The position numbers were made by a program, and so were the translations under genes. The notes under the pieces were generated by a model. That model did no database searches. It was not told where the DNA came from and worked only from the letters and a program-made list of their open reading frames with translations. Shown here one piece after another: positions 1 to 64,000 of a stretch of 64,000 nt of DNA. Numbering within the stretch: the first letter of the stretch is position 1; each line of letters begins with the position of its first letter. Source of the stretch: an uncultured Eubacteriales bacterium (lineage in GTDB: Bacteria > Acidobacteriota > Aminicenantia > Aminicenantales > Aminicenantaceae); assembly GCA_964505785.1 (NCBI GenBank), contig CAZDJZ010000003.1, forward strand, positions 168,934-232,933. The letters run 5' to 3'.

Positions 1-2
1 CC

Positions 3-506
3 GATGAGCGCTTAATGCCCTACGGCCGCCGCTTCGGGCTGATATCAGATTATCATTGGGGCCGTTTTCAGGAAAAAAGAGAACGCATTCAAAAAGCCAT
101 GGATTTCTTGGCATCCAAAAAAATTAAAATGAAAAACGGGCAAGGCAGTCTGAAAGACTATCTCAAAAAACCCCAAGTCACCTTAGACGAGGTTTTTTCC
201 CATTATCACCCCGGTTTCGAGCTGGGCCAGGAAGAAAAACGCAGGGTGGAATCAGAAATAGTCTACGAAGGCTACCTAATCAAACAAGAAAAAGAAATTG
301 AACGAATGAAAAAGATCCAGGAGGACCGGATTCCTGACAGCCTGGATTTCAATAAAGTCCCCGGATTGACAACAGAAGCACGGGAAAAATTGAGGAAATT
401 CCAACCCAAAACTCTGGGAGAAGCCCATGCCATCCCGGGAATGACACCCGCCGCCATTCAAAACATCCATATCTACCTTAAATTATCCGCAAAACCAAAA
501 AAGTAA
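3..506 (+). CDS. mnmG: tRNA modification enzyme MnmG/GidA, C-terminal part (runs off window start)
   Basis: Frame open from window start; GidA C-terminal motifs YEGYL..Q, GLTTEAREKL, TLGEA..IPGMTPAA; lies upstream of parAB. Confidence 0.9.
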   Translation, partial: DERLMPYGRRFGLISDYHWGRFQEKRERIQKAMDFLASKKIKMKNGQGSLKDYLKKPQVTLDEVFSHYHPGFELGQEEKRRVESEIVYEGYLIKQEKEIERMKKIQEDRIPDSLDFNKVPGLTTEAREKLRKFQPKTLGEAHAIPGMTPAAIQNIHIYLKLSAKPKK

Positions 507-621
507 ATCACAAAACAGCTTTACGCCTGAACAATATAATTCGGCAAGCACTGACTTTATCGGCCCCGAAATGATAATTTAACTTTTCACTTTCCACACT
601 TTATGTTAAATTATGACAAAA

Positions 622-637
622 TGTTTCACGTGGAACA
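622..637. promoter_or_regulatory. parS centromere site
   Basis: TGTTTCACGTGGAACA matches the parS consensus TGTTNCACGTGAAACA-type palindrome; ends 9 bp before the parA ATG. Confidence 0.9.
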
Positions 638-646
638 CTTATTATC

Positions 647-1405
647 ATGAGCCATAAAATTATAGCTGTTGCCAATCAAAAAGGAGGCGTCGGGAAAACC
701 ACCACCGCCATAAACCTCGGGGCTTCTCTTGCGCTCAAAAAAAACCGGGTGCTGATTGTAGATTTTGACCCCCAGGGAATGGCTACCGCGGGCTTAGGCG
801 TGGAAAAGGAGCTGGATAAGGGTATTTATCCGGCATTGATGAACGGAGATTACCTGATGGATTATGTCATACCGACAGAAGTGGATAATTTTTATCTCTG
901 CCCTTGTTCTCCCGAGCTTTCAGGATTTGAAGCGGAAATATACAATGAACCTCATCGTGAAAAACGCTTAAAGGACGTTTTGGAAAGAATCCGGAAGTTA
1001 TTCAATTTCATATTGATTGATTGCCCCCCGTCGCTTGGGTTCTTGACGATAAACGCCCTGACTGCGGCGGATTCGGTTTTAATTCCAGTTCAAACTGAAT
1101 TTTTTTGCATGGAAGGGATGCCTGAGCTTCTCCGGACACTGGATCAAGTCCGGTCGTATCTTAATTCCTCTCTCGCCATTGAGGGAATTGTATTGACCAT
1201 GTATGATGAAAGGACGAATCTTTCCAAGCAGGTTTCGGAAGAAATCCGGCGTTCTTTACAGGGAATTGTTTTTGATTCCATCGTGCCGCGCACGGTTAAG
1301 CTTGCCGAAGCCCCCAGCTTTGGAAAGCCTGTTCTTTTATATGACATAAAATCTAAAGGGGCTCAGTCATATTTAAATTTAGCCCAGGAGTTTTTACAAT
1401 CATGA
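647..1405 (+). CDS. parA: Chromosome partitioning ATPase ParA/Soj
   Basis: NQKGGVGKTT deviant Walker A, DPQG, IDCPPSLG, LAEAPSFG. Confidence 0.95.
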   Translation: MSHKIIAVANQKGGVGKTTTAINLGASLALKKNRVLIVDFDPQGMATAGLGVEKELDKGIYPALMNGDYLMDYVIPTEVDNFYLCPCSPELSGFEAEIYNEPHREKRLKDVLERIRKLFNFILIDCPPSLGFLTINALTAADSVLIPVQTEFFCMEGMPELLRTLDQVRSYLNSSLAIEGIVLTMYDERTNLSKQVSEEIRRSLQGIVFDSIVPRTVKLAEAPSFGKPVLLYDIKSKGAQSYLNLAQEFLQS

Positions 1406-2241
1406 AGAAGAAAGCGCTTGGTAAAGGCTTGAAAGCTTTTTTACCCGAAGACTACGGAATTCTGAAAGAAGAACGCTTTGCAGAATTAGACCTGGACCTT
1501 CTTAAGCCGAGTTCAGAACAGCCCCGAACCCATTTTGATCCAAAAGCAATAGATGAATTAGCGAAATCCATTAAGGAGTCCGGCGTCCTTCAGCCTATTG
1601 TGGTGGTTCCGGAACTTGACCACTATAAAATCATTGTCGGGGAACGCCGCTGGCGGGCGGCTCAAAAGGCCGGGTTGGAAAAAATTCCAGCATTAATCAG
1701 GCCTATGGGCATAGAAAAGCAACTGGAAATATCCTTAGTGGAAAATCTTCAGCGGGAAGACTTAAACCCCATGGAAGTGGCTTCGGCCTACCACCGGATG
1801 GCTGAAGAATTAAATTATACACAGGAAGATATTGCAATAAAGGTTGGTAAAGACAGGGCTTCCATTGCTAATTATATGCGCCTTCTGAAATTGCCCGGCG
1901 CCATTCAAAAAATGCTGTCAGAAGAGACCCTTTCCATGGGCCATGCCCGCGCGCTTTTAGGGATTGAAGATCCAGACAGGCAGCGCGCCGTGGCATCGCA
2001 AATCGCTCAACAAAATTTATCCGTAAGGACCGTCGAAAAAATCGCCAAATCCGAAAAGGATATGCGTTCCAAGCCCAAAAAACCCACTAAAGACCCGGAC
2101 CTTCTTGCCCTGCAGGATGAAATGATCAAACTTCTAGGCACCAAAGTCGATATCTCCGGAACATCCCAAAAAGGGACGGTCAAGATCAGTTATTACTCCC
2201 TCGAAGAATTGAATCGTATATTTAAAACCATTAAAAAATAA
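1402..2241 (+). CDS. parB: Chromosome partitioning protein ParB/Spo0J
   Basis: N-terminal LGKGL, GERRWRA, ENLQREDL, HTH region, GHARAL. Confidence 0.95.
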   Translation: MKKKALGKGLKAFLPEDYGILKEERFAELDLDLLKPSSEQPRTHFDPKAIDELAKSIKESGVLQPIVVVPELDHYKIIVGERRWRAAQKAGLEKIPALIRPMGIEKQLEISLVENLQREDLNPMEVASAYHRMAEELNYTQEDIAIKVGKDRASIANYMRLLKLPGAIQKMLSEETLSMGHARALLGIEDPDRQRAVASQIAQQNLSVRTVEKIAKSEKDMRSKPKKPTKDPDLLALQDEMIKLLGTKVDISGTSQKGTVKISYYSLEELNRIFKTIKK

Positions 2242-2253
2242 AGGAGAATATAA

Positions 2254-2679
2254 TTGAAAGACAAAAAAGAATATGATGAAAATAAAATCACAGGATTCTT
2301 TGATAAGGAAACCAATATTCAAGGTGACCTTTCATTTAAGGGTTCCTTCCGTATAGACGGAAATTTCAAGGGGAAAATCAAATCTGAATCAATTCTCATA
2401 ATCGGCGATAACGGAAAGGTTGATGCAGATATTGATATCGGCTACATTATTATTGACGGGGAAATTAAGGGAAACATTCAGGCCAGAGAAAAAGTTGAAA
2501 TTCATTCCAAGGGGAAAGTTACTGGAACCATTATTTCCCCTAAACTCATCGTTGCGGAAGGTGCCTTCCTGGAAGCCAATTGCCAGACAACCGATAAAAT
2601 CCCCGCCTCTTCACCGCCAAAAGCCGCTGAATCCCAACTCCCCCGGAAAAAAGAACCTGAGGCAGAAGCTAAGCCTTGA
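2254..2679 (+). CDS. Bactofilin (polymer-forming cytoskeletal protein)
   Basis: Beta-helix repeats (IDGNFKGKI, IIDGEIKGNI, GKVTGTI, EGAFLEANC); GGAG RBS, TTG start. Confidence 0.85.
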   Translation: MKDKKEYDENKITGFFDKETNIQGDLSFKGSFRIDGNFKGKIKSESILIIGDNGKVDADIDIGYIIIDGEIKGNIQAREKVEIHSKGKVTGTIISPKLIVAEGAFLEANCQTTDKIPASSPPKAAESQLPRKKEPEAEAKP

Positions 2680-3407
2680 AATCTGCTGCCGGAATCATTC
2701 CCGCCCGCTTTAAGTCTGTTCGCTTTCCTGGAAAACCTCTGGCACCCATACTCGGGAAACCTATGCTGCAGCATGTCTACGAGCGGGCCCTTCAGGCCCA
2801 AGGACTGCAAAAACTTGTTATTGCAACGGATGATCAACGGATAATCTCAGCTGCTCAAGAATTTGGTGCCGATGCGGTTATGACTTCGCCCAAGCATAAA
2901 TCTGGAACGGAACGGGTTGCTGAAGCAGCAAAAGATATGGATTTTGATATCATTCTCAATATTCAAGGCGATGAACCTCTATTAAACCCCGAATGGATTG
3001 ATAAATTGATTGAAGCCCTCCAGAATGAATCCACTTCTATGGCTACTCTCCGGCGCCGCGGTTCCTCGTCCGAAGAATTTTTGGATAAAAATTGCGTAAA
3101 AATTATCTTGAATAAACATGAAAACGCGCTTTATTTTTCACGCTCCCCCGTGCCCAATGATTCCCATTCCGCTTATTGGGTGCATGTAGGTCTTTATGGG
3201 TTTAAAAAAGAATTTTTAAATATTTTCACCCGCCTGTCTCCAAGCTGTTTGGAAAAAGCCGAATGTTTGGAACAACTCCGGGTGCTTGAAAACGGATATT
3301 CAATCAAAACCGTAGAAATCCATGATTCCAGCTTGAGTGTCGATGTCCCGCAGGATATAATCAAAGTGGAACAAAAATTGAAAACACAAATGGAAAAAAA
3401 TGACTAA
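2676..3407 (+). CDS. kdsB: CMP-Kdo synthetase
   Basis: IPARFKSVRFPGKPL, SGTERVAE, NIQGDEP, LEQLRVLENG. Confidence 0.95.
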   Translation: MKSAAGIIPARFKSVRFPGKPLAPILGKPMLQHVYERALQAQGLQKLVIATDDQRIISAAQEFGADAVMTSPKHKSGTERVAEAAKDMDFDIILNIQGDEPLLNPEWIDKLIEALQNESTSMATLRRRGSSSEEFLDKNCVKIILNKHENALYFSRSPVPNDSHSAYWVHVGLYGFKKEFLNIFTRLSPSCLEKAECLEQLRVLENGYSIKTVEIHDSSLSVDVPQDIIKVEQKLKTQMEKND

Positions 3408-5016
3408 GTTTATTTTCGTTACCGGCGGTGTTTTATCCGCACTCGGAAAGGGTATAGCGGCTGCATCTATTGGCCGGCTTTTGGAAAGCCATGGATATAA
3501 TATCACCATAAAAAAATTCGATCCCTATTTAAATGTGGATCCCGGGACCATGAACCCGTTTCAGCATGGAGAAGTCTATGTGACCGATGACGGGGCAGAA
3601 ACCGACTTGGATTTGGGCCATTATGAACGCTTTACTTCAACACGCACATCCAAAGCGCATAATTGGACCGCCGGCAAAATATACGAATCTATTCTTCGGA
3701 AAGAACGCCAGGGTAAATACCTTGGAAAAACCGTTCAGGTCATCCCTCATGTTACAAACGAAATCCAAAAAGCCTTCCGGGCGGCTGCAGAAGATAATGA
3801 CATTGTTATCATAGAGATAGGGGGGACTGTCGGTGATATTGAGGGCCAGCCTTTTTTGGAAGCCACCAGGCAAATGCGGTTATCCTTGGGCCCGGGAGGA
3901 ACTCTATTTGTCCATTTAACCCTGGTTCCCTATATGCAGACTTCCGGCGAATTAAAAACCAAACCTACTCAGCACAGCGTCCGGGAACTCCGTACTATCG
4001 GTATTCAGCCGGATATTCTTCTTTGCCGCACCAGCCGTTTTCTCAGCCGAGAATTGAAAACCAAGATATCACTTTTCACGAATGTGCCGCTTGAAGCAGT
4101 CATAACAGCTAAAGATGTCGCTAATATTTATGAAATTCCCTTGGTTTTTGCCAGGCAAAAATTAGATGCGATTATCTTAAAAAAACTTGAGCTTCCGGTT
4201 AAAAAAAGAAATTTATCCCGCTGGACAAGAATGGTCAAGCGAATGAATTCCCCTCAGGATCATGTCTCTATCGCTATCGTAGGGAAATATGCCGGACTGC
4301 AGGACTCCTACCTCAGCTTAAAGCAAGCTTTGGTACACGCCGCTACCGCCCATCATTTATGTGTGGATATATCCTGGATCGAAGCTGAACATATCGAAAA
4401 AAACGGGGTTGAGACAATGCTTTGCAATGTCGACGGCATTCTGGTTCCCGGAGGCTTCGGACACCGCGGAATTGAAGGAAAGATTCAATCGGTGACATAT
4501 GCCCGGAATCAAAAAATTCCCTTCTTCGGCATCTGTTTAGGCATGCAATGCGCAACAATCGAATTCGCCCGCAATATTGCAAATCTCAAGGAAGCCAACA
4601 GCACGGAATTTAATATCCGCACCAACCATAAATTATTTTTCAAATGGAGAGAGCTTAAAGGAGTCAAGGATTTGGGAGGAACGATGCGCTTGGGGGAATA
4701 CCTATGTCGAGTGAAACCCGGCACACTCGCTGCCCATATATATAAAAAGACAAAAATATATGAGCGTCACCGGCATCGTTTCGAATTCAATCCTGCCTAT
4801 GAAAAAATTCTCCAGGAAAAAGGACTCATCATTTCTGGGAAAAACCCGGATCATGAATTGGTTGAAATCATAGAACTCGATCATCATCCTTGGTTTCTCG
4901 GCTGCCAATTCCACCCGGAATTTAAATCCAAGCCTCTTGACCCTCATCCCATATTTAAATCCTTTATCGGAGCGAGTTATGATATCCGCACCCAACGAAA
5001 TCAAGCTCCATCCTAA
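3400..5016 (+). CDS. pyrG: CTP synthase
   Basis: FVTGGVLSALGKG, DPYLNVDPGTM, GICLGMQ, QFHPEF. Confidence 0.97.
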   Translation: MTKFIFVTGGVLSALGKGIAAASIGRLLESHGYNITIKKFDPYLNVDPGTMNPFQHGEVYVTDDGAETDLDLGHYERFTSTRTSKAHNWTAGKIYESILRKERQGKYLGKTVQVIPHVTNEIQKAFRAAAEDNDIVIIEIGGTVGDIEGQPFLEATRQMRLSLGPGGTLFVHLTLVPYMQTSGELKTKPTQHSVRELRTIGIQPDILLCRTSRFLSRELKTKISLFTNVPLEAVITAKDVANIYEIPLVFARQKLDAIILKKLELPVKKRNLSRWTRMVKRMNSPQDHVSIAIVGKYAGLQDSYLSLKQALVHAATAHHLCVDISWIEAEHIEKNGVETMLCNVDGILVPGGFGHRGIEGKIQSVTYARNQKIPFFGICLGMQCATIEFARNIANLKEANSTEFNIRTNHKLFFKWRELKGVKDLGGTMRLGEYLCRVKPGTLAAHIYKKTKIYERHRHRFEFNPAYEKILQEKGLIISGKNPDHELVEIIELDHHPWFLGCQFHPEFKSKPLDPHPIFKSFIGASYDIRTQRNQAPS

Positions 5017-5839
5017 TATCCGTTTAGGAGGGCCTTCATTTTTTCTAATCGCCGGCCCCTGTGTTATTGAAAGCCGCGATCATGCTATGAATCTAGCCGG
5101 CCGGATTCAATCTATCTGCCGCGACTTATCGGTTCCTTTTATTTTTAAAGCATCATTTGATAAGGCGAATCGTTCTTCTATCGAGTCATACCGCGGTCCG
5201 GGAATCAAAGCCGGATTGGAAATACTTTCAGAGATAAAAAATGAATATCATCTGCCAGTCACTTCGGATGTCCATGAGACCGTTCAAATTGAAACCGTCG
5301 CACCCGTCTTGGATATCATCCAGATTCCTGCGTTTCTCAGCCGCCAGACCGATCTCATCATTGAAGCAGCCCGGAGCGGTAAACCAGTGAATATAAAGAA
5401 AGGCCAATTTTTATCTCCTTATGATATGAAAAATGTGCTGGAAAAGGCACTCAGTCAAAACAACCGTAAAATCATTCTGACTGAACGGGGAGCCAGTTTT
5501 GGATACAATAATTTGGTCTTTGATGTCCGATCTATCCCCATTATGAAAAAGTGGGGATTCCCTGTTGTTATTGATTCCTCCCACAGCGTCCAAAAGCCCG
5601 GAGGCCAAGGCTCCTTATCCGGCGGTGACGCTGAATTTATTCCCTTTATCGCGCGCGCCGGAATAAGCGTTGGGGCGAATGGTCTATTCTTGGAAGTGCA
5701 CGACAATCCGGCGGACGCCCTCTCGGACAAGCATAACTCTTTGAATATAAATGACTTAAAGAATGTATTGCGCATGCTTATACGTATTCAGAAAGCCATA
5801 AATACTATCCCTGAAACCGGTGAAACGAGCTATGACTAA
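4979..5839 (+). CDS. kdsA: Kdo-8-phosphate synthase
   Basis: AGPCVIES, KASFDKANRSS, QIPAFLSRQTDL, KKGQF; start moved to ATG 4979 (GGAG RBS). Confidence 0.95.
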   Translation: MISAPNEIKLHPNIRLGGPSFFLIAGPCVIESRDHAMNLAGRIQSICRDLSVPFIFKASFDKANRSSIESYRGPGIKAGLEILSEIKNEYHLPVTSDVHETVQIETVAPVLDIIQIPAFLSRQTDLIIEAARSGKPVNIKKGQFLSPYDMKNVLEKALSQNNRKIILTERGASFGYNNLVFDVRSIPIMKKWGFPVVIDSSHSVQKPGGQGSLSGGDAEFIPFIARAGISVGANGLFLEVHDNPADALSDKHNSLNINDLKNVLRMLIRIQKAINTIPETGETSYD

Positions 5840-6803
5840 AGAACAAATCACAAAATGGGGCCGGGAGGTTTTGTATATTGAATCTCAGGCCGTAAAGGAT
5901 ATCGCAGACCGGCTGGATCAAAACTTTGCCGAAGCGGTGGAAATTCTGTACCAAACCGAAGCCCGGGTCATCATCACCGGGATCGGAAAATCCGGATTGG
6001 TGGGCCGGAAAATTGCGGCCACACTATCAAGCTGCGGAACACCGGCTCTGTTCGTTCATCCAGTTGAAGCCGGCCATGGAGACCTGGGAATGATTGTCGC
6101 CAAAGATGTCATGCTGGCCATCTCTTACAGCGGCAATACGCGGGAAATAGTCCCCATTCTGGACTTTGTCAAACGAATCGGAATAAAACTCATCAGCATT
6201 ACGGGAAATCCTCAATCCATGCTTGCCAAGTATTCCGATGTGGTTTTAGACGCCCGGGTGGAAAAAGAAGCGGAACCGAGCGGAGTAATCCCAACCGCCA
6301 GCTCCACCGCCGCTCTGGCCATAGGAGACGCTCTGTCCATCTCCTTAATGAAAAAGAAAGGATTTAATGAACAGGATTTTTCTTATTTTCATCCCAGGGG
6401 GCAAGCCGGCAAAAAACTTGTCCGAATAAAAAGCTTGATGCACAAAGGACAACAAATACCATCCGTTTCCCCCGGCACTTCCATTCAGCTCGTCCTGAAT
6501 GAAATATCACAAAAACAGTTCGGGATGACCTGCGTAGCCGATGAAAAGGGAACTCTTCTCGGTATTATAACGGATGGAGACCTAAGACGAAACCTGGAGC
6601 GGTTCGGCCAAGCTCTTCTGGAGAAATCCGCAGGAGACTGCATGACTGTCCATCCTCTGGTCATCGATAAAGACGCCCTGGCCACCGAAGCCCTGAATGT
6701 GATGGAAGAAAATAAGGTGACCGCTCTGGTGGTGAAGAATAAACTCAATCAAGCAGAAGGGATCATTCATCTTCATGATCTATGGCGAACGGAGATGTTC
6801 TGA
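5832..6803 (+). CDS. kdsD: Arabinose-5-phosphate isomerase (SIS + CBS domains)
   Basis: GIGKSG, HPVEAGHGDLG, PTAS, GIITDGDLRR, GIIHLHD. Confidence 0.93.
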   Translation: MTKEQITKWGREVLYIESQAVKDIADRLDQNFAEAVEILYQTEARVIITGIGKSGLVGRKIAATLSSCGTPALFVHPVEAGHGDLGMIVAKDVMLAISYSGNTREIVPILDFVKRIGIKLISITGNPQSMLAKYSDVVLDARVEKEAEPSGVIPTASSTAALAIGDALSISLMKKKGFNEQDFSYFHPRGQAGKKLVRIKSLMHKGQQIPSVSPGTSIQLVLNEISQKQFGMTCVADEKGTLLGIITDGDLRRNLERFGQALLEKSAGDCMTVHPLVIDKDALATEALNVMEENKVTALVVKNKLNQAEGIIHLHDLWRTEMF

Positions 6804-7339
6804 TGCAGTTAAAAAAACGGGCTGCGAAAATCAAAATGATCTTAACTGATGTGGACGGCACGCTCACCGATGGAACCGTTTTAGTTTTCCCTGACGGCGA
6901 AGAGCTTAAATGGTATAATGTCCGGGATGGGATGGGTATTCTTCTGGCTCATCTAACAGGGTTTAAAACAGGATTCATTACCGGGAAAATTTCCAGGCCG
7001 CTGGAAATTCGCGCAGAAAAGCTGCGTATTGATGAGCTTCATCAGGGTATCCTCAATAAAAAAGAAATTATGCAAAAAATTCAAAAGAAATATGATCTCA
7101 CCTGGGAAGAAACAGCTTTTATTGGAGATGACCTGGGCGACCTGGAAGCCCTCCAATTATGCGGCTTTTCCGGGGCTGTTGCAGATGCCCACCCACGAGT
7201 TAAACAAAACGTTCATTTTATCAGCCGGTTTCCCGGCGGTCGCGGAGCTGTCCGGGAATTTATTGATTTCATTTTTGATGCGCAGGATAAATGGGACCAG
7301 GTTGAATCAAAAATCGACAAATTGACCATAAAAGAATAA
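6803..7339 (+). CDS. kdsC: Kdo-8-phosphate phosphatase (HAD)
   Basis: DVDGTLTDG, RDGMG, IGDDLGD, GGRGAVRE; TGATG coupling to kdsD. Confidence 0.92.
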   Translation: MQLKKRAAKIKMILTDVDGTLTDGTVLVFPDGEELKWYNVRDGMGILLAHLTGFKTGFITGKISRPLEIRAEKLRIDELHQGILNKKEIMQKIQKKYDLTWEETAFIGDDLGDLEALQLCGFSGAVADAHPRVKQNVHFISRFPGGRGAVREFIDFIFDAQDKWDQVESKIDKLTIKE

Positions 7340-7359
7340 TTCATCAGAGGAGAAACAAC

Positions 7360-8733
7360 ATGAGTTTAAAACAGGATATATTCCGCCAATACGACATCCG
7401 GGGCAAAGTGGATAAGGATTTAACTCCAGAAACAGTCCGCCTTCTAGGCAGGGCAATCGGCACCTACTTTCATCGCAACGGCATTCAGCAAACCGCGCTA
7501 GGCAGGGATTGCCGCCTCAGCTCCCCAGCCTTTTCCGATTACTTGAGCGAAGGGCTTATGTCCACCGGATGCGATGTGATTGACTTGGGCACTGTCCCCA
7601 CTCCACTGCTCTACTTCAGTATTTATACCAAAGATTATGCTTCAGGCGTAATGATAACCGGATCTCATAACCCCCCTGAATATAATGGTTTCAAAATGAT
7701 GCTGGGGAAAAAGACTCTTTACGGAGACAGCATTCAAGATATATTCCGTCTGGTCCAAAACAAGGATTTTGTGTCTGCCTCGCCGGGTGAAAAATCCAGC
7801 TATAATATTGTGCCGGAATACCTTGATTATGTCGTCAGTCATATCAAAATGGGGCCCCGGAAAATCAAGCTGGCCGTAGACGCAGGAAACGGGACCGGCG
7901 GCGCAGTCGCGGTTCCGATTTTCAAAAAACTAGGCTGCAGCATTACAGAACTTTATTGTGAAATGGACGGCCATTTTCCCAACCACCATCCGGATCCCAC
8001 TGTTCCTGAAGCCCTTGAGGATCTGATTCGGACGGTAAAAAATTCTGATCTGGACCTCGGCATTGCTTACGACGGTGACAGCGACAGGATCGGAGTCATC
8101 GATGAAAAAGGACAAATCATTTGGGGGGATAAACTCATGATCCTCCTGTCCCGCGATATTCTTCCATCTCATCCCGGAGCCGCCGTTATTTCGGAAGTTA
8201 AAGCATCTCAACTGCTATACGACGAAATCGAAAAACTGGGAGGGCGCCCCATAATGTGGAAAACCGGGCATTCTCTTATCAAGCAAAAAATTCAGGAAGA
8301 AAACGCCATCCTTGCCGGTGAAATGAGCGGCCATATCTTTTTTAACGACCGGTTTTTCGGTTTTGATGACGCCATATATTCATCCGCCCGTGTCGTGGAG
8401 CTTCTCTCACATAAAAAAGTTCCCTTATCCCATCTTTTAGATGATCTTCCGGAAATGTACAGCACGCCGGAACTCAGGGTTTATGCTACCGATCAAGTTA
8501 AATTCAAAATCGTTGAGCTAGTCAAGAACCGGCTGGCCGAAAACCATCACGTCATCGATATAGACGGGGTTCGTGCTCAGTTTTCGAATGGATGGGGACT
8601 GGTCCGGGCATCCAATACCCAGGAAGCGCTGGTTCTCCGCTTTGAAGCTAAAACTCAACAAGAACTTCAGTCTATTCGCGAACAAGTCGAAAAACTCATC
8701 GAAGACGTCATCCGAAAGCTGGATCAATCTTGA
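7360..8733 (+). CDS. Phosphomannomutase/phosphoglucomutase
   Basis: FRQYDIRG, TGSHNP, DGDSDR, GEMSGH, RASNT. Confidence 0.93.
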   Translation: MSLKQDIFRQYDIRGKVDKDLTPETVRLLGRAIGTYFHRNGIQQTALGRDCRLSSPAFSDYLSEGLMSTGCDVIDLGTVPTPLLYFSIYTKDYASGVMITGSHNPPEYNGFKMMLGKKTLYGDSIQDIFRLVQNKDFVSASPGEKSSYNIVPEYLDYVVSHIKMGPRKIKLAVDAGNGTGGAVAVPIFKKLGCSITELYCEMDGHFPNHHPDPTVPEALEDLIRTVKNSDLDLGIAYDGDSDRIGVIDEKGQIIWGDKLMILLSRDILPSHPGAAVISEVKASQLLYDEIEKLGGRPIMWKTGHSLIKQKIQEENAILAGEMSGHIFFNDRFFGFDDAIYSSARVVELLSHKKVPLSHLLDDLPEMYSTPELRVYATDQVKFKIVELVKNRLAENHHVIDIDGVRAQFSNGWGLVRASNTQEALVLRFEAKTQQELQSIREQVEKLIEDVIRKLDQS

Positions 8734-9530
8734 AATTTATTCATGTCATTCTTCTGGCCTTCATTCAGGGCTTGACCGAATTTTTTCCAGTCAGCAGCTC
8801 CGGTCATTTGGTGATTTTTCAACATATATTCGGATTGAAGGACCCTGAAATTTTTTTAGACGTAATGCTTCATGTCGGAACATTGTTAAGCTTGCTTTTC
8901 TTCCTTCGTTTAGAAATCCGGGATATTTCACTAAGCCTGTTCCGTTATGGATTTCATCCCCGTAAGGGGTGGAATAACCCCCATTATAGAATGCTGGTTT
9001 ACCTTATCACGGCGTCTATTCCTACATTCCTTATGGGATATTTTTTCAGTGGTTTTTTCGAATCGTTGTTTGAATCGCCCCGTTCGGTTGGCTTTGCTTT
9101 GCTTGGGACAGCCCTTCTTTTGTTCTTAACCCGGTTTGCATCCCGTCATAAAGAACAGTTTCCAGCCCACCCGATTCTGATCGGTATTTTTCAGGGCGCC
9201 GCCATTATCCCCGGCCTTTCCCGGTCCGGGCTCACAATCGGAAGCGCACTGCTTTTTGGCTGGGAAAGGGAACGGGCCGCCCGTTTTTCTTTTCTCTTAT
9301 CTATTCCAGCTATCTTGGGTGCTTCTCTTTTTCAGTACCTTAAGATCGATTCATCCGCACAGCCGTGGCTTCTTATTCTAACCGGAGTTTTAGTATCGGC
9401 TTCTGTAGGATACGCGGCACTGCTTAGTTTATATAAAATTGTCCAGCGCGGAAAGTTTTATGTTTTCGCCTATTACTGTCTGGCTGCGGCCCTTCTGATA
9501 TTATTTTATACGTGGGTCTCAGCTCCATAA
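8730..9530 (+). CDS. uppP: Undecaprenyl-diphosphate phosphatase
   Basis: QGLTEFFPVSSSGH, PGLSRSG, ARFSFLLSIP; multi-TM. Confidence 0.93.
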   Translation: MKFIHVILLAFIQGLTEFFPVSSSGHLVIFQHIFGLKDPEIFLDVMLHVGTLLSLLFFLRLEIRDISLSLFRYGFHPRKGWNNPHYRMLVYLITASIPTFLMGYFFSGFFESLFESPRSVGFALLGTALLLFLTRFASRHKEQFPAHPILIGIFQGAAIIPGLSRSGLTIGSALLFGWERERAARFSFLLSIPAILGASLFQYLKIDSSAQPWLLILTGVLVSASVGYAALLSLYKIVQRGKFYVFAYYCLAAALLILFYTWVSAP

Positions 9531-9553
9531 TAAATACAAAACACGAGGAGACT

Positions 9554-10624
9554 ATGAACAGATATGCCGTTATTATGGCCGGCGGAGTTGGAACCCGGTT
9601 TTGGCCCTTGAGCCGCACCCGGCAACCCAAGCAGTTTCTTCCCATTATCAGTGAACGCACCATGCTGGAAGAAACCATCCGGCGGATCGAGCCGATTATT
9701 TCCTTGGATAACATTGTCACCATCGCAAACCTTGAGCATTCTGAAGTCATTCAACGGATTTTCCCTGACCTCCCCAAAGAAAACGTCTTGGTTGAACCGG
9801 CAGGGAAAAATACAGCACCCTGCCTCCTCCTGGCGACCGCCGGTATTTACCAGCGTGACCCCAACGCCGTAATCTCAGTCCTTCCCGCGGATCACCTCAT
9901 TCGAAAACCGGATGTCTTCAGAGAAAAGCTGGCAGCGGCGTCAACAGCGGCCAGCCAAACCGGGGATTTGATCACATTCGGCATCCCCCCATCTTATCCG
10001 GCGACCGGGTACGGCTACATCCGCTTTGACCGGACGCATTCCCGCCGCATACAAAATGAACCGTTTTTTTCTGTCCGGGAGTTCAAGGAGAAGCCCGGCC
10101 GGGATAAGGCGGAGGAATTTCTCCATGCCGGGACATATTACTGGAATTCAGGTATGTTTATCTGGCGGGCGGATGCCTTTGCCGAAAAAATAAACAAATA
10201 CGCCGTTGACTGGGCCCCCTTCTGGGAAGAAATTCTGGAAGCCTATCCTGACCCCGATCAGGTCAAGGCTCTATATGAAAAAATGCCGGCGATTTCCATC
10301 GATTACGCTTTGATGGAACGGGCATCCGGTGTGCTGATGGCTGAAGGAGATTTTGGCTGGTCCGATGTCGGAGCCTGGTCATCTCTCTTCGAGGTTTGGC
10401 CCTTAGATGAAAACAAGAATGCTCTGCGCACGGAAGGGATCATCATTGATTCAAACAACAACCTGGTGCATAATCCGGATCAATTGACCGCCCTGGTAGG
10501 TGTTCACGACCTGCTGGTGGTCAACACCGGTGACGTCCTTTTAATCTGCCGGAAAGATTTGGATCAAAAAGTAAAGGATATCGTTAACCTTTTGAAAAAG
10601 CAGAAAAAAAATCAATATCTCTAA
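9554..10624 (+). CDS. manC: Mannose-1-phosphate guanylyltransferase
   Basis: MAGGVGTRFWPLSR, PKQFL, WNSGMF, SIDYALME, WSDVG; GAGGAG RBS before ATG 9554. Confidence 0.9.
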   Translation: MNRYAVIMAGGVGTRFWPLSRTRQPKQFLPIISERTMLEETIRRIEPIISLDNIVTIANLEHSEVIQRIFPDLPKENVLVEPAGKNTAPCLLLATAGIYQRDPNAVISVLPADHLIRKPDVFREKLAAASTAASQTGDLITFGIPPSYPATGYGYIRFDRTHSRRIQNEPFFSVREFKEKPGRDKAEEFLHAGTYYWNSGMFIWRADAFAEKINKYAVDWAPFWEEILEAYPDPDQVKALYEKMPAISIDYALMERASGVLMAEGDFGWSDVGAWSSLFEVWPLDENKNALRTEGIIIDSNNNLVHNPDQLTALVGVHDLLVVNTGDVLLICRKDLDQKVKDIVNLLKKQKKNQYL

Positions 10625-10649
10625 GCCTGAGTTATTCTCAATGCATCTG

Positions 10650-10682
10650 AGGCAAAGCAGCTTGAGATCCTTTGCCTTTTTT
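10650..10682 (+). terminator. Intrinsic terminator-like hairpin between convergent manC and fba
   Basis: AGGCAAAG...CTTTGCCT stem followed by a T-run. Confidence 0.6.
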
Positions 10683-11982
10683 AATCTTCGTAATCGCCTT
10701 TTTCGGATTCCTGCTGCATAGAGAAAAGGGATTGGGCCTTTTCCCGGATTTTTTCATCGGTCCAGTCTTCTTTTATTTCAATTTTTTTCGTGACCGGGCC
10801 CGGATCATAAGAGCCGGCTTTTAGAATTTCCTCCAGCGCTATGGCCGCTGAATCCTTGGAACTAAAAACATTGATCAACATATTGTAAACAAAATCTTCC
10901 ACTCCTTGGATCATGCGCTCACGTATTTCAGCCGGCTGGGCATGCAGCTTGTTTTCAAAGGGAAGATTCAGTTTTTTATAACTCCCTCCCTTCAACCCTT
11001 TGTCCCGGGCATAAGCCGCCATTTCCTCCCACAGTTCATCCGTTACACCATGACCTTCCAATTTGATAAAATCTCCATTTTTATCCAGCCGTGCATTCCC
11101 ATAGTCATTCACTTCCACACCCCAGGAGATCATTTGCAAGGCAGTGGCTACATTGGCTTTGGTTGTATAGGTGGTTTCGGCAATTTCCCGTAACCGGTCG
11201 GAACTGTTTCCCGAGGTTCCATGCTGAGCCCCGGCGATGTTGTATTTTTTCAATGCCTTGTGAATTTCAGCAGTCAAATCAACCTGAATGCCTTGGTCAC
11301 TTTCCTGGATGCCGTGGGACGTTCCGTTATTCAGCGCAATCCAGTTCGGGAAAATTTCATGGGCATTCAATCCTTGAATGAGGAATAACGCCTCCTCAAC
11401 AGTGGATAAGCCTTCCGCCCCTTTAATTTCTCCCACCTCTGTTTCCAGCCCAGCCCAATCCGGAACATACCTGTTAAGCTCCAAATTAGCCAGCAGGTTT
11501 TCATCGTCAGGAAGATGAGATGCATCGATGGCAATGGAGGTAATACCTGCATCGAAAATTGAAGGGATCTCCACCTTCGCTGGCTCAACATCCGCTTTCT
11601 TTTTTATTGTATAATGATCAGCATGAACAGCGACCGGGACAGTGACACCCAATTCATTACAGACGGCATCAACCTGACGGGCGATGTTCCAGTAATTAAC
11701 CGCACAGTAAGCTCCCATCCCGCCTTCGGATTTGGCAATCTCAATAATCAGTGCCGAGTTGGCCCTCTGAGCGGCCCGCAGAGCGCCCCGGATAACGAAG
11801 TGATTCCGGCCGTTGGCGGCAATAGAAATTGATTTTTCTTTTTTCCGCATGGCCCTGTCGATGAACTTGCCGCTCACTATCAGCGCGTAAGAATTGGGAA
11901 AAAGCCGGGTAATATTGGGCGGCCTTCCTACCTTTAGCGCTTTTTGAAAATCTTTTGAATTTTGATTTATATCAGACATCAT
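10681..11982 (-). CDS. fba: Class II fructose-bisphosphate aldolase (long divergent type)
   Basis: HADH, IDASH, ETEVGEI, GTSHG, QHGTSG, KANVAT; AGGAGG RBS. Confidence 0.85.
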   Translation of the reverse strand: MMSDINQNSKDFQKALKVGRPPNITRLFPNSYALIVSGKFIDRAMRKKEKSISIAANGRNHFVIRGALRAAQRANSALIIEIAKSEGGMGAYCAVNYWNIARQVDAVCNELGVTVPVAVHADHYTIKKKADVEPAKVEIPSIFDAGITSIAIDASHLPDDENLLANLELNRYVPDWAGLETEVGEIKGAEGLSTVEEALFLIQGLNAHEIFPNWIALNNGTSHGIQESDQGIQVDLTAEIHKALKKYNIAGAQHGTSGNSSDRLREIAETTYTTKANVATALQMISWGVEVNDYGNARLDKNGDFIKLEGHGVTDELWEEMAAYARDKGLKGGSYKKLNLPFENKLHAQPAEIRERMIQGVEDFVYNMLINVFSSKDSAAIALEEILKAGSYDPGPVTKKIEIKEDWTDEKIREKAQSLFSMQQESEKGDYED

Positions 11983-12098
11983 GACCTCCTTGTGATGAGA
12001 TAATATTAATATTTTTGTATCTTAAAATAAAACCCATTTCTTTTATTCTAAACAAAACCGATTTAATGTAAAGCACTCTCTTTACCAAACAAATCAAA

Positions 12099-12188
12099 CT
12101 GAACAGACTTAGATGGACTTAGAAAGACTTAGATGGACTGAAAGACCGATTGGAACGCATCGAACGCAATGAACACAAGCCCAGCGGA
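12099..12188 (+). repeat. 9/10-bp satellite module (S), copy 1
   Basis: CTGAACA GACTTAGATG GACTTAGAAA GACTTAGATG GACTGAAA GACC...AACGCATCG AACGCAATG AAC; homologous copies at 23132-23230 and 49371-49450. Confidence 0.8.
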
Positions 12189-12195
12189 ACAGTCT

Positions 12196-12234
12196 AAGAT
12201 CCTCACGGCCTGCAGGCGCAGGCCTCAGGATGAC
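12196..12234 (+). repeat. REP-like arm (R module)
   Basis: AAGATCCTCACGGCCTGCAGGCGCAGGCCTCAGGATGAC; similar to 19820-19884 and to 45083-45148 (reverse strand). Confidence 0.7.
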
Positions 12235-12283
12235 ATTGATTCAATCAAGGTCGTCACTTCACTACGACGAGCTGCAAGCCGGA

Positions 12284-12446
12284 AGATGCGGTGAGATTCG
12301 GCCTGCCCGGGGGATGAGAAAATTGCGATTAAAATAAAAATTTAAAAATGAAAAAATTTCCCACGGATCTTTTTCTAAAAACCATGTTTGTCGCTGATAA
12401 AAAAGGGATTGTAAAAACATCGCAATTTTTTTATGAATAATCCAGG
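12284..12446 (-). mobile_element. Degenerate copy of the 193-bp MITE (one terminus retained)
   Basis: Reverse complement aligns colinearly with about 53323-53486; terminus CCTGGATTATTCAT at 12433-12446. Confidence 0.8.
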
Positions 12447-12464
12447 CTAGATTTGAGTAAATAC

Positions 12465-14234
12465 TTATTTCTTTATTAACCGGAGGCCCAGTTCTTCCAG
12501 CTGGCGATCTTCTACCTGAGCCGGAGCATCGGTCATTAAAGAAAGGGAACTGGTGGTCTTGGGAAAAGGGATCACCTGGCGGATAGAGGTTTCGCCGGTC
12601 AGCAGCATAATGATTCGATCAAAACCAAAGGCGATGCCCCCGTGCGGAGGTGTTCCGAAGGTCAGCGCTTTGAGAAAAAATCCAAATTTTTCTTCTGCCT
12701 GCTCCTCGCTCAACCCTAAGACCTGAAATATGCGCTGCTGCATCTCACGGTTATGAATTCGTATAGATCCGCCTCCGATTTCAATTCCGTTGAGCACCAT
12801 ATCATAAGCACGTGCTCTGACTTTGAATGGATCCTTATCCAGCAGCGCTTTGTCTTCTTCATGGACGGATGTAAAGGGATGGTGCATGGACACCACACGG
12901 CCTTCTTCCGTATTCCATTCGAATAAAGGAAAATCAGTTATCCACACAAACCGGTATTCATCAACCGGCAGCCTGGTTTCTTTTCCTAAAAACAAGCGGA
13001 TATGCCCGAGAACCTTAGCGGCGGCTTCTTCAGGCCCTGCCGACAATAAAATGATGTTTCCCTCTGCGGCCCTGCATCCGTTCCACAAGACCTCAAACTC
13101 ATTATCTTCAAGTTTTAGTGAAGATTTGTAGTTCCCATCTGCTCTTTTTATCCAAATGACGCCTTTCCCGCCCGCTTCCCGGGCCAAATCATTTAATTTG
13201 TCCAGCCGGCTGCGTGAAAATTCTCCCGCATCGCCTAACACCATCGCCTTGACCCGTCCGCCTTTATCCATCACGGCTTGAAGAAGATTTGATTTCACCC
13301 CCGCGGCTGACTCCGTGATATCAATGATCTCGCCGGGAATTCTCAAATCCGGTTTGTCCGTCCCGTAACGGGCCATACTCTCGACATAGGTCAGCCGGGG
13401 AAAAGGCCGCTTCACCTCAACTCCAATTAAGGAAAAAAGAGCGGCCATCATTCTTTCGGAGACATCAAATACATCATCCTGGTCAATAAAGCTCATTTCC
13501 ATATCGATTTGAGTAAATTCCGGCTGCCTTTCGGCCCTTAGATCCTCATCCCGGAAGCATTTGGCAATTTGGAAATAACGGTCATATCCTGAAATCATGA
13601 GAATCTGCTTAAATATTTGGGGGGATTGGGGAAGCGCAAAAAAACGGCCTTTGTAAATGCGGCTTGGAACAAGGTAATCCCGAGCTCCTTCTGGGGTGGA
13701 GCGGGTGAGCAGTGGTGTTTCAATTTCATAAAAACCTTCTTGATCCAAAAAACGCCTGACCGTCTGAGCAGCCTGATGGCGTACCCGTATATTCCTTTGC
13801 ATGGAAGGCCGCCTCAAATCCAAATAACGATATTCCAACCTCATTTCATCATTTGCCTGCGGCGGATCCTCAATCATAAAAGGCAGGTTTTCGCTGGAAC
13901 TAAATATAATGATATCCTCCGCATTAACTTCAATTTCTCCGGTGGCCATATCCGGATTACACAGTTTTTCTTCCCGCGGATTAACCCGGCCTTTGATTCC
14001 GATGACAAATTCCATTTTTATTTTCTTGGCCCTTTGTAAAAGGGAAGGATTGTCAGAAGAAATCACGACTTGAACAATTCCCTGCCTGTCTCTTAAATCA
14101 ATAAAAACAAGATGGCCCATGTCCCGGATTTTTTGAACCCAGCCGCAAAGCACAACCTCTTTTCCCGCATCTTCTTTCCGTAAATCCCCAGCATAGCGGT
14201 CTCTTTTCCAGATTGAATTATTTCTGTTGTTCAT
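12465..14234 (-). CDS. aspS: Aspartyl-tRNA synthetase
   Basis: FIDLRD, RYLDLRR, STPEGARDYLVP, FRDED, GGGSIRIH, PPHGGIAFGFDR. Confidence 0.97.
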   Translation of the reverse strand: MNNRNNSIWKRDRYAGDLRKEDAGKEVVLCGWVQKIRDMGHLVFIDLRDRQGIVQVVISSDNPSLLQRAKKIKMEFVIGIKGRVNPREEKLCNPDMATGEIEVNAEDIIIFSSSENLPFMIEDPPQANDEMRLEYRYLDLRRPSMQRNIRVRHQAAQTVRRFLDQEGFYEIETPLLTRSTPEGARDYLVPSRIYKGRFFALPQSPQIFKQILMISGYDRYFQIAKCFRDEDLRAERQPEFTQIDMEMSFIDQDDVFDVSERMMAALFSLIGVEVKRPFPRLTYVESMARYGTDKPDLRIPGEIIDITESAAGVKSNLLQAVMDKGGRVKAMVLGDAGEFSRSRLDKLNDLAREAGGKGVIWIKRADGNYKSSLKLEDNEFEVLWNGCRAAEGNIILLSAGPEEAAAKVLGHIRLFLGKETRLPVDEYRFVWITDFPLFEWNTEEGRVVSMHHPFTSVHEEDKALLDKDPFKVRARAYDMVLNGIEIGGGSIRIHNREMQQRIFQVLGLSEEQAEEKFGFFLKALTFGTPPHGGIAFGFDRIIMLLTGETSIRQVIPFPKTTSSLSLMTDAPAQVEDRQLEELGLRLIKK

Positions 14235-14267
14235 AGAAAGATCCTTTTCCCGGATGGATTTCCCCGT

Positions 14268-15518
14268 TCAGCGAAGCTGTTCCAGCAGCTCAGATTCCGT
14301 GGCTTCCCGCTGCTCCCCTGAACGCATATTTTTCAACTGATAAACCTTTTTACTCAATTCTTCCTCGCCGATAATAACCGCCCAGGAAGCATCCAGTTTA
14401 TTGGCCCGGCTTAATTGTTTTCCCAAACTCCGTTCCTTGTATTCGATCAGGCATTCAATGTCGTTCCGGCGCAGCATCTCAGCCACTGTCATGGCTTTTT
14501 GTTTGGCTTGTTCATCGCGGAAAACGATATAAACAAAATCGGCGGGCGCCTCTTTCTCAGGCACTAAAGACAACAGCCGTTCCATCCCCATGGCGAAACC
14601 AATCCCGCATATATCAGGCCCTCCATAGGTTTTCATCAAATCATCATAACGCCCTCCGCCCAATACGGCATCTTGGGCCCCCATACGCGCGGAAACAATT
14701 TCAAAAGTTGATTTTGTGTAGTAATCCAATCCCCGGACTAAACGCGGGTCGGCGGTATAGTTCAGTCCATATATATTTAAATATTTCTGAAAACGTTCAA
14801 AATGCTCACGGCATTCCCGGCAAAAATAATCCGTAATTAAAGGGAACTCCCGGGATACATCCCGGCAGGATTTCTGTTTGCAATCAAATATCCGCAAAGG
14901 GTTGATTTCGACCTTTTTGCGGCAATCCGGACATAAATCCTTTTCCTTTGCTCTGGCCGCAGCTTTAAGGTCCGCAAAATAGCGGGGCCGGCAAGCGGAA
15001 CACCCTACAGAATTTACCAGAATTTCAAAGTCAGTCACTCCGACTTTTTTCAACATAAAATCGGCCATTTTGACTATTTCCGCATCAACGGCAGGGTCTT
15101 TCTCTCCAAACACTTCAATATCAGCCTGGTGAAATTGGCGGAACCGTCCTTTTTGCGGTTTGTCATAGCGGAACATAGGACCGATAAAATAAAACCGCAT
15201 CGGCTGCGGCTGCAGGTAGAGACGGTTTTGCATAATAGCGCGGACGACTGAAGGGGTATATTCCGGGCGCAGGGTTAAGGATCGCCCTCCCTTATCAGTA
15301 AATGTATACATCTCTTTGGTTACAATATCAGAGGTCATTCCGGTACCTTTTTCAAATAATTCCGTGGCTTCGAAGACCGGAGTTCTAATCTGGCGATATC
15401 CGTAATGTTCAAATATTTCTCCGCAGGCTTGCTCCACTCGCTGCCACGTTCGCGTCTCCGGAGGAAGGATATCTCGGGTCCCTTTAATGGAAGCAAGGGT
15501 GTGCTGGTTTTCGCTCAT
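14268..15518 (-). CDS. hisS: Histidyl-tRNA synthetase
   Basis: [36 protein letters not shown]. Confidence 0.97.
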
Positions 15519-16468
15519 TCTTCTGTAAATACTCCAATTTTCCTGTACTTTTGATAGCGAAGCTCTATTCTTTTTTCCGGAGACAATTTTTCCATATCTG
15601 CCAGAGTTTTTTGGATTTCCTTATCGACCGCAACGAATGTGGTTTCCCAATCAATATGGGCGCCTCCCGGCGGCTCCGGAATTATTTTGTCCGCAATCCC
15701 GAACTCGGCCAAATCTTTAGCCAGGAAACGAAGATTTTCCGCTGCCTGGGCAAGAGCTGTTTGATCCTTCCATAATATGGCCGCACATCCTTCAGGGGAA
15801 ATAACTGAATAAAATGAATTTTCCAGCATCAATAATCGATCACCAACCCCAACCGCCAGGGCGCCTCCGCTTCCGCCTTCTCCAATGACAACATTAAGGA
15901 CCGGGATTTTCAATTGCGATATTTCTTTCAAATTAAAAGCAATGGCCTCTGCCTGCCCCCGTTCTTCGCCTTCAATACCCGGATAAGCTCCAGGAGTATC
16001 GATCAATGTGATCACCGGGAAATTAAATTTTTGGGCCAGCTTCATGATCCGCAGAGCTTTCCTGTAGCCTTCCGGAGTCGGCTGTCCAAAATTCCTTGAT
16101 ATACGCTCGCGGGTTGTCCGGCCTTTTTGATGCCCGACTATGACAACACTCTGACCACGGTATTGTGCAAATCCTGCGATCAAAGCCGGATCATCTCCCG
16201 CCCTCCGGTCCCCATGAAATTCCATAAAATCCTGTGTCAGCCTCTTGATATAATCAAGAGTATAGGGCCGTTGGGGATGACGGGCGATTTGAACCCGGTG
16301 CAATGCGGTTAATTTCGGCTGTAATTTCTCCCATTCCGACTTTATCCGCTCTTTCAATGGATCGATCTTATCTTTTTGCGGAATATCCGACTCCATCAAC
16401 GCATCGATCTGCTTTTTATACTCTAGTATTTTTTTCTCTAATTGATAAAAATCTTTTTCAGCACTCAT
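15515..16468 (-). CDS. accA: Acetyl-CoA carboxylase carboxyltransferase alpha subunit
   Basis: [43 protein letters not shown]. Confidence 0.96.
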
Positions 16469-16656
16469 GTTTTGCCTGCCTGGATTTTTTAAGTGAACTG
16501 ATTTTGCCAGACCTTCAGGTCCGGTTTGTTTATTCTATAGATTTACGAAAATAAATTCAAGACAGTCCGAAAACCATTCACTGCTTCGAATGAACACTTT
16601 GAAGCAGAACATGTAGAGACTCAATCATTCATCTTTTTTTGGATTGCAGTTTTTAT

Positions 16657-17307
16657 TTAATCTAATTTGGCTACCAGCTTCTGCGTGGGAATTCGGACTT
16701 CCAGCAAGTCTCCATCTGAATTGGTTTGAAGCTCAATTACAGAAGAACTGATATCCATGAGCAGGCGGCAGGAATTTTCCTCATCCGCCTGTAAAAGAAA
16801 CGGCACTTCAACCTGAGGAATAATATAGGCGGAAAGTTGTTTTTCTGCTTCCAGAGAGCAGCGGTATTTTTTGGATATGACCATATATGCTGAAAAAACC
16901 GGATTGGGGAGTAAAAATGCATCCCTCCGTATATCAACAGAGACGGTTTGTTCCCGGCCGGAAATCTGAATCAGATTTTCAACGTGCCCATCGGAAACAG
17001 CACTTTCCACCTTCTGTTCCATCCCGCTGATAGCTCCTTCAAAAAAAAACCTTTGCGGGATGAAACTCTCGCTGAGTTGAATTTCCATCCGTTTTATTTG
17101 AATTGGAATAGGTTTGGTCATCCGCCCGGTTACGACAAGTTCATATCCCCGTTCGACCCGCCGCCATTCAAATTCCTCATATCCGACTTGCTCATCCATA
17201 ACGTATATCGAAAAGGTTCCCCGCTCAGCCTCAATGTCCGCTGCTGCGGAAGAAGCGAACAGAGCCAGGCAGCAGATGCTCGTAATAGTGCCGATTTTTT
17301 TCTTCAT
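16657..17307 (-). CDS. Hypothetical exported beta-rich protein
   Basis: Signal peptide MKKKIGTITSICCLALFASSAAA; GGAG RBS; alternating beta-strand pattern. Confidence 0.65.
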   Translation of the reverse strand: MKKKIGTITSICCLALFASSAAADIEAERGTFSIYVMDEQVGYEEFEWRRVERGYELVVTGRMTKPIPIQIKRMEIQLSESFIPQRFFFEGAISGMEQKVESAVSDGHVENLIQISGREQTVSVDIRRDAFLLPNPVFSAYMVISKKYRCSLEAEKQLSAYIIPQVEVPFLLQADEENSCRLLMDISSSVIELQTNSDGDLLEVRIPTQKLVAKLD

Positions 17308-17364
17308 TTTTACTCCCAGTCCGCCTTGCGTTAAAAAGCCGGGCAAATATTGAAAATCTGAGAA

Positions 17365-17679
17365 TTATTCTATAACAACAGCTGTCCCGTAGACTAAAAT
17401 TTCCGATGCATTCTGCATAATCATGGAAGTTGTGAACCGGACATTGATAACGGCATTGGCTCCCTGATTTTCGGCCTCTTCTATCATACGGTCAATTGCT
17501 TGTTCACGGGCTTCAGCCATCATTTTTGTGTAATCACGGATTTCACCGCCCACTAAATTTTTCAAGGCGGCGGAAATGTCATGTCCGATATGACGGGCGC
17601 GAATTGTGTTCCCGCGGACCAGACTTAATGTCCTTTTTATGGTCTTGCCGGGGATATCTCCTGTCGTTACTACAATCAT
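17365..17679 (-). CDS. YbjQ/UPF0145 family protein
   Basis: LKNLVGGEIRDY, AREQAIDRM, GANAVINVRF, YGTAV. Confidence 0.9.
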   Translation of the reverse strand: MIVVTTGDIPGKTIKRTLSLVRGNTIRARHIGHDISAALKNLVGGEIRDYTKMMAEAREQAIDRMIEEAENQGANAVINVRFTTSMIMQNASEILVYGTAVVIE

Positions 17680-18122
17680 TTTTGAACCTCCTTGTATCTC
17701 TCCCGTTTGTGAACAAAGATCTGTTCCCTCGCTAAAGAAATCAGCAAAATGACCAGTCCTCCCAGAACAGCCAAAATTCCTATTTTAAAAAAGAATGGAA
17801 GTCCAGGATCATGCAGCATATTCTTAACCAGCCGGTATCCTCCGTAGAGAAGGAAAATCATAGCACCGATGGAAAGAAAAATCCACCCGGTTTGCCTCTC
17901 CATCCGGTTATATATGGAACCCCAGTAATGCTCCCAGGCCTCTCCCGGAGGCGGTTTTAAAGACATCCGGGTCATTGCATCCTCTAAATCCTCCATTTCC
18001 TTAAATTCCCGGCGGCATTCATCACATTCCTGAATGTGATTCCTGACTTTTTCTTTCTCCGCTGCGGATAATTCGCCGTCATGATATAAGGCAACGAGTT
18101 TTTTTATTTCTTCATGTTTCAT
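17676..18122 (-). CDS. Zinc-binding (zf-HC2/ZAS) membrane anti-sigma factor
   Basis: YHDGEL, HIQECDEC (HxxxCxxC), two TM helices; follows the ECF sigma. Confidence 0.85.
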   Translation of the reverse strand: MKHEEIKKLVALYHDGELSAAEKEKVRNHIQECDECRREFKEMEDLEDAMTRMSLKPPPGEAWEHYWGSIYNRMERQTGWIFLSIGAMIFLLYGGYRLVKNMLHDPGLPFFFKIGILAVLGGLVILLISLAREQIFVHKRERYKEVQK

Positions 18123-18171
18123 TCTTGCATCCTCCCCCTTTCTTTTATTTTGTTGCGGTTCATCACCAATT

Positions 18172-18759
18172 TTAATTTTTTTTTTGGGAGTAATAGAGAG
18201 AAGACATGATTGTTCCGACCGGCTTCCGGGTTATTTCGGCGATCTCTTTATAAGAACATTGTCTGAAATACTTGAGAATAATTATTTCCCGGTGTTCAAA
18301 GGGCAAGGTTTCCATCGCATCCCAGACGCTTTTTTGCAATTCCAGATCATTTTTGTCTTCATAATACACAGGGACATCCTGCCGCGGCATGGCATTCCGT
18401 ATCCGTCTTTTTTTCATAAAATCCAGGCAAAGATTTTTCAATATTTGATAAAACCAGGGATAAAAAGGCTTTTCGCAGTCAAATGATTTCAATTTTCGGT
18501 ATGCACGTACAAATGCATCTTGGGAAATATCCAGAGCATCCTGCTGATTCCTGACAAAGCCAAGGGCTATGCTGTAAGCAGCCCCTTTATATTTCTCCAC
18601 AAAGAACCGGAACATGTTTTTGTTTCCGGCTTGAACCTGCCTGAGAATAAACAGCTCGGTTCCTTCTTTCACCGGGTTCTCAGCCTGCATAACAGCATCC
18701 GATTTTAACCCGATGACCTTGACTTGATTTTCCATTTTTAAATTTCTTTTCACTGTCAT
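18172..18759 (-). CDS. ECF sigma-70 factor, C-terminus apparently frameshifted at an A10 tract
   Basis: DALDISQDAF, FYPWFYQI..N..LD, SYKEIAE...PVGTIMSSL; stops just after CAAAAAAAAAAT; exact start uncertain. Confidence 0.85.
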   Translation of the reverse strand: MTVKRNLKMENQVKVIGLKSDAVMQAENPVKEGTELFILRQVQAGNKNMFRFFVEKYKGAAYSIALGFVRNQQDALDISQDAFVRAYRKLKSFDCEKPFYPWFYQILKNLCLDFMKKRRIRNAMPRQDVPVYYEDKNDLELQKSVWDAMETLPFEHREIIILKYFRQCSYKEIAEITRKPVGTIMSSLYYSQKKN

Positions 18760-18894
18760 ATACGCAAAAACCGATCATTTTATTCAATTTTAATCTTTTT
18801 TTTTAAGCGCATTGTACTTTTTCATGAACCCATCATGAGTGTAACACAATATCAATGAAAATCTCTGCCCTTCCGAAGAGCGAAGCGAGGCCGG

Positions 18895-19020
18895 AATCGG
18901 AGAGGATGTCCTCGCTGGGGACAGATGCGCAGCTGCGGGATATGGCCCTTATCCATTGCCATATGGAAACGGTTTTTATATGAAAACGCCGGCATTTGAT
19001 CCGGCGAGGCAGGAGAAGAA
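18895..19020 (+). repeat. 126-bp multi-hairpin module (H), copy 1
   Basis: Ungapped match to 56347-56472, 16 mismatches by manual count. Confidence 0.9.
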
Positions 19021-19025
19021 ACAGG

Positions 19026-19760
19026 TCAGGAAAGATTTCTCTGTCTGACAACTTCATAGATAAATACGGCTGCGGCTGCAGCGACGTTCAAGGAAGATAC
19101 CCGTCCGGACAGAGGAAGAGACAACAAGCAATCACATTTTTCTTTCACCAGCCGCCGGAGTCCGGTGCCTTCCGAACCCAGGACCAAACCGACCGGGCTT
19201 GTGTAATCAAATTCATACCAGGGTTCATGACTGTCTTCCTCTGCCCCAACCAGCCATACCCCCTGCTTTTTTAAAAAATCCATTGTTCTGGCCAAATTTT
19301 TAACTCTGGCTATCGCCAGGTGTTCCAAGGCTCCGGCTGAAACAGAATAGACCGCTGTAGTCAATCCGGCCGACCGCCGTTCCGGTATGATCAAGCCGTC
19401 AACCCCCGCACCTTCAGCCGTCCGGATAACCGCTCCTAAATTCTGGGGGTCCTCCACTTCATCCAGGAGCAGCAGAAAAGGGCAGGAAGAACCCGCTAAA
19501 ATTTTATTAACCGGCAAAAATTCTTTAGGCGCTATCCGCGCTATCAAACCCTGATTTCTCGACGACATGGTCCGGAGTTTTGACTCAGGAATAAATACAA
19601 CCGGGATACCGGCCTGCCGAGCCTGCTTAGCAATATCCAAAATCCGGCGGTTTGATGTTCCTTTCTGGATATATAATTTTTGAATTCGGCGGGATGATGC
19701 ATTCAGGGCTTCATACACAGGGTTGATTCTGTCGAGGATAATAGTTTGAGAATTATTCAT
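19026..19760 (-). CDS. rlmB: 23S rRNA Gm2251 methyltransferase
   Basis: EDPQNLGAVIRTA, GSEGTGL, SLNVAAA (SpoU family). Confidence 0.9.
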   Translation of the reverse strand: MNNSQTIILDRINPVYEALNASSRRIQKLYIQKGTSNRRILDIAKQARQAGIPVVFIPESKLRTMSSRNQGLIARIAPKEFLPVNKILAGSSCPFLLLLDEVEDPQNLGAVIRTAEGAGVDGLIIPERRSAGLTTAVYSVSAGALEHLAIARVKNLARTMDFLKKQGVWLVGAEEDSHEPWYEFDYTSPVGLVLGSEGTGLRRLVKEKCDCLLSLPLSGRVSSLNVAAAAAVFIYEVVRQRNLS

Positions 19761-19782
19761 ACCGTAACCTGTTTTCTTCTTG

Positions 19783-19910
19783 CCTGAACGATTAGTTCGA
19801 AAATGACCCGTTAGTCAGGGTCATCCTGAGACATGCGAAGCAGAGCAAGGTCCTCATGGTCTGCTCTGCTGGCCCCAGGATGACATTTTGATTTATTTTC
19901 ATTGTTCAGG
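19783..19910. mobile_element. 128-bp element with imperfect terminal inverted repeats enclosing a REP-like palindrome
   Basis: CCTGAACGAT ... ATTGTTCAGG ends; GTCATCCTG...CAGGATGAC inside; homologous to 45083-45183 (reverse strand). Confidence 0.65.
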
Positions 19911-19928
19911 GTGTTTTATGCACATATT

Positions 19929-19982
19929 TTATTCATAAAGAAATTGTGATGTTTTTTCAATCTCGGCCCGTGAATAAGCCAG
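19929..19982 (+). mobile_element. Internally deleted mini-MITE
   Basis: Left end (TTATTCATAAAGAAATTGTGAT) joined at CAAT to the right end (CAATCTCGGCCCGTGAATAAGCCAG) of the 53323-53515 element. Confidence 0.7.
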
Positions 19983-20059
19983 TCTGATTGAAAAACATAT
20001 TTTCCGATTCCGGCAACGGTTGATATTTATAGCATGAAGCATTAAACCGGTCAATGTCC

Positions 20060-20098
20060 TTGCACTGAAGCACCGCTTTTAATACACTACTCAGTGCA
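20060..20098 (+). promoter_or_regulatory. Sigma70-like promoter with overlapping inverted repeat
   Basis: TTGCAC-17bp-TACACT; TGCACTGA-N22-TCAGTGCA. Confidence 0.5.
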
Positions 20099-20177
20099 TT
20101 TAATTCAGTTCGTCACTTTTTTCCGGAGAAAAAACGAACTATTATGATTCCAATTTTCAGCATGAGGAGATCCATAG

Positions 20178-21533
20178 ATGCAATTCCTTTATAGTCTGTG
20201 TATTCTTTCTTTTTTTCTACTGCTCGGCAAAATCATGCGGTCCAATTTAAAATTTCTCCAAAACCTGTTCCTTCCCTCCGCAATCATCGCAGGGTTTTTG
20301 GCCTTGGCTGTGGGGCCTTACGGCGCTAATCTGCTTCCGACCTGGGTTCTGGACCAATGGAGTCCTCTGCCTGGGATTCTCATTAATCTTGTATTCGCCT
20401 GCCTGTTTTTAGGTGTTGGTATTCCAGGTGTACGCAAAATTTGGAGTGAAGGCGGAACACAATTATGTTTCGGAGTCATTACCGGAATGGGACAATATTT
20501 CATCGCCTTGCTCATAACCGGAATAATTCTGGTCCCGTTATTTAAAGTGCACAGGCTCTTCGGATGCATTGTGGAAATCGGATTTTCCGGCGGCCACGGA
20601 ACCGCAGCCGGAATGAAGGATGCTTTCCAGGGTTACGGGTTTCAGGCAGGAGGGGATTTAGCACTTATGTCCGCGACCGTTGGCATTATCAGTGCTGTTA
20701 TCGTAGGCATGATTCTCATCAACATCGCAATCCGCCGGGATTACTGCACACATTTAAGTGAGAAAAAAGGGATTCCCTCCTATAAAAGAAAAGGATTGAT
20801 TCCTGCGCCGCAGCGCTATTCCATCGCCACCGCGACAGTGGCTTCTGAAGCGATCGAACCGCTGACTTTTCATTTTGCCATTGTCGGGATTGCCGTCGCC
20901 CTGGGCTGGGGAATGCTGTCCGGCCTTCAAACCCTTCATGCTGAATTCGATAAATTCCCCTTGTTTCCTTTGGCCATGATCGGCGGACTGATTGTGCAAA
21001 AAATTTCAATTAAGACCGGGGTCGACAAATACTATGACCGCAGCACTTTTGAGCGCATTCTCGGATTCTCCCTGGACATTCTGGTCGTTTCCGCCATTGC
21101 CACCATTAAGCTGGATGTATTTATCGCTAATTTTTGGCCTTTTCTCATTATCATGACTACCGGGATTCTCTGGGTGGTTTTCTGCACGATGTTCCTGGCT
21201 CCCCGGATGTTTCCCCGCTACTGGTTCGAACGCGGTATTACCGAGTACGGGATGCAGACGGGAGTTACCGCCATCGGTCTCTTGCTGCTGCGGGTCGTCG
21301 ACCCAGTATACCGGACTGATACAGCCCGGGCTTTTGGATTCAAACAGATGATCTATGAACCTTTCCTGGGTGGAGGTTTTATCACTGCTTTTTCCCCGAT
21401 GCTGGTAGCCTCTCTCGGATTGTGGTCTTCCATCGCCATCGCCTTCGGCATTATGCTGGTTTTCTTTCTGATTTCCTTCTTAAACGGCTGGGTGAATTTT
21501 AAGCCGGATCTCCAAGCCAAATCAGAATCATGA
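20178..21533 (+). CDS. Sodium/glutamate symporter (GltS family)
   Basis: LFLPSAIIAG, GFSGGHGTAAG, YGMQTGVTAIGLLLLRVVDP; many TMs; GAGGAG RBS. Confidence 0.85.
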   Translation: MQFLYSLCILSFFLLLGKIMRSNLKFLQNLFLPSAIIAGFLALAVGPYGANLLPTWVLDQWSPLPGILINLVFACLFLGVGIPGVRKIWSEGGTQLCFGVITGMGQYFIALLITGIILVPLFKVHRLFGCIVEIGFSGGHGTAAGMKDAFQGYGFQAGGDLALMSATVGIISAVIVGMILINIAIRRDYCTHLSEKKGIPSYKRKGLIPAPQRYSIATATVASEAIEPLTFHFAIVGIAVALGWGMLSGLQTLHAEFDKFPLFPLAMIGGLIVQKISIKTGVDKYYDRSTFERILGFSLDILVVSAIATIKLDVFIANFWPFLIIMTTGILWVVFCTMFLAPRMFPRYWFERGITEYGMQTGVTAIGLLLLRVVDPVYRTDTARAFGFKQMIYEPFLGGGFITAFSPMLVASLGLWSSIAIAFGIMLVFFLISFLNGWVNFKPDLQAKSES

Positions 21534-21606
21534 GCTGTTCAGATGTTATAGATATCACGAAATGCCTTAAACCGTCGCGTATGAATATTTTTTGCTGAAT
21601 TTCTAT

Positions 21607-23088
21607 TTACCGGATCTCCAATTCCTTGAGGCGTTCGGCGCAGCTTTTTAATGGTTTTGGGAAGGCGAGCCGGGCTCCCTTCTCAGCAAGAATAATAAAT
21701 TTATCCAGGTCCAGGCCGGATGTCTTTCCGGTCAGGGCAATTCGCAGAGGGTGATATAAATGCTTGCCTTTACACCCGGTCTCTTGCTGCACGCTTTTGG
21801 CGATCTCCATGAACTTTTTTAAATCCACTGGAGTGTGGGGAAGACGCTGCTTAAATGCGGTTACAACTTTCCGTCCGCATTCTGTGTTCAGTTCTTCTTT
21901 GTCCTCCGGAGAGATGTCTTCAGAAGAATAGTCAAATAATAACCGGAATTTCTCTGTCAAATCTGAAAGAGTATCCACCCGCTCGGATAAGATCTCGACC
22001 GCCTCTTCCAGCCAAGTCCAATGGCCCTGGTGCAGTTCTCCCGGAAGAATACCAGCTTCTTGTAAAAACGGTACCGTTTTTTGAGCTTTTTCTATAGGAG
22101 AAAGTGATTTGATATGCTGCCGGTTTATCCAAAATAATTTTTGATAGTCAAAAATCGCTGCCGACCGGCTGACCCGGTCCAGGCTGAAGGCCCGGATCAG
22201 TTCATCACGGGATAAAAGCTCCTTTCCCCCGGAAGGCGCCCATCCTAATAAGGCTAAATAATTAAACAAGGCGGAGGCAAGCACACCCTGTCTCCGGAAT
22301 TGTCCTACAGAGGCGGCCCCATGCCTTTTACTCAACCGGGTGTTGTCCTCTCCCATGACCATGGAAAGATGGGCATACTGAGGAGACGGAATCCCCAGGG
22401 CTTCAAACAGCAAAAGCTGCCGGACGGTGTTAATGAGATGGTCTTCACCCCGGATAACATGGGTGATCTGCATTAAGGCATCATCGATGACAACAGCAAA
22501 ATTATACGCGGGATGCCCGTTGGAGCGGACCAGAACAAAATCACCGATCAAATTCAAATCAAAGGAAAGAGAATCTCTCACAAGATCATGAAAACTGAAT
22601 TGTTTTTGGCGCGCAGTCTTCAGCCTTACTACAGCCGGTTCTCCTTCTCGAACCCTGCGGTCTGCTTTATCCGCGGGAATATTCCGGCATTTTCGGCTGT
22701 AGACAGGTGTTCGCCCGGCTTTGCGGGCGTGGTCTTTTTCCTGTTCCAACTCTTCCTGAGAACAAAAGCAGTAATAAGCCCGTCCATTCTCCAGCAATTT
22801 ATGCGTATGGGCCCGGTATAACTCCATCCGCTCGGATTGACGGTACGGGCCGAAATCGCCGCCGGTATCCGGTCCTTCATCCCAATCCAAACCCAGCCAG
22901 CTCAAGTCATTTTTCAGAGCTTCTTCATATTCCAATGAAGAACGTTCAATATCCGTATCCTCAACTCTTAAAATAAAAACACCTTCTTCCCTGCGGGCAA
23001 AAAGCCAATTAAAAAGGGCCGTCCTGGCATTGCCGATATGAAGGAATCCAGTGGGACTCGGCGCAAATCTGACTCTCACTTTATTCAT
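21607..23088 (-). CDS. gltX: Glutamyl-tRNA synthetase
   Basis: RFAPSPTGFLHIGN, HVIRGEDH, LSKR; start placed at MNKVRV. Confidence 0.96.
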   Translation of the reverse strand: MNKVRVRFAPSPTGFLHIGNARTALFNWLFARREEGVFILRVEDTDIERSSLEYEEALKNDLSWLGLDWDEGPDTGGDFGPYRQSERMELYRAHTHKLLENGRAYYCFCSQEELEQEKDHARKAGRTPVYSRKCRNIPADKADRRVREGEPAVVRLKTARQKQFSFHDLVRDSLSFDLNLIGDFVLVRSNGHPAYNFAVVIDDALMQITHVIRGEDHLINTVRQLLLFEALGIPSPQYAHLSMVMGEDNTRLSKRHGAASVGQFRRQGVLASALFNYLALLGWAPSGGKELLSRDELIRAFSLDRVSRSAAIFDYQKLFWINRQHIKSLSPIEKAQKTVPFLQEAGILPGELHQGHWTWLEEAVEILSERVDTLSDLTEKFRLLFDYSSEDISPEDKEELNTECGRKVVTAFKQRLPHTPVDLKKFMEIAKSVQQETGCKGKHLYHPLRIALTGKTSGLDLDKFIILAEKGARLAFPKPLKSCAERLKELEIR

Positions 23089-23131
23089 AGTTTCTACAGT
23101 GTAAACTATTTCCCAAAAAAACCCAAGCCCG

Positions 23132-23230
23132 TCCGCTGTGCCCGCGTTCATCGCGTGCTTTTAGTCCATCTAGGTCTGTCTAAATCTATCTAAGTCTTTT
23201 CGGTCTATTCCGTCCATTCGGTCTGTTCAG
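23132..23230 (-). repeat. 9/10-bp satellite module (S), copy 2
   Basis: Reverse complement CTGAACAGACCGAATGGACGGAATAGACCGAAAAGACTTAGATAGATTTAGACAGACCTAGATGGACT...ACGCGATGAACGCGGGCACAGCGGA. Confidence 0.8.
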
Positions 23231-23244
23231 CCCTTTTAGTTTAA

Positions 23245-23401
23245 CCTGAAACTCCAGGCCGATGAAAGGCTCCCAGTGAACTGCTGCAATGGAAACGTTT
23301 CTTATTTGACGAAGCTGACATTGGATCAGGCGAAGCAGACTGGAATCCTTCGCTTCGCTCAGGATGCCCCAGGCAGGTCATTTATGAACTAATATTTCGG
23401 G
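23245..23401 (+). repeat. Composite element: partial H + R arm + terminus
   Basis: 23290-23338 matches the 3' part of H (38/49); ATCCTTCGCTTCGCTCAGGATG; GTCATTTATGAACTAATATTTCGGG end. Confidence 0.7.
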
Positions 23402-23439
23402 AGTGGCCCGGGCTTATTATCAGCTCCACTTTTTATAAA

Positions 23440-23931
23440 TTAATCCTGAGCATTTTTCATTTCCAGCAAAACCGTCACCCAGGCAGCTATGGCTTCCCGC
23501 CGGCCCAAGCTATCCAAACCCTCGTTGGTTTTTGCTTTTATACTGATTTTTTTCGGAGAAACGTCCAATATCTTTGCAAGCCCGCCTTTTATTTCTGGAA
23601 GGTATTCCCGGAGAACAGGTTTCTCGGCAATCACGACCGAATCCAGGTTGATTAGCTCGGCCTTACGTTCAAGCCGAATCTTATTCACTTTTTCAAGAAG
23701 GATCCGGCTGGATATATCTTTATACTCCGGATCTGAATCCGGGAAATACGTTCCAATGTCTCCTTCGTTCAGCGCGCCTAAAATCGCGTCGATCACCGCA
23801 TGAACCAGGCAATCGCCGTCAGAATGACCTGATAAACCCATAGGAAAGGGAATATGCTGCCCTCCCAATATCAAATCCCGGCCCGCCTCAAGACGGTGAA
23901 TATCAAATCCTATTCCCGTACGGTAAGTCAA
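23440..23931 (-). CDS. ispF: MECDP synthase
   Basis: GIGFDIH, GHSDGD, GDIGTYFPD, KAKTNE. Confidence 0.95.
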   Translation of the reverse strand: MTYRTGIGFDIHRLEAGRDLILGGQHIPFPMGLSGHSDGDCLVHAVIDAILGALNEGDIGTYFPDSDPEYKDISSRILLEKVNKIRLERKAELINLDSVVIAEKPVLREYLPEIKGGLAKILDVSPKKISIKAKTNEGLDSLGRREAIAAWVTVLLEMKNAQD

Positions 23932-24589
23932 ACAGCACCTCCGCTAATTGTAAATCCCAGGGTGTGGTGATTTTTATATTTTTCCGGTCTCCGTCTACCA
24001 CTTTCACTTCAGAGCCAAAGCGCTCAACCAGCGAAACATCATCCGTTCCCGAGAATCCCAGTTTGCCGGCTTCCTCCAGGGCGGCTTTCAATAGATGAAA
24101 ATGAAAACCCTGCGGCGTTTGGGCACGAAAATATCGTCTCCGGTCTACGGTCCCGACCCGCCCGTTTTCCCTCCTTACTTTCAATGTGTCTTCCAGGGAA
24201 ATCCCGGGGAAGGCCGCGCCGGTTTCTCTTGCGGCCGCGATAACCCGGGAAATCAGTCCGGGGCTTATGAAAGGCCTGGCCCCGTCGTGTATAAGGACCA
24301 AGTCCGCCTCTCTGATCTTATTCAATCCAGCGGATACGGATTTCTGCCGGGTAGAGCCGCCCGGGACAACCGTTTTTAATTTTGAATAACGGCTGCTGCA
24401 AAATTCCGGAATTAATTCCGGTTTCAAAACTAAAACAATCTCATCCACATCAAGATGATTTTGAAAGGCATCCAGGCTCCAATACAGAAGCGGCTTCCCT
24501 CGTAATATTTCTATCTGTTTAGGGCCGCCAAAGCGGCGCCCGGAGCCGCCCGCAGCAATAACGGCTGCCGTCCTTGTGTTTTCTTCCAC
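23903..24589 (-). CDS. ispD: MEP cytidylyltransferase
   Basis: AGGSGRRFG..KQ, IHDGARP, QTPQ, NIKITT. Confidence 0.95.
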   Translation of the reverse strand: MEENTRTAAVIAAGGSGRRFGGPKQIEILRGKPLLYWSLDAFQNHLDVDEIVLVLKPELIPEFCSSRYSKLKTVVPGGSTRQKSVSAGLNKIREADLVLIHDGARPFISPGLISRVIAAARETGAAFPGISLEDTLKVRRENGRVGTVDRRRYFRAQTPQGFHFHLLKAALEEAGKLGFSGTDDVSLVERFGSEVKVVDGDRKNIKITTPWDLQLAEVLFDLPYGNRI

Positions 24590-24591
24590 TC

Positions 24592-26454
24592 TTACTCCGC
24601 AATATTTTTTGCCGCGGTTAACATAATATCCTGGATGCGGGGGACCACGGAATCTATTTTCTCCAGCACCCCTTCCCGCAGCAGCATGTTATCCAGCAGC
24701 TGCCAGGAAAGATTTTCCAGCCCCGCGGATTGAGGGGCTTTTTCGTAGATGCGGACCATTTCCCGTATAAGAGGGCTTTCCGGATTGATTTCAATCACTT
24801 TCTTGCTGAATTCATATTCCTTATTCGCCATTTTCAGGATTTTTTCCATTTGAACCGACGGGCCGCCCCCCGGCTGAACCAAAATAGAGGGGCTGTCGAC
24901 CAGCCGCTCGGAAACCCGGACATCCACGACCTTGTCTCCATACAGTTTTTTTAGATAATCAATGAAGTTATTCAAGCTTTCCAGGTTAACGGCCTTCTTG
25001 GTTTCTTTATCCTTGTCCAGCTTGATATCGGCTGTGGATGCGGGTTTAAAAGGCTTTCCTTCAAACTCCCCCAAGTGATCAATCACGAACTCATCCATCG
25101 GATCATCCAGATAAAGCACTTCCAAATCTTTTTTCTTAAATGCTTCCAGGGCGGGATTCCGGTCAATGGCATTCAAATCCAGCCCGGAAACAGTATAAAT
25201 TTCTTTTTGATCCGGTTTCATCCGCTGGACATATGCAGGAAGGTCAGTATGGCCAAAATTCTCTTTGCTGGAAGAATGAAAAAGAAGCAGGGGGGCCAGC
25301 TTGTTTTTATTCTCGAAATCCATCGCTACGCCTTCTTTCAAATAACGGCTGAATTTTTCCCATAAGGACAAGTATTGATCCCAGTTTCTTTTTTTTATGC
25401 TTTCCAGGTGCTGCAGAATTTTCTTAATGATATGTTTGCGGATCTTATCAATTTTGAGGTTATTCTGGATGGATTCGCGCGAAATATTCAATGGGATGTC
25501 TTCTGAATCAACCACACCGCGGACAAAGCGCATATATTCCGGAAGAATGTCCCGGCTGCCCTTTTGAATCAAAATCTTGCGGGAATAAAGATCCACTCCC
25601 GGCTCGGTTTTGAACAAGCCCAGGCTCTCTAATGAAAACCGGGGAATAAACAAAATTGCATTAAACTGAACAGGTGCATCCGAAGACAGATGCAGGAACG
25701 TTTCCGGCTCTTCCGCCGTATTATCAAAAAATTTATAAAAATCAATATAGTCCTTGTCCGAAAGGCCGGCCTTCGGCTGAGTCCAGATCGCCTTAGCCAC
25801 CTCGACTTTTTCACCCTCAATATACACCGGGAAGGGAACGAATTTAGAATAAGTGGAAATAATATTTTTAATGGTCTCTTTTTCTAAGAACTTGGTTTCA
25901 TCTTTCTTGAGAACCACCTCTATCCGGGTTCCCCGTTTTTTCTTTATGGTTTCTTCTATAACATAAGATGTTCCGCCGGAGGAAATCCATGCGTAAGCCG
26001 GACTGTCTTTTTGATAGGATTTGGTGATAATGCGAACTTCCTTTGCCGCCATGAATGTGGAATAAAAACCAACTCCAAATTTTCCAATTAAATCAAGCTG
26101 CTCTTTGTCTTTGGTTTCGGTCAGTTTTTTCAGAAAATCCACGGTCCCGGAATGAGCAATCGTCCCGATGTTCCGGATCAATTCCTGCCGGGTCATCCCT
26201 ACCCCTGTGTCTTCAATAATCAATTTATTCTGGATTTGGTTAAAAGATATATCAATGCGCAGTTCGCTGTCTTTTTCTTCCATCTCGGATTCGGTTAACA
26301 GCTCGAACTGCATCTTATTCAACGCATCAACCGCATTAGAAATCAATTCCCTGACAAAAACATCCTTGTTTTTGTATAAAGAATAAACCAGAATATCGAG
26401 AAGCTGCTTGATTTCAGATTGGAATTCAAATTTTTCATGTTTCCCTTTTGTCAT
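24592..26454 (-). CDS. htpG: Chaperone HtpG (Hsp90)
   Basis: RELISNAVDA, DTGVGM, IGKFGVGFYS, PLNISRE. Confidence 0.96.
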   Translation of the reverse strand: MTKGKHEKFEFQSEIKQLLDILVYSLYKNKDVFVRELISNAVDALNKMQFELLTESEMEEKDSELRIDISFNQIQNKLIIEDTGVGMTRQELIRNIGTIAHSGTVDFLKKLTETKDKEQLDLIGKFGVGFYSTFMAAKEVRIITKSYQKDSPAYAWISSGGTSYVIEETIKKKRGTRIEVVLKKDETKFLEKETIKNIISTYSKFVPFPVYIEGEKVEVAKAIWTQPKAGLSDKDYIDFYKFFDNTAEEPETFLHLSSDAPVQFNAILFIPRFSLESLGLFKTEPGVDLYSRKILIQKGSRDILPEYMRFVRGVVDSEDIPLNISRESIQNNLKIDKIRKHIIKKILQHLESIKKRNWDQYLSLWEKFSRYLKEGVAMDFENKNKLAPLLLFHSSSKENFGHTDLPAYVQRMKPDQKEIYTVSGLDLNAIDRNPALEAFKKKDLEVLYLDDPMDEFVIDHLGEFEGKPFKPASTADIKLDKDKETKKAVNLESLNNFIDYLKKLYGDKVVDVRVSERLVDSPSILVQPGGGPSVQMEKILKMANKEYEFSKKVIEINPESPLIREMVRIYEKAPQSAGLENLSWQLLDNMLLREGVLEKIDSVVPRIQDIMLTAAKNIAE

Positions 26455-26494
26455 ATGTCTTCCTCCATAATAATCTTTCGGCAGGGAGCGGCTG

Positions 26495-27478
26495 TTATTC
26501 CCCGTTATATCGGGCGAAAATCATTTTCCCAACTGTGGTCTGAAGGACAGAAGTCACGGTGACATCCACATTTTGACCGATCATTTTACGGGAGTTATCT
26601 ACCACAACCATAGTCCCGTCATCGAGATAAGCGACTCCCTGATCTTTTTCTTTTCCTTCTTTTAAAATAAAGACTTGAATGGTTTCGCCTGGCAAAACAA
26701 CAGGCTTTAAGGCATTGGCGAGTTCGTTTATGTTCATCACCGGGATTCCATGCAGCTGTGCAACCTTATTGAGATTAAAATCATTGGTAACCACTTTTCC
26801 GTCCATCTGCTTGGCCAGCTCCAGGAGCTTGGAGTCTACATCCTTGACATCCGGAAAATCCACTTCAGAAATAATGACCTGAACCTTAGAAGAATGCTGA
26901 AGATGGTCCAGCACATCCAATCCGCGCCGTCCCCGCTGCCGCTTGACACCGTCAGAGGAATCCGCCACCATCTGAAGCTCTTTCAATACAAATTGAGGAA
27001 CTATCAACGAACCTTCCATAAAAGCGGTATCACAGAGATCTGAAATCCGGCCGTCAATGATAACACTGGTGTCCAGAATTTTGAAACTTCGCCCCACGCT
27101 TTTTTCTTTAATAAAGCGGAAGAGATGGGAAGGGTTGAGCCATTCCGGCCGCCTTAAACCGATAAGAAAGCCTATATACGGCATGACAAGCAAAAAGAAA
27201 ATCCGGATGAAGAGGGATGAAGTTTCATCCGCGGGCACACCTTGATAAACCATGCCTAAAAACCACCCCAGGGCAATTCCTGAAAAAGTCCCTATCATGG
27301 AACTCCAAATAATTCTGAATTGTGTTTTGCGAATCCGGATTTCCAGAAAAACAACAAGAAGCCCAAGCAAAATTCCGGTCAAAGCTCCATAATGGGGCGG
27401 GAGAGCAAAGGGAGCCAAATAATATGCGATGGCACTTAAAACCAAAATAAAAAATAAACGAAAAATTAAAATACTCAT
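26495..27478 (-). CDS. Membrane PIN/TRAM-domain protein (YacL-like)
   Basis: TM helices, LDTSVIIDGR, RGRRGLD, TNDFNL, YLDDGTMVVV. Confidence 0.92.
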   Translation of the reverse strand: MSILIFRLFFILVLSAIAYYLAPFALPPHYGALTGILLGLLVVFLEIRIRKTQFRIIWSSMIGTFSGIALGWFLGMVYQGVPADETSSLFIRIFFLLVMPYIGFLIGLRRPEWLNPSHLFRFIKEKSVGRSFKILDTSVIIDGRISDLCDTAFMEGSLIVPQFVLKELQMVADSSDGVKRQRGRRGLDVLDHLQHSSKVQVIISEVDFPDVKDVDSKLLELAKQMDGKVVTNDFNLNKVAQLHGIPVMNINELANALKPVVLPGETIQVFILKEGKEKDQGVAYLDDGTMVVVDNSRKMIGQNVDVTVTSVLQTTVGKMIFARYNGE

Positions 27479-27505
27479 TATATGATCCTATTAAACATAT
27501 ATAAA

Positions 27506-28864
27506 TTAAAACATATAATCCAAAACCTGTTTAATATGCTTCACTCCAATAAGATGGATGTCCTTCTCTTTTCTCAAGCCGGACAGATTTCCTTCCGGCA
27601 GGATCATGGATTTAAAACCAAGGGCTGCGGATTCCTTTATCCGGACAGCCGGCTGGCTGACAGAACGGATTTCACCACTGAGCCCAATTTCACCCAGCAC
27701 AGTCATGTCCCGGGGCATTGGCCGGTTCTTGACGCAGGAAACAACCGCCGCTAAGACCCCTAAATCCGCGGCCGGCTCATTAATCGACAATCCGCCCGCT
27801 ACATTCAGATGGACATCCTGGCCGCCGAAACTCAATCCCAGCTTTTTTTCCATTACCGCCAAGAGCATGGCAACACGATACTGGTCAAGTCCGATGCTCA
27901 TTCTGCGAGGATTTCCAACAAACAATGTGGATGAGACCAGAGACTGAATTTCAGCCAGAAGCGGGCGGGAGCCTTTAATGGTGCAGACCGCAATGCTGCC
28001 GGCTTCATCCACCGGCCTTTCTTTTAAAAAAAACGCGGATGGATTGGGGATTGGTTCCAACCCTGCTCCGCTCATTTCGAAAATGGCCATCTCAGAAACC
28101 GGTCCAAACCGGTTTTTCAAAGCGCGGAGAATTCTGTGACTGTGATCCCTTTCACCTTCAAAATAAAGAACAACATCCACCATGTGCTCCAAAGTTTTCG
28201 GGCCGGCGAGAGAGCCTTCCTTGGTAATATGCCCGACCAGAAAAACCGGGACATTTCTCGTCTTAGCAAACCGAAAAATTTGATTGGTCACTTCCCGGAC
28301 TTGGCTTATTGTCCCGGGGCTGGAGCTCAAGCTGCTGGAAAAAATAGTCTGAACGGAATCCAGCACTATCAATTCAGGCTGAATTTTTTTTGTTTGTTCC
28401 AGAATTTGCTCCAGATTAGTCTCTGCCAAAATATACAAACGGCCTTCTCCGATCCCAAGCCGCTTGCCCCGCATTTTGATTTGTTCGAGGCTTTCCTCTC
28501 CTGAAATATACAGAACGCCTTTTTGATGCGCCGCGAATTCCCGGCTGACCTGAAGCAAAAGAGTGGACTTGCCGATACCCGGCTCTCCGCCAATCAAAAC
28601 CAGGGACCCGGTCACCAGCCCTCCGCCTAATACCCGGTCAATCTCTTCCAGTCCGGTATTTTCTCTTTGGTTTTGTTCTTCCTCAATATCTTGATATAAA
28701 ACAGGGCGGGACGGAGGGAAATCCATAGATTCCCCTAGAACTCCCCGCTCTTCCTTTTCTTCAATTAACGTGTCCCATTCGCCGCAGCCGGGGCATCTTC
28801 CCAGCCATTTCGGCGAATGCGCACCGCAATTTTGGCAAATAAAGACTGTCTTCGCTTTTTTCAT
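27506..28864 (-). CDS. radA: DNA repair protein RadA/Sms
   Basis: CQNCG..CPGC zinc finger, GEPGIGKS, KNRFG. Confidence 0.96.
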   Translation of the reverse strand: MKKAKTVFICQNCGAHSPKWLGRCPGCGEWDTLIEEKEERGVLGESMDFPPSRPVLYQDIEEEQNQRENTGLEEIDRVLGGGLVTGSLVLIGGEPGIGKSTLLLQVSREFAAHQKGVLYISGEESLEQIKMRGKRLGIGEGRLYILAETNLEQILEQTKKIQPELIVLDSVQTIFSSSLSSSPGTISQVREVTNQIFRFAKTRNVPVFLVGHITKEGSLAGPKTLEHMVDVVLYFEGERDHSHRILRALKNRFGPVSEMAIFEMSGAGLEPIPNPSAFFLKERPVDEAGSIAVCTIKGSRPLLAEIQSLVSSTLFVGNPRRMSIGLDQYRVAMLLAVMEKKLGLSFGGQDVHLNVAGGLSINEPAADLGVLAAVVSCVKNRPMPRDMTVLGEIGLSGEIRSVSQPAVRIKESAALGFKSMILPEGNLSGLRKEKDIHLIGVKHIKQVLDYMF

Positions 28865-30171
28865 ATCCCCAATCCAAACCCGAAAAAAAACTCTCGGCTG
28901 CTTTTGAGAGCAAAGTCCTCCACCCCCGCGATAACGTATACATATTTTGACAAGGAGAACCCTGAAGTAATCCGAAAATGCGGCTGCGGCCGGCGGTTGA
29001 AATCAAAAGCTTCCAGGCTGAATTTCACCCGGTCTTCCCAGGCAAAGACATCCAGTCCGGCACCGATCTTCGATTGCATGACGCCGGCCCTTGGTGAAAA
29101 ATCGCCCCAGCGGATACCGGCTTGGGCGGAATAAGTGAATTTGTCCTGCCAGGGATCTTGAATGATTTGGGCCATCAAATAGCGGTCGCCGGTAGGCCAA
29201 AGATAAAACGACAGATAACTTTTTACTAAATCCGGCCTTAAAAAATATTCAAACTGCAGTCCCACTGAAGCCCGAAATGCCGTAACCGGACGCATAACAT
29301 CCTGGATTTTCCCCATCGTCTCTTCGGCCTGCTGGTAGAGTTCCGGCTGCTGGATCAATTTTCCTAAAGTCCCTTCTCCCTGGTTTACTTTGTCAATGGC
29401 TTCATCCAGCCGGTTTAAGGATTCTTCCGCTTTCTCCACCAGTTTCGATATAGAATCGAGATTATTGCGGATAGGGCCCCGGTTTTCATCCACAAGGTCT
29501 TTAAATGTGGATATCAGCTCATCCAAACTATGAGAAATATCCGTCACTTCCCGGTCAAAATTCTGAATCGTCTGCTGGGTTTTCTCCAGGCCCTGGTTTA
29601 ACAGTTCTTTGTTCCGGGAAGAGATTTCCCGCAAATCTTTGGCAAAAACAGATATATCCGCCAACGCCCTGCTGAAATCCGCCTGGGCCTTTTTATTTCC
29701 TATAACTTCCCGGAGAGTCTCCCCGGTCTCCTGGATTTCGCTGCTGATATCCACCAGCTCAGTTCCCAATTTTTCCAAACTCAGGGGAAGCATAACCTCC
29801 AGTGATGTTCCCGCCATGGCATACTGCATGGTTTGGCCGGGAATGATTTCAATATATTTTTCACCCAGAATACCCAAAGAGGCCAAGGTCGCCTTGGAAT
29901 CAAGCGGTAATTTCACTTCCGGCCTTATGCTTAATTCCACTTCCGCCTTTTGTTCTTTTAAGCGGATATCTTTGACGTAGCCGATCTTAACCCCGGCCAT
30001 CCTCACTACGGTACCCTTTTCCAAGCCGGCAGCTGAATCAAAATATAGATACACAGGATACCCCGGCTCAGTAAACAGCCGGCTTAAATCCCCCACAAGA
30101 AAAACAAAGGAGCCCAAAATCACTGCGGCTGCTGTGATAAAAATTCCAATTTTTACTTCTCTTTTGATCAT
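28861..30171 (-). CDS. mlaD: Long MCE/MlaD-family protein
   Basis: N-terminal TM, GLEKGTVVRMAGVKIGYV, LGEKYIEI, long helical region, beta-rich C-terminus. Confidence 0.85.
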   Translation of the reverse strand: MIKREVKIGIFITAAAVILGSFVFLVGDLSRLFTEPGYPVYLYFDSAAGLEKGTVVRMAGVKIGYVKDIRLKEQKAEVELSIRPEVKLPLDSKATLASLGILGEKYIEIIPGQTMQYAMAGTSLEVMLPLSLEKLGTELVDISSEIQETGETLREVIGNKKAQADFSRALADISVFAKDLREISSRNKELLNQGLEKTQQTIQNFDREVTDISHSLDELISTFKDLVDENRGPIRNNLDSISKLVEKAEESLNRLDEAIDKVNQGEGTLGKLIQQPELYQQAEETMGKIQDVMRPVTAFRASVGLQFEYFLRPDLVKSYLSFYLWPTGDRYLMAQIIQDPWQDKFTYSAQAGIRWGDFSPRAGVMQSKIGAGLDVFAWEDRVKFSLEAFDFNRRPQPHFRITSGFSLSKYVYVIAGVEDFALKSSREFFFGFGLGI

Positions 30172-30190
30172 CTTCCATCTCCCCGGCCAT

Positions 30191-30937
30191 TCACCAGCTT
30201 TTAATTGGACCTTCCGCGAGTCCATGGATAAATTGGTTCACAACCGGATTATCCGATTCCTTTATTTCTTCCGGAGTTCCACATTTTACGATGACCCCAT
30301 TATAGAGCATGGCAATCCGGTCGGCAACTTTATAAGCACTTGCCATATCATGAGTGATCACGATTGAAGTGACCTTCATTTCTTTTGTTAATTGCAGGAT
30401 GAGATCATTAATGGCATCCGCCCGTATGGGATCAATACCCGTGGACGGCTCATCATAAAGCATGATGCGCGGTTCATAAACGATAGCGCGCGCCAAACCG
30501 ACGCGTTTTTTCATTCCTCCGCTTAATTCATGCGGCATCAGCTTCTCAATCCCGCGAAGCCCAACCTTATCCAAGCTTTCTCTTATTGCCCGGTCCATCC
30601 TGTCCTTTGAATAATCAGTAAACCGCTTAAGACCAAAAGCAACATTTTCCTCAACAGTCAAAGAATCGAACAGCGCGGCACCCTGAAAAAGCATGCCGAA
30701 TTTTCTTCGGATTTCAAACCATTCCTTTTCATTCAAGGCAGAGATATCCTTCCCATCTACATAAATTTCCCCGCTGTCCGGATGCAGCAAACCAATAATA
30801 TGTTTCAGCAAAACACTTTTACCGGAGCCGCTTTGGCCGATCACCACCAGGGTTTCCCCATCGCGGGCGTCCAAGTTTAATCCCTTTAGGACCGGTGTGC
30901 CTCCAAATGTCTTGAATAATTCCTTGATTTTGATCAT
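30191..30937 (-). CDS. mlaF: MlaF ABC ATPase
   Basis: GQSGSGKS, LSGGMKKRV, YDEPSTGIDP. Confidence 0.9.
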   Translation of the reverse strand: MIKIKELFKTFGGTPVLKGLNLDARDGETLVVIGQSGSGKSVLLKHIIGLLHPDSGEIYVDGKDISALNEKEWFEIRRKFGMLFQGAALFDSLTVEENVAFGLKRFTDYSKDRMDRAIRESLDKVGLRGIEKLMPHELSGGMKKRVGLARAIVYEPRIMLYDEPSTGIDPIRADAINDLILQLTKEMKVTSIVITHDMASAYKVADRIAMLYNGVIVKCGTPEEIKESDNPVVNQFIHGLAEGPIKSW

Positions 30938-30938
30938 T

Positions 30939-31697
30939 TTATTTCAACGTCGCCGGCAGCGCTTTGCTTAAGAAAAAATTAAGAATTAATATCCCTATAC
31001 TGGCAACGACAACCGTTGTTGTGGTCGCTTTTCCGACACCTTCTGCCCCGCATTCAGTTTTCATCCCCTGCCAGCACCCGATAACGGCAATATATCCGCC
31101 GAATATCATCGCTTTGATCAATCCGCTGACTAAATCCCATATCTCCATATAAAGCAAGGTATTGCGCATATAAACAAAGCGGTTGACTCCCATGGCAATA
31201 TTATAGGCATACCCTCCCAAAATACCGATGACATCTCCGTAAAGAGTCAGCAGCGGCACCATAAAAACACAAGCCAAGGTGCGTGGTACAACCAAATACT
31301 GAACAGGATTCGCCCCCAGGCTATGCAGGGCGTCTATTTGCTCGGTAATTTTCATGGTGCCGATTTCCGCAGCCATCGCTGAACCGACCCGGCCGGAAAC
31401 CATCAGGCCAACCAGGATGGGGATCAATTCTTTGACAAGGCCCAAGGTGATGATGGGTCCCCCGTACGCCTCCGACCCAGCCCCGACATACCTGTGAAAG
31501 CCGACATAGGTTTGCAGTCCGAAAACCAGTCCTCCAAAAGCCGCCGTCAACGCAACCACCGGTAATGAACGCACCCCCACAAATTCCAATTGCTGGACCA
31601 AATTTTCCTTTTCCCACCGGAAAAAGAAAATCCGCCGCAAAGTCTGAAAGGAAAGCTGGGCGACTTCACCAACCTGGAATAAAAACGTCTTCATCAT
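30939..31697 (-). CDS. mlaE: MlaE ABC permease
   Basis: GRVGSAMAAEIGTMKITEQIDAL, GAEGVGKATT. Confidence 0.92.
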   Translation of the reverse strand: MMKTFLFQVGEVAQLSFQTLRRIFFFRWEKENLVQQLEFVGVRSLPVVALTAAFGGLVFGLQTYVGFHRYVGAGSEAYGGPIITLGLVKELIPILVGLMVSGRVGSAMAAEIGTMKITEQIDALHSLGANPVQYLVVPRTLACVFMVPLLTLYGDVIGILGGYAYNIAMGVNRFVYMRNTLLYMEIWDLVSGLIKAMIFGGYIAVIGCWQGMKTECGAEGVGKATTTTVVVASIGILILNFFLSKALPATLK

Positions 31698-33055
31698 CCT
31701 TCTTCAAATGGATGGACTTCCAGGTTATGAAAACTGGCATATTTATGTAAAAAAGCCAACTGGACATCTCCCGTCGGTCCGTTTCTTTGCTTGGCGACGA
31801 TCACCTTGGCAATTCCCTTGATGGTTTCATCCTCAGGTTTATAAACTTCTTCCCGGAAAATGAACATCACGACATCGGCATCCTGTTCAATAGCGCCCGA
31901 TTCCCGTAAATCCGAAAGCTGCGGGACCGGTTTGCTTCGCCCCTTTTCAGGCGCCCGGCTGAGCTGTGAGATACCCACTACGGGTATCTGCAGTTCCTTC
32001 GCCAGCTCTTTTAAAGAGCGGGAGATAAAAGACATTTCCTGTGTCCGGTTTTCAAACCTTCCAGCTCCGGATCTCATAAGTTGGATATAATCAACAAACA
32101 CAACATCCAATCTTTGTTCCATCTTAAGCCGCCGGGCCTTGGCCTTCATCTCCATTACAGTCAAGGCCGGCGTTTCATCTATGAAGATTCCGGCATTGGA
32201 TATTTTCTGCGCGCTTTTCTTTAAAGTCGAAAATTCCCGTTCGCTGACAAAACCGCGCCTGACTTTCATCAGATCTATCTTGGCATCCGAACAAAGTAAT
32301 CGCAACAGCAGCTGCTCTTTGGACATTTCCAGAGAAAAGAAGCCGACCTTTTTGTCCGTGCTCAGCCCTACATAAAGAGAAATATTCAGGCAAATGGCGG
32401 TTTTCCCCATTGACGGCCGGGCGGCGACAACAACAAATTCAGAGGGATGAAAACCCGCGGTTATTCCGTCCAAAGCATTGAAACCGGAGGGCACTCCAGT
32501 CACCGCCGCCTGCCGGCTGCGGAGAATATCAATGTTTTCCAGGGCGCTTTCCGTCAGGTCATGGACCGGAATAAATCCCGGTTTAATTTTCTCTTCAGCT
32601 ACATCGATAATGGCGGATTGAGCTTCGGCTAAAAGCGTGTCCGCGTCTTGATTCTGGCTGTAGCTGGAGGATATAATCTTGGCTGAGGATGTAATCAGCC
32701 GGCGCAGCAGCGCTTTTTCTTTGATAATGCGGGCATAATATTCAACGTTGATGCTTTTAGGCACCCCGTCCATCAAAGAAGAAAGATAGGCTGAACCCCC
32801 GACATCCTCCAGCTCTCCGGATTTCTGCAGCTCTTCGGATAAGGTCAGCAAATCGGCGGGAAGGCCCTTGTCCACCAAAACAATGATTTTTTCCAATATT
32901 TTCCGGTGGCCGTCCTTATAGTAGTCATAAGGAGTAATGATCGACAAAACAACGTTTAAATTCTTGTTGTTTACAAGAATGCCCCCCAATACTGTTTTTT
33001 CCGCATCCGGGCTGTGTGGTGGAGTTTTCTTTAAAAAAGTAAGGTCAATGCCCAT
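31694..33055 (-). CDS. dnaB: Replicative DNA helicase
   Basis: AARPSMGKT, DYIQLM, SQLSR, DLRESGAIEQDAD, KQRNGPTG; no intein. Confidence 0.97.
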   Translation of the reverse strand: MGIDLTFLKKTPPHSPDAEKTVLGGILVNNKNLNVVLSIITPYDYYKDGHRKILEKIIVLVDKGLPADLLTLSEELQKSGELEDVGGSAYLSSLMDGVPKSINVEYYARIIKEKALLRRLITSSAKIISSSYSQNQDADTLLAEAQSAIIDVAEEKIKPGFIPVHDLTESALENIDILRSRQAAVTGVPSGFNALDGITAGFHPSEFVVVAARPSMGKTAICLNISLYVGLSTDKKVGFFSLEMSKEQLLLRLLCSDAKIDLMKVRRGFVSEREFSTLKKSAQKISNAGIFIDETPALTVMEMKAKARRLKMEQRLDVVFVDYIQLMRSGAGRFENRTQEMSFISRSLKELAKELQIPVVGISQLSRAPEKGRSKPVPQLSDLRESGAIEQDADVVMFIFREEVYKPEDETIKGIAKVIVAKQRNGPTGDVQLAFLHKYASFHNLEVHPFEEG

Positions 33056-33123
33056 GCCGCCACTCTGCCCTTGAAAAAATATTTATATTCCGCCTGCAAA
33101 AAGCCGCCGGTTTATATGTCCGG

Positions 33124-33732
33124 TTACTCCTCCGGAATATCCTGCTTGGCCTCTGTTTTGATTCCGATGGCCTTATCCTCTTCTGTTTTCTCTTCTTTTT
33201 TCTCTGAGCCGGATTCCTCTTCCCCCGCGGCTTCAACTTTTTTCCCCGGTTCCGGAGAAGCTTGTTTTTCCGTCTTTTTCTCAGGTTCCGTCTCTCCCTG
33301 CACCCGGATCGTTATTTCTCCCTGATATTCTTGGAATACTTTGACCGGAATTTTGAATTCCCCCAGTTTTTTTATGGGTTCATCCAGGACAATCCTCCGT
33401 TTTTCAAAATCGAAACCCTTTTGGTCCAAGGCGTCTTTGATATCCGTGACATTAACAGAACCGAACAAGGTATCTTTTTCATCCGCCTTCCTGGTGAAGG
33501 ACAACTCCGTCTGATTAAGCCGGTCAATAACGGCCTGATGGGACTGAATTTCTTTTTCCAATCCCTTCTGAAGAGCCCTTTTTTCGATCTCAATCATATT
33601 GCGGTTGGATGCCGTGACTTGGACAGCCATTTTTTTGGGGACAAGATAATTTCTGCCGTATCCGGGAGAAACATCCACAATATCCCCTTTTTTCCCTAAG
33701 TTTTCAATGTTTTCTTTCAGCAGCAGTTTCAT
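33124..33732 (-). CDS. rplI: 50S ribosomal protein L9 with charged C-terminal tail
   Basis: LGKKGDIVDVSPGYGRNYL, LFGSV. Confidence 0.95.
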   Translation of the reverse strand: MKLLLKENIENLGKKGDIVDVSPGYGRNYLVPKKMAVQVTASNRNMIEIEKRALQKGLEKEIQSHQAVIDRLNQTELSFTRKADEKDTLFGSVNVTDIKDALDQKGFDFEKRRIVLDEPIKKLGEFKIPVKVFQEYQGEITIRVQGETEPEKKTEKQASPEPGKKVEAAGEEESGSEKKEEKTEEDKAIGIKTEAKQDIPEE

Positions 33733-33751
33733 GTGATCCTCCAGGTTCCAC

Positions 33752-33997
33752 TCAGTCCGCGACGTACGGTAGTAAAGCGAGCGTGCGTGCGCGCTTGATT
33801 GCCCTTGTCAGTCTGCGTTGATGATATGCACATGTCCCCGTCACTCTCCGCGGAGAAATTTTGCCTCTTTCCGGGACATATCTCTGTAAAATATCCACTT
33901 TCTTGTAATCTATATCTTTAATGTTTTTTTCACAAAACCAGCAGACTTTCCGCCGGGGAGAAAAAAACCTGCGGGATCTTTTTCTTCTGTTCATCAT
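33752..33997 (-). CDS. rpsR: 30S ribosomal protein S18
   Basis: [25 protein letters not shown]. Confidence 0.96.
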
Positions 33998-33999
33998 GA

Positions 34000-34422
34000 T
34001 TATTCTCCTTCCTCTGTTTTGGGCTTGGGTTCAGGTTTCGGTTCCTCCGCTTTTTTCCCCGCGGATTTCGCTGTGGTCTTCTTCTCGCCGGAAGAAGCTG
34101 ATTTTTCTGAACCAGCCTTTCTCGGGCGGGAAAACGCCTTTTCTTTGAGAATGGTCATATAGCGAATAAACGCTTCTTTTTGTTTGAACTGCCTTTCCAG
34201 CTCAGCCGGGATCTCGGGTGTGCCGTCATAATCAAAAAAAACATAATATGCCGTGTTGAATTTTTCGATGGGATAAGCCAACGCCCGCGTTCCCCACTTG
34301 TCGATACTGTTCATTTTGCCGTTCTTATTCGCCACAATCTCTGCCATCTGTTCAATCAATTGCGCTGTTTCTTCTTCCGGCAGGTTCGGAGCGAGCAAAA
34401 ACGCTGTTTCGTAATTTCTCAT
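34000..34422 (-). CDS. rpsF: 30S ribosomal protein S6
   Basis: [15 protein letters not shown]. Confidence 0.95.
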
Positions 34423-34425
34423 TTT

Positions 34426-34473
34426 GCCTCCTTATGGTTTAGCAGCTCCTTTTCTCTGGAAAAGGAGCAAGGA
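34426..34473 (-). ncRNA. S6:S18 ribosomal protein leader
   Basis: TCCTTGCTCCTTTTC...GAAAAGGAGCTGCTAAACCATAAGGAGG: outer stem pairs with the SD, inner hairpin, directly 5' of rpsF. Confidence 0.75.
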
Positions 34474-34509
34474 CTTTTTATTGCATCTATTATATTATAT
34501 TAGGCTGAA

Positions 34510-35094
34510 TTATTCATCAGCCGGAACAACCGACCGAGCATTAAATTTATTCATCGCCTCATCAATATCACCGGCTAATATCAAATCCAATGCATTCCGG
34601 GCTTTTTTCAGGCTTATCCCGAATCGGGCTCTTTCCTCTCTCGTAAAGGAAGACAATACGAATTCCGCTGCATCTTCTCCCTGGGGAAGAGGCCCAATTC
34701 CGATCCGGATTCTAGGAAATTCCCTTGTCCGTATTTCCTGGATGATTGAGCGAAGACCTTTGTGAGATCCTGCGGATCCTCTTTTGCGTATCCGGATATT
34801 TCCTAAATCCAAGTCAAAATCATCATAGATCACCACGACATCCTCACCGGCAGCCTCAAACCGGTCCATCAGGTATCTAACCGCCACTCCACTTTTATTC
34901 ATATACGTTTTCGGTATCGATAAAATGACATTTTCCGGAAATTGATTTTTGACCTCAGCATACACAGCCCGTTTCATCTTTCTGAACTTAACTTGGTATT
35001 CCCGGGCCAGCTGCTTGATAAAAATAAATCCGGCATTGTGTCTGGTCAGGGCATATTCCTTTCCCGGATTCCCCAGACCAACCACAACCCGCAA
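34510..35094 (-). CDS. pth: Peptidyl-tRNA hydrolase
   Basis: GLGNPG..Y..TRHNAG, TYMNKSG, SHKGL. Confidence 0.95.
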   Translation of the reverse strand: MRVVVGLGNPGKEYALTRHNAGFIFIKQLAREYQVKFRKMKRAVYAEVKNQFPENVILSIPKTYMNKSGVAVRYLMDRFEAAGEDVVVIYDDFDLDLGNIRIRKRGSAGSHKGLRSIIQEIRTREFPRIRIGIGPLPQGEDAAEFVLSSFTREERARFGISLKKARNALDLILAGDIDEAMNKFNARSVVPADE

Positions 35095-35097
35095 TCA

Positions 35098-35769
35098 TCA
35101 CTCCTTGCTTTCTTCCTCTTCTTCCTCTTCTTCTTTCTTTTCTTTTCCAATAACTTCCGGTTCTTCCCCTTCCACAAGAATTTCTTCTTCGCCCTCTTCT
35201 TCTTCCTCGACTTCTTCTTCGGGAGCATGGACCATCGCCACAACTAATTGCGGATCTGAAAGGATCTTCACTCCTTCCGGCGTAGCCAGTTCTTCCACTT
35301 TAACCGATTGCTGCATATGCAGGTCAGTGACATCAACTTCGATTTCTTCCGGAATGTCTTTAGGAAGACATTCGACTTCCAATTCACGAGTCACAAAATC
35401 CATAAAGCCGCCTTCTGATTTGACGCCAACGGCTTCTCCAACCAGCACCAGCGGAATCGTGACCTCTAAAAATTTATCCATCGCGATTTCTATAAGGTCC
35501 ACATGCAAAAGTTCATCCGTTACTACATCCTGCTGATAATCTTTAATCATAACATCCAGATTTTTGGAATCCAGCTTGATTCGAAACAACGTATTTTCGC
35601 CGCTTTCCGATTTAAGAATATTGAAAACATCTTTCTTGCTGAGAATCAGAGCCGTACTGGTCACGTTCGGTCCATATAAAACCGCAGGAAGGCTTCCTTT
35701 TTTCCGCAAACGCCGGGAATCGGCTTTTCCTGCCGTATCTCGCTTTTCCGCTTTAATGTTCAAAGTCAT
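35098..35769 (-). CDS. rplY: 50S ribosomal protein L25/Ctc
   Basis: RRLR..G.LPAVLYG, LLHVD, acidic tail. Confidence 0.94.
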   Translation of the reverse strand: MTLNIKAEKRDTAGKADSRRLRKKGSLPAVLYGPNVTSTALILSKKDVFNILKSESGENTLFRIKLDSKNLDVMIKDYQQDVVTDELLHVDLIEIAMDKFLEVTIPLVLVGEAVGVKSEGGFMDFVTRELEVECLPKDIPEEIEVDVTDLHMQQSVKVEELATPEGVKILSDPQLVVAMVHAPEEEVEEEEEGEEEILVEGEEPEVIGKEKKEEEEEEEESKE

Positions 35770-35781
35770 ATCAAGTCCTCC

Positions 35782-36729
35782 TTACCTAAACAATGAGCTT
35801 ACAGAGCTGCCCAAATGAATTCTGCGAATGGCTTCGCCAAAGAGCTCCGCTACCGACAGTACCTGTATCCTCTCGGTCATCTCTGCTTTTTCTTTTAATG
35901 GAATTGTATCCGTAACAATCAATTTCTCTAAACAAGATTCATTGATTCTAGTCAGCGCTTCCCCGGATAATACCGGATGCGTGCAGGCGGCATAAATTTT
36001 ATTTGCGCCTTCATTTTTCAATGCTTCCGCTCCTTTAACCAAAGTTCCGCCGGTGTCGACCATATCATCCATCAAAACCACGTCATGTCCCTCTACTTCT
36101 CCAATCACATGGAGCACTTCAGAAATATTCGGTTTCGGGCGGCGCTTATCGATAATACCTAGTTTTGCATGGAGCCTTTTTGCGAACCAGCGGGCCCGTC
36201 CGACTCCGCCCGCATCCGGAGAAACAACCGTCAATTTATTCAAGTTCATTTTTTTTATGTGTTCAGCCAAGACAACGCCGGCCATTAAATTATCTACCGG
36301 AACAGAAAAAAAGCCTTGGATTTGCGGGGAATGGAGATCCATGGTTAAAACCCGGCCGGCACCTGCGGTTTCCATCAAGTCGGCTATCAAGCGCGCGGAA
36401 AGAGGAACGCGGGGGCGATCCTTCCAATCCTGGCGGGCGTAACAATAATACGGAATAACAGCCGTGATTCTTTCAGCCGAGGCCCTTTTCAAGGCATCAA
36501 TCATGATAAATAATTCCATTAAATGAAAATTGGTTTCCCGGGCTCCGGTCTGCAAAACAAAAACATCCTCGCCCCGGACATTTTCATCGATATAAAAATG
36601 GATCTCTCCATCCCTGAATTGCTCCAAGACACTTTTTCCCAAGTCAATATTCAGATAATCCGCAATTTTTCCAGCTAAATCCGGATTTGAAGAACCGGTA
36701 AATAATTTCATTGTTGGATTCTTTTTCAC
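35782..36729 (-). CDS. prs: Ribose-phosphate pyrophosphokinase
   Basis: PYYCYARQD, DLHSPQIQGFF, SPDAGG, DDMVDTGGT; start at GTG 36729 (AGAGGA RBS), because the longer ORF overlaps the tRNA. Confidence 0.95.
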   Translation of the reverse strand: MKKNPTMKLFTGSSNPDLAGKIADYLNIDLGKSVLEQFRDGEIHFYIDENVRGEDVFVLQTGARETNFHLMELFIMIDALKRASAERITAVIPYYCYARQDWKDRPRVPLSARLIADLMETAGAGRVLTMDLHSPQIQGFFSVPVDNLMAGVVLAEHIKKMNLNKLTVVSPDAGGVGRARWFAKRLHAKLGIIDKRRPKPNISEVLHVIGEVEGHDVVLMDDMVDTGGTLVKGAEALKNEGANKIYAACTHPVLSGEALTRINESCLEKLIVTDTIPLKEKAEMTERIQVLSVAELFGEAIRRIHLGSSVSSLFR

Positions 36730-36752
36730 ATTATTCCTCTGTATGGAAAATT

Positions 36753-36827
<75 letters not shown>

Positions 36828-36830
36828 GGC

Positions 36831-37691
36831 TTAATCTTCGATTAAAAGTTTCTTCCTGTATTCCCGGCGGGACAGCGTTTGTGTTATATGTGTATGCACA
36901 TCCAGTTTTTCCCGGGCTCTTTCAGCGGCTCCGCGATTTGGAAAAAGGCCGAAAACCGTTGCCCCGGACCCGCTTACCAAAGCCAAGTCCGCTCCCAAGT
37001 CCAGCAGTCGCTTTTTATGCGTTTTGACCACTGGAAATAAGTCAAAAACAGCGAATTCCAGGTCATTGTATAGACCTTGAACCTTTCGGTCCTTTAGAAA
37101 CTTGATAATTTTACTTTCTTTCCCATGTGAAGTCAAGGTCAAGGGCAGGTGATTATAAACGGAAGCGGTTGCAATGGAAAAATTCTCAAAAACCAGCAGG
37201 CAGGTCAATCTTTCCAGGTCGGGGAGTTCCCGGAGCCGGTCTCCCCGCCGGGACCCCAAGCATAGCCCCCCCGAAAAAAAATAAGGAACATCCGAGCCTA
37301 ACCGGCGACCCAACTTCATAAGACTTTCCCGGCTTAAGCCCAGCGACCACATCCGGTTTAAAGCCCACATGACGGTTGCCGCATTGCTGCTTCCCCCAGC
37401 CAAGCCTCCTCCCGCTGGAATATTCTTTTCAACAAAAATAGAAACGCCCTTGGTGCAGCCTGTTTTTGTCCGGAGCAGCTCGACTGCCTGAAAAATCAGG
37501 TTGTCTTTATTCCAGGAAATGCGCCTGTCTGTTCCTTCCAGTCTTGTTTCCGGATCCGGGCAGTCAGTTAAAGCCAAAAGATCATACAGCTCAATGGATT
37601 GAAAAAGTGTCCGGATGTTATGGTATGCGTCAGGACGGCGCCCCCGGACTTCCAATCCCAAGTTGATTTTAGCAAATGATCTAATCCGCAT
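36831..37691 (-). CDS. ispE: CDP-ME kinase
   Basis: AKINLGL, KNIPAGGGLAGGSSNAA, GSDVP, SGSGATVFG. Confidence 0.95.
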   Translation of the reverse strand: MRIRSFAKINLGLEVRGRRPDAYHNIRTLFQSIELYDLLALTDCPDPETRLEGTDRRISWNKDNLIFQAVELLRTKTGCTKGVSIFVEKNIPAGGGLAGGSSNAATVMWALNRMWSLGLSRESLMKLGRRLGSDVPYFFSGGLCLGSRRGDRLRELPDLERLTCLLVFENFSIATASVYNHLPLTLTSHGKESKIIKFLKDRKVQGLYNDLEFAVFDLFPVVKTHKKRLLDLGADLALVSGSGATVFGLFPNRGAAERAREKLDVHTHITQTLSRREYRKKLLIED

Positions 37692-38370
37692 TGTTAATCA
37701 GCGCGCGAATCTGTTCCCAACTGGTTTCTGAGTAATCACTCAGGAAATCAGCAGAAAAAATACCGGGCCGCACCTCTGGATTGTATTTAAGTTGAAGAAT
37801 TTTCAAACGGCCGCTGCTGAAAGAGTGGGAAAACACCATGCTTTTCATCTGGCTGGAATTGTTTACAAAGTCCTCGATAACAAAAAACAGATCCCCCCTT
37901 TGTCCTGATACAACACGGCCGGTTTCATCCCTTTGAAAAGTCCAGCCGGATAACGTCCCCGGCAATAAGGAATGCCCCCACCGGCCGCTGAGAAACCGCA
38001 CCGCCTCAGCCAGATTTAGACGAAATCCTAGAAACTTTTCTATTATTTCCTCTTCCCGGCTGGGCCAATATATTTTTTTGGACGGGACCACAAAATAAGC
38101 TTTATCCGGCAGGACAAGAATTTGATAAAGAGAACTTCCCAAAAAGTCAGAAACCTCGATATGGCCGTGGTGGGGAAGCAAAAAAACAAAAGAAAATTTA
38201 GTGCGTGAAGACCCCTCCTCCGCGGTGATACGAAGAGATGCATACCCCTCCAGCGCTTGTATTCTCCCGCCGTCCGCAGAAACCTGCAAGCGGGACGGTC
38301 CGCAACTTAAAAACAGCGAGATAAGAAATATCACACCCGCCGCAGGGCCCGGCTTAAAATATTTTTTCAC
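37681..38370 (-). CDS. Lipoprotein, possibly LolA/LolB-like fold
   Basis: Lipobox FLSC, beta-rich, occupies the lolB position upstream of ispE. Confidence 0.55.
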   Translation of the reverse strand: MKKYFKPGPAAGVIFLISLFLSCGPSRLQVSADGGRIQALEGYASLRITAEEGSSRTKFSFVFLLPHHGHIEVSDFLGSSLYQILVLPDKAYFVVPSKKIYWPSREEEIIEKFLGFRLNLAEAVRFLSGRWGHSLLPGTLSGWTFQRDETGRVVSGQRGDLFFVIEDFVNNSSQMKSMVFSHSFSSGRLKILQLKYNPEVRPGIFSADFLSDYSETSWEQIRALINNAD

Positions 38371-38376
38371 AGGTGG

Positions 38377-38700
38377 TTATTTTTTTTCTTTCTTTTCTTC
38401 ATCATCTAAAAGAGAAAATCCGTAATCTTCCGTCTTGATTTTTTTTTCTCTTCCGGCCCTGCCCTTCTTCATCTCAACCTTATGAACCCGGGGTCTCCGC
38501 CGTTCTTCCTCTTCAACCAAGGTAAAACCATAATCTTCAGTTGGCGCTTCTTTACTTTTTTCCCGACGTTTTTTTTTCCGGATCAGCGGATAGAAAGGTG
38601 ATTTGAGCCTTTTTCCAAAGCATGACAGATTCGGGTTGACGAATAAAAGAATGATGAATAAAGCAAAGATGATTATCCCGCCGTATATCCATATGCTCAT
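38377..38700 (-). CDS. Small single-pass membrane protein, hypothetical
   Basis: N-terminal TM, charged tail with two TEDYGF(T/S)L motifs. Confidence 0.65.
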   Translation of the reverse strand: MSIWIYGGIIIFALFIILLFVNPNLSCFGKRLKSPFYPLIRKKKRREKSKEAPTEDYGFTLVEEEERRRPRVHKVEMKKGRAGREKKIKTEDYGFSLLDDEEKKEKK

Positions 38701-38949
38701 TGAGGCCCTCTCAATTTTGAACCAAAGAAAAGTTTCCCGTGTCAGGTCTTTTCTTCCACTTCTTCTTGAAAGTCAGGGATCTTGGATACAACTTTTTCCT
38801 GCCCCAAATAAAATCCAATCACAAAGGCTGAAGAGGCGAGGACAAGGGTCATTAAAGATTTAAATATATTCCTCATTTTATGAATTACCATAAATACTTT
38901 AGTTTTGTTAAATTTTCAAATAATTCCTGGAAAAAGTCAACCCTTCCGG

Positions 38950-40383
38950 CTATTCTTCTTCATGAAAAATATGTGCTTCAAATATATACATCCCGGTTCC
39001 ATCTTTCCATGCCTCAGGGGGCAGGCCTGCTTTCAAGCATGCATGTGCAAGGAAAGTTTCCCGGGACCACTTATTTTGCACCGCCACCTGCGGCAGCAGC
39101 AAGCCTCTTTTCCCTTCTTTGGTAACGATAAGGCCATGGCGTCCGACTTGGATGAGAGCGGGGTCATCGATTTTAACCGGGGGGGTGAGAACGGAAATTT
39201 CCAGGACAATGTCGTCCAATTCTTCCTTTTTGACCGGCTGGAACCGGGTATCCCGGACCGCAGCCAAAACGGCGGCTTCCGCAACGCTTATATAAAGAGG
39301 CCGGCTTCCCTCAACAAATCCGAGGCACCCGCGCAGCCGGCCGTTTTTGTGAAGAGTGACAAAGGCCCCCTGGGGAGAATGAAGTTTCGGATTGTCACAT
39401 ACGGGCGTTACGAGGATTTCTTCCCGGATAAATTGGTTTAAGGCGGTTCGGGCGATTCTGAATAACTCCCGCCGGTCTTTTTCTGCAAACCCGGCTTTTC
39501 CTCCGGAATCATAAAAGACCGCAGCGGATAAGTATCCCACTGCCCGCGATGCCGGACCGCCGCCGGTAGTCGAGTCATCATATTCCAAAATTTTCATCTG
39601 ACAATTTTCTAAATCTTGAGCATACATCAGCGCCGCAGCCACACCTGCGCCTCCGCACATAATGTTTTCTTTTTTTTCCAGTTGCCGGATGAGACTGGAA
39701 ATCTTCCAATCCCGGATAAGCTCAATGGTTCTTTTATCCCGTTTCCTGGCGTTTTCCTGAGAGAGAAAGTGAGACATGTCCGTTGAAGCGATAACCAAAA
39801 TGTTCTTCTCCGCGGCGGCTTTACTCAATGCGGCGGCCAGACTGAAGATCTCCCTGCGGCCGGTTACACCCAGCACAACCGGGCAAATTTTGGCTCGGGG
39901 AATGCTTCTCTGAATAAAAGGAACCTGGGCTTCGATGGCGTGCTCTTTGGCATGCGCTTCCGGTATATACCTGTACCCTGTCCATTTGGACAGTCTTTCC
40001 GTTAATTCGGTATCAACCGGCAAAACCCCCAGGGGAGAACGGTAGCCTCCTTTCATGTAAATCGACCCACCTTTGAATCCATAATGATGACTCGGTGCAA
40101 TAACCACAACCGATTCATACTCTGTACCTTTTACCTGCCGGTAAGAAAAAGCAGCAACCCTCCCGGAATATACATAACCAGCGTGCGGGGCGATCAAGAC
40201 AGCCGGTTTTTTGCCGGGTATGGATGCCTTTCCGCCATCCATCCATGCCGCAAGCATAGCGGACAACTGTTCCCGGGATTCGGGATAGAATTGCCCAGCC
40301 CAGACGGGATCACGGATCCCCTGAGCAAAAACCCACCCCGCTGTCATCATACTTATCACAAACCAAACAGAGAGTTTTCGCAT
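38950..40383 (-). CDS. AmmeMemoRadiSam protein B (Memo) + protein A (AMMECR1) fusion
   Basis: AGQFYP, PHAGYVYSG, EHAIE, STDMSH, MCG, then LRGCLG, LLLPQV, KAGL; start at MRKLSV gives a signal peptide. Confidence 0.88.
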   Translation of the reverse strand: MRKLSVWFVISMMTAGWVFAQGIRDPVWAGQFYPESREQLSAMLAAWMDGGKASIPGKKPAVLIAPHAGYVYSGRVAAFSYRQVKGTEYESVVVIAPSHHYGFKGGSIYMKGGYRSPLGVLPVDTELTERLSKWTGYRYIPEAHAKEHAIEAQVPFIQRSIPRAKICPVVLGVTGRREIFSLAAALSKAAAEKNILVIASTDMSHFLSQENARKRDKRTIELIRDWKISSLIRQLEKKENIMCGGAGVAAALMYAQDLENCQMKILEYDDSTTGGGPASRAVGYLSAAVFYDSGGKAGFAEKDRRELFRIARTALNQFIREEILVTPVCDNPKLHSPQGAFVTLHKNGRLRGCLGFVEGSRPLYISVAEAAVLAAVRDTRFQPVKKEELDDIVLEISVLTPPVKIDDPALIQVGRHGLIVTKEGKRGLLLPQVAVQNKWSRETFLAHACLKAGLPPEAWKDGTGMYIFEAHIFHEEE

Positions 40384-40574
40384 CTTCCTTCCTGTTTTCA
40401 GTGTAGAAAGAATTCCCCAAAAAATCAATTCCTTTCGGCCCCTCTCATCCTCCCGGAGAGGATGGACATAATACTCTGTTCCTTGTTGAGATTTTATATA
40501 TCCGGATGACATGACAACTGGCGAACCGGGGTCTGGTTTGGTATAATAAAAGATTATTTTTTGGAGGAAATACA

Positions 40575-40865
40575 ATGCCTATATATGAATACAAGTGCCG
40601 TCTCTGCGGAGAAGTTTGCGAACTTTTACAAAAAGTTGGAGACCCTTCACCAAAGAGTTGTCCGGCCTGCGGCGGGCCTCTTGAAAAACTTATTTCCAGC
40701 TCGGCCATTCAGTTTAAAGGAAACGGGTGGTATATTACAGATTACGCCAGGAAAAATTCTGCGCCGGCTGAAAGCCAAAAGCCGTCCAACAATGATAAAA
40801 AAGAGACTCAAGCCCAAAAAAAGAAAGAACCCGCTGTGAAGCAGCCCGCATCTAAAACCGGATAA
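40575..40865 (+). CDS. FmdB-family zinc-ribbon protein
   Basis: MPIYEYKC..C, CPAC, FKGNGWYITDY; GGAGG RBS. Confidence 0.9.
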   Translation: MPIYEYKCRLCGEVCELLQKVGDPSPKSCPACGGPLEKLISSSAIQFKGNGWYITDYARKNSAPAESQKPSNNDKKETQAQKKKEPAVKQPASKTG

Positions 40866-40866
40866 A

Positions 40867-41865
40867 ATGAAACTGCTTGTTCATGCGCCGAATTGGGTCG
40901 GGGATGCCGTTCTGGCGCTCCCTGCTATTCGCGGCTTGGCTGCCGGAAACCCGGATAATGAAATTTGGATCGCCGCCCGCGATTGGGTGCGGGATGTCTA
41001 TGCAGGGGAAGAATTCATCACGGGTACGGTTTCTCTCCCCCGGCCTATAACGCTTCGTAATTTCCACGGAGCTGCTGCTGAGATCCGAAAGCATTCATTT
41101 GACTGCGGCGTTCTGCTGACAAATTCTTTCGGATCCGCTCTCCTCTTTGCCCTAGCCCGAATTCCGTCCCGGTGGGGATATTCACGAAACGGCCGCCGTT
41201 TTCTTCTGACCCGTTCCGTTCCTTTTCCGCCTCCGCAGCCCCGGCGCCATCAATTGGAATTCTACCGGGATTTCACCTCTGCCCTGGGTTTTCCTTCTCC
41301 ATCTTCTGATCTTCATTTGACCGTTCACCCGGAGGAAAAAGTGCAGGCCCGGAGGTTTTTATCACAGCGTGGAATCGACTGGGAAAAGCCGATAGTTATC
41401 CTCAACCCGGGAGCTTATTATGGTCCGGCCAAACGATGGCCTCCTGAATATTATGCCCGTTTGTCTGATCGGCTCCAAACAAAAGCTCAGGTTGTGGTGA
41501 CAGGATCAGCGGCGGAAAAACCGCTGGCTGAGGAAATCCGGGACAGCATGAGCCAGCCTCCGGTTGTCATAACCGGAGAGACGGATATTCGCAGCTTGGC
41601 AGGAATTTTAAGCCTGGCTGATCTTTGCATAAGTAACGATTCAGGCCCTATGCACCTGGCTAACGCCGTAAAAACCCCTGTTGTAGCCCTCTTCGGACCG
41701 ACTGATCCTGAAGTTACCCGGCCTTTTCAGCCCCCGTCCCGCTTTATTCAAAAAAAATCCGTCTGCTGGCCCTGTTCTTACCGGGATTGCCCCTTTGATC
41801 ACCGCTGTATGAATGCCGTTTCTCCGGATGAGGTCTTTCAGCTCTGCCTGGAGTTTTTGAGATGA
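40867..41865 (+). CDS. waaF: LPS heptosyltransferase II (GT9)
   Basis: PNWVGDAV, PGAYYGPAKRWP, NDSGPMH, LFGPT. Confidence 0.9.
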   Translation: MKLLVHAPNWVGDAVLALPAIRGLAAGNPDNEIWIAARDWVRDVYAGEEFITGTVSLPRPITLRNFHGAAAEIRKHSFDCGVLLTNSFGSALLFALARIPSRWGYSRNGRRFLLTRSVPFPPPQPRRHQLEFYRDFTSALGFPSPSSDLHLTVHPEEKVQARRFLSQRGIDWEKPIVILNPGAYYGPAKRWPPEYYARLSDRLQTKAQVVVTGSAAEKPLAEEIRDSMSQPPVVITGETDIRSLAGILSLADLCISNDSGPMHLANAVKTPVVALFGPTDPEVTRPFQPPSRFIQKKSVCWPCSYRDCPFDHRCMNAVSPDEVFQLCLEFLR

Positions 41866-42440
41866 AAAAGAAAGCCGTCTTCTTAGACCGCGATGGAAAC
41901 ATAAACCGCGATGTGGGATATCCCGGATCCTATGATCTTATTCAAATTTATCCTTTCAGCTATGAAGCGGTACGTAAAATCAACCGAGCCGGAATGCTGG
42001 CCGTTGTGGTCACCAATCAATCCGGAATCGGAAGGGGTTTGATCGAGGAGAGGGGCCTTCAATCCATGCATGCAAAAATGCGCCGGGACTTTATCCGCCG
42101 AAACGCCCGGCTGGACGCGATATATTATTGCCCCCACTACATAAAATCAAAAATTCCCCGATACCGGCTCGACTGCTCCTGCCGCAAACCTAAACCCGGC
42201 ATGGGGCTGAAGGCTGCCTCCGAACTGGATATTGACCTTTCCGGCTCTTATATGATCGGAGATAAAGTGGAAGACATGGAATTCGGATGGAATATTCAGG
42301 CAACGCCGGTGCTGGTGCTGACCGGTTACGGGGAAAAATCACGGAAACACTTCGAATCCGCCCCGGTCCGGCCGCCCTATACTGCACAAAATTTACTGGA
42401 TGCGGTAAACTGGATAATGGAAAAAGAGTCCGGAAAGTAA
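41862..42440 (+). CDS. gmhB: Heptose 1,7-bisphosphate phosphatase
   Basis: FLDRDG, TNQSGIGRG, CPH, CRKPKPG, IGDK. Confidence 0.9.
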   Translation: MKKKAVFLDRDGNINRDVGYPGSYDLIQIYPFSYEAVRKINRAGMLAVVVTNQSGIGRGLIEERGLQSMHAKMRRDFIRRNARLDAIYYCPHYIKSKIPRYRLDCSCRKPKPGMGLKAASELDIDLSGSYMIGDKVEDMEFGWNIQATPVLVLTGYGEKSRKHFESAPVRPPYTAQNLLDAVNWIMEKESGK

Positions 42441-42465
42441 TCCCCCTGGGATCACCTCCGCTGGA

Positions 42466-44637
42466 ATGACCATCAGCAAAATGATTCGATTTAATGATAT
42501 CCTTGAAAAAGTTTCCCGCTGGTATACGGAAAAAGACCTGGTCCCTCTTCAAAAGGCATATGTGTTTGCAGCCCAAGCTCACAAAGGACAGGTCCGCCGC
42601 AGCGGTGAGCCTTATCTCAGCCATCCCTTGGAAGTCGCCCATCTGCTGGCTGACATGAAGATGGATGCCATCACTTTATCCGCCGGGCTTTTACACGACG
42701 TCCTGGAAGATACCGACGTAACCGCTCCCGAACTTAATGAAATGTTCGGAAAGGACATAACTCACTTAGTGGAAGGAGTCACTAAAATCGGCTTAATTGA
42801 AGAATCATCCCCTGAAACGCGCCATGCGGAAACTATCCGGAAAATCATTCTCGCCATGACCGATGACCTGCGGGTCATCTTTATCAAGCTGGCCGACAGG
42901 ATCCATAATCTTCAGACTTTAAAATATCTTCCTGAAAACAAACAGCAGCAGATTGCCCGTGAAACTCTGGATATCTACGCTCCAATCGCCAACCGATTAG
43001 GAATGGGAAAGATCAAGGCGGAACTGGAAGATCTTTCCTTTAAATATGTCGACCCGGAAAATCATTATAAAATCCTCTCCCAAGCAGAGCCCAGGAAAAA
43101 AGATTCTGAAAAAGAGCTAAGACGAATAAGAAAAACCCTCATAGACCTGCTGCAGGAAAACCACATTCCTGCAAAAATTTACAGCCGCATCAAACGGCCC
43201 TACAGTATTTATTCAAAGATACAGCGCCAGCATATTGAATTCGATCAGGTCTATGATTTTATGGCTCTACGGCTCATAACGGATTCCGTAAAGAACTGTT
43301 ATGCCGCCCTGGGGATTATTCATCAAAAATGGACTCATTTGCCTTACCGTTTCCATGACTTTATTTCCATGCCGAAACCGAATCTTTACCAGGCTCTGCA
43401 TACGACTATCCTGACTGAAAAAAAGATGATGATGGAAATCCAGATCCGAACCCAGGATATGCACAATCTGGCCCAAAACGGAATAGCGGCCCATTGGAAA
43501 TACAAAGAGCCCGATTCGCAATCCATGATCAAGGAAGACAAGCGGCTGCAATGGCTCCGGGAAATGGTGGATCTTTATAAAGAACAAAAAAGCCCCCGGG
43601 AATTTTTGAATAATCTAAAAACCAATCTTATTCCGGAAGAAGTCTATGTTTTCACACCTAAAGGTAAGGTTGTCACCCTTCCTATGGGAGCCACAGCCCT
43701 TGATTTCGCATTTAAAATTCATTCCGAAATCGGACTGCATGCCGCTGAGGCTAAAATCGACGGCCGCAACATGTCTCTTAAAACAATCCTTAAACCGGGA
43801 AATATTGTGACCATCATAACGGCGGACAGTAAAACACCCTCGAGGGATTGGCTTAATGCCGCCTTTACATCCAAGGCCCGGCACCACATCAAGCGGTGGC
43901 TGAACCGGCAGGAAAAAAAGAAAAATAAAGCCGTCGGTAAAAAAATATGGGAAAGAAAACTGACACAATATAAGATCCATCCAAGCTCCGTAAAGAAAAA
44001 AGACCTGCTGAAACAAATTAACCGGCATGCGGAAGCGGGCGTATCATCCATGGATGACTTCTATATTAAGTTAGGGATCGGCAAAATTACACTTCAAAAA
44101 AAACTCATGGAGCGTCTTTTTTTTGAGGAAAAAGACACCCCGCAGCGCAGGCAGACATTAATCAATAAAGTGGTCTCCAGGGTTTCCCGCAGACCGGACT
44201 CCGGTATCAAAGTCAAAGAAACACCGGGCTCAAACTTAAAAATGGGTAAATGCTGCCAGCCGATTAAGGGAGAGCCCATCATCGGGTATATCACCCATGG
44301 AAAGGGAATAACGATTCATGCACAGCGCTGTCCCTTTGTGAAAAGGGAGCTTCTCTCTCCGGATAGAATGGTTGACGCCGAATGGGAAGGGGAAGGAAAA
44401 ACGAATTACCAGGCCCGGCTTCTTATCCAGGCAGCAGACTCGCCGGGATTATTGGCCCGTTTGTCCAGCGCAATTGCAGAAACAGGAGGCAATATCAGCC
44501 GGGCCAACCTGGAAACCCTTGCCGGGGAAAAATCACGGATCAAACTAACCATAAATGTCAGGGATATCAAACACCTGTCACGTATTATGAAAAGCATTTC
44601 ATCCATCAGCGGATTGAGCTCCGTCGAGCGCCTCTGA
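42466..44637 (+). CDS. relA: Bifunctional (p)ppGpp synthetase/hydrolase (long RSH)
   Basis: LLHDVLED, KLADRIHN, EIQIRT, TGS domain, CCQP, ACT domain. Confidence 0.95.
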   Translation: MTISKMIRFNDILEKVSRWYTEKDLVPLQKAYVFAAQAHKGQVRRSGEPYLSHPLEVAHLLADMKMDAITLSAGLLHDVLEDTDVTAPELNEMFGKDITHLVEGVTKIGLIEESSPETRHAETIRKIILAMTDDLRVIFIKLADRIHNLQTLKYLPENKQQQIARETLDIYAPIANRLGMGKIKAELEDLSFKYVDPENHYKILSQAEPRKKDSEKELRRIRKTLIDLLQENHIPAKIYSRIKRPYSIYSKIQRQHIEFDQVYDFMALRLITDSVKNCYAALGIIHQKWTHLPYRFHDFISMPKPNLYQALHTTILTEKKMMMEIQIRTQDMHNLAQNGIAAHWKYKEPDSQSMIKEDKRLQWLREMVDLYKEQKSPREFLNNLKTNLIPEEVYVFTPKGKVVTLPMGATALDFAFKIHSEIGLHAAEAKIDGRNMSLKTILKPGNIVTIITADSKTPSRDWLNAAFTSKARHHIKRWLNRQEKKKNKAVGKKIWERKLTQYKIHPSSVKKKDLLKQINRHAEAGVSSMDDFYIKLGIGKITLQKKLMERLFFEEKDTPQRRQTLINKVVSRVSRRPDSGIKVKETPGSNLKMGKCCQPIKGEPIIGYITHGKGITIHAQRCPFVKRELLSPDRMVDAEWEGEGKTNYQARLLIQAADSPGLLARLSSAIAETGGNISRANLETLAGEKSRIKLTINVRDIKHLSRIMKSISSISGLSSVERL

Positions 44638-44765
44638 ATAAGCCGGACGCGTTATTTTCACGGCATGCGGGTCCAGCTGAAGCGGCTTTAAAGATTCAGC
44701 CTTCCGAGGGCCGAGATTGAGGGATCCCGGCGAAGCCGGGCGCTAAGCATGTTTGATCCAGAGAG

Positions 44766-44957
44766 CTAGAGGACTTTATTTACTTTCCCGCTGCGGATGC
44801 ACTGAACACATACCCATGCTTTCCGCGGACCGGTATCCGTTTCAATTTTAATCCGCTGCAGATTAGGATTCCATTTTTTCTTGGATGCTTTATGGCTATG
44901 ACTCACACTATGTCCGAACATCGGACCTTTTCCGCATTTCTCACAAACTTTAGGCAT
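44766..44957 (-). CDS. rpmB: 50S ribosomal protein L28
   Basis: CEKCGK, VSHSH, WNPNLQ, CVQCIRS. Confidence 0.93.
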   Translation of the reverse strand: MPKVCEKCGKGPMFGHSVSHSHKASKKKWNPNLQRIKIETDTGPRKAWVCVQCIRSGKVNKVL

Positions 44958-45082
44958 TTCAAACTCTCCGCTCAGTCACTTTTGAAAAAACTTTATACCA
45001 TAAATCCATATAAATTCCAACCCGGACAAAAATCCTTCCTTCGGGATGTCAATCCATTAAGACATCTGTCCTTTATTCAGAA

Positions 45083-45183
45083 CATCCTGAGGCCCGCAGG
45101 GCAGGCCATGAGGACCTTGTTCCGCCGCTTCGAAGGCCTCATGATGACTCTGGCGGGTCATTTTCAAACGAATAAGCCATGGT
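45083..45183 (-). repeat. REP-like palindrome plus terminus
   Basis: Reverse complement TTATTCGTTTGAAAATGACCCG...GTCATCATGAG...AAGGTCCTCATGGCCTG...CTCAGGATG matches 19790-19884. Confidence 0.75.
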
Positions 45184-45192
45184 TAAGCAAAA

Positions 45193-45208
45193 TGGTATGA
45201 AAATTGCT
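45193..45208 (+). promoter_or_regulatory. Sigma54-type -24/-12 promoter candidate
   Basis: TGGTATGAAAATTGCT (GG-N10-GC). Confidence 0.5.
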
Positions 45209-45339
45209 ATAATGTGAAGGTGGATAATTTTCCCGAGAGACAGATCCCTCTTGATGAAAGCAGTCATAGATGTATGGAAAGAGGGCCCTCTTGACGGATT
45301 TTAGGAAAAAACGTAGTTTAGGCTGAGGAAGGTGGATTC

Positions 45340-45717
45340 ATGAAAAATAAAATTATTTGGGTTTGGTTCATCGTTTTAACAGCTTCTTTTTTTCTACCTC
45401 ACTGTGCCTCACGAAATACTCTTTCGCAAATGACTTTCGGTGTAGAGGCCGCAGAAAAACAGTTATGGGACGAAGCTATATTCCGGTGGAAAAAGGTGCT
45501 CGAAGCTTCACCTCGCTCGGCTGCAGCGCACAACAACCTGGCTGTCGCTTATGAAAAAAAGAACAGATGGGAGGACGCCCGGCGCGAATATCAGCTGGCC
45601 TTAAATATTGATCCGGATAATGAGTTAATTCAAAGCAATTTTAAAAATTTTCAATCCAATCATTCCATGCTGAATGATGAAGAAAAGGGAAAAAATGAAA
45701 ACAATAAAAAGAAATAA
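45340..45717 (+). CDS. Exported TPR protein
   Basis: Hydrophobic N-terminus with Cys; AAAHNNLAVAYE...ARREYQLALNIDP. Confidence 0.8.
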   Translation: MKNKIIWVWFIVLTASFFLPHCASRNTLSQMTFGVEAAEKQLWDEAIFRWKKVLEASPRSAAAHNNLAVAYEKKNRWEDARREYQLALNIDPDNELIQSNFKNFQSNHSMLNDEEKGKNENNKKK

Positions 45718-46363
45718 ATGGTTTTTATTCTTCCTGCTGATCCCATTCATTGCGGCCTGCAGTGGAAATTCATATACAAAGCTCAGAATAGAGCTTCCCC
45801 GCCCGGTATCCATCGATATGAATGTGTATCAGGAAATCGTTATTACTGACTTCATCATCAAAGATGAAGAGCCTGCCTTTGATCTCAACCTGGAGCTTAT
45901 TGATTACTTTTCCGAAGAATTCCGGGTCCAAACGCAAAAAAACATACAATACCTAGAGGAGAATTCCCTTGCAGAACAAAATCTCAAGGATCCGGATTTC
46001 TGGAAAAAATTTCATATTAATGAAAAGAAACGGTTGGTCATGACCGGCACGGCCTCCTACCAAGCGGAAACGCGAAAAGCCCTTATAGGGAAAGACAATC
46101 GTCAATTTGAAAATCCTTTCCCCGAGCAAAGAAAATTGATGGAAAAAAAATTCTTCAACATAAAGCTCAATCTCTATTTTATTGACCCGGAGACCGGAGA
46201 GATTCTTTATCAGCCGAAATTTGATGAAAAAAACGCTCTTCCCAATCCTAAACAAAGCGGCGAATTCGCCTTTTATGACCTCATTATTCAAATCAAAGAC
46301 AAACTATTCCGCCGGCTTTTCGGCCTCGAAAGAATCCAAGAGCGGTATCTCATAATAAAGTGA
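45695..46363 (+). CDS. Hypothetical lipoprotein
   Basis: Lipobox IAAC; overlaps the TPR gene. Confidence 0.7.
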   Translation: MKTIKRNKWFLFFLLIPFIAACSGNSYTKLRIELPRPVSIDMNVYQEIVITDFIIKDEEPAFDLNLELIDYFSEEFRVQTQKNIQYLEENSLAEQNLKDPDFWKKFHINEKKRLVMTGTASYQAETRKALIGKDNRQFENPFPEQRKLMEKKFFNIKLNLYFIDPETGEILYQPKFDEKNALPNPKQSGEFAFYDLIIQIKDKLFRRLFGLERIQERYLIIK

Positions 46364-46373
46364 GGAGTCCCTT

Positions 46374-49328
46374 ATGAAAAAATATATAATTCCCGTATCC
46401 TTTCTGGCTATTCTGTTCATTCTGGCCGGCCAGGCTGCAGCACAGTTTATTTACTTTCCTTATTATGGAAAAAATAAGGTTATTTACAATAATTTTGAAT
46501 GGGAAAGATATCCGACTGAACACTTCGATATCTATTTCTACACTAAAGACACGGAGATGCTGAAAAAAATCGCCTCTTTTTCGGAAAGCGCGTATCAGAG
46601 GCTAAGCAGTAACGTTAAGCACCATTTATCCGCCAAAGTTCCCATCCTTTATTACCGCACCGTGACCGATTTTCAGCAAACCAATTTGTTTAATATTCCT
46701 TCAGACAGCATTCTTGGAGTCGCGGAACCCCTGCTCTACCGGGTGGCGATACATGGAGATATGCCTGAAGATGAACTGCAGAATTTGGTCGAACACGAAC
46801 TCACGCATATTTTTGAATATGATCTTTTATGGGGAAGCCCCGGCGGGGCGGTTTATGCCGTAAGTTCTCCTCCTTTATGGGTTATGGAGGGTTTTTCCGA
46901 ATACAACACGGGAGAATGGTCTTCCTGGTCAGACTTGATTGTCAGAGACACTGTCCTTAATGACCGCATTCCTGAAATGTCCCAGCGCGGCTCCCTGATA
47001 TCCCGGTACCCGGCCCCACGCCCTCCCGCTTACGACTTCGGCCACGCTATCTATGAATTTATTGAACATAAATACGGCAAAAACGGCATTAAAGAATTTT
47101 GGGAAACAATGAAAAACTCGCCGTCCTTCGGATCATCTAATCCCATAAAGAAAGCTTTTGGCCTGGAAGCAAAAGAATTCAACCATGAATTTAAAAAATT
47201 CATCCGGGCCCGGTTTAAGCCCTTTTTTTTAAGGGATAACCCTGAAGATTACAGCTTCATCATAGGACCTGAATATCCCATGAATGAGTATTATTTCACC
47301 TTCTCCCACACCCTCTCCCCCTCCGGCGATTTAGTGGCGGCCGTGACCTTTAATGTCCGAGACGGAGAGATGGATATTGTTTTGATTTCTTTGGAAGACG
47401 GAAAGGTTTGGAAAAACCTCACCACGGGATATACATTAAAATACAGCGATATCAAATATGAAATCGAACCTTCCATGGGCAGGGATGTTGCCTGGTCCTC
47501 TGATGGAGACCACATCGCTTTTTTCGGCCGTACCGGTGAAAAACACAGCTTGTTTCTCTTAGATATCGTCCATGGCGGAATTGAAGAAAGAATTCCTATT
47601 CCTTTTGACCAACCCACCTCACCATGGTTCACGGATCAAAACAGCGCCATGATATTTACCGCCTTTGATAAAGGCTATCATGATATTTTTAAAATCAATC
47701 TGGAAACCCGGGAAATTCAGAACCTGACGCAAAACGATCTTTTCGAAAAAGCTCCGCATGTTTCTCCTGACGGACGCTGGATTGCCTACACACTCCGGGT
47801 TGACTCGGAAGATAAAATATTCCTGTCCCCTGCCGATAATCTTAAGGAAAAAAAACAGGTGACTTTTGGGAAAGGGAACACCATTACTCCGCATTTCTCT
47901 AATGATTCCAGTCTAATCTATTTTTCCGGAGACAGCCGCGACGCCTATAATATCTATTCGGTAAACCTGGAAAACGGAGAAATTAAACGATATACCGACG
48001 TGCGGACAGGTAATTTTTTTCCAGTTCCGGTTCCCGGTGAAGATCATACTCTTCTTTTTTCTTCATTTAATAAGGGGGCGTTTCAAATGTTTAAAAGCCG
48101 GATGGAGGGAGAAAAGGAAAGATCAGTCACTTTTGTTGAAAATATTCAAGAAGACGAATTCAAGCTCTTCCAGCCGATTGTCACAGTGGATGTGGATGAA
48201 AATAAGATTGAGCCTTATAAAGGAATTAAAGAGCTGTATCTGGAGGGAAAGCCCCCGATTGATACTATTGTCTCGACGGACGGTTCTATTTATGGAGGAT
48301 CCGCTATTTCTTTTTCTGATTTATTCCGCGATCATACGTTTACCCTCATGGCTTATCAAGTCCAAAGCTTCCGTTCTTACTATTTCTCTTACCTCAACCA
48401 AAAGAACCGCTTTCAGTATCAGGCAAGCGCTTTCCAATACACCATGTATTATTATCCCAGCTTCGCCTATTACAACCCCTCCCTCTTTTACCGCCTGAAC
48501 TACCGTGACGCCCTGGCGACCCGGACAATTTCAGGCACCAGTATCGCCGCTTATTACCCGTTTAATCTTTACTACCGGCTTCAAGGTTCTGTCGGATTCT
48601 ACCGTTATGAAGAAGAATTCTATAATGCCTTTCTAATCCGGCAGGCTTCAGCCAGGGAAAATTCCGTTTATGATTATTTTTGGAACGGAAATTCCGTTTC
48701 AATGTCTGCAAACCTTGTAGGAGAAACCACAAAATTTAATTATTACGGCCCCTCCCGGGGCGGTACTTTCCGACTGGGCATCACCCAGGCAATTCCTTTT
48801 GGGGACAGCTTCATTTCCAATACCAATGCCGACCTCGATTACCGTAAATATTTCTATTTCGGGGCCGATTCCCTCCTTGCCTTCCGTTTCAACGGATTCG
48901 CCAGTTGGGGGAAAAATCCCTATCTAAATTATTACGGCGGAAACAACGAGGTTCGCTCCGCATATTATTACAGTCTTGTCGGAACAGAAGGCTGGTTTGC
49001 AAACCTGGAATTCCGTTTTCCTTTAATTAACGCCGCTTCGACTCTGATCGGTCAAATCGGTCCTGTCCGGGGCACTTTGTTTTTTGATATCACCCGAAAA
49101 AAACTAAAAGGATATCCGGCGGAAATTTCAGTGATGGAAGATGACGGCATTGTTCGTAATTATGAAGCACTTGGCTCAATCGGTTATGGATTTGAATTTT
49201 TCTTTCTGGGCTTTCCCATTCATCTGGAATTTGTCAAAGGATTGTCTTGGCCTAATTTCTCTGATCCTTTTGACTATAGTGTTCGAACGGACTGGATGAC
49301 TAAATTCTGGATTGGCTTTGATTTTTAG
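46374..49328 (+). CDS. Omp85/BamA-like outer-membrane protein with N-terminal gluzincin (MA-like) domain and TolB/PD40 propeller
   Basis: Signal peptide; HELTH + EGFSEY; repeated SPSGD/WSSDG/SPDG; beta-barrel ending FWIGFDF. Confidence 0.8.
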   Translation: MKKYIIPVSFLAILFILAGQAAAQFIYFPYYGKNKVIYNNFEWERYPTEHFDIYFYTKDTEMLKKIASFSESAYQRLSSNVKHHLSAKVPILYYRTVTDFQQTNLFNIPSDSILGVAEPLLYRVAIHGDMPEDELQNLVEHELTHIFEYDLLWGSPGGAVYAVSSPPLWVMEGFSEYNTGEWSSWSDLIVRDTVLNDRIPEMSQRGSLISRYPAPRPPAYDFGHAIYEFIEHKYGKNGIKEFWETMKNSPSFGSSNPIKKAFGLEAKEFNHEFKKFIRARFKPFFLRDNPEDYSFIIGPEYPMNEYYFTFSHTLSPSGDLVAAVTFNVRDGEMDIVLISLEDGKVWKNLTTGYTLKYSDIKYEIEPSMGRDVAWSSDGDHIAFFGRTGEKHSLFLLDIVHGGIEERIPIPFDQPTSPWFTDQNSAMIFTAFDKGYHDIFKINLETREIQNLTQNDLFEKAPHVSPDGRWIAYTLRVDSEDKIFLSPADNLKEKKQVTFGKGNTITPHFSNDSSLIYFSGDSRDAYNIYSVNLENGEIKRYTDVRTGNFFPVPVPGEDHTLLFSSFNKGAFQMFKSRMEGEKERSVTFVENIQEDEFKLFQPIVTVDVDENKIEPYKGIKELYLEGKPPIDTIVSTDGSIYGGSAISFSDLFRDHTFTLMAYQVQSFRSYYFSYLNQKNRFQYQASAFQYTMYYYPSFAYYNPSLFYRLNYRDALATRTISGTSIAAYYPFNLYYRLQGSVGFYRYEEEFYNAFLIRQASARENSVYDYFWNGNSVSMSANLVGETTKFNYYGPSRGGTFRLGITQAIPFGDSFISNTNADLDYRKYFYFGADSLLAFRFNGFASWGKNPYLNYYGGNNEVRSAYYYSLVGTEGWFANLEFRFPLINAASTLIGQIGPVRGTLFFDITRKKLKGYPAEISVMEDDGIVRNYEALGSIGYGFEFFFLGFPIHLEFVKGLSWPNFSDPFDYSVRTDWMTKFWIGFDF

Positions 49329-49630
49329 CCTGAATCATCCATATACAGAGAGCCCTGTATACATTATACTCGCGTTCATCGCGTTCTTAGCATTCTTTTT
49401 AAGTCAGCTTAGTCCATCTATGTTTATTTAGGTCTTATTGGTCTGTTCGGTCCTTTAATATGGGACTGCATTCCCTTATCCGGTTTTGGATAATTTTTGA
49501 TATTTGATTTAGAAAGATAACTTTTCACTTTCACCTTTTCATTCCTGCGAAGCAGAAGGGAATCTTTCAGGTGTTTATGTGCCCTCAGGACGGCCTTTTC
49601 GGACCGTTTTTTTATAAATGAGCCAAGCTG
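49329..49630. repeat. Degenerate composite element (terminus + S copy 3 + R-like arm)
   Basis: CCTGAATCATCCAT directly after the stop codon; S at 49371-49450; GCGAAGCAG...GAATC...CTCAGGACGGC as at 56455-56501. Confidence 0.55.
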
Positions 49631-49661
49631 ATAAGGAAGGTGAATTTTTTTTTTATTTTTC

Positions 49662-49759
49662 TTGAAATCACGATATAACGGTGTTAATATAATTTCTGCC
49701 TTGCTATCCCGGGATCAGCTATTAGATATTTCCACAACTGTGAATATTTCTGTGGAAAA
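49662..49759 (+). promoter_or_regulatory. dnaA promoter with three DnaA boxes
   Basis: TTGAAA-17bp-TAATAT with extended TG; boxes ATTTCCACA 49728, TGTGAATAT 49739, TGTGGAAAA 49751. Confidence 0.7.
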
Positions 49760-49771
49760 CTTAATAATACT

Positions 49772-51109
49772 ATGAATAATATTGACTCAAAACAAACAAA
49801 TCCCTGGGCGGAAATTCTCCAGTCCGTGAAAAAAAAGATCGACACGAACAGTTTCGATACATGGTTTCAGCCCACTCTTTATATCGGCCAGGAAACCGAC
49901 TGCCTGTACATAAAAGTCCCTAATTCTTATTTCCGGGATTGGTTGTCTTTTCATTATTCAAGCATAATCAATACCTGTTCCAAGGAAATCTTCGATAAAG
50001 TATATGATATCAAGTACATTTATGATGATTCCTCATCTTCATTCATGCGGAGAAACCCTAAGGAGAGGCGGTCAAAACACGGCGGATTGCTGAATCCAAA
50101 TCTCAATCCAAATTATACCTTTGAAAATTTTGTGGTCGGCTCCTGCAATCAATTCGCTCATGCTGCAGCCAGCGCCGTTGTAAAAAATCCAGCCAAATCT
50201 TACAACCCGCTTTATGTTTACGGCGGAGCCGGCTTAGGGAAAACCCACCTCATGAACGCCATCGGCCATTATATGCTTAACGGACATGACCGCATGAAAA
50301 TTCTCTATATTACCACCGAAAAATTCATGAATGACCTTATCAACCATCTTCAGTACGGAAAGATTTTGGATTTTCGTGAAAAATACCGCAATATCGATCT
50401 TCTCCTTATGGATGACATTCATTATCTATCCGGAAGAGAGAGGACTAAAGAAGAATTTTTTCATACTTTCAATCACTTATATGAAAATCAAAAACAAATT
50501 GTCATTTCCAGTGATTGTCCTCCAAAAGAAATACCCAATTTGGAAGAAAGATTTTCATCCCGTTTTGAATGGGGGCTGATCGCTGATTTAAAACCCCCCG
50601 ATATTGAAACGCGCATAGCCATCCTGAAAAAGAAGTCTGAAATGGAGGAAGTTGTTCTTCCGGAAAGTGTGGCTCTTTTCATTGCGGATAAGGTTCATTC
50701 TAATATCCGTGAATTAGAAGGATATCTTCGCCGGGTTATTGCTTACGCTTCTCTCCGGGGAGAAGCAATTGACCTGGACCTGACTAAAGATGCATTAAAA
50801 AGCCTGCTGGATTCCACTGCCAATGTGATCACTATAGAAAAAATTCAAAAAGTCATCTGTCATGAATTTAAAATCAAACTGCCCCAATTAAAAAGCCGGA
50901 ATAACTCCCCTAAATTCGCTTTTCCACGCCAAGTGGCCATGTATTTATCAAAGGATTTAACCGCCTCCTCCCTTCCTGAAATAGGAAAAAAATTCGGTGG
51001 AAAACATCATACCACTGTTATACACAGTATCCGTAAAATTGAGAAATTGAGAGAAACCGACATTGAATTCAACAAAAAAATCAACAAAATTATCAATTAT
51101 ATGCATTAG
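49772..51109 (+). CDS. dnaA: Replication initiator DnaA
   Basis: YNPLYVYGGAGLGKTHL, EEFFHTFN, SRFEWG, HTTVIH. Confidence 0.98.
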   Translation: MNNIDSKQTNPWAEILQSVKKKIDTNSFDTWFQPTLYIGQETDCLYIKVPNSYFRDWLSFHYSSIINTCSKEIFDKVYDIKYIYDDSSSSFMRRNPKERRSKHGGLLNPNLNPNYTFENFVVGSCNQFAHAAASAVVKNPAKSYNPLYVYGGAGLGKTHLMNAIGHYMLNGHDRMKILYITTEKFMNDLINHLQYGKILDFREKYRNIDLLLMDDIHYLSGRERTKEEFFHTFNHLYENQKQIVISSDCPPKEIPNLEERFSSRFEWGLIADLKPPDIETRIAILKKKSEMEEVVLPESVALFIADKVHSNIRELEGYLRRVIAYASLRGEAIDLDLTKDALKSLLDSTANVITIEKIQKVICHEFKIKLPQLKSRNNSPKFAFPRQVAMYLSKDLTASSLPEIGKKFGGKHHTTVIHSIRKIEKLRETDIEFNKKINKIINYMH

Positions 51110-51222
51110 AAATATAAGGACTTATAATTTTTTTACACATTTTATTTGCATTTCTTCTTCTTATTACTTAATCTTAAATTTATAATTATAAGAAGAAAGA
51201 ACGTCTCTGGAAAGGTGGAAAA
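51110..51222. other. Candidate oriC unwinding region
   Basis: DnaA box TTTTACACA at 51131 (another, TTATACACA, at 51018), then triplet-periodic TTCTTCTTCTTATTA and a very AT-rich tract. Confidence 0.6.
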
Positions 51223-52326
51223 ATGAAATTTTCAGCTGAAAAAAAAGAGATATTAAAGGAATTACAGCTTCTGCAAGGAATTGTGGAAAAAAGAAATACA
51301 ATGCCTATTCTGGCAAATATACTTATTAACGCATCTGAAGAGGGTGTTGAACTCATTGGAACAGACTTGGAAGTAGGAATGAAAACCCAATTCACTGCTG
51401 ACGTAGATGATCCAGGCTCAATAACGATTTCAGGAAAAAAGATTTATGAAATCGTCAGATCATTACCAGAAGGCCTACCGATTCATTTTTCCCAAAAAGA
51501 TGAAAAAATGATGGAGATCACATCCGGAGCCAGCCATTTTAAAGTGGTGTGTATGCAAAAGGAAGATTACCCCCAAGTTCCCGAACCCAGGTTTGAAAAA
51601 AATATCATTTTCCCCCTGGAAGACTTCCAGGAAATGATCGATCAGGTCTTTTGTGCAATTACCCAGGAGCAGCGTTATTATTTAAACGGTGCGCTTATGA
51701 TTATCAATGGGAATAAGATTGAAATGATCAGTACGGATGGACACCGTTTAGCCTATTCCAGCAGGACTTTTCCAGAAATGGAGGTTGAAGGAGAAATCAG
51801 GGGGATTGTTTCTAAGAAAACACTGGGAGAGTTGAAAAAATTCGAAGATGAATCCGTTCAATTCGATTTAGATGAAAACAATCTTTTCTTTCGCGTTGGA
51901 GGAAGAATTCTTATTTCCCGCATTATCGAGGGAAAATTCCCCAATTATGAAGCGGTGATTCCCAAAGATAATGAACATGCAGCTGTGTTTGATAAAGAAG
52001 AGATAACAGATGCTATCCGAAGAGTATCTCTTCTCTCTACAGAACGATCTAAAGGAATAAAGTTTAATTTAAAAAAGAACGAAGTTGAGCTCTATTCATC
52101 CAATCCGGAGCTGGGGGAAGCAAGGGATCAAGTAGAAGCAGATTACAGCGGTACTGAAATTGAAATAGGATTTAACTCAGCGTATGTGATTGATTTTCTG
52201 ACGACCGCAAAGACGGAAAAAGTTCAATTTTTAATGAAGGATTCTAATAGTGCCGTACTGATGTTTCCGGATAATGAGGAAAGCTGTGTTGAATATAAAT
52301 ATGTCTTAATGCCGATGAAATTATAA
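51223..52326 (+). CDS. dnaN: DNA polymerase III beta clamp
   Basis: MPILAN, TDLE, STDGHRL, FPNYE, GFN, VLMPM. Confidence 0.97.
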   Translation: MKFSAEKKEILKELQLLQGIVEKRNTMPILANILINASEEGVELIGTDLEVGMKTQFTADVDDPGSITISGKKIYEIVRSLPEGLPIHFSQKDEKMMEITSGASHFKVVCMQKEDYPQVPEPRFEKNIIFPLEDFQEMIDQVFCAITQEQRYYLNGALMIINGNKIEMISTDGHRLAYSSRTFPEMEVEGEIRGIVSKKTLGELKKFEDESVQFDLDENNLFFRVGGRILISRIIEGKFPNYEAVIPKDNEHAAVFDKEEITDAIRRVSLLSTERSKGIKFNLKKNEVELYSSNPELGEARDQVEADYSGTEIEIGFNSAYVIDFLTTAKTEKVQFLMKDSNSAVLMFPDNEESCVEYKYVLMPMKL

Positions 52327-52375
52327 CCGCGGCAGCAGGAAAACATCCATCCATGAAGGTTTCATTATTCAGTTT

Positions 52376-53314
52376 TTACTGCTTTCTGAATGAATACGGA
52401 TGACCCAGCTTCATTAATTCACCGTTTTCCATCACCAGGATGGAACCGTATTCAGGATAATGATCTAAAATTTTTTCCGGTTCTCCGGATATAAAAAGAG
52501 CTGTAGACAGGCCGTCACAGATAACCGTACTCGGACCAATAACCGTTACGCTTTGCTTTCCACGGGCCGGGCGTCCCGTGGAAGGATTAAAGATATGATG
52601 ATAACGCTTTCCTCCGGAAGAAAAGTATCTTTGATAATCGCCGGTTGTTGCGGCTCCGGCATTAGAGATACTGAGGATACCTAAAAACCCTTTTTTCCGG
52701 GGATGCGTGACTCCGATTTGCCAATTTCTTTGTTCCGGGTTTCGGCCCCAGCAGTAAAGATCTCCTCCCGCATTAATAAATCCGGCTGGTATATTCATTC
52801 TTTTACATTCACGGTACGCAAGATCGATCCCCCATCCTTTAGCGATGCCGCCCCAGTCCAGCGTCATTTTTTCCGGGATAATAAGGGTTTCGTTCTTGAT
52901 TTCAATCTTATCCATTCCGGTATGTTCCAGGCAACGCTGGATTCTATCTTGAGAAGGAATTACATATTTTCCGCTGCGAAAACCCCACAATTCAGATAAG
53001 GGGGCGACGGTTATATCAAAGCCGCCGCCCGAAAGCTGATGGATTTGATAAGCGGTTCGGAATAATTCTAAGACTTCGGGTGACTGGTAATCAACAGATC
53101 CGGGAGAAAATCTGTCTTCGATTTTAGAAAAGATATTATGAATAGCCTGTTCCGCTTTTCTAAACACAGAATCCGAAGCTTGAACTTGGACTTGACAGAC
53201 TGTATCGAAAAATAGAAAAGTGGTTTTATGCCATTCTTTTTTCCGTCCGCATCCGAAAAAAAGAATGACGAAAGATAGTCCGAAAGAGAAAAATATTTTT
53301 TTTTTATGATCCAT
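52376..53314 (-). CDS. apbE: FAD:protein FMN transferase ApbE (lipoprotein)
   Basis: Lipobox FFGC, FDITV, DWGGIAKG, GGD, TTGDYQRYF, YHHI.NP.TG. Confidence 0.9.
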   Translation of the reverse strand: MDHKKKIFFSFGLSFVILFFGCGRKKEWHKTTFLFFDTVCQVQVQASDSVFRKAEQAIHNIFSKIEDRFSPGSVDYQSPEVLELFRTAYQIHQLSGGGFDITVAPLSELWGFRSGKYVIPSQDRIQRCLEHTGMDKIEIKNETLIIPEKMTLDWGGIAKGWGIDLAYRECKRMNIPAGFINAGGDLYCWGRNPEQRNWQIGVTHPRKKGFLGILSISNAGAATTGDYQRYFSSGGKRYHHIFNPSTGRPARGKQSVTVIGPSTVICDGLSTALFISGEPEKILDHYPEYGSILVMENGELMKLGHPYSFRKQ

Positions 53315-53322
53315 TTACTTAA

Positions 53323-53515
53323 CCTGAATTATTCATAAAAAAATTGTGATTTTTTTACAATTTCTTTTTTATCAGCGATTAACATGATTTTTATTGAAAG
53401 TTCAAATGGAAATTTTTTCATTTGCACATTTATATTATAATCGCAATTTTTCACCCCTTCGGGCGGGTTGAATCTCACCGTATCTGCAGCAATCTCGACC
53501 CATGAATAATTCAGG
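53323..53515. mobile_element. 193-bp MITE with perfect 14-bp TIRs
   Basis: CCTGAATTATTCAT ... ATGAATAATTCAGG, TTAA on both flanks, non-coding, related copies elsewhere in the window. Confidence 0.88.
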
Positions 53516-53846
53516 TTAATACTGATTCCCCATTTTGAAAAATTCCCTTTAAAAAGTCAATCCGCCCGGCATTAGACTCTTTTCCAGCCTAATTGATTTA
53601 TTGACAAGGGTGATGTTTTTTAATATTTTGAAATCATTCTAAATGCCATACATCCTTCATTATGAGAAGAATTCACCTATGAACGATGAAAAAAACCACC
53701 TTAACCTTAAGCGGTTTTATAGAATCAGCATTCCGGGAAAAAGATGGAGGGAATCCGTACTGCTGCTGAAAATAAAGTGCAATGAATGGTCCCGCTTTAG
53801 TATCTGTTAACATCAAGATGAATATTTTTAGCATAAGGAGATTGAT

Positions 53847-55076
53847 ATGAGCAATAAAATTCGTTTGAGCGCAATGATGTTTCTTCAATATGCAATATGG
53901 GGTTCTTGGGCGCCTGTGCTGTCTGAATATTTGATCAATAAATTGGGTTTCTCCGGGACTGAAGTTGGGCTCGTTTATGCATTATTGCCTTTAGCTACCA
54001 TCATCTCTCCGTTTATCGGCGGGCAGGCGGCCGACCGTTATTTTCCCACCCAAAAGGTGATCGCCTTTCTACAGCTTTTTGGTGGATTTTTACTCATTTA
54101 CATGTCTTTTGTTACCAGCTATACCGCCCTTATATGGTTAATGCTGATTTATTCTATTTTATATGCTCCCACATTAGCCCTGACAAATTCGATTGCATTT
54201 ATCAACCTAAAGGATTCGGAAAAGGAGTTTGGTATCGTCCGTGTTTGGGGGACTGCCGGGTGGATCATTGCGGGTTTGGTGCTGGCGGGATGGCGCATGC
54301 TGGGAGAAAGCGTGGATGCTGTCGCCCTGAGAGGGGATACGCTGATGCTGGCCGGGATTTTTTCCCTTATTATGGGAATTCTGGCCTTCCGTCTTCCCCA
54401 TACTCCACCCCGGAAGGAATCAAAAAAACCCTGGGCTTTTCTGGAAGCCATTAAGATGTTGAAAAATAAAAACTTAGCCATATTCGTAGGAATTGCATTT
54501 ATTGTGGCCACCGAACTGCAATTTTACTATATTCTGACTGCTCCTTTTTTAACATCCAATGTCATCGGAGTCGACCGTTCAATGATATCCGGTGTCATGG
54601 TCATTGCCCAGGTGGCGGAAATATTTGTAATGGCTTTGCTTCTGCCGTATTTTCTGCCTAAATTCGGAATTAAAAAGACTATGATCATTGGTGTGCTCGC
54701 CTGGCCGGCCCGGTATATTATTTTTGTTATTGCTCAGCCTGCCTGGCTGGTCATAGCGTCCCTTGCTCTTCACGGCTTTTGTTATGTTTTCTTTTTCACG
54801 GCCGCGTTTATTTATATCGATAAAGTTTCCCCGCCGGACATCCGTGCGTCCGCACAAAGCATGATAGCAATAGTCACATTAGGATTGGGAAATTTTATCG
54901 GCAGTCTCTTTGTCGGATGGATACAAACGGTTTTCACCGGGCCTGAGGGGACGAATTGGCGGGAAGTTTTTATCATTCCAACGATATTAACCATTGTCTG
55001 TGCAGTGGCTTTTATCCTTTTGTTTAAAGAACGGAAAAGACCGGTGAAAGTCAATACGGTTGAGGAGGGGCAATGA
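53847..55076 (+). CDS. MFS transporter (NupG/nucleoside:H+ symporter-like)
   Basis: MMFLQYAIWGSW, RVWGTAGW, QVAE, LHG; about 12 TMs. Confidence 0.85.
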   Translation: MSNKIRLSAMMFLQYAIWGSWAPVLSEYLINKLGFSGTEVGLVYALLPLATIISPFIGGQAADRYFPTQKVIAFLQLFGGFLLIYMSFVTSYTALIWLMLIYSILYAPTLALTNSIAFINLKDSEKEFGIVRVWGTAGWIIAGLVLAGWRMLGESVDAVALRGDTLMLAGIFSLIMGILAFRLPHTPPRKESKKPWAFLEAIKMLKNKNLAIFVGIAFIVATELQFYYILTAPFLTSNVIGVDRSMISGVMVIAQVAEIFVMALLLPYFLPKFGIKKTMIIGVLAWPARYIIFVIAQPAWLVIASLALHGFCYVFFFTAAFIYIDKVSPPDIRASAQSMIAIVTLGLGNFIGSLFVGWIQTVFTGPEGTNWREVFIIPTILTIVCAVAFILLFKERKRPVKVNTVEEGQ

Positions 55077-56329
55077 ACAACAAGCGTTTAGGTGTTGGAT
55101 TTATCGGCGCCGGGTTCATAACGCGTTTTCACATTTACTCCTGGATTGGAGTCAGGGACGCGGATATATTGGGTGTTGTCAGCCGGACGGAAGAAAATGC
55201 CCAGGAAGCAGCCGCCTTGATAAAAAAACTCCGGGTCGGAGACGCCCGGGTCTATCCCACCGTTACGGATATGGCAGCGGATCCGGAAATAGATGCTGTT
55301 TGGATTTGTTCGCCCAATTACACCCGTTTGGAACACATGGAAGAGATCAGCGATGCGATTAAAACCGGAAAGGGGTCTTTAAAAGGCGTTGCCTGCGAGA
55401 AGCCTTTGGGGAGAAATGTCAGAGAAGCCCGGAAAATGAGGAATTTGATTCAAGAAGCCGGGCTTTTAGATGGATATCTTGAAAATCAGGTTTTTTCTCC
55501 CAGTGTCGTCCGGGGAAAAGATATTCTTTGGTCCCGGGGAGCGGCCACCACAGGGCGCCCGTATTTAGCCCGGGCTGCGGAGGAACATGGAGGGCCGCAC
55601 ATGCCCTGGTTTTGGGAAGGAAGCCTGCAGGGAGGAGGTGTCATCAATGATATGATGTGTCATTCCGTGGAAGAAGCCCGTTATATGCTGACACCTCCAA
55701 AGGCTGAGCGGGAAGCGATCCGGCCGGTTAAAATCTCCGCCTATACCGACTGCCTGAAATGGAATCAGCCGCACTATGCGCAAATTTTATCTGATAAGAG
55801 CGCAGGAAAAACAGATTACCGCAACCGGCCTGCAGAGGATTTCGCCCGGGCCTTGATTGAGTATCGTGGAGAGAATCAGGAAAAACTGATAGTTGAAACC
55901 ACCACCAGCTGGTGTTATGTCGGCGCCGGATTGCGATTGAGTATGGAAGTTTTGGGTCCGGAGTATTCTCTGTCGGTTAATTCCCTGAATTCGGATTTGC
56001 AGATATTTTTCAGCCGCAATGTCAGGGGGGAGCAGGGAGAAGACCTGGTCGAAAAGCAAAATGCGGAGAGAGGATTGATGCCGGTTGTCAGCAGCGAAGA
56101 GATTGAGTATGGATATACCGCCGAAAACCGGCATATGGTTCAATGCTTTCTGGATGGAGTCCGGCCGGAAGAAAATTTTGATGACGGCATTGAAGTTACC
56201 CGGCTGCTTATGGCGGCCTATATGAGTGCGGAACAACAAACAACGCTGGACTTTCCTCCGCCGGGACTGGAAGATTTTATCCCTGCGGTTGCTAAAGGAG
56301 AATGGAATCCGAAGAATACAAATAAGTGA
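55073..56329 (+). CDS. Gfo/Idh/MocA oxidoreductase
   Basis: GFIGAGFI, CEKPL, GGGVINDMMCH. Confidence 0.88.
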   Translation: MNNKRLGVGFIGAGFITRFHIYSWIGVRDADILGVVSRTEENAQEAAALIKKLRVGDARVYPTVTDMAADPEIDAVWICSPNYTRLEHMEEISDAIKTGKGSLKGVACEKPLGRNVREARKMRNLIQEAGLLDGYLENQVFSPSVVRGKDILWSRGAATTGRPYLARAAEEHGGPHMPWFWEGSLQGGGVINDMMCHSVEEARYMLTPPKAEREAIRPVKISAYTDCLKWNQPHYAQILSDKSAGKTDYRNRPAEDFARALIEYRGENQEKLIVETTTSWCYVGAGLRLSMEVLGPEYSLSVNSLNSDLQIFFSRNVRGEQGEDLVEKQNAERGLMPVVSSEEIEYGYTAENRHMVQCFLDGVRPEENFDDGIEVTRLLMAAYMSAEQQTTLDFPPPGLEDFIPAVAKGEWNPKNTNK

Positions 56330-56346
56330 AAATTGGCTAACGGGAT

Positions 56347-56535
56347 AATCGGAGCGGATGTCCTCCCTGGGGACAGACGTGTGGTGGCGGGATGTGGACT
56401 TTATCCATTGTCATGTGGAAACGGGTTTTATATGAATACGCCGGCATTTGATCCGGCGAGGCAGGACAAGAACCTTATGGCGCTGCGATTCTCAGGACGG
56501 CAGCGGCGCTGTCGTTTTCGAATGAATAATACTGG
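56347..56535 (+). repeat. H module copy 2 + R arm + terminus
   Basis: H at 56347-56472; CTCAGGACGGC; GTCGTTTTCGAATGAATAATACTGG. Confidence 0.85.
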
Positions 56536-56591
56536 TTAAGTAAATGAGGACCGGCAAGACGGGATCCTTTGATTTTCAGAAGGAGGCGAAA

Positions 56592-58091
56592 ATGAAAAAA
56601 AATGGAATTTTATCAGGAATGATTTTAATTTTATTAACGGGAAGCTTGGTTTTTTGCGGGGGTCCGGCGGAGCGGATCGATTCCCGGGAAGCGGCCCCGG
56701 CGGCTGAAAAGGAGCCTGAATGGGCCTTTCCTGTTTTAGAACGGCCGCCCTATGAAGACATAAAAATCTATGATTTTCCCCAGGCTGTACAGTGCTGGAC
56801 ATTCCGCAAATTCACTTTCATGGAAACACTGGATAAAGCGAAAGAAGTGGGCATTTCCTATATCGAAGCTTATCCCGGACAAGCCTTCAGCCCGGAACAT
56901 GCGGACATTAAATTTGATCACAATCTGGAAGAACCTTTTCGGAAAATGGTCAAAATGAAACTTAAAGAGAATAATCTTGAGCTCATCAATTACGGAGTGG
57001 TCGGCTTTGAGAATGAAGAAGAAGGCATGCAGACTGTATTTAGATTCGCAAAAGAAATGGGGATTCGCACCATTATTACAGAACCGGCGTTTGATGATTA
57101 CGCGCTGTTGGAGAAAATGGTAAAAGAGACAGGCATTCAAGTTGCAATCCACAATCATCCGGCGCCTAGCAAATATGCCCGGCCTGAAACCGTTATGGAA
57201 CATATTGACGGATTGGATCCCCGAATCGGTGTTTGCGCGGATACCGGGCACTGGATGCGCACCGGGGTGAAACCGCTGGAAGCCCTTCGGATGCTTCAGG
57301 GCAGGATTCTCGATGTCCATCTGAAGGATCTCAATCGCTTCGGCACGAAAGAGGCCGTGGATGTTCCCTTTGGACAGGGCGAAGCTGATATCCGTGATAT
57401 TCTGGCGGAATTGACGTTTCAAGATTACGACGGCGTTTTGACCATTGAGTACGAGGACCCGGCCGCTGCAGATAATCCGGACCCGGCGATCCGGGAAGGG
57501 ATAAATTATTTGGAAAGCGTCACATATTATTCCGGGTATCAGCGTCTTTTGGGAAAGAGCCGGGGCCGCTACCACAAACATGGGTGGAATCATTATGGGC
57601 CCGGGTATTTTCTGCTGGATCATGAGCGCGGCATTTTAAAATCTCAAGGCGGGATGGGATTGTTTTGGTTCAGCCGTAAAAAGTTCCAGGATTTCATTCT
57701 GACCGTGGATTTTATGAGCGCAAAGGAGAATACCAATTCCGGAATTTTTCTCCGGATTCCGGAAGTTCCGGTCAGTGATGATTATATCTATCATTCTTTT
57801 GAAATTCAGATTTATAATGCCGGGGAGGGCAAGCATAAGACCGGAGCTGTCTATGATGTGACGGCCCCAGAAAGGGATGCATTTAAACCAGCGGGAGAAT
57901 GGAACCATCTCAAAATGGTTTTTGAGAAAGATAACCTGAAAATTGAGATAAACGGGAATATGATCCTGGATTGGAATGCCGCCCCGGGAGGGAAAGTTCG
58001 GGATTTCGCCGGGGAGGGATATATCGGGCTGCAGAATCATGACAGCCGCTCCCCCGTATATTTTCGAAATGTTTATATACGGGAACTGTGA
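56592..58091 (+). CDS. Xylose-isomerase-like TIM barrel fused to DUF1080 (3-keto-disaccharide hydrolase-like) domain, probable lipoprotein
   Basis: AIHNH, DTGHW, HLKD, IEYE; then NSGIF, EIQI, GEWNH, GYIGLQNH, FRNVYIREL; AGGAGG RBS. Confidence 0.85.
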   Translation: MKKNGILSGMILILLTGSLVFCGGPAERIDSREAAPAAEKEPEWAFPVLERPPYEDIKIYDFPQAVQCWTFRKFTFMETLDKAKEVGISYIEAYPGQAFSPEHADIKFDHNLEEPFRKMVKMKLKENNLELINYGVVGFENEEEGMQTVFRFAKEMGIRTIITEPAFDDYALLEKMVKETGIQVAIHNHPAPSKYARPETVMEHIDGLDPRIGVCADTGHWMRTGVKPLEALRMLQGRILDVHLKDLNRFGTKEAVDVPFGQGEADIRDILAELTFQDYDGVLTIEYEDPAAADNPDPAIREGINYLESVTYYSGYQRLLGKSRGRYHKHGWNHYGPGYFLLDHERGILKSQGGMGLFWFSRKKFQDFILTVDFMSAKENTNSGIFLRIPEVPVSDDYIYHSFEIQIYNAGEGKHKTGAVYDVTAPERDAFKPAGEWNHLKMVFEKDNLKIEINGNMILDWNAAPGGKVRDFAGEGYIGLQNHDSRSPVYFRNVYIREL

Positions 58092-58197
58092 TTCGTTGAA
58101 AAGGCAAAAGTGAAATGCAGAGGCGGCGCATATTTCCGAGTAAGATGAGTAAACGGTTTTAATGCTTTTAAGATTTAAGAAAAATTAGGAGAAAAAT

Positions 58198-59871
58198 ATG
58201 AGATCGGATAGGGAAATCACCAAGGATTATCAGATAAAACCCATTGAGGAGATATCCCAAAAACTGGGAATCAGCAATGAACACCTGGAGAAATACGGCC
58301 CTTTCAAAGCCAAGCTGACAACGGAGGCCGTCCGGGAGTTCAGAGAGAAAAAGGGCAAACTTGTTATGGTAACCGGGATGTCACCGACGCCTGCCGGAGA
58401 AGGGAAAACCTTGACCAGCATTGGTCTGATTGATGCCTTCAACCGGATGCAGAAAAAAGCGGCGGCGGCCCTGCGGGAGCCGTCCCTGGGGCCCGTGTTC
58501 GGGCTTAAAGGAGGCGCCACCGGCGGCGGCCGGGCTCAGGTTATGCCGAGCGATGAGATCAATCTTCATTTCACAGGAGATATCCATGCGGTCACCTCCG
58601 CTCACAACCTATTGGCCGCCATGGTGGATAACCGGCTTCATTTTGACGGCCCTAGTGGTTTACTAGATTCCCGAAGAATAACATGGAAGAGGGTTTTGGA
58701 TATGGATGACCGCGTGCTGCGGGAGATAGTGGTGGGAATAGGGGGGCCGCTGAGGGGCCTTGCCCGGGAAACCGGGATGGATATTACGGCGGCTTCTGAA
58801 GTCATGGCGATTCTTTGCCTGGCGGAAGACTTGAAAGATCTAAAAAAACGCCTGGGCGATGTATTAATCGGTTATTCTCCCGAAGGCCAACCAGTTTTTG
58901 CCCGCCAGGTGAAAGCGGATGGAGCCATGGCGGCGCTGCTGAAAGAAGCCATGAAACCCAACCTTGTCCAGACGTTGGAAGGCAATCCGGTTTTTGTCCA
59001 CGGCGGGCCCTTTGCCAATATCGCTCACGGCACCAATTCGGTTATTGCCACAAGGGCGGCATTGAACCGGGCGGATATCACAGTGACAGAAACCGGCTTC
59101 GGTTCTGATTTGGGCGCGGAAAAATTTTTTGATATTGTGGTGCGAACCGGCTTTATTCCTCCGCCGGATGCCTGTGTTTTGGTGGCGACGGTGAGGGCAT
59201 TAAAATACCATGGGGGCGTCGCGCGCAAAGATCTGGAAAAAGAAAATGTCGAGGCGGTCAAAAAGGGTTTTCCTAATCTGCAGAAACACATGGAAAACCT
59301 TCGTCAATTCGGAGTGCCGTTTGTAGTGGCCGTCAATCACTTTTCTTCCGATTCACCGGAGGAATTGGAGCAAGTGCTGGAGCTCTGCCGGAGAGACAAA
59401 ACCCGGGCCGCGGTAAGCCGCGTGTGGGCTGAAGGGGGAGCCGGAGGGCAGGAGCTGGCGGAACAGGTTCTTGCCGCAATGGATCAGGATGAGCATCACT
59501 TTGATTTTATCTACTCTACGGAACAAACACTGCTGGAAAAAATCGAGACGGTTGCGGCTAAGATATACGGAGCGGCCGCGGTGGCCATGGAAGGAAAAAT
59601 CCGCCGCCGCATCATGAAGCTGGAGGAGCAGGGTTTCGGAAACCTTCCAATCTGTGTGGCCAAAACACCGGCCTCACTTTCCGACGACGCCGAGCTCCTT
59701 GGCCGGCCTCAGGACTTCACCTTAATTGTAACGGATGTTTCTCTGAGCTCTGGAGCCGGATTTGTGGTGGTTTACTGTGGTGATATTATGACGATGCCCG
59801 GCCTTCCCAAAAACCCGGCAGCTGAACGGGTCGATATCACTCCTGAAGGTGAAATCTCCGGACTTTCTTGA
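58198..59871 (+). CDS. fhs: Formate--tetrahydrofolate ligase
   Basis: PTPAGEGKT, LREPSLGP, INLHFTGD, HGGPFANIAHG, IMTMPGLP. Confidence 0.97.
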   Translation: MRSDREITKDYQIKPIEEISQKLGISNEHLEKYGPFKAKLTTEAVREFREKKGKLVMVTGMSPTPAGEGKTLTSIGLIDAFNRMQKKAAAALREPSLGPVFGLKGGATGGGRAQVMPSDEINLHFTGDIHAVTSAHNLLAAMVDNRLHFDGPSGLLDSRRITWKRVLDMDDRVLREIVVGIGGPLRGLARETGMDITAASEVMAILCLAEDLKDLKKRLGDVLIGYSPEGQPVFARQVKADGAMAALLKEAMKPNLVQTLEGNPVFVHGGPFANIAHGTNSVIATRAALNRADITVTETGFGSDLGAEKFFDIVVRTGFIPPPDACVLVATVRALKYHGGVARKDLEKENVEAVKKGFPNLQKHMENLRQFGVPFVVAVNHFSSDSPEELEQVLELCRRDKTRAAVSRVWAEGGAGGQELAEQVLAAMDQDEHHFDFIYSTEQTLLEKIETVAAKIYGAAAVAMEGKIRRRIMKLEEQGFGNLPICVAKTPASLSDDAELLGRPQDFTLIVTDVSLSSGAGFVVVYCGDIMTMPGLPKNPAAERVDITPEGEISGLS

Positions 59872-59990
59872 AGTCCGTTTCCATGCCTTGCGTTGACACT
59901 GTTTCCAGAGTCTTGATATACTTCCCATTTCATTGGGACGGACCAGGAAGGAAATGAGAACAGGCCGAGAGTTTCTTCTGGAGAGAAATA

Positions 59991-61532
59991 ATGAATAATA
60001 AAATCAAAATCACTCTGATTTCACCATATGATATAAACGTGGCCAGCGGGTTAAGGTTCCTTTCTTCTTATCTCAAGCAGCACGGCTATGCGGTTGATAT
60101 TATCTTTATGTCTCAAAAAGAAAGTTCAGGTCAGTTTGACGGGCTGTTCAATAAAAATTTTTACAGTGACAAAGCGATTCAGGAACTGGTTGATCATTGC
60201 CGGGACTCTGATCTGGTCGGATTTTCTTTGATGACCAATTATTTTCTGAAAGTCAAAGAACTGACTGAAAAAGTTAAAGCGAAACTGGATGTGCCGGTGA
60301 TTTGGGGAGGGATCCATGCCACGGTCCGCCCGGAGGAATGCATTCAATACGCGGATATGTTATGTATCGGTGAGGGAGAGGAAGCGGTATTGGAACTGGC
60401 CGCTAGCTTGAAAAGCGGTGATTTTCATTCCATACCCAACTTGTGGATAAAGGACGGAAAACGGATCATCAAAAACCCTCCGCGCCCTCTGGAAAGAAAT
60501 CTGGATAAGTATCCGTTTCAGGATTACGATGTCTCCACGCATTATGTGCTTAAAAATGATGCCATAGTTCAAATGAACGATGCCATGCTTAAAGAAATCA
60601 TGCCCAAAGATTACGAAGGGGATAAGCCCCGGGTCATGTATCATCTCATAACGGCCAGGAATTGTCCGCACAACTGCACCTACTGCTGCAATAATGCTTT
60701 ACGCAAAGTGTATAATGAGGAAAAATATTTTGTTCGCAAGCGCAGCGTTGCAAATGTTATCGGGGAAATGGAATACATCCTGAAGCGGTATCCGTTTTTT
60801 TCTGTCATAAGCATATTTGACGATACTTTCTTTATCCGCAGCAAAGAAGATATCCGGGAGTTCAGCCGCCTGTATAAAGAGAAAATCAATTTACCGTTAA
60901 TGTGCAGCGTTTCTCCCCATACTCTGGATGAGGAAAAATTGCGTTATCTGGTAGACGCCGGCCTATACCGCACCAGCGTCGGCTTTCAATCCATGAGTCC
61001 GGATACCCTATTGGGCATTTATAAGCGTCCCACTCCTCAGAAAGTAATAGATAAAACCATCCGGACCCTGAAAAAATTCCGGAAAGAGATTCCCCGACCG
61101 GTATATCACTTCATTATTGATAACCCCTATGAAACCAATACATCCTTAAAAACCAGCATTGAGTTCATTCTCACTCTTCCCGCCCGTTCACGGATATACT
61201 TATATCCCCTGGTTTTTTTCCCCGGGACAGAAATTTATGAGCGGGGCAAAAAAGACGGATTCATTCAGGATGAAATCCGAGACATATATCTTAAATCCTG
61301 GACGATCGATGATATACAGAATCTGAACTTCCTCACCATTCTGTTTTATTTCGCGGTTTGGTCTAAATTCCACCCGGCTGTCATGAAACCGATGAACGGG
61401 ATAATCCGCTTCCTGATGAAGGGCCGGGTGGTTGCCGTGATGGACAATAGGGTTTCAGTGAAATTAATGGTTTTTCTGCTCAAAGGCTACATTTTCGGAA
61501 TCCAGACACTGGGGAGATTGAGAAAGCAGTGA
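59991..61532 (+). CDS. B12-binding radical SAM protein
   Basis: WGGIHAT, IGEGE, CPHNCTYC, DDTF. Confidence 0.9.
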   Translation: MNNKIKITLISPYDINVASGLRFLSSYLKQHGYAVDIIFMSQKESSGQFDGLFNKNFYSDKAIQELVDHCRDSDLVGFSLMTNYFLKVKELTEKVKAKLDVPVIWGGIHATVRPEECIQYADMLCIGEGEEAVLELAASLKSGDFHSIPNLWIKDGKRIIKNPPRPLERNLDKYPFQDYDVSTHYVLKNDAIVQMNDAMLKEIMPKDYEGDKPRVMYHLITARNCPHNCTYCCNNALRKVYNEEKYFVRKRSVANVIGEMEYILKRYPFFSVISIFDDTFFIRSKEDIREFSRLYKEKINLPLMCSVSPHTLDEEKLRYLVDAGLYRTSVGFQSMSPDTLLGIYKRPTPQKVIDKTIRTLKKFRKEIPRPVYHFIIDNPYETNTSLKTSIEFILTLPARSRIYLYPLVFFPGTEIYERGKKDGFIQDEIRDIYLKSWTIDDIQNLNFLTILFYFAVWSKFHPAVMKPMNGIIRFLMKGRVVAVMDNRVSVKLMVFLLKGYIFGIQTLGRLRKQ

Positions 61533-61543
61533 AGTCCGCTCAT

Positions 61544-61704
61544 GTTATTCCCGCGGCAAAGCGGCGTGAATCTCAGACGGTTCCGGATAAATAAGATATC
61601 TTTTTTCTCTTTACTCATCACTCTTTACTAAACGAAGCGGCCTGAGATCCTTCGTTTCGCTCAGGGTAACAGCGGAGCTGTCATTTTCGAACGAAGAATT
61701 CAGG
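61544..61704 (+). repeat. REPIN-like element: two R arms around a spacer, plus terminus
   Basis: GTTATTCC...GAATCTCAG / CTGAGATCCTTCGTTTCGCTCAGGGTAAC / GTCATTTTCGAACGAAGAATTCAGG. Confidence 0.7.
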
Positions 61705-61884
61705 TGTTTACATGGCTGGATAAAGTGTGATAAAAATATAAAGCCCGGCTATGAGCATAGCTCGCCAAAAAACAACAGAAATCATGTCTGAACGGCTGCA
61801 GTGGGTTTACCGCGCTGACTCATTGCATCGAGGGGGAAGTTTTAAGGAATAATCCGGGCAATATTTAAAGCGAAAGGAAAAAAT

Positions 61885-63075
61885 ATGTGTGAACCGAAGG
61901 ATGTTTTCATTGTCGGCGCCGCCCGTACGGCCATAGGAAGATTTTTGGGCAGCTTAAGCGGGCTCACTGCTCCGGAATTGGGCGGGATTGTTATCCGGGA
62001 GGCCTTAACCCGGGCCGGGGTGGATGGAAGTGATATCAGTGAAGTGATTTTGGGAAATGTCGTTTCCGCGGGCATTGGGCAAGCTCCGGCTAAACAAGCC
62101 CTGATGAAAGGGGGAATTCCACCGACAGTCAATAGTTTTACCGTGAACAAGGTATGCGGTTCGGCTTTAAAGGCTGTGCAGCTTGGGGCTCAATCGATCC
62201 AATTGGAAAATAACCAGCTGGTTGTTGCCGGAGGAATGGAAAGCATGAGCCAGGCTCCGCATTTTGTCCGGGGCATCCGCAATGGGGTTAAGATGGGAGA
62301 CCTCAAAATGAAGGACTCCATGATTTATGACGGACTCTGGTGTGCATTCGATGACCAGCATATGGGTTTGACAGGGGAAGTGATCGCCGAGAAATTTGGT
62401 GCAGCCCGGGAAGAACAGGACGAATATGCCGCCGGCAGTCATCAAAAGGCGGTTCATGCCATTGAAAACGGATATTTCAAGGATGAAATTGTTCCGGTTG
62501 AAATTCCTCAGAGAAAAGGAGAGCCGGTTATATTTGCCCGGGATGAAGGGCCCCGAAAAGATGCCACGGTTGAAAAAATTTCTAAATTAAGGCCGGTTTT
62601 TAAAAAAGACGGGACAGTGACGGCCGGCAATGCGTCTAGTATTAATGATGGGGCCGCTGCCGTTGTGCTGGCGCCAGAAGATGTCATAAATGATAAAGGA
62701 TTAACCCCTATGGGGAAAATATTAGGGACGAAAACCAATGCATTGGAGCCGGAAATGGTGATGTATGCTCCCAAGGGAGCCATTGAAGCACTTTTGGCTG
62801 ACTTGGATTGGGACATTTCGGATGTGGATTTGTTTGAAATCAATGAAGCCTTTTCTTCGCAGTTAGTTGTTTTGATAAAAGAACTCGGCCTTGACCGTAA
62901 AAAAGTGAATGTTCATGGGGGCGCGGTAGCTCTTGGACATCCGATCGGAGCCACGGGTGCCCGGATTTTAGTGACTTTACTGTATGCGCTGAAACACCGC
63001 GGCATGAAAAGAGGCATCGCAGCGCTCTGCCTGGGAGGCGGAGACGCAATCGCGATGGCTGTGGAAAGGGTATAA
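61885..63075 (+). CDS. Acetyl-CoA acetyltransferase (thiolase)
   Basis: [30 protein letters not shown]. Confidence 0.95.
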
Positions 63076-63086
63076 AAAGGAGATTA

Positions 63087-63938
63087 TTGATGGAAATCAA
63101 GACTTTTGGAGTTATCGGTGCGGGCACGATGGGGACAGGCATTGCCCAAGTAGCGGCCGTATCCGGCTTTAATGTGACATTGCATGACATCAATGAAGAA
63201 ATTCTGGGCCGGTCACAAAAAATTATCGATAAGAGTTTATCCAAGTTAATTGAAAAAGGTAAAATTGAAGCAGATAAAGCTGATATTCTCGGGCGCATCA
63301 ACTTTACAACAGAGTTTAATGACTTGGCTGAAGTTGATTTTGCAGTTGAAGCTGCCTTTGAAAATTTTTCGGTAAAAAAAGAAGTTTTGCAAAAACTGGA
63401 TAAGATATGCCGCCCTGAAGTGATTCTTGCATCCAACACGTCTTCTATCTCTATAACCCGCTTGGCGGCCCTGACCGGCCGTCCGGATAAATTTATGGGG
63501 ATGCATTTTATGAATCCGGTTCCCTTAATGGTGCTGGTGGAGCTTATTAAGGGAATGGCCACTTCTCAGGAGACCTTTGATCAGATTGAATCCCTGGCAA
63601 AAAAAATGGATAAAGTCCCGGTGGAAGCCCATGATTTTCCCGGCTTCATCGCCAACCGTATTCTAATGCCCATGATCAATGAAGCGGTTTTTGCTTTAAT
63701 GGAAGGGGTCGGAACCCCTGAAAACATCGACCAGGTTATGAAGTTGGGAATGAATCATCCCATGGGACCCCTAACCTTAGCGGATCTTATAGGCCTGGAT
63801 GTCTGCCTGTATATCATGAAGGTGTTGTACGAAGGATTCAATGATCCCAAATACCGCCCCTGCCCTTTACTGCAAAGGATGGTCGATGCTGGGTTTCTAG
63901 GCAGGAAAAGCGGAAAAGGATTTTATGACTATACATAA
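63087..63938 (+). CDS. hbd: 3-hydroxybutyryl-CoA dehydrogenase
   Basis: GAGTMG, SNTSS, GMHFMNP, PGFIANR, HPMGPL. Confidence 0.93.
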
Positions 63939-63987
63939 GCTGTCTTTACAATAAGCCGGGAGAGATAAACAAAATCGAGGAGATAAG

Positions 63988-64000
63988 ATGAACGAAAACG
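63988..64000 (+). CDS. Start of next gene (truncated by window end)
   Basis: GAGGAG RBS then ATG AAC GAA AAC; too short to identify. Confidence 0.4.

Follow-up and report, generated by a model that had tools for sequence, protein, structure and literature searches.

The repeat-filled gaps of the window (the whole 64,000-nucleotide stretch of DNA analyzed here) are best explained as three superimposed kinds of intergenic repeats and not as one system. MITEs mobilized by an IS1380-type element probably overlie a separate fabric of R hairpins and short-period satellites. Most of the MITE copies in the window are truncated or internally deleted derivatives. The original prediction had instead proposed a single family of non-autonomous elements in which one terminus (T) mobilizes exchangeable cargo, namely a palindromic arm (R), a multi-hairpin core (H), and a satellite (S). 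This was partly right, because H proves to be the core of a MITE, whereas R lies mostly outside MITEs and S is rarely linked to T. Although rich, the gaps exemplify in a fairly ordinary way a type of mobile DNA that is already known, and they reveal no new kind of system; what is new is the accounting of the modules, a precise empty site, and covariation in a 253-bp MITE across 13 genomes.

Repeat islands and elements of the window

The genome that contains the window (3.1 Mb, from an uncultured Aminicenantes-like bacterium) is about 4.8% repeat, and repeats make up about 28% of its DNA outside crude ORFs. Its self-comparison yields ten islands with a repeat coverage of at least 3 in the window (12105-12458, 18877-19019, 19830-19982, 23134-23243, 23290-23394, 45127-45179, 49491-49531, 53294-53519, 56347-56528, and 61601-61695). 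Nine of the ten gaps that had been listed as repeat bearing match these islands, and their repeats recur genome-wide; the tenth, at 10626, is marginal because it has just two blastn matches, one of them being itself. The motifs are commoner than expected by chance. With at most one mismatch allowed, and with a first-order Markov genome of equal size as the control, T (CCTGAATTATTC) occurs 323 times against 34, TTCGAAAATGAC 104 times against 34, R (GTCATCCTGAG) 561 times against 42, and the S units 230 times against 25 and 158 times against 4. The elements of the window are as follows.

10626..10682, + strand: marginal copy; T-like 12-mer (CCTGAGTTATTC, 1 mismatch), then an R-derived hairpin GGCAAAGCAGCTTGAGATCCTTTGCC and a T-run
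12097..12180, - strand: S block of 9-10-nt satellite units with the GC-rich leader L CGCGTTCATCGCG; S1 motifs at 12097-12138
12190..12446, - strand: truncated 391-type MITE (M1 with R insert); R arm 12190-12236, M1 positions 163-1 at 12284-12446, TIR 12435-12446, flank CTAG
18877..19019, + strand: fragment of an H-type MITE (M2-H, reference positions 204-62) without both ends; 88% identity over 143 nt
19783..19910, - strand: small 128-bp M2 MITE; T2 end 19783-19807, small hairpin, R doublet 19820-19884, T3 end 19895-19910
19923..19982, + strand: mini-M1 of about 60 bp; degenerate left end and M1 7-42 fused to the M1 right end (...GTGAATAAGCCAG)
23134..23243, + strand: S block; leader CGCGTTCATCGCG with satellite units of the GTCTRTCTA and GTCTRTTC types, up to 100 matches
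23245..23401, + strand: internally deleted M2-H MITE; left end CCTGAAACTCC.. after TTAA, 76% identity to M2-H 117-19, then the distal H part, R arm 23358-23368, and a degenerate T2 end
45083..45182, + strand: 5'-truncated M2; R doublet remnant, hairpin, T2 end (GTCATTTTCAAACGAATAAGCCATGG), then TTAA
49329..49626, + strand: unique composite with T-like ends, about 298 bp; it opens with T (49329-49340) and a leader, continues with S units (49409-49455), a TTTTGAT satellite, AAGATAAC, and a TTTCAC satellite, and closes with a degenerate R, a hairpin, and a T-like end
53323..53515, + strand: M1 MITE in a 193-bp form without reference positions 166-216; TIRs CCTGAATTATTCAT and ATGAATAATTCAGG
56347..56535, + strand: M2-H MITE represented by its 3' part; H core 56347-56464, followed by an R arm, a hairpin, the T2 end 56511-56535, and TTAA
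61544..61580, + strand: low-copy-number hairpin of the ATTCCCGCGG..CGTGAAT type, coverage 1-2
61590..61704, + strand: CTCTTTACT-type satellite, one R arm, hairpin GACAGC..GCTGTC, T2 end 61680-61704

The first of these, at 10626..10682, looks from its sequence like a terminator. The mini-M1 adjoins the neighboring M2 element via a conserved GTGT..CACAT spacer, and the M2-H copy at 56347..56535 is also present in the run X6 strain, with a 21-bp deletion. Two readings of module order proved wrong: the stretch upstream of H at 18870, taken for a left R arm, is the H element's own, and the supposed H-R-T series at about 49545 has no H similarity, being a degenerate R with a T-like end.

T as an IS1380-type terminus

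Members of the IS1380 family have ends that begin with CC and generate 4-5-bp repeats. The suggestion that T is such an end holds: locus L010 of the relative G033 is a 1620-bp insertion sequence that runs from CCTGGATTATTCATAAAAAAAGC, directly preceded by TTAA, to TTTATGAATAATCCAGG, directly followed by TTAA, and it encodes a 444-aa transposase that reaches 406 bits against NF033539 (cut-off 180) and 522 bits against PF13701. Its ends (CCTGGATTATTCATAAAAAAAGC and CCTGGATTATTCATAAACTGG) match the end of M1 (CCTGAATTATTCATAAAAAAATTGC), which establishes a TIR match to a real, full-length insertion sequence. Ends similar to T are also seen on insertion sequences of three further relatives (G007, G030, and G020). 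The similarity between M1 and the insertion sequence of G033 is confined to about 13-21 terminal bases. A second IS1380 clade in the relatives has different ends (CCCAAATAATCGGATAAG).

Target duplication is likewise established. A 30-copy alignment of T-bounded elements is consistent with duplication of a 4-bp YTAR target, and among the 132 T pairs less than 450 bp apart, 54 have YTAR on both sides, with identical flanks in 39 of the 54 (permutation mean 16.9, maximum 29 in 2000). IS5 likewise targets YTAR and makes a 4-bp duplication, and these flanks first suggested an IS5-family origin of the MITEs. However, the ends begin with CC and match a full insertion sequence with an IS1380-family transposase, and the sole PF01609 match in the genome is a GC-rich gene at the end of contig C11, tried as a partner and rejected because its ends are unrelated; we therefore give an IS5 origin almost no credence.

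The T-bounded elements have at least three interiors, and to that extent the notion of one terminus with different cargo is borne out. M1-related loci number 184, of which 33 are two-ended, and the T-pair lengths have two peaks, with 29 pairs at 250 bp and 7 at 390 bp. The first peak lies by the 253-bp M1 and the second by the composite of about 391 bp in which M1 carries an R doublet; of the ten pairs of 380-400 bp, three have CTAA on both sides, and two of these three contain R doublets. The third interior, R or H between T2 and T3, defines M2. H had been described as a 126-bp unit, and the pair 18895-19020 and 56347-56472 aligns over 126 nt with 87% identity; across its 30 loci in the genome it is no free module but the core of a MITE of about 305-330 bp that ends in R and T. 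At least five H copies share a junction in which a spacer of about 10 bp separates an M1 left end from T3, and GTGT follows T3 in 16 of 26 cases. Many T2/T3 elements lack a matching YTAR duplication; a partner insertion sequence with T2 or T3 ends was not found, and the inverted repeats of five other IS1380 loci mismatch them.

As predicted, the elements bounded by T are non-autonomous: a transposase was found within none of the genome's T pairs, and the seven T-pair intervals of 0.8-4.4 kb contain ordinary genes alone. The window was also correctly described as devoid of transposase, RAYT, and nuclease genes, with PF13701, PF01609, PF01797, and PF01541 giving no match in it; matches to transposase, RAYT, and GIY-YIG profiles, where present in the genome, lie on other contigs. 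PF13701 is found in 21 of the 41 genomes searched, which include the window's own (G000), where it has no match in a MAG that is 89.8% complete in 50 contigs.

These data suggest the following scenario. The MITEs would be moved in trans by an IS1380-family DDE transposase, which presumably acts in this species and for which T (CCTGRATTATTCAT...) would serve as the TIR; insertion duplicates four target bases (YTAR), in many cases contributed by a TAA or TAG stop codon. Families generated in this way would be M1, M1 with the R doublet, M2 (T2...T3 around an R doublet), and its variant around the H core, whereas R would be a separate hairpin unit and the satellites, S among them, would adjoin R-type hairpins. 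Elements could then insert beside or into each other, each insertion recreating YTAR at its ends, with the composites subsequently copied as units from their outermost ends and the copies decaying through deletion. Such a route would be explained by the use of imperfect ends in this family: ISEcp1 and ISPme1 mobilize adjacent DNA via imperfect alternative ends (PMC9330008).

One empty site was found for these elements. The M1 copy at 53323-53515, flanked by duplicated TTAA at 53319-53322 and 53516-53519, is precisely absent from a strain that is about 97% identical: the run X6 contig joins 53316 to 53516, skipping 199 bp and leaving a single TTAA between flanks of about 97% identity to the window. 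This site demonstrates that the elements have moved recently in a natural population. In addition, the block 49329-49640 is missing at the matching sites of the same-genus genomes G001 and G002, and the block 23134-23401 at that of G001; these sites are coarse because the genes of both genomes are just 72-80% identical to those of the window.

A probable separate fabric of R hairpins and satellites

In the R unit, the tag (TGTCATCCTGAGG) is conserved and the inner hairpin variable, with AAGGATC as the third part. The original prediction was right to see a palindromic hairpin in it, but its left and right forms are not two arms; they are one hairpin unit in both orientations. R occurs singly, as inverted doublets of about 120 bp, and within MITEs, and it is mostly free of them. 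Among the satellites are intergenic arrays in which 7-nt units, of numerous sequence variants, are repeated in tandem.

The possibility that T, R, H, and S constitute one element family, with T mobilizing interchangeable cargo, has some observations in its favor beyond the several T-bounded interiors. The T-ended composite at 49329-49626 combines S, other satellites, and R, and both same-genus genomes lack it. A recurring order is S, TTTTGAT, AAGATAAC, CTCTTTACT, R, and hairpin, which is seen in this composite and is found elsewhere with T2 last. However, T is present in only 65 of 300 islands with the main R type (GTCATCCTGAG), 7 of 85 with S, and 6 of 122 with a second hairpin type, Rb (GTCATTCCCGGA), and about 520 R arms over chance compare with some 70 T2 ends. 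The 49329 composite has a left part that occurs nowhere else in the genome, and in the family of the element at 61590 (84 related loci) a T2-like terminus closes just 5 of the 12 longest copies. The modules also differ in their spread among the 41 genomes, with M1 in 23, H-R-T in 4, and S in 5. A single system is thus improbable, and as most R and S copies do not lie close to T, the transposase cannot account for them.

One candidate for the spread of R is a Y1 tyrosine transposase of the RAYT type that would act on hairpins of single-stranded DNA, with R as a REP/REPIN-type repeat that the IS1380 MITEs merely acquired. The build of R, whose 5' tag is conserved and precedes a variable hairpin, is in keeping with this, as are its 70 inverted doublets, of which 37 measure 110-129 bp, as REPINs do. 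The genome has two genes with a Y1_Tnp domain (on contigs C1 and C9), and the best NCBIfam match of both is the REP-associated tyrosine transposase model. Nonetheless, they score 59 and 71 bits on this model (NF047646), below its cut-off of 80, and neither is the R-flanked RAYT gene that had been looked for: the gene on C1 lies between copies of a different palindrome of its own, and the one on C9 has no flanking repeat. Moreover, the inner hairpins often differ between the arms of a doublet. We consider this origin of R unlikely and favor instead the separate R and satellite fabric overlaid by IS1380-mobilized MITEs. A search for a GIY-YIG gene at the repeats gave a single match, a 619-aa frame on contig C28 that lies away from them, and TnpB (PF07282) has no match in the genome.

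A conserved fold in the 253-bp MITE

The right half of M1 has a nested hairpin in which 97.4% of the cells are paired (21 copies from 13 genomes), as against 22-44% in shifted controls. Compensatory changes are seen in 7 of its 22 pairs, a number reached by 0 of 500 shuffles, although shared descent of the copies inflates such counts. It has two invariant G-U pairs, and in nine cells a G-C or A-U pair has become G-U, always on the same strand. An inner inverted repeat of M1 also covaries across genera, and the right half is better conserved between species than the genes of those species. The long-range stem is uncountable on the MAFFT alignment because its rows are shifted; it was measured per sequence, with the 4 of 21 rows without a T-run anchor left unscored. 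In 23 of 42 copies of M1, the AT-rich end is no more than 31 bp away from an ORF boundary; the other end is so placed in 4 of 42.

These features raise the alternative that the repeats are kept as RNA or regulatory parts, such as terminators, promoters, or RNA-stability hairpins, and that their order reflects function and not a history of transposition. The maintained hairpin, its one-strand G-U changes, the covarying inner repeat, and the asymmetric placement near genes all speak for it. On the other side, M1 has no Rfam match at the gathering score (best E = 0.72), its promoter-like and terminator-like sites are no commoner than in shuffles, the covariation counts are inflated as noted, and the hairpins may serve transposition itself. 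Such a role is conceivable but doubtful as the main explanation. At the gathering score, Rfam 15 gives only a tRNA-Gln in the window and no family for H. A candidate outward promoter at the left end of M1, matching at 8 of 12 positions by eye, fell under the scan threshold and was dropped.

A more specific, speculative, and rather unlikely extension combines such selection with mobility. Here, selection would maintain the right half of M1 as a single-stranded fold, probably of RNA, which would travel as cargo and be spread by the IS1380 transposase and by interspecies transfer among Aminicenantes, and the R and satellite fabric would have arisen through a process different from both TIR transposition and classical REP-RAYT. 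The idea of a selected fold is drawn from the compensatory changes in at least ten genera, the strand-specific G-U pairs, and a conservation above that of genes.

Relationship to known systems and consequences

The MITEs resemble IS1380-family insertion sequences (ISEcp1, ISPme1, IS1380) in their CC ends and 4-bp target duplication, and share identical terminal bases with an element of a relative whose transposase matches NF033539; unlike these, they are non-coding derivatives of 60-390 bp in an assembly (89.8% complete) without a transposase gene for them. Correia/NEMIS of Neisseria and other bacterial MITEs are short, high-copy, TIR-bounded, intergenic elements that contain hairpins, duplicate a short target of fixed length, and insert near the starts or ends of genes. 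The window MITEs have all these traits, but their transposon family and ends are different, and several MITE families here have an end in common and lie nested with other repeats. BIMEs and the REP/REPIN-RAYT systems of enterobacteria and pseudomonads mix a palindromic unit in both orientations with short motifs, and BIMEs are further characterized by host proteins (IHF, gyrase, Pol I) that bind their motifs. Recurring ordered mosaics of R with short motifs, and the inverted doublets of about 120 bp, are reminiscent of them; however, the R sequence is unrelated, no RAYT gene is R-flanked, and the mosaic adds true transposons with TIRs and target duplications as well as 7-10-nt satellites. The STRR are heptanucleotide tandem repeats of heterocystous cyanobacteria. 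Like them, the arrays here are intergenic, with 7-nt units in many variants, but organism and sequences differ, and the arrays adjoin hairpin units and MITE ends.

A further parallel is offered by the inverted-repeat miniature elements derived from Tn3 and called TIMEs, which give rise to mosaic non-autonomous transposons (PMC4133298); common to both is the idea that miniature elements with shared ends can bracket and move other DNA, although Tn3 is a different transposon family. Judged by title and opening of the abstract, no paper listed on IS1380 and miniature inverted repeats deals with IS1380-derived MITEs, the part of PMC4381525 consulted on repeats and transposable elements of Aminicenantes mentions none of this kind, and nothing apt on nested or chimeric bacterial MITEs was among the matches listed.

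The case illustrates how mosaics can be built from IS1380-type ends, hairpin repeats, and satellites. Located at the starts and stops of genes, such elements can alter expression; they also break assemblies and create false ORF extensions, such as the start of the frame at 21607-23151.

Repeat content of the window and genome

The assembly under study (G000; 3.13 Mb in 50 contigs, completeness 89.8%; the window is C3:168934-232933) is of the Aminicenantes type, and the best named relatives of a conserved 723-aa window protein are 'Candidatus Aminicenantes' MAGs (59 to 70% identity). The original prediction placed repeats in ten intergenic gaps, an observation that is real and mostly correct in placement. 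A repeat scan of the window recovered two copies of the 126-bp multi-hairpin core H at 18895-19020 and 56347-56472 (87% identity over 126 nt), an inverted pair of 166 nt (12284-12449 with 53320-53485), and, at predicted sites, several shorter pairs. Comparing the ten gaps with the entire assembly by BLAST yielded 1147 matches, 41 to 340 for each gap except that at 10626, which has two; the window's ten repeat islands lie within nine of the ten gaps. Module limits were set by per-base BLAST depth, and the terminus T, the palindromic arm R, H, and the satellite S were counted at both the motif and BLAST levels. On genome self-comparison, 4.8% of bases have at least three other copies, forming 739 islands, and by crude ORF calls repeats occupy 119,542 of 422,201 non-ORF bases. 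Motif counts far exceed those in a Markov-simulated genome: 323 versus 34 for T, 561 versus 42 for R, and 230 versus 25 and 158 versus 4 for the S units.

Elements of the window
18877-19019: M2-H fragment without ends
19783-19910: M2, an R doublet between ends T3 and T2 (M2 length about 128 to 190 bp)
19895-19964: junction of degenerate M1 left end, spacer, and T3
23245-23401: internally deleted copy of M2-H
49329-49626: S to R-hairpin order between T-like ends; its left part occurs nowhere else in the genome
53323-53515: 193-bp deletion form of the 253-bp MITE M1

T-bounded elements and their IS1380-type relatives

T (end sequence CCTGRATTATTCAT) bounds M1, which has 184 related loci in the genome, 33 of them two-ended and 21 about 250 bp long. 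In 30 aligned copies its ends, CCTGAATTATTCAT...GTGAATAATTCAGG, are each flanked by the 4-bp target YTAR. When T pairs less than 450 bp apart were collected with or without YTAR, 54 of 132 had it on both sides, and the two flanks were identical in 39 of these 54, against 16.9 on average and no more than 29 among 2000 permutations. An IS5-like reading of the YTAR flanks was considered and replaced by IS1380 once a complete element was found in a relative, G033: this IS spans 1620 bp (TTAA|CCTGGATTATTCATAAAAAAAGC...TTTATGAATAATCCAGG|TTAA) and encodes a 444-aa protein matching the IS1380-family model NF033539 at 406 bits (cut-off 180). Similar ends bound ISs from three further relatives (G007, G030, and G020), so the proposal that T is an IS1380-family end holds. 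M1 resembles the G033 IS over only about 13 to 21 terminal bases. The transposase domain PF13701 was detected in 21 of the 41 genomes searched (G000 counted among them), with no match in the 89.8% complete G000 itself. The T-bounded elements agree with IS1380-type MITEs in every respect examined except for a transposase gene within the same assembly.

Three further observations concern ends and transposases. A second IS1380-family clade occurs in relatives (L018, G008:C5, 345-2062); its 18-nt ends, CCCAAATAATCGGATAAG, are perfect and bear no relation to T. The 11-mer TTAAGTAAATG comes after the MITE end at two gene starts, 53312-53322 (-) and 56536-56546, placing the start codon of both genes 8 nt from the terminal repeat. 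At a contig end of G000 (C11:90437-92052) lies a GC-rich DDE_Tnp_1 transposase gene (431-aa ORF), cut by that end; it differs in composition from all other parts of the assembly and may therefore have arrived recently or be a contaminant introduced by binning.

H-containing and composite elements

H occurs at 30 genome loci. Its full copies belong to a larger element of about 305 to 330 bp, M2-H, one end of which reads ...GATCCTTCGCTTCGCTCAGGATGAC-CCTGGCG-AGTCATTTTCGAACTAATAAGCCAGG (R, a small hairpin, and T2, a variant of T) and the other CCCGGAACGATGAAAGTC... (T3). Since full copies run from R-hairpin-T2 to T3, the recurrent H-R-T order, previously read as three separate modules, is a single MITE. 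Likewise, the motif at 18870 once taken for an R left arm preceding H is part of H itself. In the same-genus genome G001, H is repeated only as its first 43 nt (the GGATGTCCTCGCTGGGGACAG hairpin), at least 20 times across many contigs at 88% identity; this piece acts as a repeat of its own in the sister species.

R consists of an invariant part, TGTCATCCTGAGG, an inner hairpin with several alternative sequences, and AAGGATC; its left and right arms are one unit in opposite orientations. Convergent doublets number 70, drawing on 140 of the 561 arms, and 37 of the 70 measure 110 to 129 bp. They stand free, between T3 and T2 (as in M2), or inside M1, where they produce a 391-bp form. Ten T pairs are 380 to 400 bp long; three have CTAA on both sides, and two of these three hold R doublets, which indicates that the composite is transposed whole. 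A constant junction of degenerate M1 left end, spacer of about 10 bp, and T3 recurs in at least five H copies, and in 16 of 26 cases T3 is followed by GTGT. In form, the mosaics of R and satellites are similar to BIMEs, REPINs, and cyanobacterial STRRs. Passages in PMC9330008 describe the IS1380 members ISEcp1 and ISPme1 as capturing neighbouring DNA through imperfect ends; by analogy, such end use would offer a ready mechanism for the composites.

Empty sites and mobility

The sediment metagenome run X6 contains a close strain, whose contigs differ from the window's flanking genes at 58 of 2032 bases. In one contig 53316 is joined to 53516, with the MITE absent and a single TTAA left. This junction marks a site without an insertion or one vacated by precise excision, and in both cases M1 moved recently. 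The H-R-T element at 56347-56535 is present in X6 with a 21-bp deletion. Between the window and the same-genus genomes G001 and G002, whose genes are only 72 to 80% identical to it, the block at 49329-49640 is replaced by 11 to 17 bp in both and that at 23134-23401 by 11 to 17 bp in G001; other gaps differ in content. Another GC-rich repeat, outside the predicted set, lies at 44660-44757 (8 to 10 genome copies) and has a 59-bp replacement in the X6 strain (44671>44731). A small gene between two repeat blocks, at 44770-44960 (-), suggests ribosomal protein L28 when read by eye.

Conserved structure within M1

Among 21 M1 copies from 13 genomes, length (250 to 262 bp) and ends are kept, and most have a YTAR flank. 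The left half is AT-rich and freely divergent, closed in 14 of 17 scored rows by a 6- to 10-bp inverted repeat, both sides of which change sequence between genera. The right half is 80 to 87% conserved and folds as a nested hairpin with 97.4% of cells paired and compensatory changes in 7 of 22 pairs, values reached by none of 500 shuffles (shifted controls, 22 to 44% paired). G-U pairs lie on the strand running from the left to the right end. G001 copies reach 94% identity to the G000 reference, against 72 to 80% for genes. In 23 of 42 copies a crude ORF boundary is found no more than 31 bp from the AT-rich end; the structured end is that close to one in 4 of 42. The fold may have a function. 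Promoter and terminator scans of M1 gave no excess over shuffles, and Rfam had no match for H or M1.

Separate histories of the modules

Of the 739 islands, 188 contain T, 300 the main R type, 122 a second hairpin type, 85 S, 19 the H core, and 68 the M1 core. R and T share 65 islands, and S and T only 7; S and the second hairpin type share 40. M1 occurs in 23 of the 41 genomes, including 20 of 24 of the same family, whereas H-R-T occurs in four and S in five. The few shared islands and unequal spread point to separate module histories. T therefore explains only some modules: the view of a single T-mobilised system is right for T and part of the cargo, but too unified for R and S.

A RAYT partner for R was sought in the two Y1_Tnp-domain genes of G000 (237 and 240 aa, on contigs C9 and C1). 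Of the NCBIfam models, both match that of the REP-associated tyrosine transposase best, but their scores of 59 and 71 bits fall below its cut-off of 80; R flanks neither gene, and TnpB was not found in the genome. These RAYT-like genes lie at C9:37658-38371 and C1:~94020-94930, the latter between inverted copies of its own palindrome of about 70 nt (AATGGGGACAGACCCCATT...), which is nearly missing from the rest of the genome.

The S units GTCTRTCTA and GTCTRTTC form arrays that vary in length and follow a GC-rich leader. The order S, TTTTGAT, AAGATAAC, CTCTTTACT, R, hairpin recurs, and in its 12 longest copies it continues into a T2-like end (5 of 12) or more satellite (5 of 12). The start of the listed ORF at 21607-23151 (-) reaches into the S leader (CGCGTTCATCGCG) and homology to G001 stops near 23100, so the ORF is probably over-extended by the repeat. 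Outside the window, at C18:9150-14000, kilobase-long intergenic blocks devoid of T ends are made up nearly entirely of tandem repeats with units of 7 and 9 nt (GTCTATCTA, GTCTGTTCA, GGGTTACTT, GAGATTT, TTTTTGA, TTTTGCG, AATCGTG, and CCATTCA), together with repeated GTCATTCCCGG hairpins of the second type and a unit of about 150 bp that recurs.
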